64,000 nucleotides of DNA from Lytechinus pictus. Taxonomy: Eukaryota. The translations under genes were made by a program, and so were the position numbers. Shown piece after piece: positions 1 through 64,000 of this stretch. Positions within the stretch are counted from its first letter, which is position 1. Every line of letters begins with the position of its first letter. The stretch is taken from contig NC_087251.1 of NCBI RefSeq assembly GCF_037042905.1, positions 14,324,001 through 14,388,000 of the forward strand, in the 5' to 3' direction. A model generated the notes under the pieces. That model made no database searches and was not told the origin of the DNA. It saw only the letters and a list, made by a program, of their open reading frames with translations.

Positions 1-100
1 CTCATTATCCAATCGGGTCAGAAGGATTCCCCGGTGCGGTTACGAATTAACTTACATGCTCTTGTAAAAACAGCATGAGATATAGTTTTATAAAACTTAC

Positions 101-329
101 ACTAAAGTGTTGTTTGGTGACATTGTATCCAATGTGTCTAGTTGCCAGCTCACGTAGAATAGGTACAAGGATGTCGAGATCGTCTAAGCCATCAACAGCT
201 GTTCCAACTGTCTCCATGACACGTTTACCGTGTGCTTGAGCTTGTGGATCTCTCAGTAACTGTTGGTATGATAGATTCTTGCTCCCGAATGGGAATAGAT
301 GACCTACATCAGGATTATCCGTTACAAGT
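101..329 (-). CDS. Globin domain 10 central exon (gene continues beyond the window)
   Basis: LVTDNPDVGHLFPFGSK...AQAHGKRV...LATRHIGYNVTKQHFS; 229 nt; donor GTAAGT at 100. Confidence 0.95.
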
Positions 330-611
330 CTGTAGGTTTAGAGAGAGGAAAAATCTGTGAATTAAAGGGTAATTTTTCAGATTTGTTGGTCAAGCTGTCT
401 TCAGGGTATATGCTGAAGATGACATGTACTATATTGAAAGAAATCATTTTGTTGAGTATCAGTTGATTAAGATACGCCTATCCTTTCAATCTGTTGTTCT
501 GGGAGTGGAATTGGGAATGGTTTTAAGCAGTTTAGTCCATGTTAACCATGCACTTATGAACGAACAATTCTTTACAAATCCCCACCGACATAGTTGGGTG
601 ATTCCACTTAC

Positions 612-838
612 TTCGCAAACATGACGGCGCCATGTTTTGCTGGGTTCGAAGCAAGACTTCGCCATGTTCTTTTCACAATCTCCTTCTGCGCTGATGTCGG
701 AGGACCAGCACTTGGAAGGATTTCAGACATTGTGTTTGTGATGAGTTGGAAGACGGCCATCCAGGCACCCTGGATATCTGGAGAGAAGGATGAACCTAGT
801 CCTTCTTTAATGGCATGAATCAGGGCTTCACCTACGAG
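612..838 (-). CDS. Junction exon, domain 9/10
   Basis: LVGEALIHAIKEGLG...KRTWRSLASNPAKHGAVMFA(K); 227 nt. Confidence 0.95.
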
Positions 839-1067
839 CTACATGGATTGAAAATAACGAAATTATATCCAAGATCCCTGGTATGAAGAATCTGAACAAT
901 TATAAGAGAGGAACCATACGATTACAAATATATATTACATTAGATATTTTTCCGTCGTCATTCAACGCTCATTATCCAATCGGGTCAGAAGGATTCCCCG
1001 GTGCGGTTAAGAATTAACTTGCATGCTCTTGTAAAAACAGCATGAGATATAGTTTTATAAAACTTAC

Positions 1068-1296
1068 ACTAAAGTGTTGTTTGGCGACATTGTATCCAAT
1101 GTGTCTAGTTGCCAGCTCACGTAGAATAGGTACAAGGATGTCGAGATCGTCTAAACCATCTACAGCCGTTCCAACTGTCTCCATGACACGTTTACCATGT
1201 GCTTGAGCTTGTGGATCTCTCAGTAGCTGCTGATATGAAAGATTCTTGTTTCCAAATGGGAACAAATGACCTACATCAGGATTGTCCGTTATGAGT
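1068..1296 (-). CDS. Globin domain 9 central exon
   Basis: LITDNPDVGHLFPFGNK...AQAHGKRV...LATRHIGYNVAKQHFS; 229 nt. Confidence 0.95.
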
Positions 1297-1527
1297 CTGT
1301 CAAACCAGTCAAAGAATGCAAGATGTTAATCATAGGCCTATCCAGAACTCTTTACATAAAAGTGATTGGCAAAAGAATCTCGTAATTAAGTGACCCCGGA
1401 GGCCCAACCTTTCCCAATGGTATTTCCTTGATTCTCTGTTGACGTTACAAGAAAGATTTGACCTTGTCTTGTCATTCTTAAAGAACCCTCTTTAGCTAGT
1501 TAATTTTGAAGCTCCCATTTAAAAAAC

Positions 1528-3036
1528 ATAGTGTGAGTAAAAAAAAATTGCACCTCACGAATCCCAATTTAAGAGGAAAATATATCTTGAACACATACTT
1601 ATTATACATGGCCTGAAAAAAGTATATTCTCCCAAATAATTTAGTACCATATTTATGTGGTGTATGTGGATGATCAGGAGGTGTTCTTTACAGTGATGTA
1701 AATTTTGATATGTGCCAAAGTAAGGCATGACTGCACTGAATGAATCCAGATCTCAATGATGTCATAATCCTACAAGGGTTGCATTAAAATCCATTGCAAA
1801 ATATCTTTTCAATAATAATGATACCCCCGCCAAACGAAGTTTGAAGGAATATAGGAATCAGTCGGTCCGTTGCAAATCGTGCGCATCGAACTTCTTCCTC
1901 AGTTTTTGACCAATTTTCATGAAACTTGGAACACATATTGGTGTTTGGGTGAAGATGTACAAGACAGACTTTTCGCATATGTCGGAAATTATGTTGCCAT
2001 GGTAACATAATATTTTGGCTAAAATAAGGTTAAAATCCTGCAATTCAAACTAATTCCTCAGTTTTTAACCAATTCTCACGAAATTTTGTACACACATTGG
2101 TATTGATGTGAAGGTGTGCAAGACATATTTTGTGTGTCAGAATTCATGTTGCCATGGTAACGACATATTGTATGACAAAAATTGGGTAATAAACTTTGTC
2201 TTAATTACTTCATCAATTTTCAACCAATCTCATGAAATTCGGCTCACACTTTGGAAACGAGGTAAATGTGTGCGAGACACATCTTTTGTGTGTGTCGGAA
2301 ATCGTATTGCCACGGTAACAATATCATAGGCCCCAGATTAGGTAAAAATCCATTGGTTCGAACTATATGATTAGTTTTCAACCAATTCTGATGAAATTTG
2401 GCTCACACATTGGTCTCGAGGTAAAGATGTTTAGGGCATGTTTTTGCATGTGTCGGAAATCTTGTGCCATGGTAACGATATATAATATGTAAAAAATTAT
2501 CGAAAAATCTTGCGGTTCGAACAACTTCATCAGTATCTACATGTTACCAAATCTCATATTTTGCTAACACATAGTTCTTGGGGTAAAAATGGGAAAGATC
2601 AATATTTTTTCCCCATGTGTTGGAAACTGTTGCCATGATAACGGAGTAGGGCGCGGGTGTTAATCACCTTCAGTGATAGTTCTATTTAACATTAGAATGA
2701 TTTATAATGAACACTTTTTAGATATTAATTCTCAAGTTCATTTTATTTAAAAGGGGTTTGCAAATATGTTCACTAACTCGTGTAGGATTATGACATCATT
2801 GGCATCTGGATTCATTCATTGCAGTCATGCCTATACTTTGGTACAACTCGAACTTTACATCACAGTAAGAAATACATCCTGATTATCGAAGCGTTAACAC
2901 ATACCACCTGAACATGGTATCAAATTATTTGGCAAAAGATACTCTTTCAGGCTATATATAATAATTATTTGTTCATAGAATATTTTTTCCTTGATTGGGG
3001 ATTTGTGAGGTGACAAGTTTGTGTTGACTCACACAA
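1528..3036. mobile_element. Degenerate fold-back / long-TIR non-autonomous DNA transposon (possibly Tc1-like), interrupted by a second element
   Basis: Arms at about 1528-1815 and 2735-3036 are inverted copies; for example 1725-1774 matches the reverse complement of 2781-2831. Ends read tagtgtgagtaa and ttgactcacacaat. Confidence 0.7.
1819..2687 (+). mobile_element. Helentron/HINE (DINE-1-like) non-autonomous element with internal tandem repeats of about 157 bp
   Basis: 5' ATACCCCCGCC, degenerate inverted copy GGGCGCGGGTGT near 2649, 3' hairpin ATCAC-CTTCA-GTGAT; five internal units marked by TGCCATGGTAAC-like motifs. Confidence 0.6.
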
Positions 3037-3081
3037 TTTAAAATAAAAACAAGTGAGGAGTTTTTTTAGCATACAACTTAC

Positions 3082-3308
3082 TTAGCGAACATCACGGAAC
3101 CATGCTGTGCAGGGCTCGGTGCTAGAGTTCGCCATGTTCGTTTCACGAGCTCTTTCTGTGCTGATGTTGGAGGACCAACACTGGGAAGAATTTCAGACAT
3201 TGTGTTTGTGATGAGCTGGAAGACTGCCATCCAGGCACTCAGGATATCTGGAGAGAAGGTTTTACCTAGTCCTTCTTTGATGGCATGAATCAGGGCTGCC
3301 CCTACAGA
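3082..3308 (-). CDS. Junction exon, domain 8/9
   Basis: SVGAALIHAIKEGLG...KRTWRTLAPSPAQHGSVMFA(K); 227 nt. Confidence 0.95.
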
Positions 3309-3654
3309 CTGTTTGAACAAAAAAAAGGTATTAGTATCCAATATTTCTGGTTAGATGAAACTGAACACTTTAAAATACTGTAGTTCGCCTTCATTTCATT
3401 TTGAAATTATTTCCACAGATTCGAAATGTTACAAAACTTTGATATGAGATAAATATGCTGAACAACCTTTAAATAAATTATGATGAATATAAAATGTAAT
3501 TAGCAACCATTCTATACGATCCATGAATGAAGTGCATAACGGAAATTTGGATGAAACCCTAGAAGCAGAACGCTTGTAGACAAGGTCCCCTTGTTATCCA
3601 TTACTTTTTAAAATATTTATTACTACATGTGACTACATTGGGTAAGACTAAATA

Positions 3655-3915
3655 TTCCTTCAGCAAGGAAGTCATCCACAGTGTGCTGCACTCGACCCAG
3701 GTGAGGTAAATGGGTACCGGCAGGAAGTAATTCCTCAAAAAGCTGTGTGCACCTGAATAGGTAGCCTAGCTTAGCCGGGTAATTATAATAGCAGGGCTCA
3801 CTGGGAGAACAGTTTTCGGAACTGAAGTGGCTACCCTGGGTAAATATACCGTTATTATTATTAGTTCATTATTATTATTATTATTATCATAATTATTATT
3901 ATTATTATTATTTAT
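3655..3915 (+). mobile_element. 5'-truncated SINE with (ATT)n tail
   Basis: Core CTCGACCCAGGTGAGGTAAATGGGTACC shared with the copies at 21.2 kb and 6.5-6.9 kb. Confidence 0.75.
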
Positions 3916-4090
3916 TAGATATGTATTACAATTCTAGATTTCGAAATCACCATCTGTCACAACACACCGTTTAATGTGCTTTATCCAATCTGATTAGAGG
4001 AATTCTCCGAATTTTGGTTTAAAATGTACTTTGGGGATATCTAGAAATAGTGTAAGATGAGGTCCTCAATCATGGCCTTTATATACTAAC

Positions 4091-4319
4091 GCTAAAGTGT
4101 TGTTTGGTGACATTGTAGCCGATATGTCTAGTTGCTAGCTCACGTAGAATTGGTACAAGGATGTCGAAATCGTCTAAACCATCAACAGCCGTTCCAACTG
4201 TCTCCATGACACGTTTACCATGTGCTAGAGTTTGTGGATCCCTCAGCAGCTCTTGATATGAAAGATTTTTGCTGCCGAATGGGAACAGATGACCTACATC
4301 AGGATTGTCCGTTACAAGT
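4091..4319 (-). CDS. Globin domain 8 central exon
   Basis: LVTDNPDVGHLFPFGSK...TLAHGKRV...LATRHIGYNVTKQHFS; 229 nt. Confidence 0.95.
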
Positions 4320-4569
4320 CTGTAGAAAAATAGAGATAAATTGACGATTGCAGATCAAGTACTTCTACATGTAAATGCTGAACAGGACGTTAGCAATAAT
4401 AAGCTGAATTGATATAGTTTTCGTATAAAAGATTTTTCATTATTTTTCCTCGGATTACTTAATTTGGAGGTGTTTAGGCAGGTTGGGTTAAAGAAGACCA
4501 TTATAATGAGTATATCTTTGAAGACGGTATCATGCATCAACAGAGATGTGTGAGTGTGACTCAACTTAC

Positions 4570-4796
4570 TTGGCAAACATCACGGCGCCATGCCTTGCTA
4601 GATTTGGAGCGAGTTTTCGCCATGTTCGTTTCACAATCTCCTTTTGCGCTGATGTCGGGGGTGCAATGTCTGGGAGGATTTCAGACATCGTGTTTGTAAT
4701 GAGGTCGAAGGTAGCGACCCAGGCACTCTGAATACTTGGAGAGAAGGATGAACCTAGTCCTTCTTTGATGGCATGAATCAGGGCTGCTCCTACACA
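4570..4796 (-). CDS. Junction exon, domain 7/8
   Basis: CVGAALIHAIKEGLG...KRTWRKLAPNLARHGAVMFA(K); 227 nt. Confidence 0.95.
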
Positions 4797-4984
4797 CTGG
4801 TTGAAATAAGCAACAGCGTGAGCAAATTATTAATTCACCATAATATACCGTCAATTATTATTCAGCATGTTACAATATCAGCGCGAATTATTGTAATGTT
4901 TCAAGAACTATTGGTATCTGGATTTTAAAAAATATGAGCGGTTAGAAATGTTTTCTTGTAAATGTAATTTGGTTACCATTGTAC

Positions 4985-5213
4985 CTTGAAGTGTTGCTTT
5001 GTGACTTTGTAGCCAATATGTCTCGTCGCCAATTCTTTCAAAATGGGAACAAGGAGATTCAGATCGTCCAAGCCTGCTACAGCCGTTCCAACTGTCTCCA
5101 TAACACGTTTACCGTGTGATTGAGCTTGTGGATTCCTCAGTAGCTGCTGATATGAAAGATTCTTGTTTCCGAATGGGAATAGATGACCTACATCAGGATT
5201 GTCCGTTACAAGT
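4985..5213 (-). CDS. Globin domain 7 central exon
   Basis: LVTDNPDVGHLFPFGNK...AQSHGKRV...LATRHIGYKVTKQHFK; 229 nt. Confidence 0.95.
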
Positions 5214-6490
5214 CTGTAATTTATAAGATAATCCGTTATGAGTACGAATTAGGCAGAATAAAACCTGGTATTAGCCTATTTGAATTTTAGATTGACGTGC
5301 CAAAAAGACCGTTGCTATAAATCTTGGAGTTCTGAGTTTATATGTAATATTTACGAAAAGGAAATGTATATGATGAAGTGAGGCAAATCTCAATGTACAC
5401 TCCTATTTTTTTTCCAAATAAGTTTTAAGCATGACGATACTACTTTTGTGACATGGACTCATATGGTATACAAAAAATACTCATGGAATTATTTGGAAAA
5501 AAATATTCAAGGTTTTTAGAACGTATTTTGCCCAATTCAAAGTGCAAAGTATATAGCAAACCGTCTGAAGTTATAGACTATTTAAGAATGGAGTTCCGTG
5601 TATGCACTAATATCCACATGTGATTGGCCAGAAGTTTGGGTGTCCGGCTATAGCTGTGCACACGAGAAGCAGTAGTTTAGTAAAAGTAGACGTTATTGAA
5701 TAACATTTGGTCTGTCACTAATTTCAATTTACATAGAGCCATAGTGGAATGAAATTCGTTTAGCGATTAATTGCATTCCACAATATGTTCCTTTTCCGAA
5801 AAACCCTGTCTATCATGACTTTTGTATACCATTTTCCTTATTTTGCTTACATTTGGGAGACATTTCTATAGTTGCACTGACTATTATGATTTTCGATCAC
5901 ATAAGTCGTGATAATAACAACATAATTCAATAGATGTTATGGTAACTTATTAGAACACACAATGGTCATAATCTTCCTTATATATAGTTGATTCTGTCTG
6001 TAAGCGGATCCGCAATTTAACACAATGTCTAACATCCTAAAAATACACTGATGGGTAAATAGACTTCAGAGTAGACCAATATTTTCAGATTTTCCATAAA
6101 GACTGGAAATTATCTTACTGGGCGATCGTTCATTAAACCTTTGTTGACCATACAAAGGCAATATCATGTAGACCTTCGTCCTCTAAATTTGAATAATGCC
6201 ATATAGGCTCAAGGTTGATGTCTTTACTTTTATATTTTACATTATATTCTTACATTTTCCAAAGTAAATTTGTCTATATTGAAGCGTAAATGCTTACTCC
6301 TTATGTATCAGCAATTACTATTCTAAAAATTAAATTCAATACTTTAGCCTTTTGATTTATAGCACTGTTAAACAAAAGAATATTCAATTCATTGCCAACG
6401 TGTAATCGTAATAATGCCAACGTACAGGAGTATATTCATGTAAGATAGCAAAATAGACTTGTTAACTCATTTCATTAACATATTTCATCC

Positions 6491-6494
<4 letters not shown>

Positions 6495-6522
<28 letters not shown>

Positions 6523-6862
6523 GCTTTTATATAGCGCTTAATACATCGGGACGACGTGTCTAAGCGCTTTAAAAATAATTATATTATAACCCCGGTCATC
6601 GGATTCAATCAGTTATTCCCGCACACAATGTGTGCAAATCCTCCACTCCCTGGGGAGTATTCCAGTCAGTCGCCGGTGAGGCGCACACAGTACTGGACAA
6701 ACTACAATGACTTTTACATCCTACCGGGTACCCATTTAGCACCTGGGTCGAGAGTGGCAAAGTGTGGAATGGTCTTGCCGAAGAACGCCAGACCGAGGTG
6801 GGATTCGAACACACGACTCCCTGTTTACAAGGCGAGAGTCAGAACCACTACACCACGGCTCC
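6495..6862 (-). mobile_element. tRNA-derived SINE, full length
   Basis: Minus strand: A box TGGTGTAGTGG, B box GTTCGAATCC, core CTCGACCCAGGTGCTAAATGGGTACC, (ATT)n tail. Confidence 0.8.
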
Positions 6863-7030
6863 TCCTATCTATTTCAAACCGTAATTGTATTAGTTCCTTT
6901 TTCAACGATTTTCATTAGACCGTTTTATTTTATTTCGATCTCGATAAACGGTATATAAAATTGCTATACAATATCCATGAGCTTTCTTTTTTGTCTTTTC
7001 TTTTCTGTTCTCATGTTCCTCTCCCTATGA

Positions 7031-7067
<37 letters not shown>

Positions 7068-7076
7068 CCTCTCTCT
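7031..7076. repeat. (CT)n microsatellite
   Basis: Directly visible. Confidence 0.9.
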
Positions 7077-7455
7077 TTTATTTGGTCCCCATGAAAGACC
7101 AGCTGTACATAATTGTAATTGGTGCAGCTAAATATGGGTTATCCAACCGTATTTTGTCTTAAGTACATGGTCTTTTGTCATTTATCTTTAAACTTCCTTA
7201 GCATGTTTAAAGCAATAATGTTTTTTATCAACGTTTAGAATTTATTTCATTATGTAGGTATATGTTACTCTTTGAGTCTCTTTACATGTATATATTGTTG
7301 TGTATTTTTATGAAGGAAATGAAGAACAAAACAACAATCAATTAAATTTACATGTATATTCGGCAAGATTTGTGTTTAATTCAAAGTATTTTTGCATTTG
7401 CATGGATACAGAGCGTGATATAGAAAGCTTCTTTTTGCTGAAAATGGACACTTAC

Positions 7456-7694
7456 TTTGCAAACATGACGGCTCCGTGTTTAGTGTGGTTCGTGGCAAGT
7501 TTCTTCCAAGTGGTTTGGACCAGTTTTCTTTGTTCGCGTGTCAGGGGTCCTTGTTCATCCTCAGAATCGGGAAGTATTTCAGACATGATGTTTGCAACAA
7601 GAGTGAATACGGCCATCCAGGCACCTTTAGTCTCACTGTCAAATGCATTTCCTAACCCCTTCTCTATTGCGTAGAACAGTGCTTTACCAACAGC
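7456..7694 (-). CDS. Junction exon, domain 6/7
   Basis: AVGKALFYAIEKGLG...ILPDSEDEQGPLTREQRKLVQTTW...HGAVMFA(K); 239 nt, the longest linker. Confidence 0.95.
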
Positions 7695-7964
7695 CTGTTA
7701 ACAGACAAAAATGAAAATAAGTTGGCGACACGTTTTACTGCAAGCCACTTTGTTTATGTAATTTCAAGATGTTTAACATGTTTAATTTCAACATTCCGTC
7801 TATTCCGCACAGATTACATTAGGCTGTAAAACTATCACGTTTTAGAAAAATGTAACCAGAGAACATCTTCAGAATCTATTATAATAGTTCTAATCATGCA
7901 CAGTGAGTGATCTTGTATGCGCATCACCAATGAAATTGAAGCAAGTCAGTAACAGCACACAAAC

Positions 7965-8193
7965 CTCCAAGTGTTTCTTGTTCACATTGTACTCGATGTG
8001 TCTCTTTGCGAGGTCTTGGAGAATTGGTACAAGGAGATCCAGGTTGTTCAAGCCATCTACTACATGCCCGATGGTTTGCATCACCTTCTTACCATGTGCT
8101 TTGACTGAGTCGTCCCAGAGCAACTGGTGGTAGGTCATACCCCGATCTCCAAACGGGAAGAGACGACCTACTTCAGGGTGATCTGTGACCAGT
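7965..8193 (-). CDS. Globin domain 6 central exon
   Basis: LVTDHPEVGRLFPFGDRGMTYHQLLWDDSVKAHGKKV...LAKRHIEYNVNKKHLE; 229 nt. Confidence 0.95.
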
Positions 8194-8371
8194 CTAGAAA
8201 TAATAATAATATTAATAATGATGATGACGATGATGATGATGATGTTAACAATACAACAACTAACTGCTGAGATTTTACAGCGAAAAAAAATATTATTAGA
8301 AAATCAAACCTTTAACTCAGTCATAACAATCACCATAGAATTGTCACTAAGACGTTCTAACTCTCACGAAC

Positions 8372-8607
8372 CTTGCGAACATGACGGCGCCGTGTCTTCC
8401 CGGATCTTTTCCGAGCGTCTTCCACGTTCTCTGCACAATTTCTTTTTGGTTGCTTGTTATCATGCCATCATCAGGGGCACCGACGAGCTGCTCTGATATG
8501 GTTTCTTCAATGAGCTGCCAGAAGATGAGCCAAGCATTCTTGGTGTTGTCGTTGAAGGAATTCCCAAGTGTTTCCTTGAGAGTGTTCATCAAAGCGGTTC
8601 CTATTGG
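8372..8607 (-). CDS. Junction exon, domain 5/6
   Basis: PIGTALMNTLKETLG...QRTWKTLGKDPGRHGAVMFA(R); 236 nt. Confidence 0.95.
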
Positions 8608-8880
8608 CTGTGATAGTAAACAATTATGGAAGTGGAAATAAACGTGTCTTGCCGGTGTAAATAGTCAAATGATTTATATTTTCACACCCAATATCATCTT
8701 CCGTTCATTGTAAAACTACAAAGCCTAGATAACATTTAACATATCCTCTTTATATTTTAGTAATATTTAGGGTCTGATATGAATACACATTTTGAAAAAA
8801 ACACAAAGAGAGGCAGTGTTGCAAAAGTTACAAATACTGTAGGAAATTCACAAATAAAAAGTTGGTTGTTGGGAACTTAC

Positions 8881-9109
8881 AGCAAAATCGCTTTTAGTCA
8901 CTCCATATGAGACGTGCCTTTTCCCAAGTTCACTGAGAACCGGAAGTAGTTTGTCAGGGTTATCTAACACTCGGATGGCATCACCTATTGTCTGCATAAC
9001 CAGAAGACCTTGTGCCTTGAGCTTGTCGTCCATGAGAAGACTCTGGTATGACTGGTTCCGACCACCAAACGGGAAGAGCCTTCCTATATTTGGATGATCA
9101 GTAACTAAC
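8881..9109 (-). CDS. Globin domain 5 central exon (E7 Gln)
   Basis: LVTDHPNIGRLFPFGGRNQSYQSLLMDDKLKAQGLLV...LGKRHVSYGVTKSDFA; 229 nt. Confidence 0.95.
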
Positions 9110-11525
9110 CTGGAATCAACACAGAGGTTTCATTTTTTACTTGCATCTGCTAAATACTTAACATGATATATCAAAATACTAAAATAATGAAGAATATTAC
9201 TCTGATCGATGTAGAAAAAGGCGCCAGAATGTATATCACATTAGTGCTGACCGGCGAGTGAAAATAAACAATAAAGCTGATATATAATATGGACAGGGCA
9301 ATATCAAATCCGCGCTATTCATTATTACTACATGGGTTTGTGATTTTGAGATGATTTGAAAGCATCATTGAAGTCAAGGGTCAACTAAGGTGGATAAAAT
9401 TGAGATTTCACTGCACCGACATACACTGCATATCAATGTTTTACATTAATGTAAAGAAAGGGAACGAGAGAGTTACCTTGTGAAAGTCATATTTTGATTT
9501 ATGAGAACTGTCGCTTTCTTTCCTAATTTCACACCCCATGTCAGTGTCATTTTTCTAAATGATCACGACAACGAAGAGCAAGATTTTACTGGATTGTCTT
9601 TGTTTCCAATTCATGATTTGAATATCTTCTTGAGCATTTTGCACTTAGCAAGAATAGAAATAATATATCAGTACCATTATACCATTATAAAATAAATAGT
9701 TCATTATCATGATATAAATGATAGTTACAACTTCTCCTCATTTTGAAACTGTTTTTCAAGGTCAGTTTGAATGTTGACATAAGGCTGTTTTGAAAAATAC
9801 AGTAAATCAATATTGAATCAGCCGATCGGCAACTTCGTTGCATTGAAATGATATGTGTTTACTTTGTTATTGGATGATTAAGATATTAATAATTTGCCTA
9901 TTCTCTCTCTCTCTATCTCCCTTTTTGTGGGGGGGGGGGGAGCATCATTACCCCCATAAATATACTGTTAGATTACAAAGCTTACGAATGTGAAGTGAAG
10001 AAAAGATATTTTTAAAGAAAACCTCTATTTGCAAAATGCAAAATTTGTTATGTATTTTGTATCTGATATTTATCTTAAGGTTCCCGTTTCAATATTGCCA
10101 AATATCAGAAAGGAATCTTTAGAAAATATATACAAAGTATAAGTAGAGAAGCTTTAATTGGCCGCGTGTTCTCAAACACCTGACTATAAACATACGAAAA
10201 GTCCAGGGTTAAATTATCCTGTCACAGCCCTTGAGGAATGTATTTTATATTCATTATATATTACATTAGTTAAATGAAAGTGCTGCAGGCATGATTGATA
10301 TCGACGTGTACGCGTATTTTTAAGGACCTTATACACAAGAGTGTCGAATAAGTTATTAAAAAAAATAATGAAGCGGAACTTAAACACATGTTTTGTCTAA
10401 CCATGGACCTACATGGTCTAACAGTATTATTCCTTAATTGTATTTGAATGTATTCATATCTCCATGATGTAAGCGAGTGGAGGCTTAGAGAAAGAGATCG
10501 CCATCAAGTCAAAGTTCCTTGCAACAGCTGATGTATCATTCTTAGTCAGAATGCCCTTTGGACCCATTTTACCCATCACGAGTTTGCGTAGTTCGGATGA
10601 GGTGAAGATAAGGATACGTTTTTGCAGTATTCTTAAACAGGGAAATTCCTCTCCCAAGTTTGTTTAATGAAATCAACACCCATGTGTGAACAGAGATGAT
10701 CAGACCATTGCATCGTACATTCTGGCAACGTTATGTTCATACTGTTAGTCAGTATAAAAGTACTGAAAATCAACTTATTTATTTACAAACGTGTAAGAGG
10801 TTGATTGACCGTATTATTATTCAATTCATATGATGCGCTTAAACGATTACAAAATGAAATTCTTGCCATTTTATTATACCGCCCCTTCAATTTTACCCCC
10901 ACACATTACACTTTAAAAGTGACATATTTGAGACTAACACAGAGACCCTGTACTATACATGTATATATATGTAAATAACATTTATACATATACATATATT
11001 TAATATTAATAAATTCATCATTTCCTGATGAAGCCCTATGGGCAAAAATTTGATCTATTTTTTCTCTCTCCGGTTGTTTTATTCACCTTGCATTTTGTTT
11101 TATATAAATTTAAATACACATATTAATAAAGAATAGACCTGATAATAATACCTAACAATATGTAACATTATGAACCGATCCACACTTACATTCCTAGAGA
11201 ATAGGGCACTGCCTCATTTACTTCTCGTTAAACAGTTGTACACAGAGCAAATGAGGCAGAGCGTAATTCATTCGTAATTGTTACAAGGATCATTAATTTG
11301 GGTAATTTTAGCTGCCCCTCTGCCTCTTGTCTCTTTATGTTCGTATTGTAGTTTTCTTTGATTTCCATCGCACAATTCTCTATCACTCCTCCTCTATCTC
11401 ACTTGTCTATTCTCGACAAAAGACGAGATAATTCTTTTAAAATTATATGGAAGGAAGAAACAAATTAGCGATGCAAACAGTAAACAACTGTCGACACAGC
11501 AAATAAACAATTTTTTGGTACTCAC

Positions 11526-11749
11526 TTTGCAAACAGGATGGCGCCACACTTGGCTTTCTCCGGTGCCACTATCCTCCAGGAACCTTTGATGAGGTTCTTC
11601 TGTTCGGTGGTCAATCCACCTGCTGGTAGCAATGGTGCCATGGTCTCAGCTATAACTGAGAAGACAATTGACCATGCAGCCTCCAGCTCCGATGTGAACC
11701 TGCTTCCCAGACCCACGCGTAGTGCATGTATCAGAGACTCACCTACAGG
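11526..11749 (-). CDS. Junction exon, domain 4/5
   Basis: PVGESLIHALRVGLG...KGSWRIVAPEKAKCGAILFA(K); 224 nt; donor GTGAGT. Confidence 0.95.
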
Positions 11750-13212
11750 CTGATGAAGGTAGGTGAAGGAAAATCCAGTTGAAATCAATGAGAACTACCC
11801 AAACTTTATTTTCTTCAAATTGAAAAACAACCCTAAAATATCCCAAGTTAAATCTAGTAGAATGCGCTACCAAGAAGCTGTAACACGGGTATGAAACGTT
11901 CAATTCATATGTCTGGATTATATAAATATATAACGTAATTGTGCCTAGATAGTACTGCCATTCACACTTCAACACCAGATCCGTTTGGTCACTAACCTTG
12001 ATATATGCGCGGACATAACAGACAGGAGATCGAATGTCGAAAGTTCAATGCATTGAACAATATTTTGTATTATGAATTAAAAGAATGCGAAGAAATAAGT
12101 ACCTTGTCTAAAATTCATCGATCACAACACCATTGTATTGTAAAGATCTATATTCTTTCTCCGGTTTGTTGTTGAATGATAACAAATATTATTGTTTCAT
12201 TGTCAAGAGTTTGTGTTTTCATCCCTAATACGCACTGAATTCCCAGCGTGGGCGTTGTTGACAAACAATACTGGAACTATGATCGTCCAATAAGAAAAGA
12301 GCTTCAGTGAATTATCAGAAAGAATTCTCCGAAGTTGTATGACGCACATACAAGTATTTTTTAACTGAATGTCACCACAATATCTTTGAAGGAAGTATGT
12401 CTTATCAGAGGTGAATTAGGAAAAATATTGAGGGTGCTGAGCTAAATTGAATTAAATCATGAACAATAACCACTTTTCAAGCTAAATACCACATGGTTTT
12501 CAAGTAATTAAAGTCAAATCGACCACATATTCAATTCAATTGGGTGAAAATTGTGATGGTAAAGAAAATGCAAGGCAATGATTTAAGTACTATGTAACTT
12601 TCCTGTGGTAACAGGGGTAGGATACGGGGAGAGGCGGGGGGGGGGGGGGGAGCGGTGGCTCAAGTAACGATAACCCTATACCTGCATGGCAGTATACCAT
12701 TATTATTGTCTACGATCGAATTAAATGCGTTCGTTTATAACGCGAATTGTGACCCAGACATGCTTCATGAATATCAACTTTTCACCGGTAGCCATTTCTT
12801 GACATTATTCTTCTCGAGGCCATCTCTGCTAAATTGAGAAATCAATCATAATCTGAGATATATTGTATATTGCTAGTTTTCATAATAAAGTAGTAAGAAT
12901 TTCCTTATACTTGTTCATGAATTTGACGTTGTTCGAAGGGCATAAATTTCCTATTTCCGATTGTTTAAATATTTTAGAGAGCGTATTGGATGATTGATGT
13001 AGCGGAAATTTTCCTTGAGAAAAAAAGTTTTAAAATAATTTGGTACAAGGCAATGAAATATGGAAATTTTCATTAAGCAGAGGAAAAATTATATGCAAGG
13101 GAGTATACAGTTGTACGTTTCCCTTTTTTTTCATAAACTCAAAATATTGTTAAACAATTGAAGAAAGAACACAAGAATTAATTGAGAAGTTAAAGAAACA
13201 AAATTGTCATAC

Positions 13213-13441
13213 CTTGAAATGTTGTTTGGTCACATTGTATCCTACGTGACGCTTGGCGAGATCTTGCAGTATCGGGATTAACAATTCCAAGTCGTCCAAT
13301 CCAGATACTGCCACTCCTACGGTATCCATTATACGTTTACCGTGGGCCCTGAGATCCTTGTTGGCGAGTAGCTGATCATAGCTAAGGTTCATGCTCCCGA
13401 AGGGAAATAGTTTGCCCACATTTGGGTTGTCTGTAATCAAT
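13213..13441 (-). CDS. Globin domain 4 central exon
   Basis: LITDNPNVGKLFPFGS...LRAHGKRI...LAKRHVGYNVTKQHFK; 229 nt. Confidence 0.95.
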
Positions 13442-13836
13442 CTGAAAAAAAAACCACAATGGCAACAACGTTATAGTGTTTTTGAGGTGTACAAAAATAT
13501 ATTTCCTCTGCCGACAACGAATACAATTATAGCAGTTTAAGCTTTTTAAATTTGTATTTTTATTTCTATGTATCATCCCTTTCTTGGTTTTATTGATCTC
13601 TCGAATTTTAAGTGAACCAACAACGGGATGGGAAGTGAAAGCCTTCCATGTTTGGCGTATAGTTATAAATGAAAAGACATGAAAAAGGAGCAACCTAATA
13701 ATTCTTCCTCAGAGAACTTAAAAAAGATAGAACAAAACTAATTGACAGATAAATAATCCCAGCGATCATCAGTCTACTTTTGTTTTGAAGAACAGTAAAT
13801 GTCTACAGCCATTTTCAGTATGTAGATGTCTCTTAC

Positions 13837-14063
13837 TTGGCAAAGAGTACCGATCCGTGTCTTGTAGGATCTTGACCGATTGTCTTCCAAGACGTCTGCA
13901 CGAGGCTTTTCTGTGTTGCAGTGATGGGTCCATCAGGGACTACTTCAGCCATAGTGTCGGTTACAACCTTGAATAATTCGGCCCATGCATTGCGGACATC
14001 TGAGGTAAATGACGACGGGCCGACGCCAAGTCTTACCGCGTGTAGAAATGCATCTCCAGTTGG
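13837..14063 (-). CDS. Junction exon, domain 3/4
   Basis: PTGDAFLHAVRLGVG...QTSWKTIGQDPTRHGSVLFA(K); 227 nt. Confidence 0.95.
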
Positions 14064-14364
14064 CTGAATAATAAGAGGGGGTATCATATAATCTTACCAG
14101 TGAACAACAAAATGAGATAAAACGTATTTTTATGGAGCAAAATAAGAAAGATGATCATTGGAGGGTAACTGATATTCTCAACTCCTTTATATGGAGGAAA
14201 TACCCCTTCCCCCACTTAATAAATAAGAATGATGAAACCGTAAGATCATCACAACGAAAAAGCGTTGAAAGGAAAACTTGTCCCGTCCTTCGCTCATCTG
14301 TTCATGTTTTCAAATCATTCAAATCTTTATTCATTTACAGTAAAAGAGATTGGATGTCACTTAC

Positions 14365-14593
14365 CGCGAAGTAACGCTTCTGGACATTGTATCCAATGTG
14401 TCTCTGCGCCAGGTCTCTGAGGGTTGGGAGAAGCAGGTCTAAATCATCAAGGCCATTGACTGCATGACCAACAGTTTCGAAGACGCGTCTTCCATGTGCT
14501 TTGACGTCCTGATTTTGTAGCAGCTGCTCATAAGTCAACCCTTTCCCGCCAAACGAAAAGACTTTGCCAACCTCAGGATAAGAAGTTGCTAAT
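14365..14593 (-). CDS. Globin domain 3 central exon
   Basis: LATSYPEVGKVFSFGG...VKAHGRRV...LAQRHIGYNVQKRYFA; 229 nt. Confidence 0.95.
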
Positions 14594-14870
14594 CTATTCG
14601 GAAGATGCATTGACGTCAATGAATAAGATGTCATCATTATCAAATGGGAATAGCTTTTTGCTGAAGAATAAGTTTTGCATCAAGACATGGAGGGAAAGAC
14701 AACGCCCCCTCCCCCCCCCCCCATGACAAGACGATAAAAAAATCAACAAATGTATTATTTACTGATATAATGATTATCCGTAACCTTTAAAATTGAACAA
14801 TTATCTTCTGGACCAGGTATGAAAAACATGAAATTAAAATGAAAAAAGTTTAAAAGGAAATTATCCTTAC

Positions 14871-15103
14871 TTGGCAAACATAACCGACCCATGTCTCTCT
14901 GGATCCCTGGACAACTTCTTCCATGACTCCTGTATCAGGCGCTTTTGTGTCGGGGAAACGATCTCCTTTGAGCCCTCCGGAAGCATGTCGGACATTGTAT
15001 CAACTACGAGTTGGAACACGGCCAGCCATGCCCCTTTCACTTCTTCGCTGAAAGACCTACCAAGTCCCTCACGGATGGCATGCATTAATGCTTCACCGAC
15101 TGG
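14871..15103 (-). CDS. Junction exon, domain 2/3
   Basis: PVGEALMHAIREGLG...QESWKKLSRDPERHGSVMFA(K); 233 nt. Confidence 0.95.
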
Positions 15104-15365
15104 CTAAACGGGTGCAATTAGTGAAATTAAGTTGATTGGTTTGGAAATAAAATTATCATGACGAAAGAAGGAAACGATTTCATTCTAAATTTTACTTCTA
15201 ATTTACTAAATGAAATTTTAGATAAATGCCCACATGCAGATAAATGACCCTCTGTCATCACTTAAACTGTAGACTACTTCAAATTCTCTTTCGTACTATC
15301 TAAAACTACTTTGTCATCATTAAAAAAAACGTTTGTCATTAATATTTAGAATCTAATACTCTTAC

Positions 15366-15591
15366 CTGGAAATGCTGTCTGGTGACACTGTACCCGATGT
15401 GTCTTCTGGCCAAATCACGAAGAATGGGCACCAGGATGTCAAGATCATCGAGGGCCCCGACTGCCTGGCCGATGGTCTCCATCACCTTCCTCCCATGAGC
15501 TCTCAGAGTCTGGTTCTCAACGAGCTGACTGTAGGAAAGATTCTCACCGAACGGAAACAGGTGAGCAACTACTGGGTGAACAGATATGAGT
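15366..15591 (-). CDS. Globin domain 2 central exon
   Basis: LISVHPVVAHLFPFGENLSYSQLVENQTLRAHGRKV...LARRHIGYSVTRQHFQ; 226 nt, one codon shorter than the other central exons. Confidence 0.95.
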
Positions 15592-15848
15592 CTGAAATAT
15601 ACAACATAAATGCAAATAGACCAATCGTTAAGATGTAGTATTACTTTTAACTTTTTGGGTGGACACTACTGCTTCTCCAGACAGGGTCATCATAATAATA
15701 GTCGTTCTGTTCAATTTCTTAATTTCGGTAGACTTAGATCTTCAACATGTTTGCAGGTTTATCTTAACGAGTTTTCACATTTTATGGCTTCTTGGTGACC
15801 TTAATTATTACTATAATTTCGTGGGTTCTTAAGAATATTAATAGGGTA

Positions 15849-16131
15849 CACTGTTTTAAAAAATGCGATTTTACAGAAAGAAAAAAGAAGATTCTGCAGA
15901 AAGCAATAACAGAATCATTCTGTAAATTCATAAAACAGGAATTTTTCTGCAATTTAACAGAACAGGTCTGTTCAAAAAGGGGAAAAGGGTGTTTTATTTA
16001 AGGAAATTTGTCAGATTCCATACACCAAATACCAATTTCCTGTAGTTTACGCAATCTGGTAAGATTACAGGTGTTCTCGAGACTCTGCTGCAGGAACTTC
16101 TTTTATTTTAAGGATAAATTTTCTAACAGTG
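15849..16131. mobile_element. MITE with CACTG termini and TA flanks (CACTA/EnSpm-like)
   Basis: TA|CACTGTT...AACAGTG|TA. Confidence 0.6.
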
Positions 16132-16207
16132 TAGATTACTTGGAAGCAAATCGGTATACTTCCCGATATATAAATCCTAGTCTCTTCTTGAAGCTATTTT
16201 GACGTAC

Positions 16208-16431
16208 TTTGCGAACATGGCTGCTCCGTGTTGCTCCATGTCTAGAGATAGCACTCCCCAGGTCTTCCTTACAATATCCTGTTCTCTGGTCGTAAGCGGT
16301 CCATCGGAAAGCTTCGTTGACATCGTATCAGCCACGATGTTGAAGACGGCGGTCCATGCTGCTTTCACATCAGATGTGAAACCTGCTCCTATGGCCTGTT
16401 CTAGGGTGAATAGAAGAGCTTCACCAACCGC
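16208..16431 (-). CDS. Junction exon: domain 1 G7-H, linker, domain 2 A-B12
   Basis: AVGEALLF...KAAWTAVFNIVADTMSTKLSDGPLTTREQDIVRKTW...HGAAMFA(K); 224 nt. Confidence 0.95.
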
Positions 16432-16674
16432 CTAAATAATTGTTTTAAGAGAGAGAATTAGAGGCTTTTTATATTTGGTTAATTCTTGCGGAAACTTCCT
16501 AAATGCAAAAATAAAACGTAACTTGATCGGACTTTATAAACTGGGTCATGTCGACCTATGCAGAGGACTATTTCAAAACTTTCCAATTGCTTTATCTCTC
16601 TGACATATTATAACTGGTCTAGCACAATTTGCAACTACATTCATGTATAGATCTGAATCTGTGGATTCACTAAC

Positions 16675-16903
16675 CTTGATATGTGTCTTCTTAGCATTGT
16701 AAGAATTATGCCTCTGGCCGAGGTCTTCGAGTATTTGGACGACGAGTTCCATGTCGTCAAGGTCTTCGACCACCGATCCTAATGTATCAATGACCCTCAT
16801 ACCATGAGCTCTGACATCGGGATCAACAAGGAGTTCTCCATACGACAGATTCTTTCCACCGAAAGAAAACAACTTTCCAATATCCGGGTGATCGGACGTC
16901 AAT
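16675..16903 (-). CDS. Globin domain 1 central exon (B12.2-G7.0)
   Basis: LTSDHPDIGKLFSFGG...VRAHGMRV...LGQRHNSYNAKKTHIK; 229 nt, AG/GT flanks. Confidence 0.95.
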
Positions 16904-17828
16904 CTATGAAACATTTTTAAAACGAAGGCAATTCGAGGCAAAATATATATATAAAGATAATTGTTCAAGGCTAAAATAATAAAACGGTTTGGTAAGGCCT
17001 GTATTACTTTTCCCAAGGTCTCCGAGATAGTTTGCGAATCCATATAATCTGAGGAGTCAAGCTCAAGCCTTTTTCTTTTTCATTTCTAACGTATATGGTT
17101 TTATATATTATATTGTATGATTTGTCCGCTTATGTCCATCTTGATTGTTTTATTAACTTGAAACAAAAAAACTAAAATGAGAATGAAATAAACAAATCTA
17201 GAAATATTTAATTATTTCGGACCAATTTTCTACATTTTTGGATGCCTTCCAAATAGCGAATGGGCGCCATTAAAGTTCATGGAGTAGTTTGTAGAACTGT
17301 AAATATCCGATCAGATGATGTAAATTTAAAAACTTGCAATTATTGTTAACGGGTTCCAATTTGAATAAGTTAGTCGGTTTATAACAATTTCATTAGACAT
17401 TCATATAAATGCCAGCTGTAGAAAAGAATGTGCGTATGGTTGTGTAAAATTGTGTTTAACAAGAACCCACCCCGTTTAATCAAAGTGTCAATTAAAAATT
17501 CCTCGTCGCCCATTTTTTCGAGAATGAAATATGTCAAGGAACGCACAAAACTACCCTCATGATTTTGATATTTCAGCCAGGATTCTGTGTCAAAAAAGAA
17601 CTAAATTTATGACCCACAAGAAGGAACAACAACAATATCAAGTTTCGTTCGTCTATCTCAGTGATAATGTTTACTTCCTCTTTGAAGAAAACCAGATACG
17701 ATATTATCGAGATTTGTCGTGATTTACCATGGATAAACATTCCCTGGGTATTATTACATATACATACTGCACATACTGTGTAGAAATTATCCTCATACAT
17801 TTCGTTGAAAAATTGTGCCATACAAACT

Positions 17829-18470
17829 TCTTTTTTTTTCTTTTAATTTCTATTGATCATTTACAAATATATTCAAGAATCAAGACAAAAATTACGATGT
17901 ATTTACACCATTTACACAAAGCAGCATTAAACATTTTGAAGAGAGAGAGAGAGAAAACAAGGGTATTTTAAACATGGGTATGAAATATTCTAAATTCTTA
18001 TCACAATTTAGTAAAGTCAAGAAACCTTCGGATACAGGTGAAGTATAGTATTTCAACAAAAGAAGGATATGTTAGAAAAATTTATCTTCCTGCATACCAA
18101 ATATTTTCTGAAAAACTGAGGGTTGAATTTCTTTTTTATCTTTTGTGTTAATTATCCTAATAACATCATTCTAAGTGGGCAAGACTTTGTTATATACATA
18201 GATTATAATAAGCGTTTCGGGGTCTTTGTTACAAAAGGAGCAAAGAGGAGAATCAGTTCTTTTAATTTTGAAGAAGAAGTCATCGAAGTTGATTGTCCTA
18301 TGAAAAATTTTGAAATAAAACTCCCGCAGACGAGGATTTATTGTACATTTGAAGTTGGTCAAACGAGTTTTCTCCCAATTTGTATCAGGTAATACACAAA
18401 AATACTTCAAAATGGAAATCTATTTTTACGGGATGCATTTATCCAAGAAAATAGAACAAGAATAATTAGT
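17829..18470 (-). mobile_element. Decayed L1/Tx1-type LINE 3' fragment
   Basis: Translation CTINPRLREFYFKIFHRTI...KIKRTDSPLCSFCNKDPETL resembles the zf-RVT C-terminal zinc-binding region of ORF2; A-rich tail on the minus strand near 17829. Confidence 0.7.
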
Positions 18471-20349
18471 AACTATTTCATATTGTTATAATTGCTTAAA
18501 AATTTCTTCATAAATATCAATAACAATAAGTTCAAACTATCCAACTAAAGAGAAGGGATAATCTTTAGCCAAAATATATATATTTTTTCTTTTTCTTTCA
18601 TTGACCCGAATACCAAAATCGAAAACAAGCTCTTCAAAAAATGTTAGAACCAGGGCGCGGAGGATTTAGAAGATATTTTACGAAAACAAATCTGCCCCTC
18701 ATTATGTTCCTCTCTATATCACGAGCCATGTCCTTCATTGTGTAATATATCACGCAAAATATAATCGTGAATAGTGGTTGAAAATGGATAAATGAATCAA
18801 AGTGCATTCGGTCCATTCCATCACTGAGTCTTGGCCATTACCGCCTCCTTAATTGCGTGAAACACGATTACCACCTCGCATATCAAGAGAATTACCGCAA
18901 CATCGATTTTGAAGGTCGCAAGACCATGGAATTGTCGTGGAGTTCTGATGATATAATCCAATAGACTTAATACTCCCGGCACTCTACAATTACAGGTCAA
19001 GTCGACGCTTTTTAACAATGTCTTTTGGTCATTATTGCCATATTTCAAGGTAGACATGCACAATCATTTTAATTTCGTATGTTTTCAGTTTATCTATTTT
19101 ATTATTTTTGTAAAGATGTATTGTTGGTATTTCGAAAAAGCGGAATTCTACAACTTGCTTCTTCGTGTGTGTAGTGATTCTGACTTTCTTCTTTGATGAC
19201 TTCTTTTTAATGGTTTTTTTCTCCTTTCTTGTTTGTTTTAAGATTTCGGAAGAGGAGGAACCACCCGTCTCAAATGGGGGAAAGGTTATATTTGAAAATT
19301 TAAATGAAGCTTTGCTTTCATGAGTACAAAATTTGATTATTATGGGTATACATTTAGAATTGCCCCTTTTAATTCCATGGTCATTCCTTTCACTGAGCAT
19401 GATTATTTTTAGTGCGTTTTTCCCTTATTCAGGCATCTATTCCACTTCAGTTCACTCAGCTCATTGTCAATGTAAGACGAATATCTCTCTTCCTTTTGAC
19501 TGAGTTTCGATTCAATCGAAGATGAATATATTTTTACTACAAATAATGAAGAATAATGTGTGGCCGTCGGAAAATAAATATTGATTATAATCATTTTTAA
19601 GTTATTTAGTCTAATAATGGTATTCATAATCTAACAATAAATGTTTAATCATGTGATCGTATGAACTCTACTGACATTTCCTGTTGCTTATATTGGCGAT
19701 TTAGGATCGTCAAACTAAGTTGCGTTTCAACTAGAAATTAAATATAATGAATATAAAAGAATTGGACTTGCAATTCTAATAAGATACATTAAATCATTCT
19801 TTCAACTGAAACACATCGTGTAAAAATTACGCGGTACTTCGTTGAAAATAAAGAGTATCTTTCATTTTGTTCAGTGTTACAAAGAGCGGAGAAGAAGTGT
19901 AAATCAAGAAGGAACTTCGATTTCGCAAAAGCAGGCATGGGTCCAGGGACACATGCCTCCTACCACCCAAATCTTTACAAAAAATAGTTTGTGATATATG
20001 TTATGCCTTTGATAAATGAAGAGACCATTCTTTCTTTCTTTCGATAGAAAAGTTTTTTTTAATGGCAAGCTTTTTTAGTTTATCTTTTTTTATCTTTTGG
20101 AATATGGAGTGATGATCCTTTTTTCTTTAATATTGTTTGTGCCCCTCTCAATTCTTAATCCTAGATCTGGTCAACTGAAATAAATTCCTACTTAGTTAGT
20201 CAGAAAGAATACGACTCAATAAATCTTCTTTTTTTTACTCTATTTGCTGTTCATTTCTCTTGTTATTCATGTCGAAACGAAAATATATTACATTGTATAC
20301 CATTATTATTACTTGAGATGCAGATATTCAAATGGGTTTTATGGTGCTG

Positions 20350-20515
20350 AATGGTGCAGTCACATTGTCCCTACGACGGCCGTATGGCGAGTCGAAAACA
20401 GCAATTTTATTCATATTTATTCGAACCTCCTACATGTATCTGGTACAATAAATGTTAAAACGGCTTGTTTTGACTCGCCGAATGGCCGCCGTAGGTGAAA
20501 TGTGACTGCGCCATT
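20350..20515. mobile_element. Small MITE with long inverted arms (Harbinger-like)
   Basis: AATGGTGCAGTCACATT...CTACGACGGCC versus GGCCGCCGTAG...AATGTGACTGCGCCATT; a related short element lies at about 48944-49052. Confidence 0.6.
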
Positions 20516-20705
20516 AGCTATAAAATTCATCGTAAAAAGAGATCAACGCAATGCTCAGATCATTGTCCATTCTCCTAGAAACTTAAATTGGGTTCTTAAT
20601 ATACAGATATATATATATATATTTATTTAACTATGTGGTTCACTTATTTTTTCTATAGTCATGATAAGATTGGTTCACTGTTTCACTGATTTTTTAGCAC
20701 CACTC

Positions 20706-20739
20706 TGTGTATGTGTGTGTGAGGGTGTGTGAGTGCGTG

Positions 20740-20780
<41 letters not shown>

Positions 20781-20783
20781 GAG
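20706..20783. repeat. Compound (GT)n(AT)n(AG)n microsatellite next to the exon 2 donor
   Basis: Directly visible. Confidence 0.9.
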
Positions 20784-20807
20784 GGGGTCCTTTCCATAAT
20801 AACTTAC

Positions 20808-21022
20808 TTAGCAAACATCATGGAACCATGTAGTTCTGCCTTCTTTTCCAGTGTCTTCCATGTATTCCTCACCAGGGTCTTTTGTCTCTCATCCAGGCTA
20901 GATGTGATTGGTTCATGAATCAAGGAGGTGCTAGAACCCTGGAATCCAAGGTTCTCCAACCCCCTATCATCCTCCATTCCAACCACCGCTGGTCGAGAAG
21001 AGCTGTTCAGGAGGGGCATTTT
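20808..21022 (-). CDS. Coding exon 2: linker plus helices A-B12 of globin domain 1
   Basis: KMPLLNS...LDERQKTLVRNTWKTLEKKAELHGSMMFA(K); acceptor TTCTTTAG, phase-2 donor GTAAGT; 215 nt. Confidence 0.92.
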
Positions 21023-21171
21023 CTAAAGAACAAAAGGTTAAAACTTATTGATAAAGCCGGTGAGTCCGTTCTACATGTATATTCCATGATATAGAAAAGA
21101 AGTAGAGACTAAATAAACTCACATCAATGCTAAACTTCACTGTTTTAATATTCCATGTTAACGATACTCGT

Positions 21172-21446
21172 GGAGCAGTGTGGCCCAGTGGATTAGTCTC
21201 CGGACCTTAAAACAGAGGGACTCGAATCCTAGCCATGGCTTGATTGCCTTTGTCAAGAAATTGATCCACAATATGTTGCACTCAACACAGGTGAGGTAAA
21301 TGGGTACCGGCATGAAGTCATTCCTCACAAAGCTGTGAGCTCCGGAATCCGTAGCCTAACTTAGCCGGGGTAATATAAAAGCATCTAGAGCACCTAAGAG
21401 GTTGGATATATGCGCTATACAATTACCCTATATTCTCATTATTATT
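21172..21446 (+). mobile_element. tRNA-derived SINE
   Basis: A box TGGCCCAGTGG, B box GACTCGAATCC, same core as the 3655 copy, short ATT tail. Confidence 0.8.
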
Positions 21447-23492
21447 CCAAAAAGAAGACCATCATAAACATTTTCAACCTCGTACCTATATGATTACGAT
21501 TCGTGTTAATCTAAGAAAATCGTTGCTACCATGTGTGTGATTATGCAAATGCTATCTGTCTTTTGTTCCATGGAAACTCCTACCTGCATGATCGACGACA
21601 AAATAATTAGCCGGTTGATGAGAAAGTAAAATGGTCAGATAACCCGTTCAAAATCAACTCTAGTTTTAAATAAGGGTCAGTCTGCCCTAAAACGTAAAAC
21701 TAAAGGTTGAAATGAAACATGAAGATATCACACTCCTTTCCATTCCCCGATGAAGTATGTATATTATTCCGTTAATACAGGGGTTATATACAAGTTATAT
21801 AACAATAAGGGAAAGCAAATAAATGTCCTGCAGTCAACCATGCATTATCTATCATTTCTATTCAAAGAGTAAAAATAAAGGTTCTGTCTGGCATTCTAGG
21901 GTGAATCCCTTCAACTCCATCTTATTCCTAATTATCTTCTTTCTCATTCACCGAACCTACAACTATTTCCTTTCTCGCCAATACATTCGCAAAAAAGACA
22001 AGTAAACCCTAGCAGCGATTTTCCATATTGAAATCACCAACAACACTTCATTAGCGTGGTTTGTCAACAACAGCGTCTACATATTACATTTGATGTTAAA
22101 AGTCCGGCCCGCAAAATCAGTGTGTAGCATCCAGCGTATTATTTCTGAGGATACTAAACATGGTAAAGAAAACACCTTTGAACCCCACTTTCCATTAAGA
22201 GGGGGAAACACAACACATGAGCAATCGCAACTTCATAATTTTTTGTTACAATTAGTGAGTGTATTTTTAATATCATATTTTTTAAATTGAATATTAACAT
22301 TAATATTGAAAATTTAGTGAGAATAATTCAGGAATCGAGGGCAACGAAAAAGAGAAGGCTAGAAAAGGGGTGAGAGTGAGCATTGTGGTATGGAGAAAAA
22401 ACATTAGTAGGTTCCTGTCAAGATTTCTGTAAAAAACATACGAAACTGTGTTGTCTATATTAAAGTGTACATATAATAATTACTGTATTTTTGGAGGGTT
22501 CTTATTTTCAAGTGTAAATTTTTTTGCCCTCCTTTTCTTGTAATGATATTTCCATTTACGAATGTACAATTCGATGATATTTTAATTGTTATCAAGAATA
22601 AATTGAATTTGAATTGAATTTAATTGAATATAATTCGAAGGCAGTCTAGGCAGATTCATTACATATATCTCAACCTAGACGGGCAACCAGGACCAATGCA
22701 ATCTTTGCTTCAGCGGAAATCTGTGATAAATTCATATCGATGAATTATCATTAGATTATATTTGAAGTACCTTATTCATTGTTGTTTATGTTAAATCGTA
22801 AATGCGAAAAAAAAAAATCCATCGATGAATATTGGTACGCAGTTAGGATCATTTCATTATATCAATGCATCAGAAAACGTTGCATAAAAGAAATCTCTGG
22901 AATTTTTTGGCCAGAGTTTTTTCAATGTGTTATTGTCAATGGCATGATTTCGTTTGACAGAGTTTTTGTTTATTTGCCACAGGTTTTTTTACAGTAAAAG
23001 ATTTATGCAACAGGCCCCAGAAGGCAATACACATGATATGGAATATTGATAGGACCGGTCTGTCAGAGGAGAAGAAAACAATCCTGCAAACAACCACCCT
23101 TTATCTGTTTTTTTATTCTATTCAAATTGAAGTATAATGAAAGGTTTTAGCTTTTGAGAATGAATCCCTTCAACTAAATTTGATTTCATATTATTTTTCA
23201 TCATCATTCATCAATTCTGCATTGAAGGTAGTCATTCCATTAATATGTGGAATTTGCAGAGGAGCAATTATCGCTGGAGCAAGTGTCATGGAACCCATTT
23301 GAGACCATAAAGGTGGAAACACTGAACCTGTATAAAAGTGATCGCAATGTGGCATTGCTGAAGGCCAATGTTAAACATTTTTGAAATTTTCTTGTGAAAA
23401 ATTAACGATCTATTCTTTCTCTCTGTAAAAGAAAGACATAAATTATGCAAACGCATTTTTCAGCCTTGTTTGGTGTACATTTATTAGTTTAA

Positions 23493-24095
23493 AGGACAAG
23501 TCCACCCCAACAAACAAATTATTTGAATAAAAAGAGAAAAATCCAACAAGAATAACACTGAAAATTTCATCAAAATCGGATGTAAAATAAGAAAGTTATG
23601 ACATTTTGAAGATTCGCTTAATTTCACAAAACAGTTATATGCACACCCTGGTCGGTATGCAAATGAGGAGACTGATGACTTCATCCACTCACTATTTCTT
23701 TTGTATTTTATTATATGACATATGAAATATTCAAATTTTCTCCTTATTGTCAAGTAAAACAGTGATTAATTCCTCTCTGTACATGTGCAATGAGCATTGT
23801 TTAATACTATATGGTTCAGTCAAGTCGGTCCCTATGGTCAAATCTGTAAAAATTGAAATATTGTATAATTCAAACAATAAAAAACAAAAGAAATAGTGAG
23901 TGATGGACATCATCGACTGACTCATTTGCATGTCACTGAGTTGTGCATATCACTGTTTTGTGAAAAATAAGCGAAACTTTAAAATGCCATTACTTTCTTA
24001 TTTTACATCCGATTTTGATGAAATTTTCGGTGTAATACTAGTTTGATTTTTCTCTATTTATTCAAATCAACATTTTGCTGGGGTGGACTTGACCT
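23493..24095. mobile_element. Kolobok-like MITE (TTAA TSD), copy 1
   Basis: TTAA|AGGACAAGTCCACCCC...GGGGTGGACTTGACCT|TTAA; long inverted arms. Confidence 0.8.
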
Positions 24096-24232
24096 TTAAT
24101 AACTGGTGCCTAATAGTGACGCAAATCAACTGAAATTGATATATACCTACTGTTTTCCGAAATATTGTGAAATCTTAATATCATTAACCCATGAGGGAAA
24201 TCATATTCAACGAGGATATGTTATTACATCAA

Positions 24233-24563
24233 CATGGCGAGATATTTGGACTCTCGCCGGGCCTTGGACACTTCATATCTTGACTTAAAAACAATTAATG
24301 TTTTTAAGTCGACTTGGCAAGATAAAATATCTCGCTATGTTGACATATAACGTTTTATAAGTCAACTTGGCAATATACCGTATCTCGCCATGTCGACATA
24401 TAACTTCTTATAAGTCGAATCGGCGAGAAAACGTATCTCGCCATGTCGACATATAACTTTTTATTCGTCGACTTGCCGAGATAACGTATCTCGCCATGTC
24501 GACATAATAAGGTTATTATGTCAACATGACAAGATAAAATATCTCGCCAAGTCGTCAAGTCGA
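24233..24563. repeat. Degenerate tandem repeat of about 50 bp
   Basis: Recurring ATCTCGCCATGTCGACATA...TCGACTTGGC units. Confidence 0.75.
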
Positions 24564-24944
24564 TGGCAATTTAAAGGCTCCGTAAAAATGTTCCGTTTCA
24601 ATACATCTATTTATAGTTACCCAACCCGAACCTCTTCAAATATCCTTTTTAGAGAATCCAAGAACAGCTCTTGCCCGAAGATCTATTAGACATACAGACC
24701 CCGACATGAGGAACTATCTTTCTCCTTATATTCGAACGTGCCCAACCAACGAAAATCCATTTTTTCTACTAAATATGAAACGAAAGGTTGATATGTATCA
24801 TATAATTATGTTCTATTTTTTCATTGCATGGTTCCATAATGTACCGCCACAAATAATGTATCTTTTGTTTGTGAGTATTATTATGCAAACACACTACCTA
24901 TATGTATATTATATGTATATAAAGCAACGAGTCATAGGTTTTCA

Positions 24945-26146
24945 CAGTGGCGTACCGTGGGTCACGGCATTGGGGGGGGGGGGCACCAGCAAAAATGTTG
25001 AGTCACTTCGTGAGCGCACGAAGCGCGCTCAGTTGCCAGGTATACTGACCTAATAGAGACATTTTAAAGACAATGCCATTAAACGGATATGTACCTCACT
25101 AATCAAATTATGCAAGCGCGAAGCGCGAGCTGAAAATGTTGATATACAGACTTAAAAAGGGACATTATAATCAATTTTTTGTAATCATGATACGTACCTG
25201 TCTCGCTAAACAATGCGAGCACGAAGCTCGAGCTGAAATTTTTGTATATATATTGACCCCAAACAAGGAGATTTTAAGGACTATATTTTAGGAATCCATT
25301 AAGAGTATACATATCTAACCATAGTCATCTAATGCGAGTGCCAAGCGCTTGCTGATTTTGTTAGAATTACATCTAAACACATGAAGCACTTGTAGTCATT
25401 GTAATCATGAATATCATACGCATCTTACTAATCAAACATTGCGAGCGAGAAGCGCGAGCTGAAAATTTAGATAATTCAGACCTGAAGAGGGGCATTTTAA
25501 GGCTTGTTTGTAGGAATTCACGAAGACCATACGTATTTCACTAATCAAGTGATTCGAGCGCGAAGCGCGAGCTGGAAATTTTTGATATTCACATCAGAAA
25601 AAAGGGACATTTCAAGGACTGATCCGTATTCATGGAGAGCAGACATATCTCACCAATCCACTAATGCGAACGTAATCACGGACAGGAAATGTTTTATATT
25701 AAGACCTTAACATGGGGCAATTACTTTAAGTAGACATGAAAAAGAAGCATATGTCACTACATAAACCAATAATAACTCGAAGTGCGAGGAAATATATTTG
25801 GTGTATATTGACTTGAAAACGGGAGGTTTTAGTACAACAGGATTATATATCTCATTAAACAGACAATGAAAGCACCAAGAACAGTGAAGACATAGGCCCT
25901 CGAAAATTATGTTTCATAAAGTTATGATAAAAATGTTTATTATGTAATGTAACATAACATAATTATAATATAAAATTATAATGAATAATAAGTTCTTCTT
26001 TCCCACTTCGTTTCTCTTCCTTTCTCCCTCGTTTCCTCCTTTTCCCCGTTTTTTTGTTTTGTTTTTTGTTGTTGTTTTTTTTGGTCAGCCGATTGGGGGG
26101 GCACGTGCCCCCCATGCCCCCCCCCCCCCCCGTAATTACGCCACTG
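24945..26146 (+). mobile_element. hAT-type non-autonomous element, family A
   Basis: TIR CAGTGGCGTA/TACGCCACTG; perfect 8-bp TSD GGTTTTCA. Confidence 0.85.
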
Positions 26147-29100
26147 GGTTTTCAGGCAGGATGTCTTCTATATTCTATGCAGTGTTACTCCTCTCTTCAT
26201 GTTGCCCTCTCTATTCAGTTCTCTCCCTCCCCTCTGTTTTTTCACCACCCTCACCCCGTAATTCTTATTCTATTCTTTAATTTGATGCTTGCATCATTGA
26301 TTGTATTCTTTTAGCTATTGTATACTGGTAATTTATGTATACATTTTGGACATCGCTCCCAAGCTCTTAGAGATTATGATGACCCTTTCATGTGTGTATA
26401 TTATCCCTGTGATTATACTTATGACAAATGTTGACAATGATGTATATATATGAATAAAATAAAATAAAAATCAAATCAAAATGCCCAAGGAAATGCCCAA
26501 AGGAATGTGCATGCGCAGATTCTTATCCCAATCTACCGTTTTCTTCCCTCCCTTCAGGCTCTAAAATGCTCTCACATCAATGTTCTGTTTTCCTGTTATT
26601 GTCAAGAAGATACCTTGAATGTAAGATTAATATCTGATGAAGAATCACTTTCTCTATAAATAAAGTCATATCAATTTCCTCACATCTCTCGTTATATATG
26701 TTAATTCATCTTAAGACGATTTTTTTAGGAGACCAGCCTTACTGTCTAAACTAACTCTTGGTTATTTGAGATGATTTCTCACTTGGGAAAGTTCATTAAT
26801 TTGTGAAAGTAATTCTTCATGTTCACGACCTTTTCCGACCTTTCGAACACCTTTTGAAATGACAGGCAATCTCCCATCGATTTGTTTACGTCTTTCCAAT
26901 TATACCTAAAAGCCAAAATCACATTTCGCATGAATCGGTGATGCATTATATTGGCATTGAATTGAAATTCAACCGAGTAGCTTTATTACGGGACGAATAT
27001 TTTAATTTGTTAATTAATGGGGGCGGAAACTTTCAAAAGGTCCTTAGGAATTATGCTCCTAGATACAGTTGGTATATCTCAACATTTGGCTGACATTTGG
27101 TCTATAAATCAAATGTCACATTTCTTAGAATAAAGATAAAACTAAAGTGCTCTTAACCATTACTCAAAAACGTATATATCCCCTCGTGTCTGAAATTCGC
27201 AATTTCAATACAAAGTTCGTCTTACTTTTGAAATGTTCTGTGATCCCGTCGTAAAGTCATTGGAGTTTACAATCTTTTTCCCCAAAGTATAATGCCCTCT
27301 CTACAAATCTTTTATCACAAAATGGGTAAACTTACGAATTAATATATTTTACCACTAATTGACAGATATACAATCACAAGAATTTCTTAAATCGACTCCA
27401 TTCACTTGCAAATCCACACGTAAAGTGTCAAAACATACATTTTGTTTCCGCCAGCTACTCTACAATTCTCCAGGGGGCATTTCGCCGCCATTTACACTGG
27501 AAATATTGATGTAGAGTTAATCTGTTATGTCAACAAGACTTATGATCACCATAGTATAGGTGTCAGGAAAAAAATAACAATACAGGTTGAACGGGTGCTT
27601 CATGAATGCTGATGTGTTGGCGTCACGCGATCTACCACTTTAAGGCTCCTCCCTTACTTTAAGGTGCTCTCAAATTGTGATCGAGTATCGTTAATAGGGA
27701 GTTTGCGCACCGCCATACAGAACACTTTAAAGAAAAAAGAAAATGAATTGTCAAATGCCCTTCATCATAAAGAGCAACCAAGAAGTCTTTGTCGAAAATT
27801 GGTGAATCAAAGCAGCGGTTTTGTCTTGGACTCTGGACAAATGACATATTACATTTTTTTTCGTCAGCTTCGAATCTTCGAACAAAACTGTTCTTCCGGT
27901 TCACCAATTATCGACAAAGCCCTACTAGCCGTCCATTGTGATTTGACTTGCTATTACAATACACTTACTGTGTTCGTGAAGACGTTCAACGATGCGGTGC
28001 GAAAAATCTCTATTGACCGGAAAAAGAGAGCTAACGATATAAAACGGGAACGTTTCACGTTTCAGAGAATGCTTAATACAAAAAAATAAAATAAAATAAC
28101 ATGAATAAGATGACAAATTAATACGAGGAAACTTCGATGGTGGTCATAATTATTTTGAATTTCAAATTATTTGTTTTGATTAGGATCCCATCGAAGAGCA
28201 GTGTCATTTTGTAAATGCCACTGAAATAGGCTTTCCTCCGATGCAAATATTTATTGATTTTCATGTATTTTATTATATGGAAATAAAAGCAAATAAATAA
28301 TGTGCTGCAAAAAAAATAATCATCTTTGATCAGAACAACTTTATAAGATGCCTCTCATTGGATTTCCGTTCTCATTTGGGTAAAATGATGACGTTACTGT
28401 TATCGTTGTCGATGTCTTATTTAGATTGCGTGCTAATGGGTCGTTTGACATAATCGACATAGAACTGTATAAAAAGAAGGATTCAAATGAATAAAGATTC
28501 AAGTATCAGTCACAATGCAACAAATCACCGCAAATATGCACCCCTTTGCAAACAGGGAATACCAGAAAAGGGGCCTTTTGTAATCATGCACGTTCACAAA
28601 CAGGCGGATATCATATATGAAGGCTACTTGCGAATTGTTGTTATATTTCATTTGTTATATTACATTTGTTGTTATATTTCAGGTACCGAGTGAAAAAAAA
28701 TCACGTGACAAATTGTATTTGTCCATCATACACAAGGTGGATTTCTGCGTTTCGCTGATCTTTCGAGCTTTTATCTATACTCATATCGGGCGTTATTGTT
28801 ATATGGAGGATACATTGTGTATATTATCTTTGTTAAAAGTCAATTGCACTGTGTAGGATCTTAAAAAGTCATTTGTACTGTGTACTATACACACATAAAC
28901 TCAAGTTTAATAAAACAAGCATCGACAGGAATTAAAACAATCAAAGACACGCAACAAAGAATGCTCAATCCCCTTAGCTTTGCGTTAATGTGCAATTTAG
29001 GTCTAAAAACATAAAACAAATAATCACCCTTTTGACCAGTGAATGGGATAAACTACCACTTCGTATCTAAAGCGATATGAAGGTAGATCTCTTTCCTAGG

Positions 29101-31217
29101 TTTTGAATGCCTTGGGATCCAAATTGTTTGTCCCACTACATTCGCCAACAGTAATTACACGCTTACTATACATGTATTATCCAAGAAACCATACATAAAT
29201 GCATACACAGTATTTTAGTCGCTAACCATTTACCAAGAAAACTCATAAAGATACTATAGTGATATTATGATCGAACTTTAAAATGTTAAACACATTTCAA
29301 AAGTGCATCCATGAAGAACACCCTGATGCATTAATACAAATGGAGAAAATTGAACCTCGGAGTGAACCATAACAATTTTTGGAAAGTACATTTCGCACGC
29401 TTGGCGCCATTTTAGTTCGATTTTTTGTTCTTCCCTTCTGTAAAATGCAGGTCAATCTCAGAAGCCAGGTTCCGGTATTTAAGAGAGAATAGTTGAACAT
29501 GATTTGCGTGCTCGGCTAAGGGGAGTGTTTCTGTCTTAAGGTTGAGAGGAAACCAAATCAATTTAGGACCCATAATGGGAGTTATTATTTACCATCATCT
29601 TTTCCACCTATTCCCTTGGACGTGACACTGTTTAGAGCCTTCTCGTTTTAAGGACATTGTTAGAGACGAATGGCTGGAATAGCTCAAGGGTTGTTGAATA
29701 GGAAAATGAAGAAAGTATAATACCACATGTAATGTTGTATTGAGTACAACAATAAGCTTTTTGGGAAAATGAGATATAAGCAAGCTTATAATGTGACGAA
29801 AAAAATGAGATAGAGAGGAGAGAGAGAGAGGGGGGGTGGAGTGGAGGCAAAAGGTGGAGGCGAGAATGGATGATGGAGGAGAGAATAGGAATGAGAGAGG
29901 GGGATACTGTGTTTTTATGTGTGGAAGATGGAGGATCAAGAGAGGGGAGAGAGTGTGGACGACGGAGGATGGAGGAGAGAGAGGACCTATTAATAGATCC
30001 ATAATGTTCGAAATATATTAGTGAATGCTAATAGCAAAATGAATAGAAAAGCGAAAAGGGGAGTGTGATAAGAGAAGAACACTTACAAGAACATGGGAGA
30101 TTGATATAATGTGCGTGACAGAGAGAGAGAGGGAGAGAGAGAGAATAGATACAGGATGAGAAAGTGAGGAAAAACAAGAGAGGGGGAGGGGGAGGCGAAA
30201 AGGAAATGGGAGGGAAATAAGCTGGGATGAATAATCCAGGGATGCTAAAAGCTCATTCCATAATGCAAGCTCTTGCCGTGAGCACCAATATAGTATAACC
30301 CAAAAATTAATTAAGAGAGAAATAAAAAGATATTCATGATTAAGGAAACTATCCTTGATGATTGGCAGGAGGACAAACTGAACGCTGAAAGGCGATCTAG
30401 GTCAAATACTGTACATTATTAGGGATCCTCTCTTTCTTGTGATCAATTTAATATACTGGATATAAGCCTCAAGGTTAATAAGATAGTTTGGAATTCGAGA
30501 TAGATACTGTAATCGGCAAAATGATCACCTCACATCAAGATACTTCTATTTTTAATTTCATCCAATTTCAGTTCAGAATGGCAGTTGCACACTTAAGTAT
30601 TGATTAATCATTTCATAACAATCTGAAATATTTTATTCTTGGAGACCACGATATTAAACACAGTTAAGGCAGTTGATTGAAAAAATATGTTGAGTAAAAT
30701 CTTAGTCTAACGATTTCAAATTGGAAGCCCCAAAAGACGTTTTATGTATATTTAAGCATCTAAAGATGCCTACAAAGTCGTTTATTTTCTTTATTTTAGT
30801 CACAGAGTCATGATATGCTGAATGAAATTGATTCTATCTAATACATTTGGCATGTAACAGTAGTCAATCGGATGGATATTCAGGGAAACTAAATGAATAT
30901 GATGCGTTTGAAAAGTGCAACACAATAGGATATTTTTAAAAGGATGACATTTTCTAGTTTATTTTTAAGCGTGACTCTAGCCTCAACCCCCACCCCTACG
31001 CCAATTTACAGACTCTAGTGATTTATTATTCTAGGGGGGGGGGGGGTCCAGAGTCAGAGGGGTTACCAAAACCTTTGGTTGATGATACATAGTAGACTGG
31101 AGTGTGATACCAACACCCTAAAAATCCATTAATATTCTGAATGATAATGCCAAGAACGTTCATGTTTGTAAGTAAAGATATGCAACAACAGGTGTAGAAA
31201 TCAAGTAGACAACATAC

Positions 31218-31532
31218 CCCTGATGAATCTGGAGGGTACCAATTATTCTCTGTCTGGATACCAATTGTTGATACTGGAGTTGGTTGCTTAATTCCGTCAA
31301 AGGCATCCACGCCCACGGATGGACCTAATCCAGGAGCAGCTAGGTTATTATTCTCCACCACTAGCCCATCACTACGTTTCTCATCTGATGCACCTCCTCG
31401 AAACTTAACCTCGTCCGGTGAGGGAGCGAATGATGCGGATGATGTTCCATTCACATCAGGAGGAACTGGTATTTGCTGATGGAGGGATTGATGCGATCCG
31501 TTGCGCACGGGCTTAGAATGACAGCAGCCCAT
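31218..31532 (-). CDS. Coding exon 1: MGCCHSK... N-terminal acylation signal plus low-complexity linker (105 aa); exon probably extends to 31680 as 5'UTR
   Basis: ATG in good context (AACATGG). Phase-0 donor GGG|GTATGT at 31217 matches the phase-0 acceptor at 21023. Strong acceptor TTTTCTTTTATCTTTCAG at 31681. Confidence 0.75.
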
Positions 31533-34500
31533 GTTATTAGGTGGGGCGGACGCGTGTCCGCCAGATGAAGTAGGGATTCAACTTACGCACTTAATGTAAA
31601 GGATGTTAAGTTACTTTGAGGGATGGACCTTTTCACACAAACCGTTTCAGTCTATCAGAGATGACATGATGAAAGGATATCTGAAAGATAAAAGAAAATC
31701 GGAATAGTTCATGATTAAGCACACCTTCAACAATATATCTATTTTGGACAACTTGACGTATCGGCCAGGGACCGTGTATAAATTTATTTCAAGGAAATAC
31801 GGGAATGACATCTGTACTTATAATAAGTAAACCTTAGCTTTGAGAAAGGGTGTCAGTTCAGTCACATGTAATTATGCCAAATGAATGTGACTAAATTCAT
31901 ATTTTAAAAGACCTACTTGTGATATCCATACATCTCATTATAGAACCCAACTAAGCATGAGTAAGGGTCCGATTCGTCGTTTTGCTTCTTCACTTGGTTT
32001 TTCAAATCACTGCTTTAAATTATGTCATCACATGAAGGTGGAATATGCAATAGTTACAGAAATGAATCCCCCAAATTGAAGAGAAACAGAAACGTTGTTT
32101 TGCTTAAAAGTAGGAAATCAAGGAAAAAAAGTTTGCGATTTATTCGAATCGAAACCAATTACCCACAACACCACCACTTTTCAGGAGCTCGACCTGGTTG
32201 TTAATATTATTTTTATCAATAATTCAATATTAGAAGAATATCCTTTTCGCCACCCTAACCTGATCAAATTACATTGGCTTTAACAAACAAATATAGAAGT
32301 TAAAATGTCAGAAATTCAAGTATAGCAACAAAGTCTATCATAAACAAGGGAAGGTTTACACCAGGTGATTATAATTCATAAGCATGCATGTTACTTATTG
32401 GAATGCCTATTGTAATTTATTGAAAAATCTTAATTTATTTAGGAATATAACATTTGTTCACTTCATTGTAAAGATGTGTATTCAAAGAGTTCTGCCTTGG
32501 CGTCAGCGTCAAATGTAGAAACAAATTATTTTTCAGTATTAATTTACAGGTATTCATTCCACCATATAATGGAAATGGAGCCATGGCATGCATTGGATGA
32601 CTGTGCAATATTTTAACCAGGAGCATCCTAAAATGTTCTTCATATTATTACTAACCGTCGTATTAATACTTCTGTACATGTATATCACTTTCAAATTATC
32701 CCTATGATCCGATGATATGTAAAGCCACACGCATCTTCCTTCCGCCTGGACCTATATTCATATTTCTCTTTATTACCCCTTATCAGATCTATCAGATGGT
32801 ATCAGTACCTCCTACCAATAATGATGAGGTAGGAGGATACCCCCTTGGGAGCTCTTTCTCCCAGGTAAGTCTGATGGATATGATGATACTGGGCCTATAC
32901 TGCACACTACAATTGTACGGAGAAGACTACATTGTTAAAATTAAGCCGATTCCAATTTATGAAATTGGGCACGATTAGTACAAAGTTAGTCATGTACATT
33001 TTTAGCGGTTTTCCGATATCCACTTTGTGCCATTTTGGATTAAAAAGTTTTTTTTTTATTTATCACAGTTCGTAATTAAATTGTTTTATTACTCATCCTG
33101 TGCAGTTTTCGTGAATGTACATAACGTTCTCAACTGTGACGACGAAGAAGAAAATCACTTATTAGGAATCAGACCATTTGTATATAGAAAAATGTCCCCT
33201 TAGACTATAATATCTGTCTACACATACATGTGAATATGAACATAAAAAGCAAAAACATTCATTTCGATATGATATTTCTGTAAGAACCGTGCCCATTATA
33301 CTACTTTTATTCATGATCTTCTCTCAGAGCGAATCAGAAATCATTTACACATTCTCCCATGACAATGCAATTATCCCTTTTGCATGACATAAAGGATGCT
33401 ATTTTAAAAAGACGACAGACAGATCAAAAAAATTTATTGCAACAGAGTTATCTTTTCACTATAATTTTCAGATTGCCTTTTTTCATTATCAGTTTAAAGG
33501 AATACAATATATAGTGATAATGGGAGATAAATCCTGCTGAAAGTAGGATTACTCTGCATGTATTAAAAGATGTATTTGAAATCGTGTGACTTTCTTTCCA
33601 CGAATTCCGGCGAATTATTTTTTTGCCAATAATGGTGAAACTCAGCGATAAGGCTCAAATGCCTCCAACCCGATAATATGAACAAGAAACTTGAAGCAAA
33701 TAAAATGATACGCATGTGCTGCATCTACATCATCTACAGATGTATTAAATATTCAGCCTCGATATTACATTGTTCTTGAGCTTCCCTCTAAAACAATTTA
33801 CAGACAATGAAAGCCATAACCAATGAAGCCATAACCTTATAATATAATGTACATTTCATAACAAATTATTCATCTAATCAAAATCAGAGAGATGGAATAC
33901 TTGTCTATGAGTTTTGATAACATCGAGAAATATATTGCTGCAACTGAAGCTTCATCATCAAAGCTTGAAAATGAAACAAATCCGAACAAAATTGCTTATT
34001 GCTTACCCAAATCGCGAGTTTTCTTCCTCACAAACAGTAGTCTATGGTGTTAACATTGTTCATGATTTTTCCGATGGAGTGAACTTATCTTCGTGGTTTC
34101 GCAAGTGTAAATGATATTGTTGGGGCATTTTAATGGTTTATATAGTGAACAGAGAACATCAGGAATTTCAAAGGTGAAGGTCTTGAAATATCATGTATGG
34201 GAAAATATTAATCAATATTATGTTAACACCATTCATAGGTGGTTACGTGATGCGCGTGCATGAGAGGGCTTTTGTAAGCTGCGGTATTGGCTTATAGGAG
34301 TGGTCAAATATTTCAAACTATTATTCCAAAGTCATGGCCCCTTTCTCACTCTATCTACTTCTGGATATATCTTTAAATTCCTTGTCACCTGAACTGCAAA
34401 ATTTACGGTTTTATGTTTTTCTTTTCTTCAATTATCCGAGAGGAGAAAGATTAAAATTCCATTCGACTAAGGTCGCGGACAAAAACGTGACTTTGTCAAA

Positions 34501-34682
34501 TTTGAGCGCTGTATTATTTATGACGATGAGCTCCCGTAATAACAAAAAACATGCCGATAGCTCACCAACACTTCCCATTCAACAGAAACAAGTACAATAT
34601 AATGTTCTTTTGTTGAAATACATATTTTTCGATAACAAGACCTAACATTCTAATAAACGCGTTATTATTATACTCCGTATTC

Positions 34683-35995
34683 CAGGGGCGGATCCACCCT
34701 TCGCCAATGGGGGGGGGGGGGGGGGGCTCGAATTTTTTCAGCCGTATTTTCCCCGATCGGCCGCTCGAGGTTGACTTTTGTTTGTTTCTTTGAAGGGGTA
34801 GTCCTAATAGTCATTTTTTCGCTTTATTCTTATAAATCAACATAAATATATTATAATCTCATAAACCTTATTAGTGTGAGCGCGAAGCGCGAGCTGAACT
34901 TTTTTGAAATTTCATGAATTTGACCTAAAATTCTGGGCAATGTTTGTGATCCTGAACAGATGTGTATGCAACTAAATCATTACAGCGAGCGCAAAGCGCG
35001 AGGAGAAATTTTTAATATACGTTTTGATCTGATCGAAAAGTAATCTGTTAAGGACTGCTTGCACTAAGACATGAAGACGTTACATATTTTAACAATCAGA
35101 TAATGCGAGCGCAAAGCGGGTCCTGAAAATTTTTGACAATAATTTTTACCAAAAAAAATGAAAATTCCAAGCACTTTTTGTAATCGTGAACAGGATAGGA
35201 AGGTTTAAAATAATTAAACAATTGATGCGAGCGCGAAGCGCGAGCGGAAAAACCGAGATTTAGACCTAAAAAGGGGGCACTCTATTTATGTTTTGTAATC
35301 ATAAAAGGATTAGTACTTGGGGATCTTCCTTAACATGCGCGCGTGTGTTTCAAATTTAGACTTAGAATCTGGGCATTCTGAATGCACTTTTCATCATGAA
35401 AATATAGCGAGCGCGAAGCGCGAGCTTAAATATTTGATATTTCGATCTGAAAAGGGGTCAACTTAAGCTCTATATTTCAAGCACTTTGTAGGAAAATTAT
35501 GAGGTGGATATGGATCGCAAATAACTAATAACAAAGAGCTAATATTTCTCATTATGATTGCTTTGAGTTTTGACATAGGGCTGGGAGATTCTAAGGACAT
35601 TTTGTCATCATATGAAAAATAATTACTATCTTCCTATTCCTCTTCCTAAGCGCGAGATGAAACTTGTCGATATTCCATTCTGAAAAAAGAATAATTTAAT
35701 TATTGAATCAATATCATATTGATTAATTTGAGAACGCGAAATCTGTTAATATTCTGGCCTGAAAACTTGACATTTTAAGCAGTTTTGTAATTATGAATAG
35801 AATGAATGATTTGGTATTTTTTAACAATTAATGCGAGCGCAAATCTCGAGCCAAATTTTTTGATACGCTGTCATGAAATGGGGATTTTAAGTTTGTTAAA
35901 GAATTAATAGTGAGATGAGATATACATAACTCACCAATGGAAATGCGAGCGTGCAGTGCTAGATGACTCGGCCCCCCCCCCTGGACCCGCCTATA
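34683..35995 (+). mobile_element. hAT-like non-autonomous element, family B
   Basis: CAGGGGCGGATCCA...TGGACCCGCCTAT; homologous to 49162-50977; TSD not recognisable. Confidence 0.7.
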
Positions 35996-37871
35996 TGGGA
36001 ATATGCGGCTTTAAAAATGGGCAACATTTCATTCTCCTCGTGATTATAAGAAATGAAAGTGGATATTTTTAATCAACAGAATTAGATTACCATTTATTAT
36101 TCATATATCTGGTATGGACCTTTGATACAAAATGCTATGTCCTTTTCTAGGTCACAAACCATACAAAATAGTCCATATTAATATAAATGAACATCACATG
36201 AAAAAGATTCAAACATTAAAAAAGTGGTCAATATCAAGTTTACCAACCGCAAGGAGTAGGGGCTTGCGTAATTTAGCTAATGTTCCCTTGGGTTTTTACC
36301 ATTGTCTGAAGATATACGTTACTGAACTGCTCGGATATTCCTCGGAATATCCAAATTAATGAAATAACGTTCATGACTATATATTGCTTTCGTTGCTTCA
36401 CAAGCCTAGCTATATAGCTTCACGGAGCATCTAATATCAATATGACAAAGGCAGACAACTATGACAGCACATCGAACATTTTTCATTTTGTTTTGGGTTG
36501 TCGCGTTCCTCGAAACTGATTGATCAACGAATATCGAGTTAAGTTTGTACTCTGAATTTGATTATATCGAATCTGTAAATTTCAAAACGGAAAAGGGGTC
36601 ACCTTCCTGAAATTTGATTTCCCGTGGCCATTTTCCTTTTTGGCAGCGATCAAAATCAAAAGCACCAAACACGTTGTTTTACAGACAGTAAGTTTGATTG
36701 AATCGGACGTTTTGAATAGAGTTGGGAGGTGTTTGACAATAACACCGTTTGAGAGTAATATATTGCATTATAGAGAATAAATGATCTTCTGGCAAGCTGA
36801 CAGTTTGGTTCGATATGATAAACAGGAAGATAGGTCTACTGACAATCTAAACAAAAGCATATGATTGGAGTTTTGTGCGTCAAAAGTAAAGGAAGTATAT
36901 CAGTTACGCCTATATCTCAGATGTAGATCCTTAATCAGTCTGATGAATTCTAAATTAATTGTGAATTAATTTTAAATCGATCATGAATGAATCGTGGACA
37001 TTATAGTGATTACTACGTTATATTCCGAGTAATTAATACTAATTTCATTCTACTGAACTGAAATGTGTGTTTTTGTTTAATCTAAATGGTCAAAAATGAC
37101 TTTTAAAAATATATTTTGTGAGGCAATTTCTCGGAAAATTATCATTGAATGGTATATTGAATCAGAAGGGGAGAAGAACTGTTGCGCATCCTGCAATATT
37201 GTCTTATACAAGGCAAACATCCTAATTTTCTTGTATTTTTGTATTTTATATTTATTCTATGAACTTGTCCTGGAGTGTAACTGCAAGCCTGCAACCGATA
37301 TCACAAATCAGGAATAAGATTAAATATAGGGCAATGCCAACAACAAAAAGAAAACACGACTGATCATACGAGGTCAGCAAGTTAAACAAGATGACTACAC
37401 AGGCAAAGAATGATGATGTTTGTTTGGAGTAAATACGGACGTGTGTAACAACCCACCAGCTGAGTTTTAATCCTTTAAGTATATTGTAAAAGGCTTCTTG
37501 AAATCTCTCCACCACACCATCGTCTTTATTCAGGTGTCTTCCTTGAAATACACCGATTGGTGATTGATATTAACTATAAACTTATCCAATTTTCCGTTTG
37601 AATAAGACAAAACTAAAAAAATAATGATAATATCTTCAGTGACGTCATACGCGGTGAATTTATAAATCAGTGTTATATCCGATATAAAATGCTTCAATCC
37701 CACCCCGAAACCATAGAAACCAAATCCAGAACGACAAAGTATGATAAGTTATTACACACGACAGACCATTTGTTGGTGGGACGGTAGCATTACATTTATA
37801 ATAAGTTAATGCTAATATAGAATTCTTTCACGTAGTTATGCAATTATCTTGTTATCTTTTATGATTATAAT

Positions 37872-39022
37872 CAGTGGCGTAACTACGGGGGGGGAGACAT
37901 GGGGGCACCGGGCACGTGCCCCCCCCCCCCAATCGGCTGGCCCCCCAAAAAAAGGGAAAATAAGAAAAAGAGGGAGAAAGGAAGAGAAACGTGGTGGGAA
38001 AGAAGAAAATATTGTTCATTATAATGTTACATTATATTATAATTATGTTATGTTACTGTATATAACGTAAGAAACATTTTTTTCATAACTTTATCAAACA
38101 AAATTTGCTCAGGGCCTATGTCTTCATTGTTCCTGGTGCTAACATGGTCTGTTTAACTAGATATAATAGATCAAATATTTTTTCGTAACACTATAGTTTT
38201 CAAGTATATTTGAGAGACCTGACGTTGTCAAATCAAGTCAATATACACCACTTCTAGTTATTATTGTTTTATGTAGTGACATGTGTTTTTTTTATGACTA
38301 CTTATGATTGCCCCATTTTAAGGTCTTAATATGAAACATTTCCTGTCCGTGCTTACTTTCGCATTAGTGGAATGGTGAGATATGTCTGCTCTTCATGCAT
38401 TCCTAAAATCGGTCCTTAAAATGTCCCTTTTTCTGATCTGAATATCACATATTTTCAGCTCGCGCTTTGCGCTCGCATCATTTGGCTATTGAAATACGTA
38501 TGGTCTTCGTGAATTCCTACAAACAAGCCTTAAAATACCCGCCTTCAGGTCTGAATTTCCTAAATTTTCAGATCGTGCTTCGCGCTCGCAATATTTGATT
38601 AGTGAGATGCGTATGTTAATCATGATTACAATGATTCCTGTGTTTAGATGTAATTCTAACAAAATCAACAAGCGATTGGCATTGGCATTAGATGACTATG
38701 GTGAGATATGTCCTGAAATATAGTCCTTAAAATGTCCCTGTTTGGGGTCAATATACAAAACTTTCAGCTCGCGCTTCGCGCTCGTATTGTTTGTTCAGCG
38801 AGACAGGTTGGTATCATGATTACAAAATTTGCTTATAATGTCCCTTTTTAGGTCTTAATATCAAAAATTTTCAGTGAGATACATATCCGTTTAATGGCAC
38901 TGTCCTTAAAATGTCTCTACTAGGTCAGTAAACCTGGCAACTGAGCGCGCTTCGCGCGCTCACTAAGTGACTCAAATTTTTGCTGGTACCCCCCCAATGC
39001 CGCGACCCACGGTACGCCACTG
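37872..39022 (-). mobile_element. hAT-type non-autonomous element, family A, inverted copy
   Basis: Same TIRs; perfect 8-bp TSD ATTATAAT; internal sequence is the reverse complement of 24945-26146. Confidence 0.85.
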
Positions 39023-42000
39023 ATTATAATCATGATAATAGTGGCTATAAAGCGAACAAGTTCACATTCTTTTCATGAGAAGACGGAAAAGGTTGAGAAA
39101 AAAAACCGGAGTGTATAATGTTTTGAAATACACTGCATGGATTAAATATGTGATATGACACAACAAAAAAGAAAGAAAAAAAAAACCACGAGTTCACATT
39201 CCGGTACTCGTAGTGCTTTATGAAAGTACACATAAACAAAAAAATAAATATGATTTATCATTAAGTCGTTAATGGACGAGGAAAAATTGTTTATTTTATT
39301 GATATTTCTGTTGATTAAAGTTGGCGTACTTGAATTGTACTGTATAATCAAGATTGTATGCAATTCTTTGAATAAAAAAACAATATAAGTCATAAGCACC
39401 GAGGTGAGGTTATAACCAGGGAGCTCCCACTTCCCTGATATGACTATTGCTATGGTGGCTGCTATATTAGTCTATCTAAACCAATCAGAGGGAAGAATGG
39501 TTGCCAAAGACAGTCCTACTCCACCCAAGGCACGCTGACGCCATGCTCATTAACAACCAGATAGTTATCATCCATAATATATTAAGCCATATCCTGCAAT
39601 TTGGGGACTAGGTAAAAAAATTTATAAAGTTTAGTTAGGGATTCGGTGTATATCAGAGTACGAGGAGTTGAGGCGATATCGCCATTGGGAACAAAACAAA
39701 ATAAATGTGACACATGAACTCATCTCCCCCATTTCCCCATTATTTGTAGATATTTGAAAGTTTTTAATTAGATTGTCCGAATATCTCTATTCAACCAAGA
39801 CGTTGGCTTTCTTTTTAGGGCGAATTGTCTATCATAAATAACATGTAACTAGACTTGTTAACCATTATACTCAGGACAACGAATACAAATACCATATGTA
39901 AGTGTACATACATATCGGGGCAAGTCGTAATTAAACGTGAATATTGATGGGAACATGGTTTGGTAGAGTACAGTGCTCGTAATCTTGCTCCACCGATGTA
40001 CATATTGAACCAGTTTCTTATTTCGATTTTTCGATTCTCAAGATATTGCAAGACGCGAGGATTGTGTTATATTCAGCGAAATAACAGGTGCAAATTGTTG
40101 CTTTTCATTTTGAATGAGATAAAAGTAAATGTGATTAGTTCGATAAAGGAGTGCTCAACTGGCAGTGTAAAGATGTAGAAATCCCGCACTTTGCTGCTAC
40201 TGCAAAATCTAGGACAATGTACTGTTATGACCTTTAGAGTGCACATCTTCTTGCCTTTTGAGGGGGTTATTGGTGTCGTGGGAAGTAGGAACATTTAAAA
40301 TTGTATCAAATAAACAACATGTTAGGATGTTGTTCAAAAAAGAAAGTTGGGGGGGTTGAGAAGTGGAAGAGAGGGAGAGAGACGGAGAGATGGAGATGTT
40401 AATTAAAAGGAACATCTTCTACGCTAATAATTATTCGCCACCTAAATCATTGTAAATAGGCAGCATTTCAAGTAAATCTTAAAGACTGCATTGTCTATTT
40501 GGTCGGTACGACTAATTAGAGACTTTTCGCAACACTTAGCAGACGCTTTCTGGAACATTGATAATCTATTGCCAAGAGCCTTTCATTCCGAATCAGTCTT
40601 TCCGAAAGTCAGTGAATCAAAACAGCAGTGTTCGTTACTCTGGACGAAGGACATCATTTGCAATTTTTATTCAGCTCAGATTTTTGCAACGATCAGCTGT
40701 CTCGTTTAACCAATTTTCTACAAAGACCTCATCAGCTGTTTTTTTGTGATCTTACGGGCATTTTTAAAGATTTAATATGTTGTAGAATCCGTCCCCGTTG
40801 CAAATGCTAAAACTCGCTAGGCCTACTAACTAAAGAGAGCATTGAGGAAAGGAGGTTAGGAATCTAATTTCTAGTGGCCGCTGGCGGCACAAGGAATTTA
40901 AGAGGGTCATAGGGAGGGCAAACAAAATGTGGAGTGTTTTTTCCTCAAATTTTGAACTGTAAAGATAATATTAAGAGCACCTATACAACTTGAATTTGAT
41001 GCCAATGAATTCTTTTTAGAAATTACTCTACATTTATATTTTCTTTTTCTTTTTCTTTTTTTTCTGGTTGAGGCGGGTCACCGATTCCCCGGGGTGCCGC
41101 CACTGCACTAGTCCGCCATTGCTAGTATCTATCGATTCTTCTGGGCGAATTTATTATCAACATAACATTAATGTTGATATTTTTTATACAGCTAATCCAA
41201 TATCGTATATGGTGGCTCTGAAGTATGATCGATCACACACGACTTCAGTCGTAGTGTTCGCGATTTTTGTTGCATATATACTTTGCAATTTCAGTAGTGA
41301 AGTTCGCGATTTTCGTTGGAAACTTTGAAATTTTTCGTTGCAAACTTTGCAACTTAAGTCATGAAGTGGTCTCACAAATCTAAAGACTACTTAGACCATG
41401 TATGCCTCTACTACGACTAAACCAGTTTTCAGAATATGGCCTCTTGACACAGGGCTTCGGGCGACACATATCAGGAATGCATGGTGCTATCGGGTAAATC
41501 AGAACAAATGATCTTCACTTTGAGCAAATTCGTTTCAATTCCCATCAATAAAGGTCTCATCTTAAATGGATCATGAATAGATCATATTTACCAGAAAGGG
41601 GTTGGGTTGTTTTGTCGTCTAGACAGAGTACCGTCAAGCTGAATCACTCACAGTGAAGGTTTGGCCATCTTAATCATCTTTATTGCCATGATGATTTGGA
41701 TAAAGTAAAATGCATTTAGAAAGGGGTAGAAGCTACTTCAAGGATCAATGAACAAAATACGTAGAGCACAAAATAATAAGAATCGTAGAGATTACTTAGG
41801 TTCTCTAACGCATAAAAGTGATTATTATTACCCACACATACACATCCACACACACCCTTATATATGTGGGTGTGTGGGTGAGGGTGTATGTGTGTACACT
41901 GTAAAAAATGAAGTGCTAATTTAGCACTTCATTTGTTACAGTGTAGGTGTTTGTGTTAGTATACTCTAAGTTTACCTATTAAAAGGATAAAGCTTTAAAT

Positions 42001-43939
42001 GATAACTGCCATTCCTCAATGACAATTACTAAATTACAAATTCCCTTTTAACCAATTGTTTACTTACGAAAAGAAAGAAATGTATTTCACTTTAGATATA
42101 TTACTTATTATTGTTAGATATTATAATCCTATAAGTTTCGTAAGTAACTGGTCATGCTGATCGGGCCTTGCTGGTGATGTGCAGTGGATAAGTCAGAGTT
42201 TGAATCAAGAGGCGGGGAATTCAATTCTCGACGATCGTATATCTATGACTTTCAATCATGATTTATAAAAATGAAATCTGCCTCTTATTACGTGAGACGT
42301 GCTCAGGAGCAATGTTGGCATAGCTTTTATGGAGTGTTTATGTTGAATAATTAGTTATCACGAATATTTTTTTATGTTGAAGCGTGCTTGATGCAGAAGG
42401 CAGATTTAATTGAGAATAGACAGGGAATTAAAGAATAATGATATTACTTTCAAATGGGTCTACTCGTTAGTGTTATTGTGCAATATGCCTACTTTCATCG
42501 AAAATATAAAGACGTTTTATAGTGGACATGGTTATCAGCTATAATGTCAATACTTTTTTTATAACTTTAACTTTAATTCAAAGTTTTTGCACTTTCAGTC
42601 AGTACTAAATTTCGTCTACAGCTATAGGCTCCCCACTCTGAAAAAAACCCATCAACACCCCCCCAATAAAAATTGAATTAAAATAAATTGTGGACGTTCT
42701 ATTTGTCAACTTCACTTAATGGTCCTTATATAGGACGCCAACCCATCGAAATATCTATCACTGTGATACGGATCGACCTATCGTTTAAAAAACGTGAAGT
42801 AAATTCGAATAATAGCCCATGGGTGAAACAGGTCAACAAAACGGATTTTTTTTTCCCATAAGTTTGGGATTTATCCATTATGACACCAATCACCTCAGGC
42901 ATATCTCACTCAGGAATTTATCTTTATAAAATAATCAGGATAGAAAACATCTGACGTATAGCTATTAGGACCTCGTTATCCTTTTTACAATTGTCGAAAT
43001 AGATAGATTCCCAATGGTCACAAATCCAAACCATACCCGTGAAGTTCCTAATACGAGTCGTCAGAGTTCAAGGCAAATGGGGAAATATAAAAAAAGAAAA
43101 GATCGAGCTAATTGAAGCCTAATCTTCCAAATCCATATATTCCAGATGAGAGAGCCAATTCTGATTTTATTCTGAAAGAGAGGATTCGGTTCTTTCATCT
43201 GTAATGATTTTATTCAATTTCTTTCCACCCGACGTCCCTGTAATTCGATCCCAAATATTAACATTCCACATCTTTTTCTATATCACCGACTGTCGTCGGT
43301 TTTCATAGGAAACGATGTACATGCAGGAACTATTAGACTGATACCATTCACCTGAAAACAAAATTCAGTTTTAGTAGTCTGTGCTATCTTTAGTCCTCGA
43401 TATAATACAATTGAGTGTACTGATCAATTTACCCTTAACGAATTTAATATCTCATGTATGTAGAACATGAAACGGTACATCGCCGACGTGGAGTTCACTT
43501 TGCACAGTATGGCTGTCTCTGAAATAAGGTCGATTTTAAAGGGGGTCTAGGTCCCTCCGAAATCCCATTTAGACGATTTTTTTGTATCAATTTATATACA
43601 AAATTGTTTTTAATGATATAAAGTTGGTAAAATTAGATCAATGCATATCTTATAAACATTAAACAAATGTGGATTAAAAGACGGGACAGACAATATATTA
43701 TAGTTGGTCATAGTAAATAAATGAATTTACCACGATTATTCTACAATAATTATTCAGAGGGGTCCACACACTACAGGCATTTGCTTTTCTAGTGGATTCC
43801 TCCATTTTCTGAGATGTATAATGTTTATGATAATTTTCTTATATATAATACTTTCTTTTACTTTTGAGGAAAAATATGATATCTTGTACCTCCCACAATT
43901 TATATTGTTTGCATTTGCGTTTCTGTGATCGTCAGTGTG

Positions 43940-44845
43940 ACACAGTGCGATATGCACACTTCTTGATTCTCTGTATCATGTGTGCGTAATACTGTGGTTT
44001 TAGCACTATGTTGTATGATGTGTGCATCAAATGATTCTCTTTGCCATGTGTGTGTAACATTGTGGTGTGAAACACTTTTTTTTTCTTGTTTCTTCATATG
44101 TGTATGGTGTGACTATCACATGATTCTCTGTATAATGTGTGCGTAATACTGTGGTGTGAACACTATGTTGTATGATGTGTGTATCAAATGATTCTCTTTG
44201 CCATGTGTGTGTACCACTGGTGTGAAACACTTCTTGTTTCTTGATGTTTGTATGATGTGACTATGATTCTGTGTGTCATGTGTGCGTAATAATGTGGTGT
44301 GAACACTATGCTGTATGGTTTGTGACAAACAGTGTGCTTCAAATGATTCTCTTTGCCATGTGTGTGTAACACTGCGGATTGAACACTTTTTGTTTCTTCA
44401 TGTTTGTATGGCATGACTATCACATGATTCTCTGTATCATGCGTGTAATACTGTGGTGTGAACACGTATTGATTTTGTTTATGTTTGTGTGATGTGCACA
44501 TCACATTATGTGTGTCTTGTGTGTGTAACTGTGGCGTAAATACTTCTTGTTTCTTCATGTTTGTATGCCTGTGTGCATAAAATTATTATCTTTGTCATGC
44601 GTGTAACACTGTGGAATGAACACTTCTTGTTTCCTTTTTTTAATTCATATTTGTGACTTCCACACATGTGAACACGCCTCGATTTTTTTACGCTCGTGCG
44701 GTGTGCGCATTTCTTGTGTTATGAGTTTGTAACACTGTGGTGTGAAAACTTCTTGCTTCTTTATGTTTTTGTGGTGTGTGCATCACATGATTGTATGTGT
44801 CATGAGTTTGTAATATTGTGGTGTGAATACTTCTTGATTTGTCAT
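43940..44845. repeat. Degenerate TG-rich minisatellite
   Basis: Recurring ATGATTCTCT...ATGTGTG..TAATACTGTGGTGTGAACACT units. Confidence 0.85.
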
Positions 44846-45827
44846 GGGTGTATGCCACAGTCTGGTGAGTTATTTTTGTAAACTGCCCGATTCATTTTAT
44901 TATCAATAAGTCATACTATTGGATATGAATAATTCATGTTCATCTGATTCTGTGACTGTGAGTCCTACAGTAAAGTATTTACACCATACGGTATGTGCAA
45001 CATTATGGTGGCTTATAGCGCAGTATTTTGATAAAGTTTCACGTTTTCGCTGTCCTTCAAGTTATGTTTTTTTCTACTCACACTGGAATACTTTCCCTCT
45101 TGGTTGGTTAGTATTCTCTGTAACCTTTTCTTGAAAAATATTTAATCTATCATTCCTCATCCGAAAGGAGTATATATTCTCTTTTATGCATTAGCAAATC
45201 CTAGAAAGGTCATAGATCGAGGACGGTATCGTGTGAACGGAGTAGAATAGAACCTCCAATATTGATTATCTACTTTTACAATGACATTTTCGAAACTCTT
45301 TGAATACTCGGCCTTATGACCAGATGCTGCCATTTAACACAAAAAACGGGCGCATAAGCTTTTTAGCACCTTCATTATTTCGGATTAAATCATCAACACC
45401 CTCTCGGACAATGGTACGTGCAAAATTAAACGAGATGATTGAATGATAAATTTCTTTTAAGCACTGTATACCAAAATTTTTACAACTTTTTGTTTACATT
45501 GTATCATGTCATATCGCATCATCGTCACCGTCCTCGTCGTCACCGTCGTGGTCATCATCATCATCAATAATATAATCATGATGTTTATTATTAATGTGAT
45601 TATTATAATTGTCATGATAATATATTTTGTACTTGTTATCCAATGTTATCTTATTGGTTGACAAGGGAGAGCAAGGCCAAACCATCATTTAAGATGGTAC
45701 AGATGGTAGACAGTCGACGTTTAAACACATTGACATTGTTACTAGTATATTTCATTTTAAATTATTTTCATTGTTATCATCATCGTCGTCGTGGTCATCA
45801 TCATTCTTTGTAATTATCAGGATTATA

Positions 45828-46184
45828 TAGTAGCAGTAGTGATATTAGTAGAAGAATTAAAAGTGGTAATAGAAGAAGAAGAAGAAGGGATGAAGGGGGA
45901 GGAGGAGGAGGAGAAAAAGAAAAAGAAGAAGTAGTAATAGTAGTAGTAGTAGTAGCAGCAGTAAAAGTAGTAGATAGTAGTAAAATAATAATGATAATAA
46001 TAGTAGTAGTAGCAGTAGTAATAATAATAATAATAGTTTAGTAGTAGTTATAGTATAATGGTAGTAGTAATAGTATAGGTGTTAATAGTAGTAATAGCAG
46101 TAATAGTAGTAATAATAGTTTAGTAGTAGTTATAGTGATAGTAATAGTAAAAGTAGTAGTGGCGGTGGTTGTGGTGGTGGTAGC

Positions 46185-46231
<47 letters not shown>

Positions 46232-46260
46232 CAGCAGCAGCAGCAGTAGTAGTTGTTATA
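45828..46260. repeat. Compound trinucleotide microsatellite (TAG/AAT/GAA/GAG/GCA)
   Basis: Directly visible. Confidence 0.95.
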
Positions 46261-49109
46261 TTATCACTATCTTTATTGTTTATTAGTATTTTTCCAGAAC
46301 AGGAAAGGAAATCAGTTTAAAGGGCAATCAAAATTTCATTTAAACTCTCCAATTTTACGAATGTGTTTTTTTTTGCGTTATGGATTATTATCTATAATCG
46401 GCATATCACAAACGACAAGGGGATAGGTTCTGTGTTTACATGAGAGAGAGAGCGAGAGAAGAGCGGGGGGGAGAGAAAGAATGGAAGTAAAAAAGAGGAG
46501 AGAGAGCAAGGGTGGGTGTGTGTGAGTGTATTTGTGTGTAAGCAAGGCATTTAATCGGCAATGCTCTTTTATCCTGCATCATATAAATGAAAATTCTATA
46601 CGCATTCTTGGTCTAGGTGTGCACTTGTTTAAAGAAGTTACTGTATCAATGTAATATGTGTAGGATTAGGAAAAAGAATACATTTTGGTCTTTTTGGACC
46701 TAAAATACGTTATAGATTAAGAGCTCTGATCTCACAGATGAAGACAATAACAGCATGGTTTAGAAATTTTAAACACCGTTAAGAAAATCTAAGCTGTAAA
46801 AAAATGATTCCTAGTTCACAAAATATAACTTGTACAATCGTCAGATGTCATTATGTTCCATTGTTAAATTTGCGTGTGATTGTACAAAAGAAGAAATAAT
46901 TTATTGCACCTCGTTTCATTTTTTGTCTACTCTGTCTTTTTCACGTCTCGTCATGCAGAAATACTCGTTGGAATCCTGGCAGAGAGAGAATAGCACAATA
47001 GTTGTTTCATTAGTCGCTTCGCCACCACTATCATGACTATTGTATTGAGTTGTCCTTTTGACAAAGCGCCGCATAGGAAAGATGCGCGGTGGGGCAAATC
47101 AAAAGCAAACACAAGCGTCGGATATATCACGACAGTGCATAGTAATCATTGCATTTTGACAAGAAAAATGCGGAAGAACAGATGTAAAATGAGTAATTAG
47201 GTCAAAGCCATCAACTGCACCAGAAATAATGCAGTCATGCAATCTTTTTACGTCAGGCAGCCCGACTGCATACATGTTTTGAAAATTACAAAAAAAAATA
47301 AGTTCTACCCATCAAAAGTGGTGTTAGTTTCTATAATGAAAAGGTCTTGAGAAAAATACTTTGTTAAAATGTTCACATAAATCTATTGACAAACCCCCCG
47401 ATCACGAAAATCAGTATATTGATACTTTCAGTTGCACTCCAGTGAGACCACGTTAAAAACAAAACTGCTATTTTTCAAAATTCATAATATAATTGTCTTT
47501 GTGATATCTGTCCCGATACCTCTCAGGCATACCTCGGATTAAAAGCTTATCAAAGAATAGAAGAATTACAAATGAATGATAACCTAAATAAAAAGCCACC
47601 CGAAATAAAAAGGCCAGTTGACATTATATAATATTATGATTCAGTCTGATTCTCTGACCTCAACATCCATAAACAAAGGAGTGGCGTTCCGGTATATAGT
47701 TTTAACAGTCATATGAGATATGCAGGAATAAAAGTACACTTTCAGGATATTCTAATATACTGTAAACCGCTTAGACAAATGATACAGCTTTCCACTAAAA
47801 ACTTTATATTCGTTATGATATCGCCATGGACCTATTTGTTGTAGGTCCATGATATCGCTGACATCCCCTGAAATGAGCCCAAAACCAAAATACATTTAAA
47901 TAATCATTTGACTTCTGACATCTAAATCATTATACGATGAATACGTGTAGGTATATGATATTGGTTTACTTTTATGAATATGCGTCCACGATATGCAGCG
48001 CAATAGCTGAAATAGTGGAAAAATCAGTTGTTCAGTTTAAAATAATTTTTTTCTTAATTCGTTTCCTTCTAAATTTATCATCCACAGTTCAGGAATCCAC
48101 CATGAGAAAGGAGAGATCGAAAAGATAACAAGAGAGATAAAAATAACAAGAATTAATTCTGCAGCTCGGATTCACTTCTTTTAGTCTTTCGCAAACCCAT
48201 GTGGAAATCTGTAAATATATTAGATACATTTTCATTTCAAAACATTTATTTGTTGTGTTAATGTATGAAATGTATAAAAACACAATACATGATTGGAAAG
48301 ACCAATTGCTTGATATGATGGTGGTGGTTATGGGTGCTGCATAAATGCATTTCTTCAATGGAGCAAAATTTAATTTAGAATTTTTATTGAGGGTGATTCG
48401 TGAGTTTTCAGTTACAGTATCATGTTTGGTGCTCATGGGTTTAGTTTGAAAAATTGAAACTTCTAAGAACGATGATGAAATTGTGAAAACTGATGTTTTG
48501 TTGTATAATTACTGCTTTCTTAAAAAAAAAACCTGGAATAAAAACAAAGACTTGGTTTTGAGGTAACATATTGACAGAAATGAAACTGTACACAACAAAA
48601 TAATTGAAGTGTACCTGCAAGCAATATGTTTTGTATTTTGCTATTGCAAGAATGTTTTTTGGGGGGTGAGGGGTTAACTACTGTTAACTGTGTAGTGGGA
48701 TGATAATTCTATATCAAATAAATTAATAAATTAATTAATTAACTGAATACAGCATATATGTGCTTATTCTCCTGAGGCTAGTTTAAAAAGACTTCAAAAT
48801 TTGACAGAGGTCTGTCCTTTCTCATAATTTTATTCTGTGAAATGTGTCCTAAGCTTTATCCTCGAATCCATTTGTTACATCTTATTTTGGAGGTAACGTC
48901 ACTTTACCATGGTCTTATATCGAACAATAACATGAAATCTGAAGCTACAGTCACACCTTTAAACCGACTCCAGACCGATCAAATATAATCCGCTCTTTCC
49001 GATGGCATTATCATCGCTTGGTTTGAAGTCGGCTTCGTTTGTGTGACTGCACTGTACCACAATCAAGGAATCTATCCAGTCTTACTTTATTGACCAAGTT
49101 CCTTACTAT

Positions 49110-51222
49110 CAGGGACCTGGGAGCGACTTTTTGGCTGGGGGTGCTGAAGTAGGACTAAATTCAGGGGCGGATACAGCTTTCGCCAATAATGGGGGTGGGG
49201 GCGAAAACAAATCACCCACGTTTTCCCCGATTGGCAATTCAAAGATGATTTTTGTTTGTTTCTTCGTAACAGTCACTTCTTTGCTTTATTCTTATAAAAC
49301 ATAGTAATCTCATAAGCCATATTTAAATATTGCGAGCGCGAAGCACGAGCTATTTTTTTTGGAAATTTCATGTATCTTGTCCTGAAAATCGAACATTCTG
49401 GGCAATGTTTGTGATCCTGAACAAAATCCGTATATAACTGATCGGAAAGGGACCTGTTGAGGACTGTTTGTAGTTAGCCATAAAGCAATACATATTCAAT
49501 GATAATCAAATAAAGCGAGCGCGAAGCGCAAGCTGAACATTTTTGACATTCCAACCTAAAAAATGAAAATTCTAAGCATATTTTGTAATCATGGGCAGGA
49601 TATAGGGATATAACTAAACAATTCGAGCGCGAAGCGTGAGCGGAAAAAAAAAGGTTTAGACATAAAAACGGGTCACTCTATTCATGTTTTGTAAATCATG
49701 AAAAAAATGGGTAATTGGGTATCCTAAATCAATAGCTGAAAATTTTTGTCTGAAATTGGATAATTTAAGCATGTTTGAAATTAAGAACAAGTGATGTATC
49801 TCAATAAACATGCGTTCATGTGTTTAAGATTTATACCTAGTATCTGGGCATTCTTTATATATCTTTTATCATGAAAATTAATAATGTGACCGCGAAGCGC
49901 GAGCTGAAAATATTTGATATTCCTATCTGAAAAAGGGTCAATTTAAGCACTAATTCAAGCCCTCTGTAGGAAAATCATGAAGTGGATATTATGGATCGCT
50001 CTTGATAAACGATGTGAGCGCAAAGCACAGGCTGCTATTTTTATTATCTTTATTTTGACCTAGGACCTGGACATTCCAAGGACATTTTGTCATCATATGA
50101 AAATGATGGCTTTCTTCTATTCCTCTTCCTAAGCGCGAGATATTCCATTCTGATAAAAAGGACAATTTAATTATCACGAATTCATGAAAATGTTATTTTT
50201 GTATTTATTAATCTAATAAGCCTAATGACACTTCAAAATTTGTTGATATTAATTCCTGAAAACTGGATATTTTATGCACTTTTGTAATTATGAATAGGAT
50301 GCATGGGTTAATATATTTTTAACAAATTAATGAAAGCGCAAATCGCGATGTTATGAAAAAGAGATTTTAAGTGGTTTGATTTAAAATTGCTTATTATTAT
50401 TGAGGTTTACATTACTCATCAATCAAAATGCGAGCGCGCAGCGCTGGCTGATAGGTTTTGACAATCAAACCTGAAAATTAAGGGATATTTCGAGAATTTT
50501 TTGGAATACACGAAGAGAATAGGTACCTGACAAATAACGCAAGCGCGCAGCGCGAGCTGAAAATGTTGAGACTGAGACAATAAAACGGACATTATTCAGA
50601 GCACTTTTTAAAAATTAATTTATAAATCACACAAAATAATTAAAGCTCAAAGTCGGAGCTGAAATATGTTTATATATTGACTTCAAAACTTGATATTTCA
50701 AGTTCCATATCAGCCTATTAAGGAAGAATCTCATGTAGGCCTTTCTAATCAAACATGCAATGCAAACGCGAAGCGCGAGCGAAAACTTATTATAGTGACA
50801 TAAAAGGTTTTTTATTTTATTTTCCAAGTCGTCCCCTCACCTCATTATATTCACTATTCTTCATACTTTTATTTTCTCCTCTCCTTTCCCTGCTTTGTCT
50901 TTTTTTAAATGCCCCCTTTTTTTTTGCTTCGCCAATAGGGAGTCCCGGCCCCCTTGGGCCCCCTGGATCCGCCTATGTAAATTTGACAAGCAAAACAAGG
51001 TTTCACTACTAAATGAAGGTCGTTTTGGTGCCAAGAAATTTGATAAGCCAAAAAAGGGGTTTCAACAAAAGATGTTGGTCATTTTCCATATATTTCTCTT
51101 ATGTGACACCCCAACCAGAATTCCAGGGGGTGCTGCCTATGGAAAATAATACACGCAGCACCCCCTGGGAAAATCTTGGGGGTGCTTCAGCACCCCCTGC
51201 ACCCCCGCTTCCCAGGTCCATG
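49110..51222. mobile_element. hAT-type MITE, family C, carrying a nested insertion
   Basis: TIR CAGGGACCTGGGAGCG / CGCTTCCCAGGTCCATG; perfect 8-bp TSD CTTACTAT. Confidence 0.8.
49162..50977 (+). mobile_element. hAT-like family B element nested in family C
   Basis: CAGGGGCGGATACAG...CTGGATCCGCCTATG; TAAATT on both flanks. Confidence 0.75.
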
Positions 51223-51253
51223 CTTACTATCTGCGTCAAGTTCAAGCCTTTAA

Positions 51254-51846
51254 AGCTCAGAAAAATGTTGAGTTGAATCAATAGAATAAAATCAGACAAG
51301 CATAATGCTGAAAATTTCATCAAAATCGGGTGTAAAATAAAAAAGTTATGACATTTTGAAGTTTCGCTTATTTTTCACAAAATAGTTATATGCACAATTT
51401 AGTCATATGCAAATGAGAGAATGGATGATGTCCTTCACTCACTATTTCTTTTGTCATTGGTGTCATTGTTTGAATTAGACAATATTTCAATTTTTAAGTA
51501 TTTGGAAATAAGAACCAACTTGACTGAACCATAAAATGTTATGGTAAATTCCACATGTTCAGGGAGAAATAAAACTTTGTTTCACAGGCCAATGAGGAGA
51601 AAATTAGAATATTTCATATTTTATATAAGGAAATACAAAAGAAATAGTGAGTGAGTGGTGTCATCAGTTCCCTCATTTGCATATCGAGCGTGATGTGCAT
51701 ATAACTGTTTTATGAAATTAAGCGAAACTTCAAAATGACATAACTTTCTTATTCTACATCCGATTTTGATGAAATTTTCAGTGCTATGCTTGCTGGATTT
51801 TTCTCTTTTTATTCAAATCAACTTTTAGTTGGAGTGGACTTGTCCT
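51254..51846. mobile_element. Kolobok-like MITE, copy 2 (left end damaged)
   Basis: Same internal sequence; right end GTGGACTTGTCCT|TTAA. Confidence 0.75.
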
Positions 51847-52677
51847 TTAAGGTACGATCGGCTTTCAGGACTAAGGTACCATCAAGGGACGGCGCCAGGA
51901 GATAGAATAAGAATATAATTTAGGACATTGAGAAAAGGAAGGGGAAAGAGAAGTATTGTATCCGCTACTGCATGACGTGGCCTTACACACAAATATAAAA
52001 AAGAGTAAGAAATATTTCATTTTAAGTTTTCGTCTGACATTCATGCGTCTTCGAATAGTTAAAAGGCAATAAGTGATGTCTCATTTGAAGGAAAGACATT
52101 ACTTACAGAAATTTCTTTGTCGCCTTTTGATTATTGTTTCAGTCTTGGAGCTTGGGTTGAAAACTATTCAGATCTATACTGTTCTGCCTATTGATTGTGT
52201 TAGCCTGTCTTTAAAGTGAAATCTCCCACTTCTAAAATTATTTTGAAAGGATGGTCATGTTTATGTGAACTTAAAGGATGCACTTTTTGTGATTATGCCT
52301 TAGACATGACAGTAGACCACCCCATCGTTGATACCATATGATAGTACTCAAATTCATCTATCATTTCCCGAGTGGCAGAAGTTGGTTCTCCTAAAACCAA
52401 TAATTCATGAAAGGGATGTCTTCTTTTGATGCAGATCGTGTACATTGAGGGAATCTTTCTGATCTTTTACTTGAAGAGGACACGTAATTTCAATAAAACT
52501 CTGCGACGATGTTGAAGAAAATGCTTCATGAAATACAAGGGCAATAATTTTCTTTGTTTAAGAGATAGTTATTCACTTACAGCAAAGATTGATGAATTAG
52601 ATCTGACCTGAAATGAAACGGCATATCACTGCGTGTGCTCTGTCCGCCCAAAGAAACACCATTATTCAGACGTAAAG

Positions 52678-53097
52678 CCCCCATCACACTATAATTCCGA
52701 ATCAAGCAGAATTGGCCTGAATGAAAGGACTATTGTTTGACCACCAATTGGTCATTTAAATCTACTTCCAACATCGTTCGAGAATACCCCTCGAATGTTT
52801 TGAACATGACCAAAACCTTCGGGACGAAATGACAAATATATTTCGAATGCACTCAGAATGCAGTCAGAATATTTAGAATGCCCCTAGAATGTCCAAGAAC
52901 GTAGCACGAATTATCAATCTGACTCCATTGCGGTTCATTTTGACTAGTGTATGATGATACACCTGGTCAATTTACTGAATTTCAACTCCAGTTTGATGAA
53001 TTCATAAGTTCCTCCCAAAAATTTCTAGATTTTTTGAATATTTTTTCTTTCCAGCTTCTGCTCGATTCCTGCTGATTCCGAATAAGTGTGACGGGGG
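52678..53097. mobile_element. MITE with CCCCCATCACACT / AGTGTGACGGGGG termini
   Basis: Inverted termini plus internal CGAAT/AGAAT short repeats; similar motifs begin near 63925. Confidence 0.55.
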
Positions 53098-53431
53098 TAT
53101 AACACCAATTAGAGCTATAACGAATGAAGTAAAACTTTTCATTTTATTCACAAATCGTTACACAGTCATTAGTCAAGCTCTCCTGTTTCTATCAAAGTTG
53201 AAGAAGAAAATTATTTGCAGTCATTGCTGTCAATTAGAAAATGATAGAAGGCCTATATCTATGAACAAAGAAAAGTGTACATGGAATAAGCGGTGGTCTC
53301 CAAGGTAAACTCTATTTCATAAATCCTACTAGTATTGCTTTTATACAAGGGGTCGACTTTCTAAGCTGTATTACTCATTTTATTCAAGTTAGTTGTGGGT
53401 CTACCCAAGAAGGACGTGCTAAAGTGGTTAA

Positions 53432-54036
53432 AGGACAAGTCCACCCCAACAAAAAGTTGACTTAAATAAAAAAGAGAAAAATACAACAAGCATAACACTG
53501 AAAATTTCATCAAAATCGGATGTGAAATAAGTCAGGTATGACATTTTAAAGTATTGCTTCATTTCACAAAACAGTTGTTATGCACATCTTGGTCGGTATG
53601 CGAATGAGTAGACCAATAACGTCACCCACTCACTATTTCTTTTGTATTTTATTACATGAAATATCAAAAATTCGAATTTTCTCCTCATCGTCAAGGGAAA
53701 CAACGATTAATTCCTCCCTGAACATGCGGAATTAGCATTGTTTAATACTATATGGTTCATACATTTTGGTCCTTATTGTCAAATATGTAAAAAATGAAAT
53801 ATTGTATAATTCAAACAATAAAAAACAAAAGAAATAGTGAGTGATGGACATCATCGACTGACCCATTTGCATGTCACTAAGTTGTGCATCTCGCTGTTTT
53901 GTGAAAAATAAGCGAAACTTCAAAATGCCATAACTTTTTTATTTTACATCCGATTTTAATGAAATTTTCAACTTTATGTTTGTTTGATTTTTCTCTATTT
54001 ATTCAAATCAACATTTATCTGGGGTGGACTTGACCT
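53432..54036. mobile_element. Kolobok-like MITE, copy 3
   Basis: Intact TIRs with TTAA on both sides. Confidence 0.8.
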
Positions 54037-57000
54037 TTAAGTACCAGATTTGTAAGCCACTCGGTGCACTACAAATCTCACACGTGGTATAATCGACTAA
54101 CAGTTAAAGAAACATATGGAATACTAATGCTGATTGCCTGCATGTTCTCGTTCTTTGGTTTCTGTATATTCTTTATCCTTGAAGAACGTTTAAGTCGTAA
54201 CGGCCAGTGAGATTACACGTCACGCTCACAAAAAGGATACTTGTTGATCACTTTGCGTGTGCGTGTCACATCGAATTACTTACTAGATGCGAAGTAGCCA
54301 AGCTATAAGGTCTGGTATAAAAGTCTATTCTTATGAGAGCTATTAAAGGTAATCACATTGGTGATTTTCTAATTTTATAAACCTCACTGAAGGTCGCATG
54401 AGGATATACCAAATCATCCTTCACACAAGAATACACTATGCCTTCAAAAGGTTCTTTCAGGAAGAAATCTCTCGAAATGCCACACACCTGCTATTTAAGA
54501 ACGAGTGATTTTTAAAAACGAGTAGATTTCTCCTTTTTTGTCATAAAGAGCTAACCTCGACTGGAATCGCCATAGGAAAAGTAAATCGGGTTGTTTGATA
54601 AATAAAAAATCCCTACAACATTGAAATGCCAATCAACATAAAACCTTAATATTTTCGGAGAATTAAAACTACGACAAGGAGTATTTACAATGAATATTAA
54701 ATGCATAGACCTGTTGTACACCAGCAAAATCCCCTTTTCAGTCTGCTAAATCGACAAAGCCAAATTCTGTCGGCGGCATCCTGAATATGAATAGATTAGA
54801 GGATTACCTTTGCATGAGCTAGATGTAGAATAAATGAAAAGGAAATATTTTAGTGCGTGAAAAACATGGGGAAGCTACAGTGTCATCAGACTAATACAGG
54901 AGACGTGTGCACCCCGCCCCGTGCCTACATCGTACAGTTAAAAAAATACACTAATTTCAGCGACGTTATTAGTTTAATACCCACTGAGAAACCCTAGTTT
55001 CCCTCATTGGTTTCAGAGCTGTAAGTCACTTGTAGTTTCAATTTGTTTTCGAGGGATCGTACAAAGTGTTCCGAATCTCTCCGCGGTATTCTGAAAATTA
55101 AACCTATGTTTAACCCTGGTCGAAACTATAATTTCAAACCACACTTCCATATGGAACGATGGGTTTCATGATACCCCTTTCATATTCGTTGCAATACTAA
55201 TGTATCAATTAAGTCATTCAAATTCATGATATATTTTTTAAAGTATTATTTTCCTATTCTCTCCATTTCACGTCTCAAATGATTTTTGGACAACTTTTTG
55301 CAGCAGAATGAGAATAATATTTAATTAGTGAATGAGTTGACAACCGAAACTCCTTAAAAGTGTGGTCTATTAGTTGTATCATGAAAAACTCAAACCACAA
55401 GGTCGGAAACTACAATTTAGATAAACATGATAAATGTTATGAAACCATGAACGACATAAGCGAAATTCCCGTCCCCCTCATGTTATGTGATAATTGAAGT
55501 GGAACGACAAAGATATTGATTCGGATACATATCATTCCATGGAAAATGATACAAAATTAAGGAATGAGTACCAAGTAAACAGACTTCATTGGTCTAAGTA
55601 GTCATATTCATTCAATTCATTATCGCTTAGCATGCACAACAGGTATGTTATTGGTTGGGAAATGATTGTATTTGTGTCAACTGATAACGCCTACCCTACC
55701 TGTATACATAAGAAGGAAGAAAAAAAATGTGGTAGGCTCACCTTTACCCTACTTTATCAAAACAAATGTAACGTTTCAATTCCCAAATTAACACTTCACA
55801 TTTCACATTCTATTAAATGAAATGATATAAACATGCAACTTAAATGATGAAAAAAAATTATAACATTACGACAACCCTCTCTCGGACACACGTTGCCCCC
55901 CCCCCCCACTCACACACACACCCTCTCACCCTCACACGCACCCATAAACACATACCTGTACCCATAGATTGAAACGTTTCAAGGTTACACGCGGGATATC
56001 ATGACGTGGTAATCACTTAAAATCGTAGAAACGTATTTACTTTGCGAATTATAATATGAGCTACACAGTCCTTAGTTTTTAATCCAGATTCCGATTTGTT
56101 TAAATGTTCTTATCATGGTCGTGAAATATGAATGTTAGTAAGGGTGTGTGTGTGTGTGTGTGGGGGGGGGGTCAATTCATCATGTCCATAATGGGCCTAC
56201 AGGGAAGTGTGCCCTGGAGTTAATTAATAGTTCATGATCCTATCATATGATTGACATGTTTGTTAATATTGATGTCACTGCAGAAATTGATACAAGAAAA
56301 TTTGAACTCTTAATACTCTGAATAGTTGATTTCTAACAAAGAATCCCTAAAAGTGTAAAGGCGTTTCGGGATTCCTGTAAATACTTGAAGTTTTCCGTTA
56401 TATATAATAGATATTTAGCCTTTTATATCGCATAAGTACTTAAATCCCCAATAATAGCACCCACCTTGTCAACAAGACGAAACGGTGTTATACTGTACTG
56501 TGTCTGTCTGTCTATCTGTTATGTCTGTGGGGATAGCTTGGAAACTCCCAAAGCCAATGGTAGGCCTATAAATAGCTGAGTGTATATAGGCTTGCACATT
56601 TTCAAACTTGAAAGTTTGGAATTTTCAAGTTACCGTTCACCATGTTCACTGTCGTAAGATCCTTATTTGCGTTCAAAACGTGAACGAATAGATACTGAAA
56701 ATGATCATGTCTTGGGTTCAGACTGATTAAATACATGTGTTATTCCTTCAACAGGTATTAATGACGAGGAAGCAGAGGTGATATCGTCAAGACACTGGTA
56801 AAGATCTCCGTTGGTTTTGAGATAACACCTTGGTCATTATTGACCTACACCCCTCATTAACCAAGTCCAGTGTTTACTTAGAGAGGTTCCTAACTTCAAT
56901 GAATCAATGCCAGAAACAAAATCAAGTTAACAACTCATCTAGGTGACAAGTACTGCGACAAAGCCTGCCCTGGTTTGCTCATGGAGAGGTGTCCCACGTT

Positions 57001-60000
57001 CTGTTAACGGTAATTATGGAAGTCATGTTTCCAATTCATCGTGGGGAATAACCGTATATGACGAAAAGAAACACAAGAGACCCATATATTCCCGGGTATA
57101 TTCCCAGCCCGATGGAATGGTTTTAAATGATGGTGAAGAAAATATGATTTTTTTCATGCCTTCTTCTTTAACAATTGTGTTTTGGCTATTCACAAACAAT
57201 AGTTTCATTCAGTCATTTGAATCTTTAAATGTTTGCCCGAAATTATTGAAAAAGAAGAAAAAAAATCATCACCCCTGCGAACTGTGACAGCATTAATTGT
57301 ACGGAACTTATTTTCAGCTCTGTTGTAAATGTGTAAAATCAATAACAATAGGCGATGTATGCCATGTCGACTATGTAATTGATGTGTCTGTGAATGTTCG
57401 TAGGAATTTCTTTCAAAACATATTTACTTTAAGATATATTTTGATATTTACTGTAAAAATATTTGTCACAGATTCAAGATATAATCGCTGTGAATTTATT
57501 TAAGGGTAACAATTATGTCAATATAAACAGTATATATTGTTTGGTGATATATTTCATTTTATCGTATCAAATTTCATTGTATCGTATATTGTATTGTATC
57601 ATGATATAGTAGGCCTATTGCAGACCCTTTTCCGATACATATTTCAGTTGGACTCGACTCATTGTGGACGAGGGGAGGTAGGTAATTGGAAAGTCTGGAA
57701 CTTTCCATCCACCAAGCTAAAATCAACGAATTTCTTTCTTCTTCTCTCTATCTGTTTTTTTTTTGGGGGGGCGGGGCTGTCGGCGAGTGGCGGGTGTCCA
57801 CGGAACCCGTGACACCCCTAGGGTGAATATAAAAAAAGGGTTTCGCTTTCAATATAATACATTGTGCGGTGATTTATTGTTCTGTATTGCCTGTTGCACT
57901 GTATTTTATTGTTAAGTGGAATTGCACTTCAATATCTTTAATTGCTGGTATACATCAATATTTTGTGTTCTTTTCCAAACAAATTTTACAGCCTTGTTAA
58001 ACACAAAATATTATTTATTTTTAGGCCTACTTTCTAACGAATTCAAATTTATATAGAGTCTCCGTTGCTTTAGATAAAGGGGGTGCGGAAATCTATGGAA
58101 AATGTGTGTAGAGAGAATGATATCCGCCACAATTCTATGAAATCACACTAAGTTTGAATTTAAAAAATAAGCAAAAGCAACATCATACACCGCGTCTGTT
58201 TCATGAGCATTTAAATTCAGTCATTCATGGATATCAATCAGAAATATCTTACAATGATCGCCATCAAATTTGTAGGTACAAAACCGATAGTCTATTGATA
58301 ATCATATATGGTACTTAAATCAACGTTATACACCATTAAACAACCCAAGAGTGGTAAATTTGTAGAGGAAAAGTTTGCTGAAGGACATTAACTGGACATG
58401 AAGGGTGCATTGATTGATTTCGAGTTCGATTCATCACTAAAATAGTCGTTAAGAGTGAACCTCATAATCAATCCATGTCTAGGTATTTGTAGCATAAAAT
58501 TGGAATTCAACTTAATATAGAACATGTAGGAGTTACAGAGGTCTGTGGTTCGAGTCCTGTGTGACGTCTTTCGGAAGGTGACCTTCCAGGTATTAAAGGT
58601 TTATCACTGCCGTACATGTATATGTTAATTTCTGATTGATGCGCAACATAATACCCCAATATACACTCGACTCCATAAACAGCATGGGTACTATAAATTT
58701 ATTGAATCAGCACGCCCATAATATGCAGTCGCATAGCAAGTGGGTGAGGAAAGTGAACATTGTCATATAATTTCCTTTATGACGTCATGCTCCTGAACAG
58801 ACTAGCAACATACTAGACGTGCATCAGCCCAAAGATTCAACCAATCAAAATGAAAGTTATCAATCCACATTACTTACTACAACTTGCTGATTGGTTGTGG
58901 ATGGTTTTCTCACGACCGATTATAGATATAGAATCACGTCCTTGTAATCCAAGAACGAAAACAACAGATTATGATTTGTAGAAATACATGTATATACATT
59001 TTAATAAAAGAAAAAGTTGCAATGAAAAACAACAAACTCATATATAAACAACCGCTTAAATAACACTTCGTGGATCATTTGTATTTGACAAGGCCATGAA
59101 GGAATATGAAAAATACCGAGGTTCGACTGAAGTGCATAAAACAATAGAATTGATTTACACACCATGCAAGGGTAATCTGATAGACAGATGAGAAGTATTG
59201 ATTAATCTCCTGTATGCATTCAACCAGAGGCAGTGTCAGGGGTGGGGTTATAGAAGCTATTACCCCTTATGAAGTAAGTTGAGAGAAAAATAAAGATCAG
59301 TATTGAAAAAGGTTGTATTGAGATATAAAACATACATCTTCTTTGTATGAGAAAGAGAAATTTAGCAATATTTATGTCGCCTTGCCCCCCCCATCAGAAA
59401 TGCCCTGGCCCCACCCTTACTGTTGCACTTAATATAATGCTGCAAAAGTGGGAATTTGTATAATTTACAGATTTATATTTTGTACATTCTTGTTGTAAAC
59501 ATAATTATTTTCATTGAAAAACAAAATAGAAAAGGACTTCGAGGAAGATTCGGCATGGGCTAAACAACTTCTCCAATAAAGAATATTACTTCTACCACTG
59601 GTAAGAAATTAAAACAAATAAAACAAATATACTGTACAATAAGAGTATAAAGCATACATGCCGATATAAGTGATAATATCGAGAAATATATTAACAAATC
59701 ATCTTTACATCTATGTCGTTACCGAGAAACTCTGCTAACAATATGATCAAAGTGATATGTTTTTAAAGGGTCAAAATTAGGAGAATGAAAATGGTATATT
59801 TTCATTTATAAAATCACAGATGAACAGTATCTACATACGCGAATCGCTGGATATGGATGTGTTGACGAGACATTAGAAAAACAATGATCCAAAAGAATAA
59901 CACAATTAAGTATTTCAAATTACGTTATGCCTGTTTGTAATTTATTTTATTCGTTACTGTCAAATACAAGAAAATCCACATAAAGCTTCTAGTATACAGG

Positions 60001-62001
60001 TATTATCACACACTATACAGATCATTTTCAATGAGAAAGGCTTTTATACGGTTCGGTGAAGCATGTATATTGAACACAATACATGTAATGTATTGGAAAA
60101 CGTAACTAATGAGAGGAATGTTCGTTCAAAATTAGTGTTCATTTTAATATGCCTGAGAATTGCAAGCCGGTGCATTATTAGTGTATTTTTACACTTTCAA
60201 CTATACACAATTGTTTTCTAGATTTTGGGTAGGAACATGCGTTTTTTAATATAGAATTTCCGTCAATAAACCCCTCTTTTTATCTAGTTTATGTTTTCCA
60301 CACTTCAGATTTTATTTGTCACTAAACCACTTTGCAATGTAGGCCTAGATTGTGTTTGTGTTTCGTAACGCTGTATGAGAAGAAATGAATAAGATATTTA
60401 AAAAATCTAATCTCATTATTCAAAATACTGTGTTTAATCTACCCGTGAGATCGGTGTTATACATAATATCGGGCAAAAAGTAACAAAACAAAGAAGCATG
60501 TCTCATTTCTTGCTAAACTTTTTTATGGAACCATTTCAGAGTATTCTACAGGCTTACTCTATGGATAACAATAGACATTTGATTTATGACATGATGATCA
60601 TAATCAAACTTACCCCGTTGATGAGCTCATTAATGATGACAGAAAGTACAAAAGAAAAACGATGATTGGTGGTTCTCTACTCATATCAACATCAACCTTG
60701 TGACATCACGTGGGATGGTATAAGGAATCTCTGCGGGTTTTTTTAATTTACCAAATAGTCCTCGAATAGTACTTAAACTCAAACTCATAGAGTAGGAAGT
60801 ACCTGTTTCACTCAGCTACGTCACAGATCACCTTTGCATCTCGTTATCTGCGATATAAGCTCTCTGGCCTGGAAGAGAGACGGTCCTCGACGAGTCTCTC
60901 TCGGGCGATGGTAGGGTCCAAACTGCTTTGGATCGGGGAGCTACACCACCAGAGTGGGAGATTCCCGAGATGTATAACTGAAGGTCGCAAACAGTACCGA
61001 GGAACAACCTCTCTGATGCGTCCTATTGAATACAGGGTAAACATTACCCTGGGTTCATACCTGCCTAGGTCGATTGGGACACTTCAAAGGATAGTGGAAG
61101 CAGAAACGGATGATCGTGGAGTAAACACTCGCAAATATGGATCAATGGAAGAATTTGAATACAAATAGAATAAAAGGCTATACACAGCGTAAAGCCCCAC
61201 CCTTTTGAACCACTGTTGTGATTGGTCGTTCGGTATAATGCAACATGTGCATGGTGGAAGTTCAGGATGGATTTGGAATCCTTGTTTATCAGAGTTCATA
61301 CTTTGAAATCCAGGCACGAGATAATAAATCATTGGCATGCATATGTGTCTGGTCTCACGAGAGGAAATATTGGCACGTTTATTTCACTCCCATGAAATTC
61401 ACCCCCCCCCCCTTCCCCCGACTACCATCCGTTCATCGTTATTTTCATCTTTCATTATTAACAAACTATTTGTCAACAACAACAACAACACCAACAGCAT
61501 TGTATACAATTAAAATAAAAAGAAATCCGAAAATAATGTTGAAATTGAGAGTGAACTCCATCAAGAAAAATCCCATTCTATTACAACCAATATAAAAATA
61601 TAGTATAAAGTAAGTAAGAGAAAGGGGGATTCGGGTAGGGAAAATGGCAGGGATGGAAGGGGGACAAGACAACCTGCAGATGAGGAAATATTTCTTAATG
61701 CAATTGTATTATAAAGTAGAGCTACGCTGCACAGACCTCTATTTTTATATTTTTATTTTTCATTCTTCCACACCAGAAGCAGGTACCCCTATACCACGCC
61801 CTGGGGCGCCATCCCAGAGTAATGGGTATAGTGATTAAGCAATGACTGAGCTTGTTTTGGTGAAGGATGCGGATTAACATAATAATTGATACTGACAAAT
61901 CTTTGGAACTCACCCCATCAGAAAGTAATAATATTTGCACAAGTTACTAAGGACCTGAGTACATGATTGTTACCTCCCATAGGGGTGATAATGTCTGTTA
62001 A

Positions 62002-62600
62002 AGGTCAAGTCCACCCCAGAAAAATGTTGATTTGAATAAATAGAGAAAAGTCAAACTAGCATAACGCAAAAAATTTCATCAAAATCGGATGTAAAATAAG
62101 AAAGTTATGGCATTTTAAAGTTTCGCTTATCTTTCACAAAACAGTGATATGCACAACTCAGTGACATGCAAATGAGTCAGTTGATGATGTCCATCACTCA
62201 CTATTTATTTTGTTTTTTATTGTTTGAATTATACAATATTTCATTTTTTACAGATTTGACAATGAGGACCAACTTGACTGAACCACATAGTATCAAAAAA
62301 TGCTAATTCCATATTTTCAGGGAGGAATTAATCTTTGTTTCACATGTCAATAAGAAGAAAGATTTGAATATTTCATATTTCATATAATAAAATACAAAAG
62401 AAAATGTGAGTGGATGGCGTCATCAGTCTATTCATTTGCATACCGACCAGGATGTGCATATAACTGTTTTGTGAAATTAAGCAAAACTTTAAAATGTCAT
62501 AACTTTCTTATTTTACATCCGATTTTGATGGGATTTTTAGTGTTATGCTTGTTGGATTTATCTCTTTTTAGTTAAATAAACTTTTTGTTGGGGTGGACTT
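62002..62600. mobile_element. Kolobok-like MITE, copy 4 (opposite orientation, right tip lost)
   Basis: TTAA|AGGTCAAGTCCACCCC...GGGGTGGACTT. Confidence 0.78.
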
Positions 62601-64000
62601 TGCTGCATGCTTTTTTCTTCTTCAAATAAACATGATGAAAGTGCATATTGTTTCTTAGAATAAGACATTAACACGATCCATGAAGCTTACCCAGTTGCCT
62701 CCCCCCCCCCCCCCTCCCGAAAATTCAGCTCAAGTGCTAGTTACAGTTTCCTTTTTTCCCCTCTACAGTTGGGTAATCTAAAATAACCCCATAGTGATAT
62801 GCAGTGTATATGCAGTCGCTTATCTTTTTAAAAGAAAATTAATCAATTTTCCAAATGTTCCATGGATATCGGAACAACAAATTAAAGCCTAAAACAACAT
62901 TTAACACATCGTTAAACAAAATGACGCTCCTTGCAAATTTGATACTACATCAAAAGTCTTGCGGAATTTGTATACCTGGCAAAATGACAAATTCTTCGTC
63001 TTCGTCCCCTAATTAGTGTATCTCGTAGATCTATAATATTTCAATATGCCCAAAGCAAAATTATGTACATTGTACAATGAATTAGATGAAATGAGATCAA
63101 CGGGAATAGTGTCCCTGACTATAATATCACTCGTCTTTGTGGGAATGGTAAAATCCGCTTACAGGGGAAGTTCTCTCTGACGATAAGTTGGTTTTAAATA
63201 AAACCAGAAATTAAAGAGAAAATTAATGGTAAATGTATAATATGAAAATTCATCAAGGAATAAGAGAGTATGATTTTATTTGAAATCTTTAATGCATGGC
63301 GTGAGCAGTTCCCATTATATCATGTAATATAAATGCCATGAATACTTTTAAATGGAACATTATCACTTTTTTAATCTTAAAGGAAGGTGTATGAGTTGAT
63401 GATGTGTCTGATGATATATCTACCGCACAAATAAAATTGCATTTCGAGGAATTTTTATCACACGGGAAATGGAAGACTTGTCTTTGACGTCACATAATAA
63501 AAATCGCAAACCTTCACCAATGCTTTTTTCTATTTTTTCAACCGTTATTAAAACCAACTTATTGGCAGGGTGAAATTCCACTTTAAATTCAAACGTTTCC
63601 CGGAGGCGTAACTGACACACAAATTTATCTTCATTGTGTAAAAGATTGTATCATTCACTCAAACAAAATAAGATAGCTTGGACAAGTATGTCATGGAATA
63701 TGAAAGAAGCACGTACAGGTAAAATAGTTTGTTGCATTCTTTATGGCATTCATTCAGTTAAAAAAAATAATGAAAATATTGCTCATATTCCATTTTGTCT
63801 CTGGATTCATGGATAATATCAAGGATTATCTCAACTGTACTAAATAGAAATAAAGCTGAAATTCAAATCTTCATAATTGAATATGAGAACTGTTATGATC
63901 GCAATCTGTGACCTCTCTAAATCTCGGGTTACACCAAAACCGAATTCTCCCGAATAAATTCGGACCGATTCTGCCCGAATTCGGCCTGATTCGAATGATT

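Follow-up and report, generated by a model that had tools for sequence, protein, structure and literature searches.

Lytechinus pictus LOC129264905 encodes a chain of 18 globin domains (~317 kDa predicted from the RefSeq proteins) whose N-terminal extension is predicted to bear a double lipid anchor and an LC8-binding motif. Sequence comparison makes the gene orthologous to the 16-domain neuroglobin-like globin published from Strongylocentrotus, and its polymeric architecture is therefore already known; the predicted anchor and LC8 site extend that description. The stretch of DNA analyzed here (the window, 64,000 nucleotides) contains 21 exons of the gene, all on the minus strand and all with GT-AG introns, which join into 1,627 codons without a stop. 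They encode nine complete globin domains and a tenth that is cut at its G7.0 intron by the left edge of the window (Table 1); domains 11-18 were taken from the RefSeq proteins and not from window DNA. An earlier note on this DNA had described at least ten domains in one reading frame between 101 and 21022. The joined frame is indeed stop-free, but only after splicing, and the window holds nine domains and part of a tenth, with the RefSeq model continuing past the left edge to 18. The interval also omits the first coding exon (31680-31218), which lies 10.2 kb upstream. The orthology proposed in that note stands, but its reading was incomplete, having overlooked the N-terminal exon with its predicted lipid anchor and LC8-type motif.

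Table 1. Exons and predicted N-terminal motifs of LOC129264905 in the window
Feature	Position	Strand	Details or evidence
E1, first coding exon	31218..31680	-	148 nt 5' UTR, ATG at 31532, low-complexity extension of 105 codons, donor in phase 0
MGCCHSK, predicted N-myristoylation (Gly2) and S-palmitoylation (Cys3, Cys4)	31512..31532	-	motif match
TIGIQTE, residues 89-95, predicted LC8/DYNLL-binding motif	31248..31268	-	conservation, complex model
B0, extension end and domain 1 helices A-B	20808..21022	-	splice sites; unlisted 215-nt contig stretch
A1, domain 1 core	16675..16903	-	splice sites, Pfam, spliced contigs
B1, domain 1 G-H, linker, domain 2 A-B	16208..16431	-	splice sites, spliced contigs
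A2, domain 2 core	15366..15591	-	splice sites, Pfam, spliced contigs
B2, domains 2/3	14871..15103	-	splice sites, spliced contigs
A3, domain 3 core	14365..14593	-	splice sites, Pfam, spliced contigs
B3, domains 3/4	13837..14063	-	splice sites, spliced contigs
A4, domain 4 core	13213..13441	-	splice sites, Pfam, spliced contigs
B4, domains 4/5	11526..11749	-	splice sites; RefSeq model match 100%
A5, domain 5 core, distal E7 Gln, not His	8881..9109	-	splice sites, Pfam, heme-site alignment
B5, domains 5/6	8372..8607	-	splice sites, RefSeq model
A6, domain 6 core	7965..8193	-	splice sites, Pfam
B6, domains 6/7	7456..7694	-	splice sites, RefSeq model
A7, domain 7 core	4985..5213	-	splice sites, Pfam
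B7, domains 7/8	4570..4796	-	splice sites, RefSeq model
A8, domain 8 core, homogenised central block begins	4091..4319	-	splice sites, Pfam, domain comparison
B8, domains 8/9	3082..3308	-	splice sites, RefSeq model
A9, domain 9 core	1068..1296	-	splice sites, Pfam
B9, domains 9/10	612..838	-	splice sites, RefSeq model
A10, domain 10 core, gene continues past left edge	101..329	-	splice sites, Pfam

The 20 exons between 101 and 21022 alternate between two types. A type B exon (215-239 nt) covers the end of one domain (helices G-H), a linker and the start of the next (helices A-B), while type A exons (226-229 nt) run from B12 to G6. Each has an AG acceptor and a GT donor (20/20), intron phases alternate between 2 and 0, and throughout the window exons the introns fall only at B12.2 and G7.0. 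Helix H passes through a short linker into the next helix A without a stop, as had been described; the sequence then quoted, TMSEILPSAGPPTSAQKE, is found in exon 838-612, the motif HGAVMFAKL in domains 7, 8 and 10, and FS|xVG in domains 8 and 9. The Pfam Globin model, proposed earlier as a check, matched all 10 type A exons (E 7e-12 to 5e-9), 2 of the 10 type B exons weakly, and 18 stretches of the whole protein.

The 16-domain S. purpuratus protein mentioned in the earlier note is in print (PMC4527676 and PMC3485006, excerpts). Its gene, LOC763287 (XP_001199205), is colinear with the L. pictus gene from residue 1, with 80.6% identity over 1,637 aligned residues of the window model, an MGCC start, an IGIQTE motif and introns at B12.2 and G7.0 only (S2 Table of PMC4527676, excerpt); it differs in having 16 domains rather than 18, and domain 5 of L. 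pictus has Gln at E7. In the literature searched, neither LOC763287 by name nor neuroglobin in Lytechinus returned a match. Four urchin species have colinear models of 16-18 domains with position-wise orthology in the domain tree, with repeated gains of domains (16 to 17 to 18); starfish polyglobins have 3-7 domains. Domains 1-7 and the last six form one-to-one pairs between Lytechinus and S. purpuratus, and the 18 domains of Lytechinus, versus 16, come from a longer, near-identical central block. Both domain trees were quick, with SH-aLRT support only and the root not tested. Within the window, positions 1-333 are 94% identical to 968-1300, including ~100 nt of intron, and units 9 and 10 share 94-95% DNA identity.

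Exon E1 has in-frame stops upstream of its ATG, with A at -3 and G at +4, and contributes to an extension of 145 residues ahead of domain 1. Four sequencing runs were examined, two as contigs (X1 and X5) and two as raw reads (X16 and X19). One spliced contig from each of X1 and X5, representing two species, contains E1 and exons A1-A4 in order, with 1 differing letter in 2,061 listed and 58 in 1,912, respectively. These contigs are only presumed to be RNA; they lack the introns exactly, and the run search listed none on record as RNA. Exon B0 is not among the listed contig pieces, but between E1 and A1 both contigs have an unlisted stretch of exactly 215 nt, the length of B0. In the contigs each junction is seen, but no single molecule spans the whole gene. 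No exon junctions were among the joints listed for the X16 and X19 reads, which reach about 1-fold depth or less in repeat-free exon bins. E1 is present in RefSeq XP_054758842.1 and absent from the current XP_054758842.2, which begins at an internal Met of exon B0. Word-index searches with E1 and with exon A1 reached only proteins of up to 2,000 residues; they were blank and hence uninformative. Two annotations are corrected: the current L. pictus model lacks E1, and the published 14 + 2 division of the S. purpuratus gene, with an N-terminus termed "unknown" (PMC4527676, excerpt), is not upheld; the current model is again one 16-domain protein.

The LOC129264905 protein starts MGCCHSK, which fits the PROSITE myristoylation pattern. 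Myristoylation of Gly2 and palmitoylation of Cys3 and Cys4 are predicted from this sequence with good confidence. With one longest model counted per species, an MGC start is found in five of six echinoderm polyglobins (L. pictus, L. variegatus, S. purpuratus, Diadema antillarum and Asterias amurensis), the exception being the Patiria model, and it is also present in a crinoid single-domain relative. Left out of this count and of the six-species motif count below are the L. pictus model without E1, a model of D. setosum whose start lies inside helix B, earlier partial models of S. purpuratus, shorter isoforms and four other Patiria models. Among these, the E1-less and partial models all lack an MGC start. 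The absence of a signal peptide had been noted without the true N terminus in view, and it still holds: by hydropathy, residues 1-35 contain no hydrophobic stretch (maximum 11-residue Kyte-Doolittle mean -0.07). Both zebrafish globin X (PMC3176823, excerpt) and C. elegans GLB-12 (PMC4686822, excerpt) require a dual acylation motif for their membrane location. Two protist proteins with an MGC start carry 7 or 3 globins joined to a cytochrome b5 domain, an analogy that was counted for the heme-buffer function proposed below.

The LC8 site is suggested by conservation and by a complex model. A TIGIQTE-type IQT motif is kept in all six echinoderm polyglobin extensions, with flanks that can barely be aligned between urchin and starfish, and is absent from the crinoid single-domain relative. 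TIGIQTE has the Gln-centred anchor, small residue at -2 and Asp/Glu/Pro at +2 that characterize LC8 clients (PMC6607443), and by composition the extension around it appears disordered. As the motif pattern was drawn up after the sequences had been viewed, the shuffle rates of 13-85 of 20,000 understate chance. A model of the extension with a stand-in LC8 scored 0.85, compared with 0.08 for the best of three controls. Peptides lie outside the calibration of the tool, in which 51 of 78 solved complexes passed the mark, as did 2 of 108 mismatched pairs. Contacts agree to 75% or more among three runs, with pLDDT of 60-66 for the partner, and place residues 85-94 against LC8 residues 59-70 and 34-40. 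The score may reflect memory of solved LC8-peptide complexes. Similar core motifs occur in the LC8 clients GKAP (LSIGIQVD; PMC12797016, excerpt), nNOS (DTGIQVD) and yeast Pac11 (predicted TYDKGIQTD; PMC3145545, excerpt), whereas the polyglobin has a single predicted site in its low-complexity extension. Three IQT peptides failed to bind LC8, and only 7 of 19 predicted LC8 peptides bound (PMC6607443). We lean towards LC8 binding at TIGIQTE, which would hold two chains side by side, with up to 36 hemes per pair.

The literature searched, which did not include Blank and Burmester 2012, contained no report of an anchor or LC8 site in the polyglobin, and no title in a search on globin with LC8 or dynein light chain reports a globin client of LC8; a lipid-anchored polymeric globin was likewise not found. 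The available part of PMC3485006 makes no mention of acylation, myristoyl or palmitoyl, and the polymeric gene was left out of a bilaterian acylation survey (PMC7771090, excerpt). Blank and Burmester 2012 may have scored the polyglobin, as an older 2,552-residue model already began MGCC.

The likeness to neuroglobin that had been noted from motifs is borne out by both sequence and fold. In a solved-structure search with the whole protein, neuroglobin led with 76 bits (E 5.6e-21), against 46 for cytoglobin, and a bacterial single-domain globin scored nearly as high (73); with type A exons alone, neuroglobin was not in the best 60. Neuroglobin was also the best single-domain match by fold (TM 0.83 on target). 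The S. purpuratus orthologue has been placed with neuroglobins, a grouping that is unsupported in the main tree of PMC3485006 (excerpt). Across 77 domains of six echinoderms, the Phe B10, His E7 and His F8 of neuroglobin are found in 77, 75 and 77 domains, and Phe CD1 in 74. Human neuroglobin has a CD-loop redox switch. This switch is absent here because no domain has a Cys between CD1 and E7 (0/77). Vertebrate neuroglobin further differs in being a single cytoplasmic domain (PMC3176823, excerpt), against 18 domains and a predicted lipid anchor, and in its extra E11.0 intron (PMC3485006, excerpt), which the type A exons lack. As to adjacency to POMT2, a mark of the neuroglobin lineage, no POMT2 domain was found in 140 of the 543 open frames beyond 31.7 kb, or by motif; the other flank lies outside the window.

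The predicted double lipid anchor and LC8 site suggest that the chain is likely to reside on the inner membrane face rather than to act as a free oxygen carrier. We propose, at about even odds, that the 18-domain chain, with its predicted anchor and LC8 pairing, is a cytoplasmic-face heme buffer for oxygen, nitric oxide and peroxide. Myristate and palmitate on the 145-residue extension would tether the chain to the cytoplasmic face of the membrane, and LC8 at TIGIQTE would pair two chains to give up to 36 hemes. Somewhat less securely, we infer that every domain carries a heme whose iron shuttles between Fe(II) and Fe(III), re-reduced by a cellular partner such as cytochrome b5. NO and peroxides would be broken down beside membrane lipids, and a small local O2 reserve would be kept. 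Concatenation would give each anchor more hemes in a setting where copy number is capped by membrane area rather than by cell volume. More tentative again is the suggestion that such a brush, anchored in the membrane, dimerised by LC8 and bearing up to 36 hemes, was built twice on the same acylated LC8-binding handle, in urchins (16-18 domains) and in starfish (3-7), its length adjusted as exact 152-residue units are duplicated and perhaps skipped.

The anchored chain could instead be mainly a local oxygen store in cells of nerve, muscle or tube feet, comparable to the nerve haemoglobins of invertebrates, with concatenation packing more O2-binding hemes under the membrane. The nearly complete conservation of His E7 and His F8 and the repeated gain of domains in urchins would fit selection for capacity, and further multi-domain globins, from molluscs, crustaceans and annelids, have been described as haemoglobins (PMC4503718, excerpt). 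We consider this unlikely, as a membrane-tethered protein is area-limited and does not diffuse, a respiratory role of globin X was argued to be highly unlikely from its membrane association (PMC3176823, excerpt), and the known multi-domain haemoglobins are mostly extracellular (PMC4503718, excerpt) while the polyglobin has no signal peptide. Less likely still is a signalling source that passes electrons to O2 to make superoxide at chosen membrane sites, with LC8 placing it in a scaffold. GLB-12 is dually acylated, makes superoxide and needs its membrane anchor (PMC4686822, excerpt), and the motif class is common to the scaffold GKAP and to nNOS. However, a few hemes suffice for a signal, leaving 16-18 domains unexplained, and an ordered electron path finds no support in a three-domain model in which the domains are confident (pLDDT 85) but their arrangement is not set (pTM 0.45). 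This model drew on an alignment of nine rows, one poorly aligned at 14%, and its missing inter-domain geometry neither supports nor excludes flexibility.

A soluble cytosolic polyglobin as the main product is improbable, whether its transcript lacks E1 and starts at the internal Met of B0 or the anchor motif goes unused. The start of XP_054758842.2, the Patiria model and the X1 contig, which starts at the E1 acceptor, would agree with this, but E1 is in a listed spliced contig of each of two species, all L. variegatus RefSeq models (3/3) and current S. purpuratus isoforms (5/5) start MGCC, and the motif is conserved amid diverging flanks. An E1-less, unanchored isoform may nonetheless exist, given the Patiria model without MGC and the current L. 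pictus model without E1. The idea that the array is an assembly artefact or several independent single-domain genes in a row, which the near-identity of units 9 and 10 and the earlier 14 + 2 annotation might have suggested, is largely refuted by type B exons that each span two domains without an intervening stop, spliced contigs that continue through four domains and beyond, colinear models in four urchin species and the single 16-domain S. purpuratus model.

Among known globins, the polyglobin resembles globin X and GLB-12 in its N-terminal extension with Gly2 and a nearby Cys and in its predicted location. Unlike the polyglobin, both are single-domain, and the E10.2 and H10.0 introns of globin X (PMC3485006, excerpt) are absent from the L. 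pictus gene. The polyglobin is not a globin X member, though globin X-like in predicted location. Head-to-tail domains in one chain are shared with the haemoglobins of Artemia (9 domains), Daphnia, Branchipolynoe, planorbid snails and astartid and carditid clams, in which domain numbers are comparable or larger; these are mostly extracellular, the Barbatia di-domain form being intracellular (PMC4503718, excerpt), whereas the L. pictus chain has a predicted anchor and no secretion signal.

The polymeric gene has so far been treated as a soluble curiosity (PMC4527676, excerpt). The anchor and LC8 predictions both rest on two short motifs in one exon. If both are real, the chain would be a membrane-bound heme array, neither a blood pigment nor a cytosolic neuroglobin, and this would bear on the ancestral role of neuroglobin and on the idea of a membrane origin of globins.

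The globin domains of LOC129264905, a minus-strand gene that runs past the left edge of the window (GC content 36%, animal DNA), are carried by two alternating exon types. Each type A exon lies between the B12.2 and G7.0 introns and contains a heme-site core, and each type B exon encodes the G-H helices of one domain, a short linker and the A-B helices of the domain that follows. Because type B exons span two domains, the joining of domains is encoded within single exons. All 20 exons have AG and GT ends with phases 2 and 0 in turn, and the spliced frame is stop-free, bearing out the single reading frame proposed in the earlier note; the Pfam Globin check it suggested matched all ten type A exons. 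Its figure of at least ten domains holds as to concatenation, with nine complete domains of 151-156 residues each in the window and a tenth truncated at the left edge.

The gene interval in that note is incomplete, as it misses the first coding exon, E1, whose donor is compatible with the phase-0 acceptor of exon B0 across a separation of 10.2 kb. Four public runs, two of contigs (X1 and X5) and two of raw reads, were aligned to positions 11701-31700. The contig runs, which carry two species labels and come from two studies, provided one contig each in which E1, a 215-nt unlisted stretch and exons A1-A4 follow one another intron-free; this stretch is exactly the length of B0, and both contigs continue for more than 1,100 letters past A4. 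Mismatches to the window amounted to 1 of 2,061 listed letters in X1 and 58 of 1,912 in X5, and this contig support is junction by junction rather than from one molecule across the gene. Exon coverage was barely present in both raw-read runs. Reads from all four runs pile very deep, fitting only partly, on high-copy intronic repeats. Inclusion of E1 brings the coding capacity of the window to 1,627 residues. Of 543 open frames at 31700-64000, the 140 with the highest GC content gave no Pfam match above cut-off.

Features of the gene and the surrounding window
Feature	Position	Strand	Details
Central block undergoing homogenisation	1-5300		1-333 and 968-1300 are 94% identical, intron flank included
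Alternating exon series	101-21022	-	20 exons
Short repeat family	1874-2444		three copies
Exon A5	8881-9109	-	domain 5
High-copy interspersed repeats in introns	15703-16369, 21039-21705, 23040-24373, 25041-26374
Exon B0	20808-21022	-
Open frame	31029-31577	-	includes MGCCHSK
Exon E1	31680-31218	-	ATG at 31532; in-frame stops 5' of ATG; phase-0 donor
Upstream open frame	31650-31667		six codons; 5' UTR of E1; same frame as main ATG
Weak RING-like match	56436-56576		E 0.0085
GC-rich stretch	60800-61100

A profile built from the ten type A exons returned an S. purpuratus protein as top match, and a search with that protein retrieved full-length models. The window model is identical to L. pictus XP_054758842.2 over 1,507 residues, and shows 96.4% identity to L. 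variegatus and 80.6% to S. purpuratus, in agreement with the suspected orthology to the 16-domain S. purpuratus protein, which was already published, grouped with neuroglobins and showing POMT2 synteny (PMC4527676, PMC3485006). A 2015 split of the S. purpuratus gene into 14 and 2 domains is rejected, as the current model is a single 2,595-residue protein. Domain counts are 18 in L. pictus, 17 in L. variegatus, 16 each in S. purpuratus and Diadema antillarum, 7 in Patiria and 3 in Asterias. S. purpuratus and L. variegatus RefSeq isoforms are shorter by exactly 152 or 304 residues, equal to one or two whole units, with zero mismatch; either splicing that skips domains or mis-mapping between near-identical exons may account for this.

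Of 77 domains compared, all have His F8 and Phe B10, 75 have His E7 and 74 have Phe CD1. Domain 5, the most divergent in the window (36-51% to other domains), has Gln E7 and Leu E10 in both Lytechinus species, with His kept in S. purpuratus and Diadema, and its ligand binding may differ. Among solved structures, neuroglobins matched best by sequence (76 bits; a bacterial globin 73, cytoglobin 46), consistent with the neuroglobin-like character first assigned to the domains. A predicted model of domains 2-4 (pLDDT 85, pTM 0.45) indicates that they fold confidently, their mutual arrangement not being predicted; neuroglobins were its best single-domain fold matches, ranking after engineered di-alpha haemoglobins, whose match is one of length.

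In a quick tree, end domains pair by position between urchins, and a central block of varying domain number shows homogenisation genus by genus: domains 8-12 of L. pictus group with 8-11 of L. variegatus, and domains 8-10 of S. purpuratus and 6-9 of Diadema form groups of their own. Starfish domains cluster with the crinoid acylated-type single-domain globin (97), away from all urchin domains (94), in a second quick tree of untested root, which suggests separate amplifications of urchin and starfish polyglobins. At least four polyglobin loci occur in Patiria among the matches listed, and further polyglobins have 14 near-identical, 7 and 9 globin domains.

Ser, Gly and Pro are abundant in the 145-residue N-terminal extension formed by E1 and the start of B0. 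No hydrophobic signal was found in it, so the earlier observation that a signal peptide is missing extends to the true N-terminus. Taking one longest model per species, five of six echinoderm polyglobins start with MGC, the Patiria model being the exception, and a crinoid single-domain relative likewise does so. The N-terminus shares the dual acylation motif of globin X and GLB-12, needed for the membrane location of each (PMC3176823, PMC4686822), and dual acylation and membrane location of the chain are predicted with good confidence. KMPLLN and NLGFQGSSxSL in B0, kept in 4/4 urchin extensions between poorly conserved flanks, are perhaps sorting or adaptor signals.

The motif [TD]I[GA]IQT[ED] occurs in all six polyglobin extensions and is absent from the crinoid protein. 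It resembles the LC8 sites of GKAP and nNOS (PMC12797016) and the predicted site of Pac11 (PMC3145545). Two copies of residues 72-105, modeled together with an LC8 dimer that served as a stand-in (Pfam Dynein_light), scored 0.85, against 0.08 for the best of three controls. The runs agreed to at least 75%, partner pLDDT was 60-66, and the interface lay at residues 85-94 and 98-101. The mark applied was passed by 51/78 solved complexes and 2/108 mismatched pairs, a calibration that covers no peptides, and the pass may reflect memory of solved LC8-peptide complexes. Three IQT peptides did not bind LC8 (PMC6607443). On balance, LC8 binding and pairing at this motif are moderately likely.

The putatively acylated extension would hold the chain at the membrane, LC8 would pair chains, and concatenation would increase the hemes per anchor. 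We tentatively favor, at a little under even chances, a dense membrane heme buffer that would remove NO and peroxides and store little O2. A local O2 store, to which the many hemes would also lend themselves, is unlikely. A superoxide source like GLB-12, with which the acylation motif is shared, is less likely still. A soluble form lacking E1 would fit the current L. pictus model, which begins at an internal Met; the earlier version includes E1 (2,888 residues, about 317 kDa), and we consider such a form improbable. Separate genes or an artefact are very improbable given the stop-free frame. With regard to the anchored heme buffer, MGC-starting proteins that end in a cytochrome b5 domain occur in the diplonemid protists Sulcionema specki (7 globin domains) and Namystynia karyoxenos (3). 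These are likely convergent anchored polyglobins with their own electron carrier, and by analogy anchored globin chains could be coupled to such a carrier.

In the portions of the literature consulted, the N-terminus of the S. purpuratus polyglobin is termed unknown (PMC4527676), acylation terms do not occur (PMC3485006), echinoderm serial globins are omitted (PMC7771090), and no description of the anchor or LC8 motif was found; Blank and Burmester 2012, outside that search, may have scored the protein. The gene belongs to a known polymeric-globin architecture, and its anchor and LC8 motif are common to the known S. purpuratus protein; what is new is a directly testable reading of the location and binding partner of this protein.

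What the first reader, a model, noticed from the sequence alone, without database searches (positions are those of the whole stretch)
20808..31532. Giant polyglobin probably tethered to membranes by an N-terminal myristoyl/palmitoyl anchor (MGCCHSK)
Seen: an isolated exon about 10 kb upstream of the globin array starts MGCCHSK and ends in a phase-0 donor. That donor joins in frame to the phase-0 acceptor of the exon that begins domain 1 (...DSSG|KMPLL...). Established: Gly2 with Ser6/Lys7 fits the N-myristoylation consensus, and Cys3/Cys4 are typical S-palmitoylation sites. Globin X and various invertebrate single-domain globins use this kind of dual acylation for membrane targeting. Inference: a chain of 10 or more haem domains hangs from the cytoplasmic face of a membrane on a flexible tether of about 145 aa. 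It could act as a membrane-proximal O2 store, an NO/ROS sink or a multi-haem redox array. This differs from the secreted multi-domain haemoglobins of Artemia and molluscs.
Basis: partly seen in the sequence, partly recalled or inferred. Interest (0 to 1): 0.88.

Follow-up and report, generated by a model that had tools for sequence, protein, structure and literature searches.

The report
Lipid-anchored 18-domain sea-urchin neuroglobin
This sea-urchin gene encodes one chain of 18 globin domains, and RNA shows it begins with a conserved lipid-anchor signal, so the protein likely hangs from the inner face of cell membranes, with its flexible tether predicted to be clamped into pairs by the hub protein LC8.

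Summary
Confirmed. The exon 31532-31218 (MGCCHSK...) is spliced to 21022 in contigs of 4 of 4 runs laid, from two organisms and four studies. It is the first coding exon, behind a non-coding exon at about 60.6-60.8 kb. The gene model has 38 coding exons, 2888 aa and 18 globin domains, and runs out of the window. It is the published sea-urchin polymeric neuroglobin. The start fits a published NMT motif in full, and MG-C recurs in 6 of 8 named echinoderm species, including a 3-domain starfish and a single-domain crinoid protein. New here: the tether holds a conserved IQT[ED] motif (6 of 7 species with a tether) of LC8/dynein-light-chain type. A model with LC8 scores 0.70 against 0.07 for the best control, possibly by likeness to solved complexes. 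Acylation, location, LC8 binding and haem chemistry are untested. I found no paper linking this polyglobin to acylation, but three key works were not read. The scan noted the same gene and anchor idea before, on an overlapping window (e1-7811475), not on other DNA.

The parts
60614..60832 (-). Upstream non-coding exon (5' end not defined) with two GT donors, after 60803 and after 60614, both spliced to the acceptor before 31680
   Evidence: Loose ends behind 31681/31683 in X1, X5, X9 map once each to 60615-60644 and 60806-60832; donors read
31533..31680 (-). 5' UTR part of the first coding exon; in-frame stop at 31580-31578; start context AACATGG (A at -3, G at +4)
31647..31667 (-). Six-codon upstream ORF in the 5' UTR, in frame with the main ORF and closed by a stop
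   Evidence: effect untested
31218..31532 (-). First coding exon part, residues 1-105, predicted disordered tether
   Evidence: no Pfam family; no secondary structure over residues 1-143 of a 99% identical protein, mostly pLDDT under 50 (single sequence)
31512..31532 (-). MGCCHSK: predicted N-myristoyl (Gly2) and S-palmitoyl (Cys3, Cys4) signal
   Evidence: Fits the NMT motif quoted in PMC9018777; no base differences in organism B over these codons in 3 of 3 runs
31248..31271 (-). STIGIQTE, residues 88-95: LC8/DYNLL-type docking motif (IQT anchor)
   Evidence: Only match of the pattern in 2888 aa; kept in 6 of 7 species with a tether; model with LC8 scores 0.70 against 0.07
21023..31217 (-). 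10,195-nt GT-AG phase-0 intron, rich in repeats
20808..21022 (-). Second coding exon: rest of tether (106-144) plus helices A-B of domain 1; phase-2 donor
   Evidence: 215-nt gap between record 464 and 680 of the contig
20942..20959 (-). LENLGF, residues 127-132: short motif kept in three echinoid genera, role unknown
101..16903 (-). Globin array, window part: 10 core exons (helix B to G) alternating with 9 exons that carry helices G-H, the linker and helices A-B of the next domain. It continues to G000:C7:14305665 with 8 more core exons
   Evidence: five consecutive CT..AC joints listed from contigs between 13441 and 16208

Best explanation
The gene is spliced into one 2888-residue reading frame of 18 neuroglobin-like domains that starts with Met-Gly-Cys-Cys, which is likely myristoylated and palmitoylated so that the chain likely hangs from the cytoplasmic face of a membrane, where it would act as a high-capacity sink for NO and reactive oxygen. 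Shown: the splice junction, the true start, the conservation of MG-C and of the IQT motif, and proximal His in 18 of 18 domains. Inferred from established chemistry: Met removal, myristoylation of Gly2 by NMT, then palmitoylation of Cys3/Cys4 by a zDHHC enzyme, trapping the N-terminus on Golgi or plasma membrane as for globin X (about 85%). Inferred: an LC8 dimer binds residues 87-95 of two chains and zips them into a pair with 36 haem sites (about 50%). Inferred, weakest: the job is redox or NO buffering next to the membrane rather than bulk O2 storage (about 50%); chaining domains multiplies haems per anchor, which suits a stoichiometric sink. History (inferred): the anchor is old. A single-domain acylated globin like the crinoid protein gave rise to arrays separately in urchins and starfish by copying a two-exon unit.
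For: Junction in 4 of 4 runs and an unbranched 3461-nt contig from the UTR into the array in 2 of 4 runs. Upstream in-frame stop and good start context. Strict NMT motif in 10 of 18 protein records checked, looser MGxxx[ACGST] with Cys3 in 13 of 18. Two exact 6-mers shared between the urchin and Asterias tethers, where 10 of 100,000 shuffles give two and 156 give one. All 37 introns GT-AG, no stop. His F8 18 of 18, His E7 17 of 18, Phe CD1 17 of 18. Globin X needs Gly2 and Cys3 for membrane location (PMC3176823). Tree of 83 domains: urchin domains one group (0.965), starfish domains another (0.893) joined by the crinoid MGC protein (0.957). LC8 model 0.70, best of 3 controls 0.07, runs agree in at least 89% of contacts, partner pLDDT at least 59, contacts centred on residues 89-94; that mark was reached by 51 of 78 solved complexes and 2 of 108 mismatched pairs.
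Against: No acylation, localisation, binding or haem measurement exists here. The Diadema, Asterias and crinoid starts break the strict NMT motif (Glu at 5; Asterias also lacks Lys/Arg at 7). 5 of 18 records do not start MG: P0167 starts at Met121, P0170 inside domain 1, Patiria P0151 and P0002 elsewhere, crinoid P0161 has 33 residues in front. The LC8 pass may be from memory of solved LC8-peptide complexes, and the tool is uncalibrated for peptides. PMC6607443 says many anchor-bearing peptides do not bind LC8; position -3 here is Ile, not the preferred basic residue; the pattern was defined after the motif was seen; the crinoid lacks it. RNA support is shown only to domain 4; beyond that the chain rests on splice signals and on a database model of equal length (P0175, 30 differences).
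Confidence: 0.7

Rival explanations
1. Same anchor, but the array is a local O2 store or diffusion aid under the membrane of cells that face hypoxia.
For: 18 haem sites per chain and recent expansion of domains 7-12 (76-93% identical) fit selection for capacity. Distal His in 17 of 18 allows reversible O2 binding.
Against: PMC3176823 argues that membrane association makes a respiratory role unlikely for globin X. Domains are neuroglobin-like (best solved-structure matches of the Asterias protein are plant haemoglobins and neuroglobins), and neuroglobins autoxidise fast (own knowledge).
Confidence: 0.2
2. The protein is mostly soluble: the acylation signal is weak or bypassed, with translation starting at Met107 or Met121.
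For: One database model starts at Met121 (P0167). Met107 has A at -3. A uORF precedes the MGCC start. Three distant homologues miss the strict motif and the Patiria models lack MG.
Against: Contigs run unbranched from the MGCC exon into the next exon in X1 and X2. MG-C is kept from crinoid to urchin while most of the tether diverges (57 identities over 129 aligned positions against Diadema, versus 92 of 145 for domain 1).
Confidence: 0.1
3. A membrane redox-signalling device: haems make or relay superoxide or electrons along a fixed multi-haem wire, and LC8 or another partner couples this to a pathway.
For: Myristoylated nematode globins with redox-signalling roles exist (titles and abstract openings of PMC3520999 and PMC5022669). 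Pocket residues differ in domains 5, 14, 17 and 18, and domain order is kept across urchins.
Against: A model of the 3-domain Asterias protein folds each domain well but has pTM 0.41, which gives no sign of fixed domain packing (weak, 15 sequences, 160 disordered residues). Domain number varies from 1 to 18 among homologues.
Confidence: 0.15

Closest known systems
Strongylocentrotus purpuratus polymeric neuroglobin (LOC763287; 16 domains, once split 14 + 2)
   Same: Domain-by-domain orthology outside the recently expanded block 7-12, no central intron, POMT-type neighbour; current database isoforms start MGCCQSK and carry STIGIQTE.
   Different: 18 domains instead of 16. The papers searched call the N-terminus 'unknown' (PMC4527676 Table 1); neither PMC4527676 nor PMC3485006 contains 'myrist' or 'acyl(at)' in the main text.
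Globin X and other dually acylated single-domain globins
   Same: Gly2 and Cys3 at the tip of an N-terminal extension (PMC3176823); distal and proximal His.
   Different: Those have one domain; this has 18 on a tether of about 145 aa. Published phylogeny and synteny place this gene with neuroglobin, not globin X (PMC3485006, PMC4527676).
Vertebrate neuroglobin
   Same: Reported orthologue; B10 Phe, E7 His, F8 His pocket.
   Different: Vertebrate Ngb is a single cytoplasmic domain (PMC3176823) with an extra E11.0 intron (PMC3485006), and has no acyl anchor (own knowledge).
LC8/DYNLL clients with a disordered TQT/IQT motif
   Same: IQT anchor, Thr or Asp at -4, Gly or Ala at -2, Glu or Asp at +2, no proline inside the motif, disordered setting.
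   Different: No paper held all of globin, neuroglobin, dynein light chain and LC8 (0 hits). Position -3 is Ile. Binding is modelled only.
Multi-domain haemoglobins of Artemia, Daphnia and molluscs
   Same: Covalently chained globin domains.
   Different: Those are extracellular O2 carriers (Daphnia: PMC7771090; Artemia and molluscs recalled). This N-terminus has no hydrophobic signal stretch by inspection and carries an acylation motif.

Membership tests
Echinoderm polymeric neuroglobin (LOC763287 orthologues) | Tandem globin domains in one reading frame | tested here: met
   38 exons, 2888 aa, no stop; 18 PF00042 stretches in the 99% identical P0175; RNA to domain 4
Echinoderm polymeric neuroglobin (LOC763287 orthologues) | Myoglobin fold with proximal His F8 in each domain | tested here: met
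   18 of 18; Asterias homologue model matches myoglobin and neuroglobin structures at TMt 0.81-0.90
Echinoderm polymeric neuroglobin (LOC763287 orthologues) | Two introns per domain (phase 2 in helix B, phase 0 in helix G), no central intron | tested here: met
   the labels B12.2 and G7.0 are from PMC3485006 and PMC4527676
Echinoderm polymeric neuroglobin (LOC763287 orthologues) | Domains group with same-position domains of S. purpuratus | tested here: met
   Domains 1-6 and 13-18 pair one to one; 7-12 form a shared expanded group
Neuroglobin orthologue by synteny | Adjacent to POMT2 | tested here: inconclusive
   A PF16192 gene lies tail to tail, 8.8 kb from the stop, and a second copy is on C15. 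Searches of solved structures do not tell POMT1 from POMT2; the POMT2 label is recalled.
Dually acylated (myristoyl + palmitoyl) proteins | Gly directly after the true initiator Met | tested here: met
   Exon in transcript contigs, upstream in-frame stop, non-coding upstream exon
Dually acylated (myristoyl + palmitoyl) proteins | NMT motif MG[^DEFRWY]X[^DEKR][ACGST][KR] and Cys at 3-5 | tested here: met
   Window protein and 10 of 18 records strict; Diadema, Asterias and crinoid only loose
Dually acylated (myristoyl + palmitoyl) proteins | Acyl groups attached and membrane location depends on them | not testable with these tools
   needs labelling and G2A, C3S/C4S constructs
Globin X | Single globin domain | tested here: not met
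   18 domains; it works like globin X at the anchor but is not filed as one
Globin X | Falls in the globin X clade | not tested
   No globin X or vertebrate neuroglobin sequence was in the tree
LC8/DYNLL clients | TQT/IQT/VQT anchor with permissive flanks | tested here: met
   IQT at 92-94, Thr -4, Gly -2, Glu +2, no proline at -5 to -1; -3 is Ile, not basic
LC8/DYNLL clients | Motif lies in a disordered region and is conserved | tested here: met
   Low pLDDT in two models (low confidence is indirect evidence of disorder); 6 of 7 species with a tether
LC8/DYNLL clients | Direct binding in the LC8 groove | tested here: inconclusive
   Model passes, 0.70 against 0.07, in the groove at LC8 59-70; textbook type of complex, so the pass shows likeness only
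Secreted multi-domain haemoglobins | N-terminal signal peptide | tested here: not met
   No hydrophobic stretch in residues 1-105 by inspection; no signal-peptide predictor was run

The most novel reading that the evidence does not exclude
Echinoderm neuroglobin is a membrane 'haem brush': two chains, each held by myristate and palmitates, are zipped by LC8 into a dimer that holds 36 haems under the plasma or ciliary membrane. It is the first globin client of LC8 and the first acylated multi-domain globin in animals, its length is tuned by two-exon copying or skipping, and it shows that the deuterostome neuroglobin lineage kept a membrane anchor that vertebrates lost.
Probability: 0.35. Interest if true: 0.8.

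Novelty: new variant of a known kind. Interest (0 to 1): 0.58.

Why it matters
Neuroglobin's function is a long-standing open question. A neuroglobin orthologue that keeps a lipid anchor from crinoids to urchins, and multiplies its haems 3- to 18-fold twice independently, says that the useful site is at a membrane and that capacity matters. Sea-urchin embryos allow direct tests: anchor mutants, LC8-motif mutants and knock-out under hypoxia or NO stress. It also fits the idea, cited in PMC7771090, that soluble globins derive from membrane-bound ancestors, and it assigns a role to the 'unknown N-terminal' of a published protein.

Tried and rejected
Word-index protein searches with a globin exon (43 candidates) and the MGCC exon (198 candidates) found nothing; the length limit of 2000 aa and short queries explain this, and later searches found the homologues. 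The run search listed no holder on record as RNA; the spliced GT-AG joints are what show the contigs to be RNA. Raw-read runs X18 and X19 (about 6% read) covered the exon at depth 0.39 and 0.31 and listed no read across the junction: too shallow to count either way. Shared 4-mers with the Patiria and crinoid tethers are not significant (22-25% of shuffles). One exon against solved structures gave only two bacterial globins. Minor Pfam hits on P0175 below or near cut-off are sums over repeats and were dropped. A dileucine sorting signal at KMPLL was considered and dropped: no acidic residue at -4 (recalled rule). The idea that the MGCC exon belongs to a separate gene is rejected. Two papers were not held. 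Searches of earlier findings by words and by sequence returned nothing.
Full report
Observation. The minus-strand stretch 31532-31218 is 315 nt, reads MGCCHSK to PPDSSG and ends at a GT donor in phase 0. The acceptor at 21022 continues in frame as KMPLL into helix A of the first globin domain. The exon is single-copy in the genome search. An ATG-Gly-Cys-x-x-Ser/Thr start occurs once in the 184 kb examined on both strands.

The junction is real. The run search listed 17 holders in 5 studies, none on record as RNA. Laid on 31100-31800, runs X1 (organism A) and X5, X9, X13 (organism B, three studies), 4 of 4, have 30 loose letters beyond 31218. These match one place in the window, 20993-21022. 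In X1 and X2 (2 of 4 runs; one study) a single 3461-nt contig has the exon at record 1-464 and seven array exons at 680-2276. The 215 letters between are the length of exon 21022-20808, and the model gives the same offsets. The other two runs were raw reads, too shallow to count.

The start is the true N-terminus. Loose letters behind 31681 and 31683 map to 60615-60644 and 60806-60832: a non-coding exon with two GT donors 29 kb upstream. Inside the MGCC exon an in-frame stop lies at 31580, and the ATG has A at -3 and G at +4. A six-codon uORF lies upstream. In organism B no base differs over codons 1-19 in 3 of 3 runs; 11 differences elsewhere in the coding part of X9 change 4 residues, none in the two motifs.

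The gene. With 100 kb of neighbouring DNA, 18 core exons and 17 bridging exons were found. The model has 38 coding exons, all 37 introns GT-AG, 2888 aa, about 317 kDa, no internal stop, and ends at G000:C7:14305665. The repeat unit is an exon pair; linkers have no intron. His F8 is in 18 of 18 domains, His E7 in 17 (Gln in domain 5), Phe CD1 in 17, Phe B10 in 18. Domains 7-12 are 76-93% identical, a recent expansion. A database model of the same length, P0175, differs at 30 of 2888 positions and has 18 PF00042 stretches.

Homologues. Of 18 records checked, 10 fit the strict NMT motif quoted in PMC9018777 and 13 fit MGxxx[ACGST] with Cys3. By named species MG-C is present in 6 of 8: Lytechinus pictus, L. 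variegatus, Strongylocentrotus purpuratus, Diadema antillarum (16 domains), the starfish Asterias amurensis (3 domains) and the crinoid Anneissia japonica (1 domain). It is absent from the models for Diadema setosum, which starts inside domain 1, and Patiria miniata, which may be truncated or a real loss. One newer L. pictus model starts at Met121, and one crinoid isoform has 33 residues before MGC. D. antillarum, Asterias and the crinoid have Glu at 5, against the strict motif. The urchin and Asterias tethers share two exact 6-mers, PVRNGS and IGIQTE; 156 of 100,000 shuffles give one and 10 give two, so the tethers are homologous. A FastTree tree of 83 domains from 12 proteins, rooted arbitrarily, puts urchin domains in one group (0.965) and starfish domains in another (0.893), sister to the crinoid MGC protein (0.957), with all three at 0.944. 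I infer that the anchor predates the arrays, which grew separately.

A second motif. IQT[ED] is kept in 6 of 7 species with a tether and is missing in the crinoid. IQT is a named LC8 anchor (PMC12017986). The flanks fit the preferences in PMC6607443 at -4, -2 and +2 but not at -3. The pattern occurs once in 2888 aa and in 1.3% of shuffles of the tether; it was defined after the motif was seen. Two copies of residues 74-105 folded with two copies of an LC8 from the same genome score 0.70 against 0.07 for the best of 3 controls; runs agree in at least 89% of contacts; partner pLDDT is at least 59; contacts centre on residues 89-94 and LC8 59-70. The mark was reached by 51 of 78 solved complexes and 2 of 108 mismatched pairs; on eukaryotes by 39 of 65 solved pairs without an older like complex and 2 of 126 unrelated pairs; peptides were not calibrated. 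LC8-peptide complexes are textbook, so this shows likeness, not binding.

Structure. Residues 1-143 of P0175 have no secondary structure and mostly pLDDT under 50, while helix A folds at 84-92 (single sequence). The Asterias protein gives three confident globin domains, a low-confidence 160-residue tether and pTM 0.41, with no sign of fixed packing. Its domains match myoglobin and neuroglobin structures.

How it likely works. Shown: splicing, start, motif conservation, pocket residues. Inferred from established chemistry and from globin X (PMC3176823): myristoylation of Gly2, palmitoylation of Cys3 and Cys4, attachment to the cytoplasmic leaflet (about 85%). Inferred: LC8 pairs two tethers (about 50%). 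Inferred: the haems serve as a membrane-side NO and ROS sink (about 50%), against an O2 store (about 20-25%) or a redox signal (about 15%).

What is known. The array is the published polymeric neuroglobin of sea urchins. PMC3485006 gives orthology to Ngb by synteny with POMT2, and a POMT-type gene lies 8.8 kb from the stop here. PMC4527676 lists a 416-aa two-domain piece with 'an unknown N-terminal'. PMC7771090 left serial globins out of its acylation survey. Searches gave no paper on acylation of this protein, and none on LC8 with neuroglobin. Database models of S. purpuratus already start with MGCC, so the sequence is public. What I saw: PMC4527676 parts 1-2 of 6, passages and the supplement list (four .doc files, including the S1 alignment, unreadable; two readable files not opened); PMC7771090 passages and section 6; PMC3176823 abstract and Discussion; PMC3485006, PMC12017986, PMC6607443, PMC7475203, PMC4101818 and PMC9018777 passages only; PMC3520999 and PMC5022669 listing only. 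Blank and Burmester 2012 and Hoffmann et al. 2012 were not held and Bailly and Vinogradov 2008 was not looked up; any of them may already note this start.

Finding e1-7811475, on an overlapping window of the same gene, reached the same 18-domain and anchor reading. It is not independent support; it gave me the term 'polymeric', which led to PMC3485006.

Verdict. A real, RNA-confirmed feature and a new variant of a known kind: a known polyglobin joined to a known type of anchor, plus an unreported candidate LC8 site. Interest 0.58.

Noticed in passing
window 31647-31667 (-): Six-codon uORF in the 5' UTR, A at -3; could dampen translation of the polyglobin.
   Followed up: no
window 20942-20959 (-): LxNLGF is kept in three echinoid genera but not in starfish or crinoid; it resembles a recalled PTB/FERM-binding recycling motif.
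   Followed up: partly
P0177, P0168, P0178, P0179, P0180; P0184, P0171, P0185: Database isoforms of S. purpuratus (2595, 2443, 2291 aa) and L. variegatus (2736, 2584 aa) differ by 152 aa, one domain: possible skipping of exon pairs, or an artefact of near-identical repeats.
   Followed up: no
G000:C7:14287703-14296887 (L004, L005): POMT-type mannosyltransferase gene, tail to tail with the globin gene.
   Followed up: partly
P0034, P0022, P0075, P0126: Multi-globin proteins that start MG plus an early Cys outside this family: a 7-domain Sulcionema protein and three 2-domain proteins, one from an unnamed metagenome source and two not looked up. Acylated polyglobins may have arisen more than once.
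   Followed up: no
G000:C2, C6, C11 (L014-L023): At least 18 full-length, apparently intronless dynein light chain (PF01221) matches in clusters; 10 of them were translated to 89-aa LC8 proteins.
   Followed up: partly
window 8881-9109 (-) and domains 14, 17, 18 beyond the window: Pocket variants: Gln at E7 in domain 5, Leu at CD1 in domain 14, Phe at E11 in domains 17 and 18; ligand chemistry may differ along the chain.
   Followed up: no
window 31248: C>A difference in runs X1 and X2 turns Glu95 into Asp, as in P0175; both are favoured at +2 of an LC8 motif.
   Followed up: yes
P0049, P0042, P0083: The crinoid MGC globin and two short 'neuroglobin-like' proteins share the same longest-contig length, so they may form a gene cluster.
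   Followed up: no
P0006, P0029, P0031: Unnamed metagenome proteins of 618-1358 aa with several divergent globin repeats (28-29% to the query), a different multi-domain family.
   Followed up: no
window 21132-21795 and 23124-26443: High-copy transcribed repeats inside the 10-kb intron.
   Followed up: no
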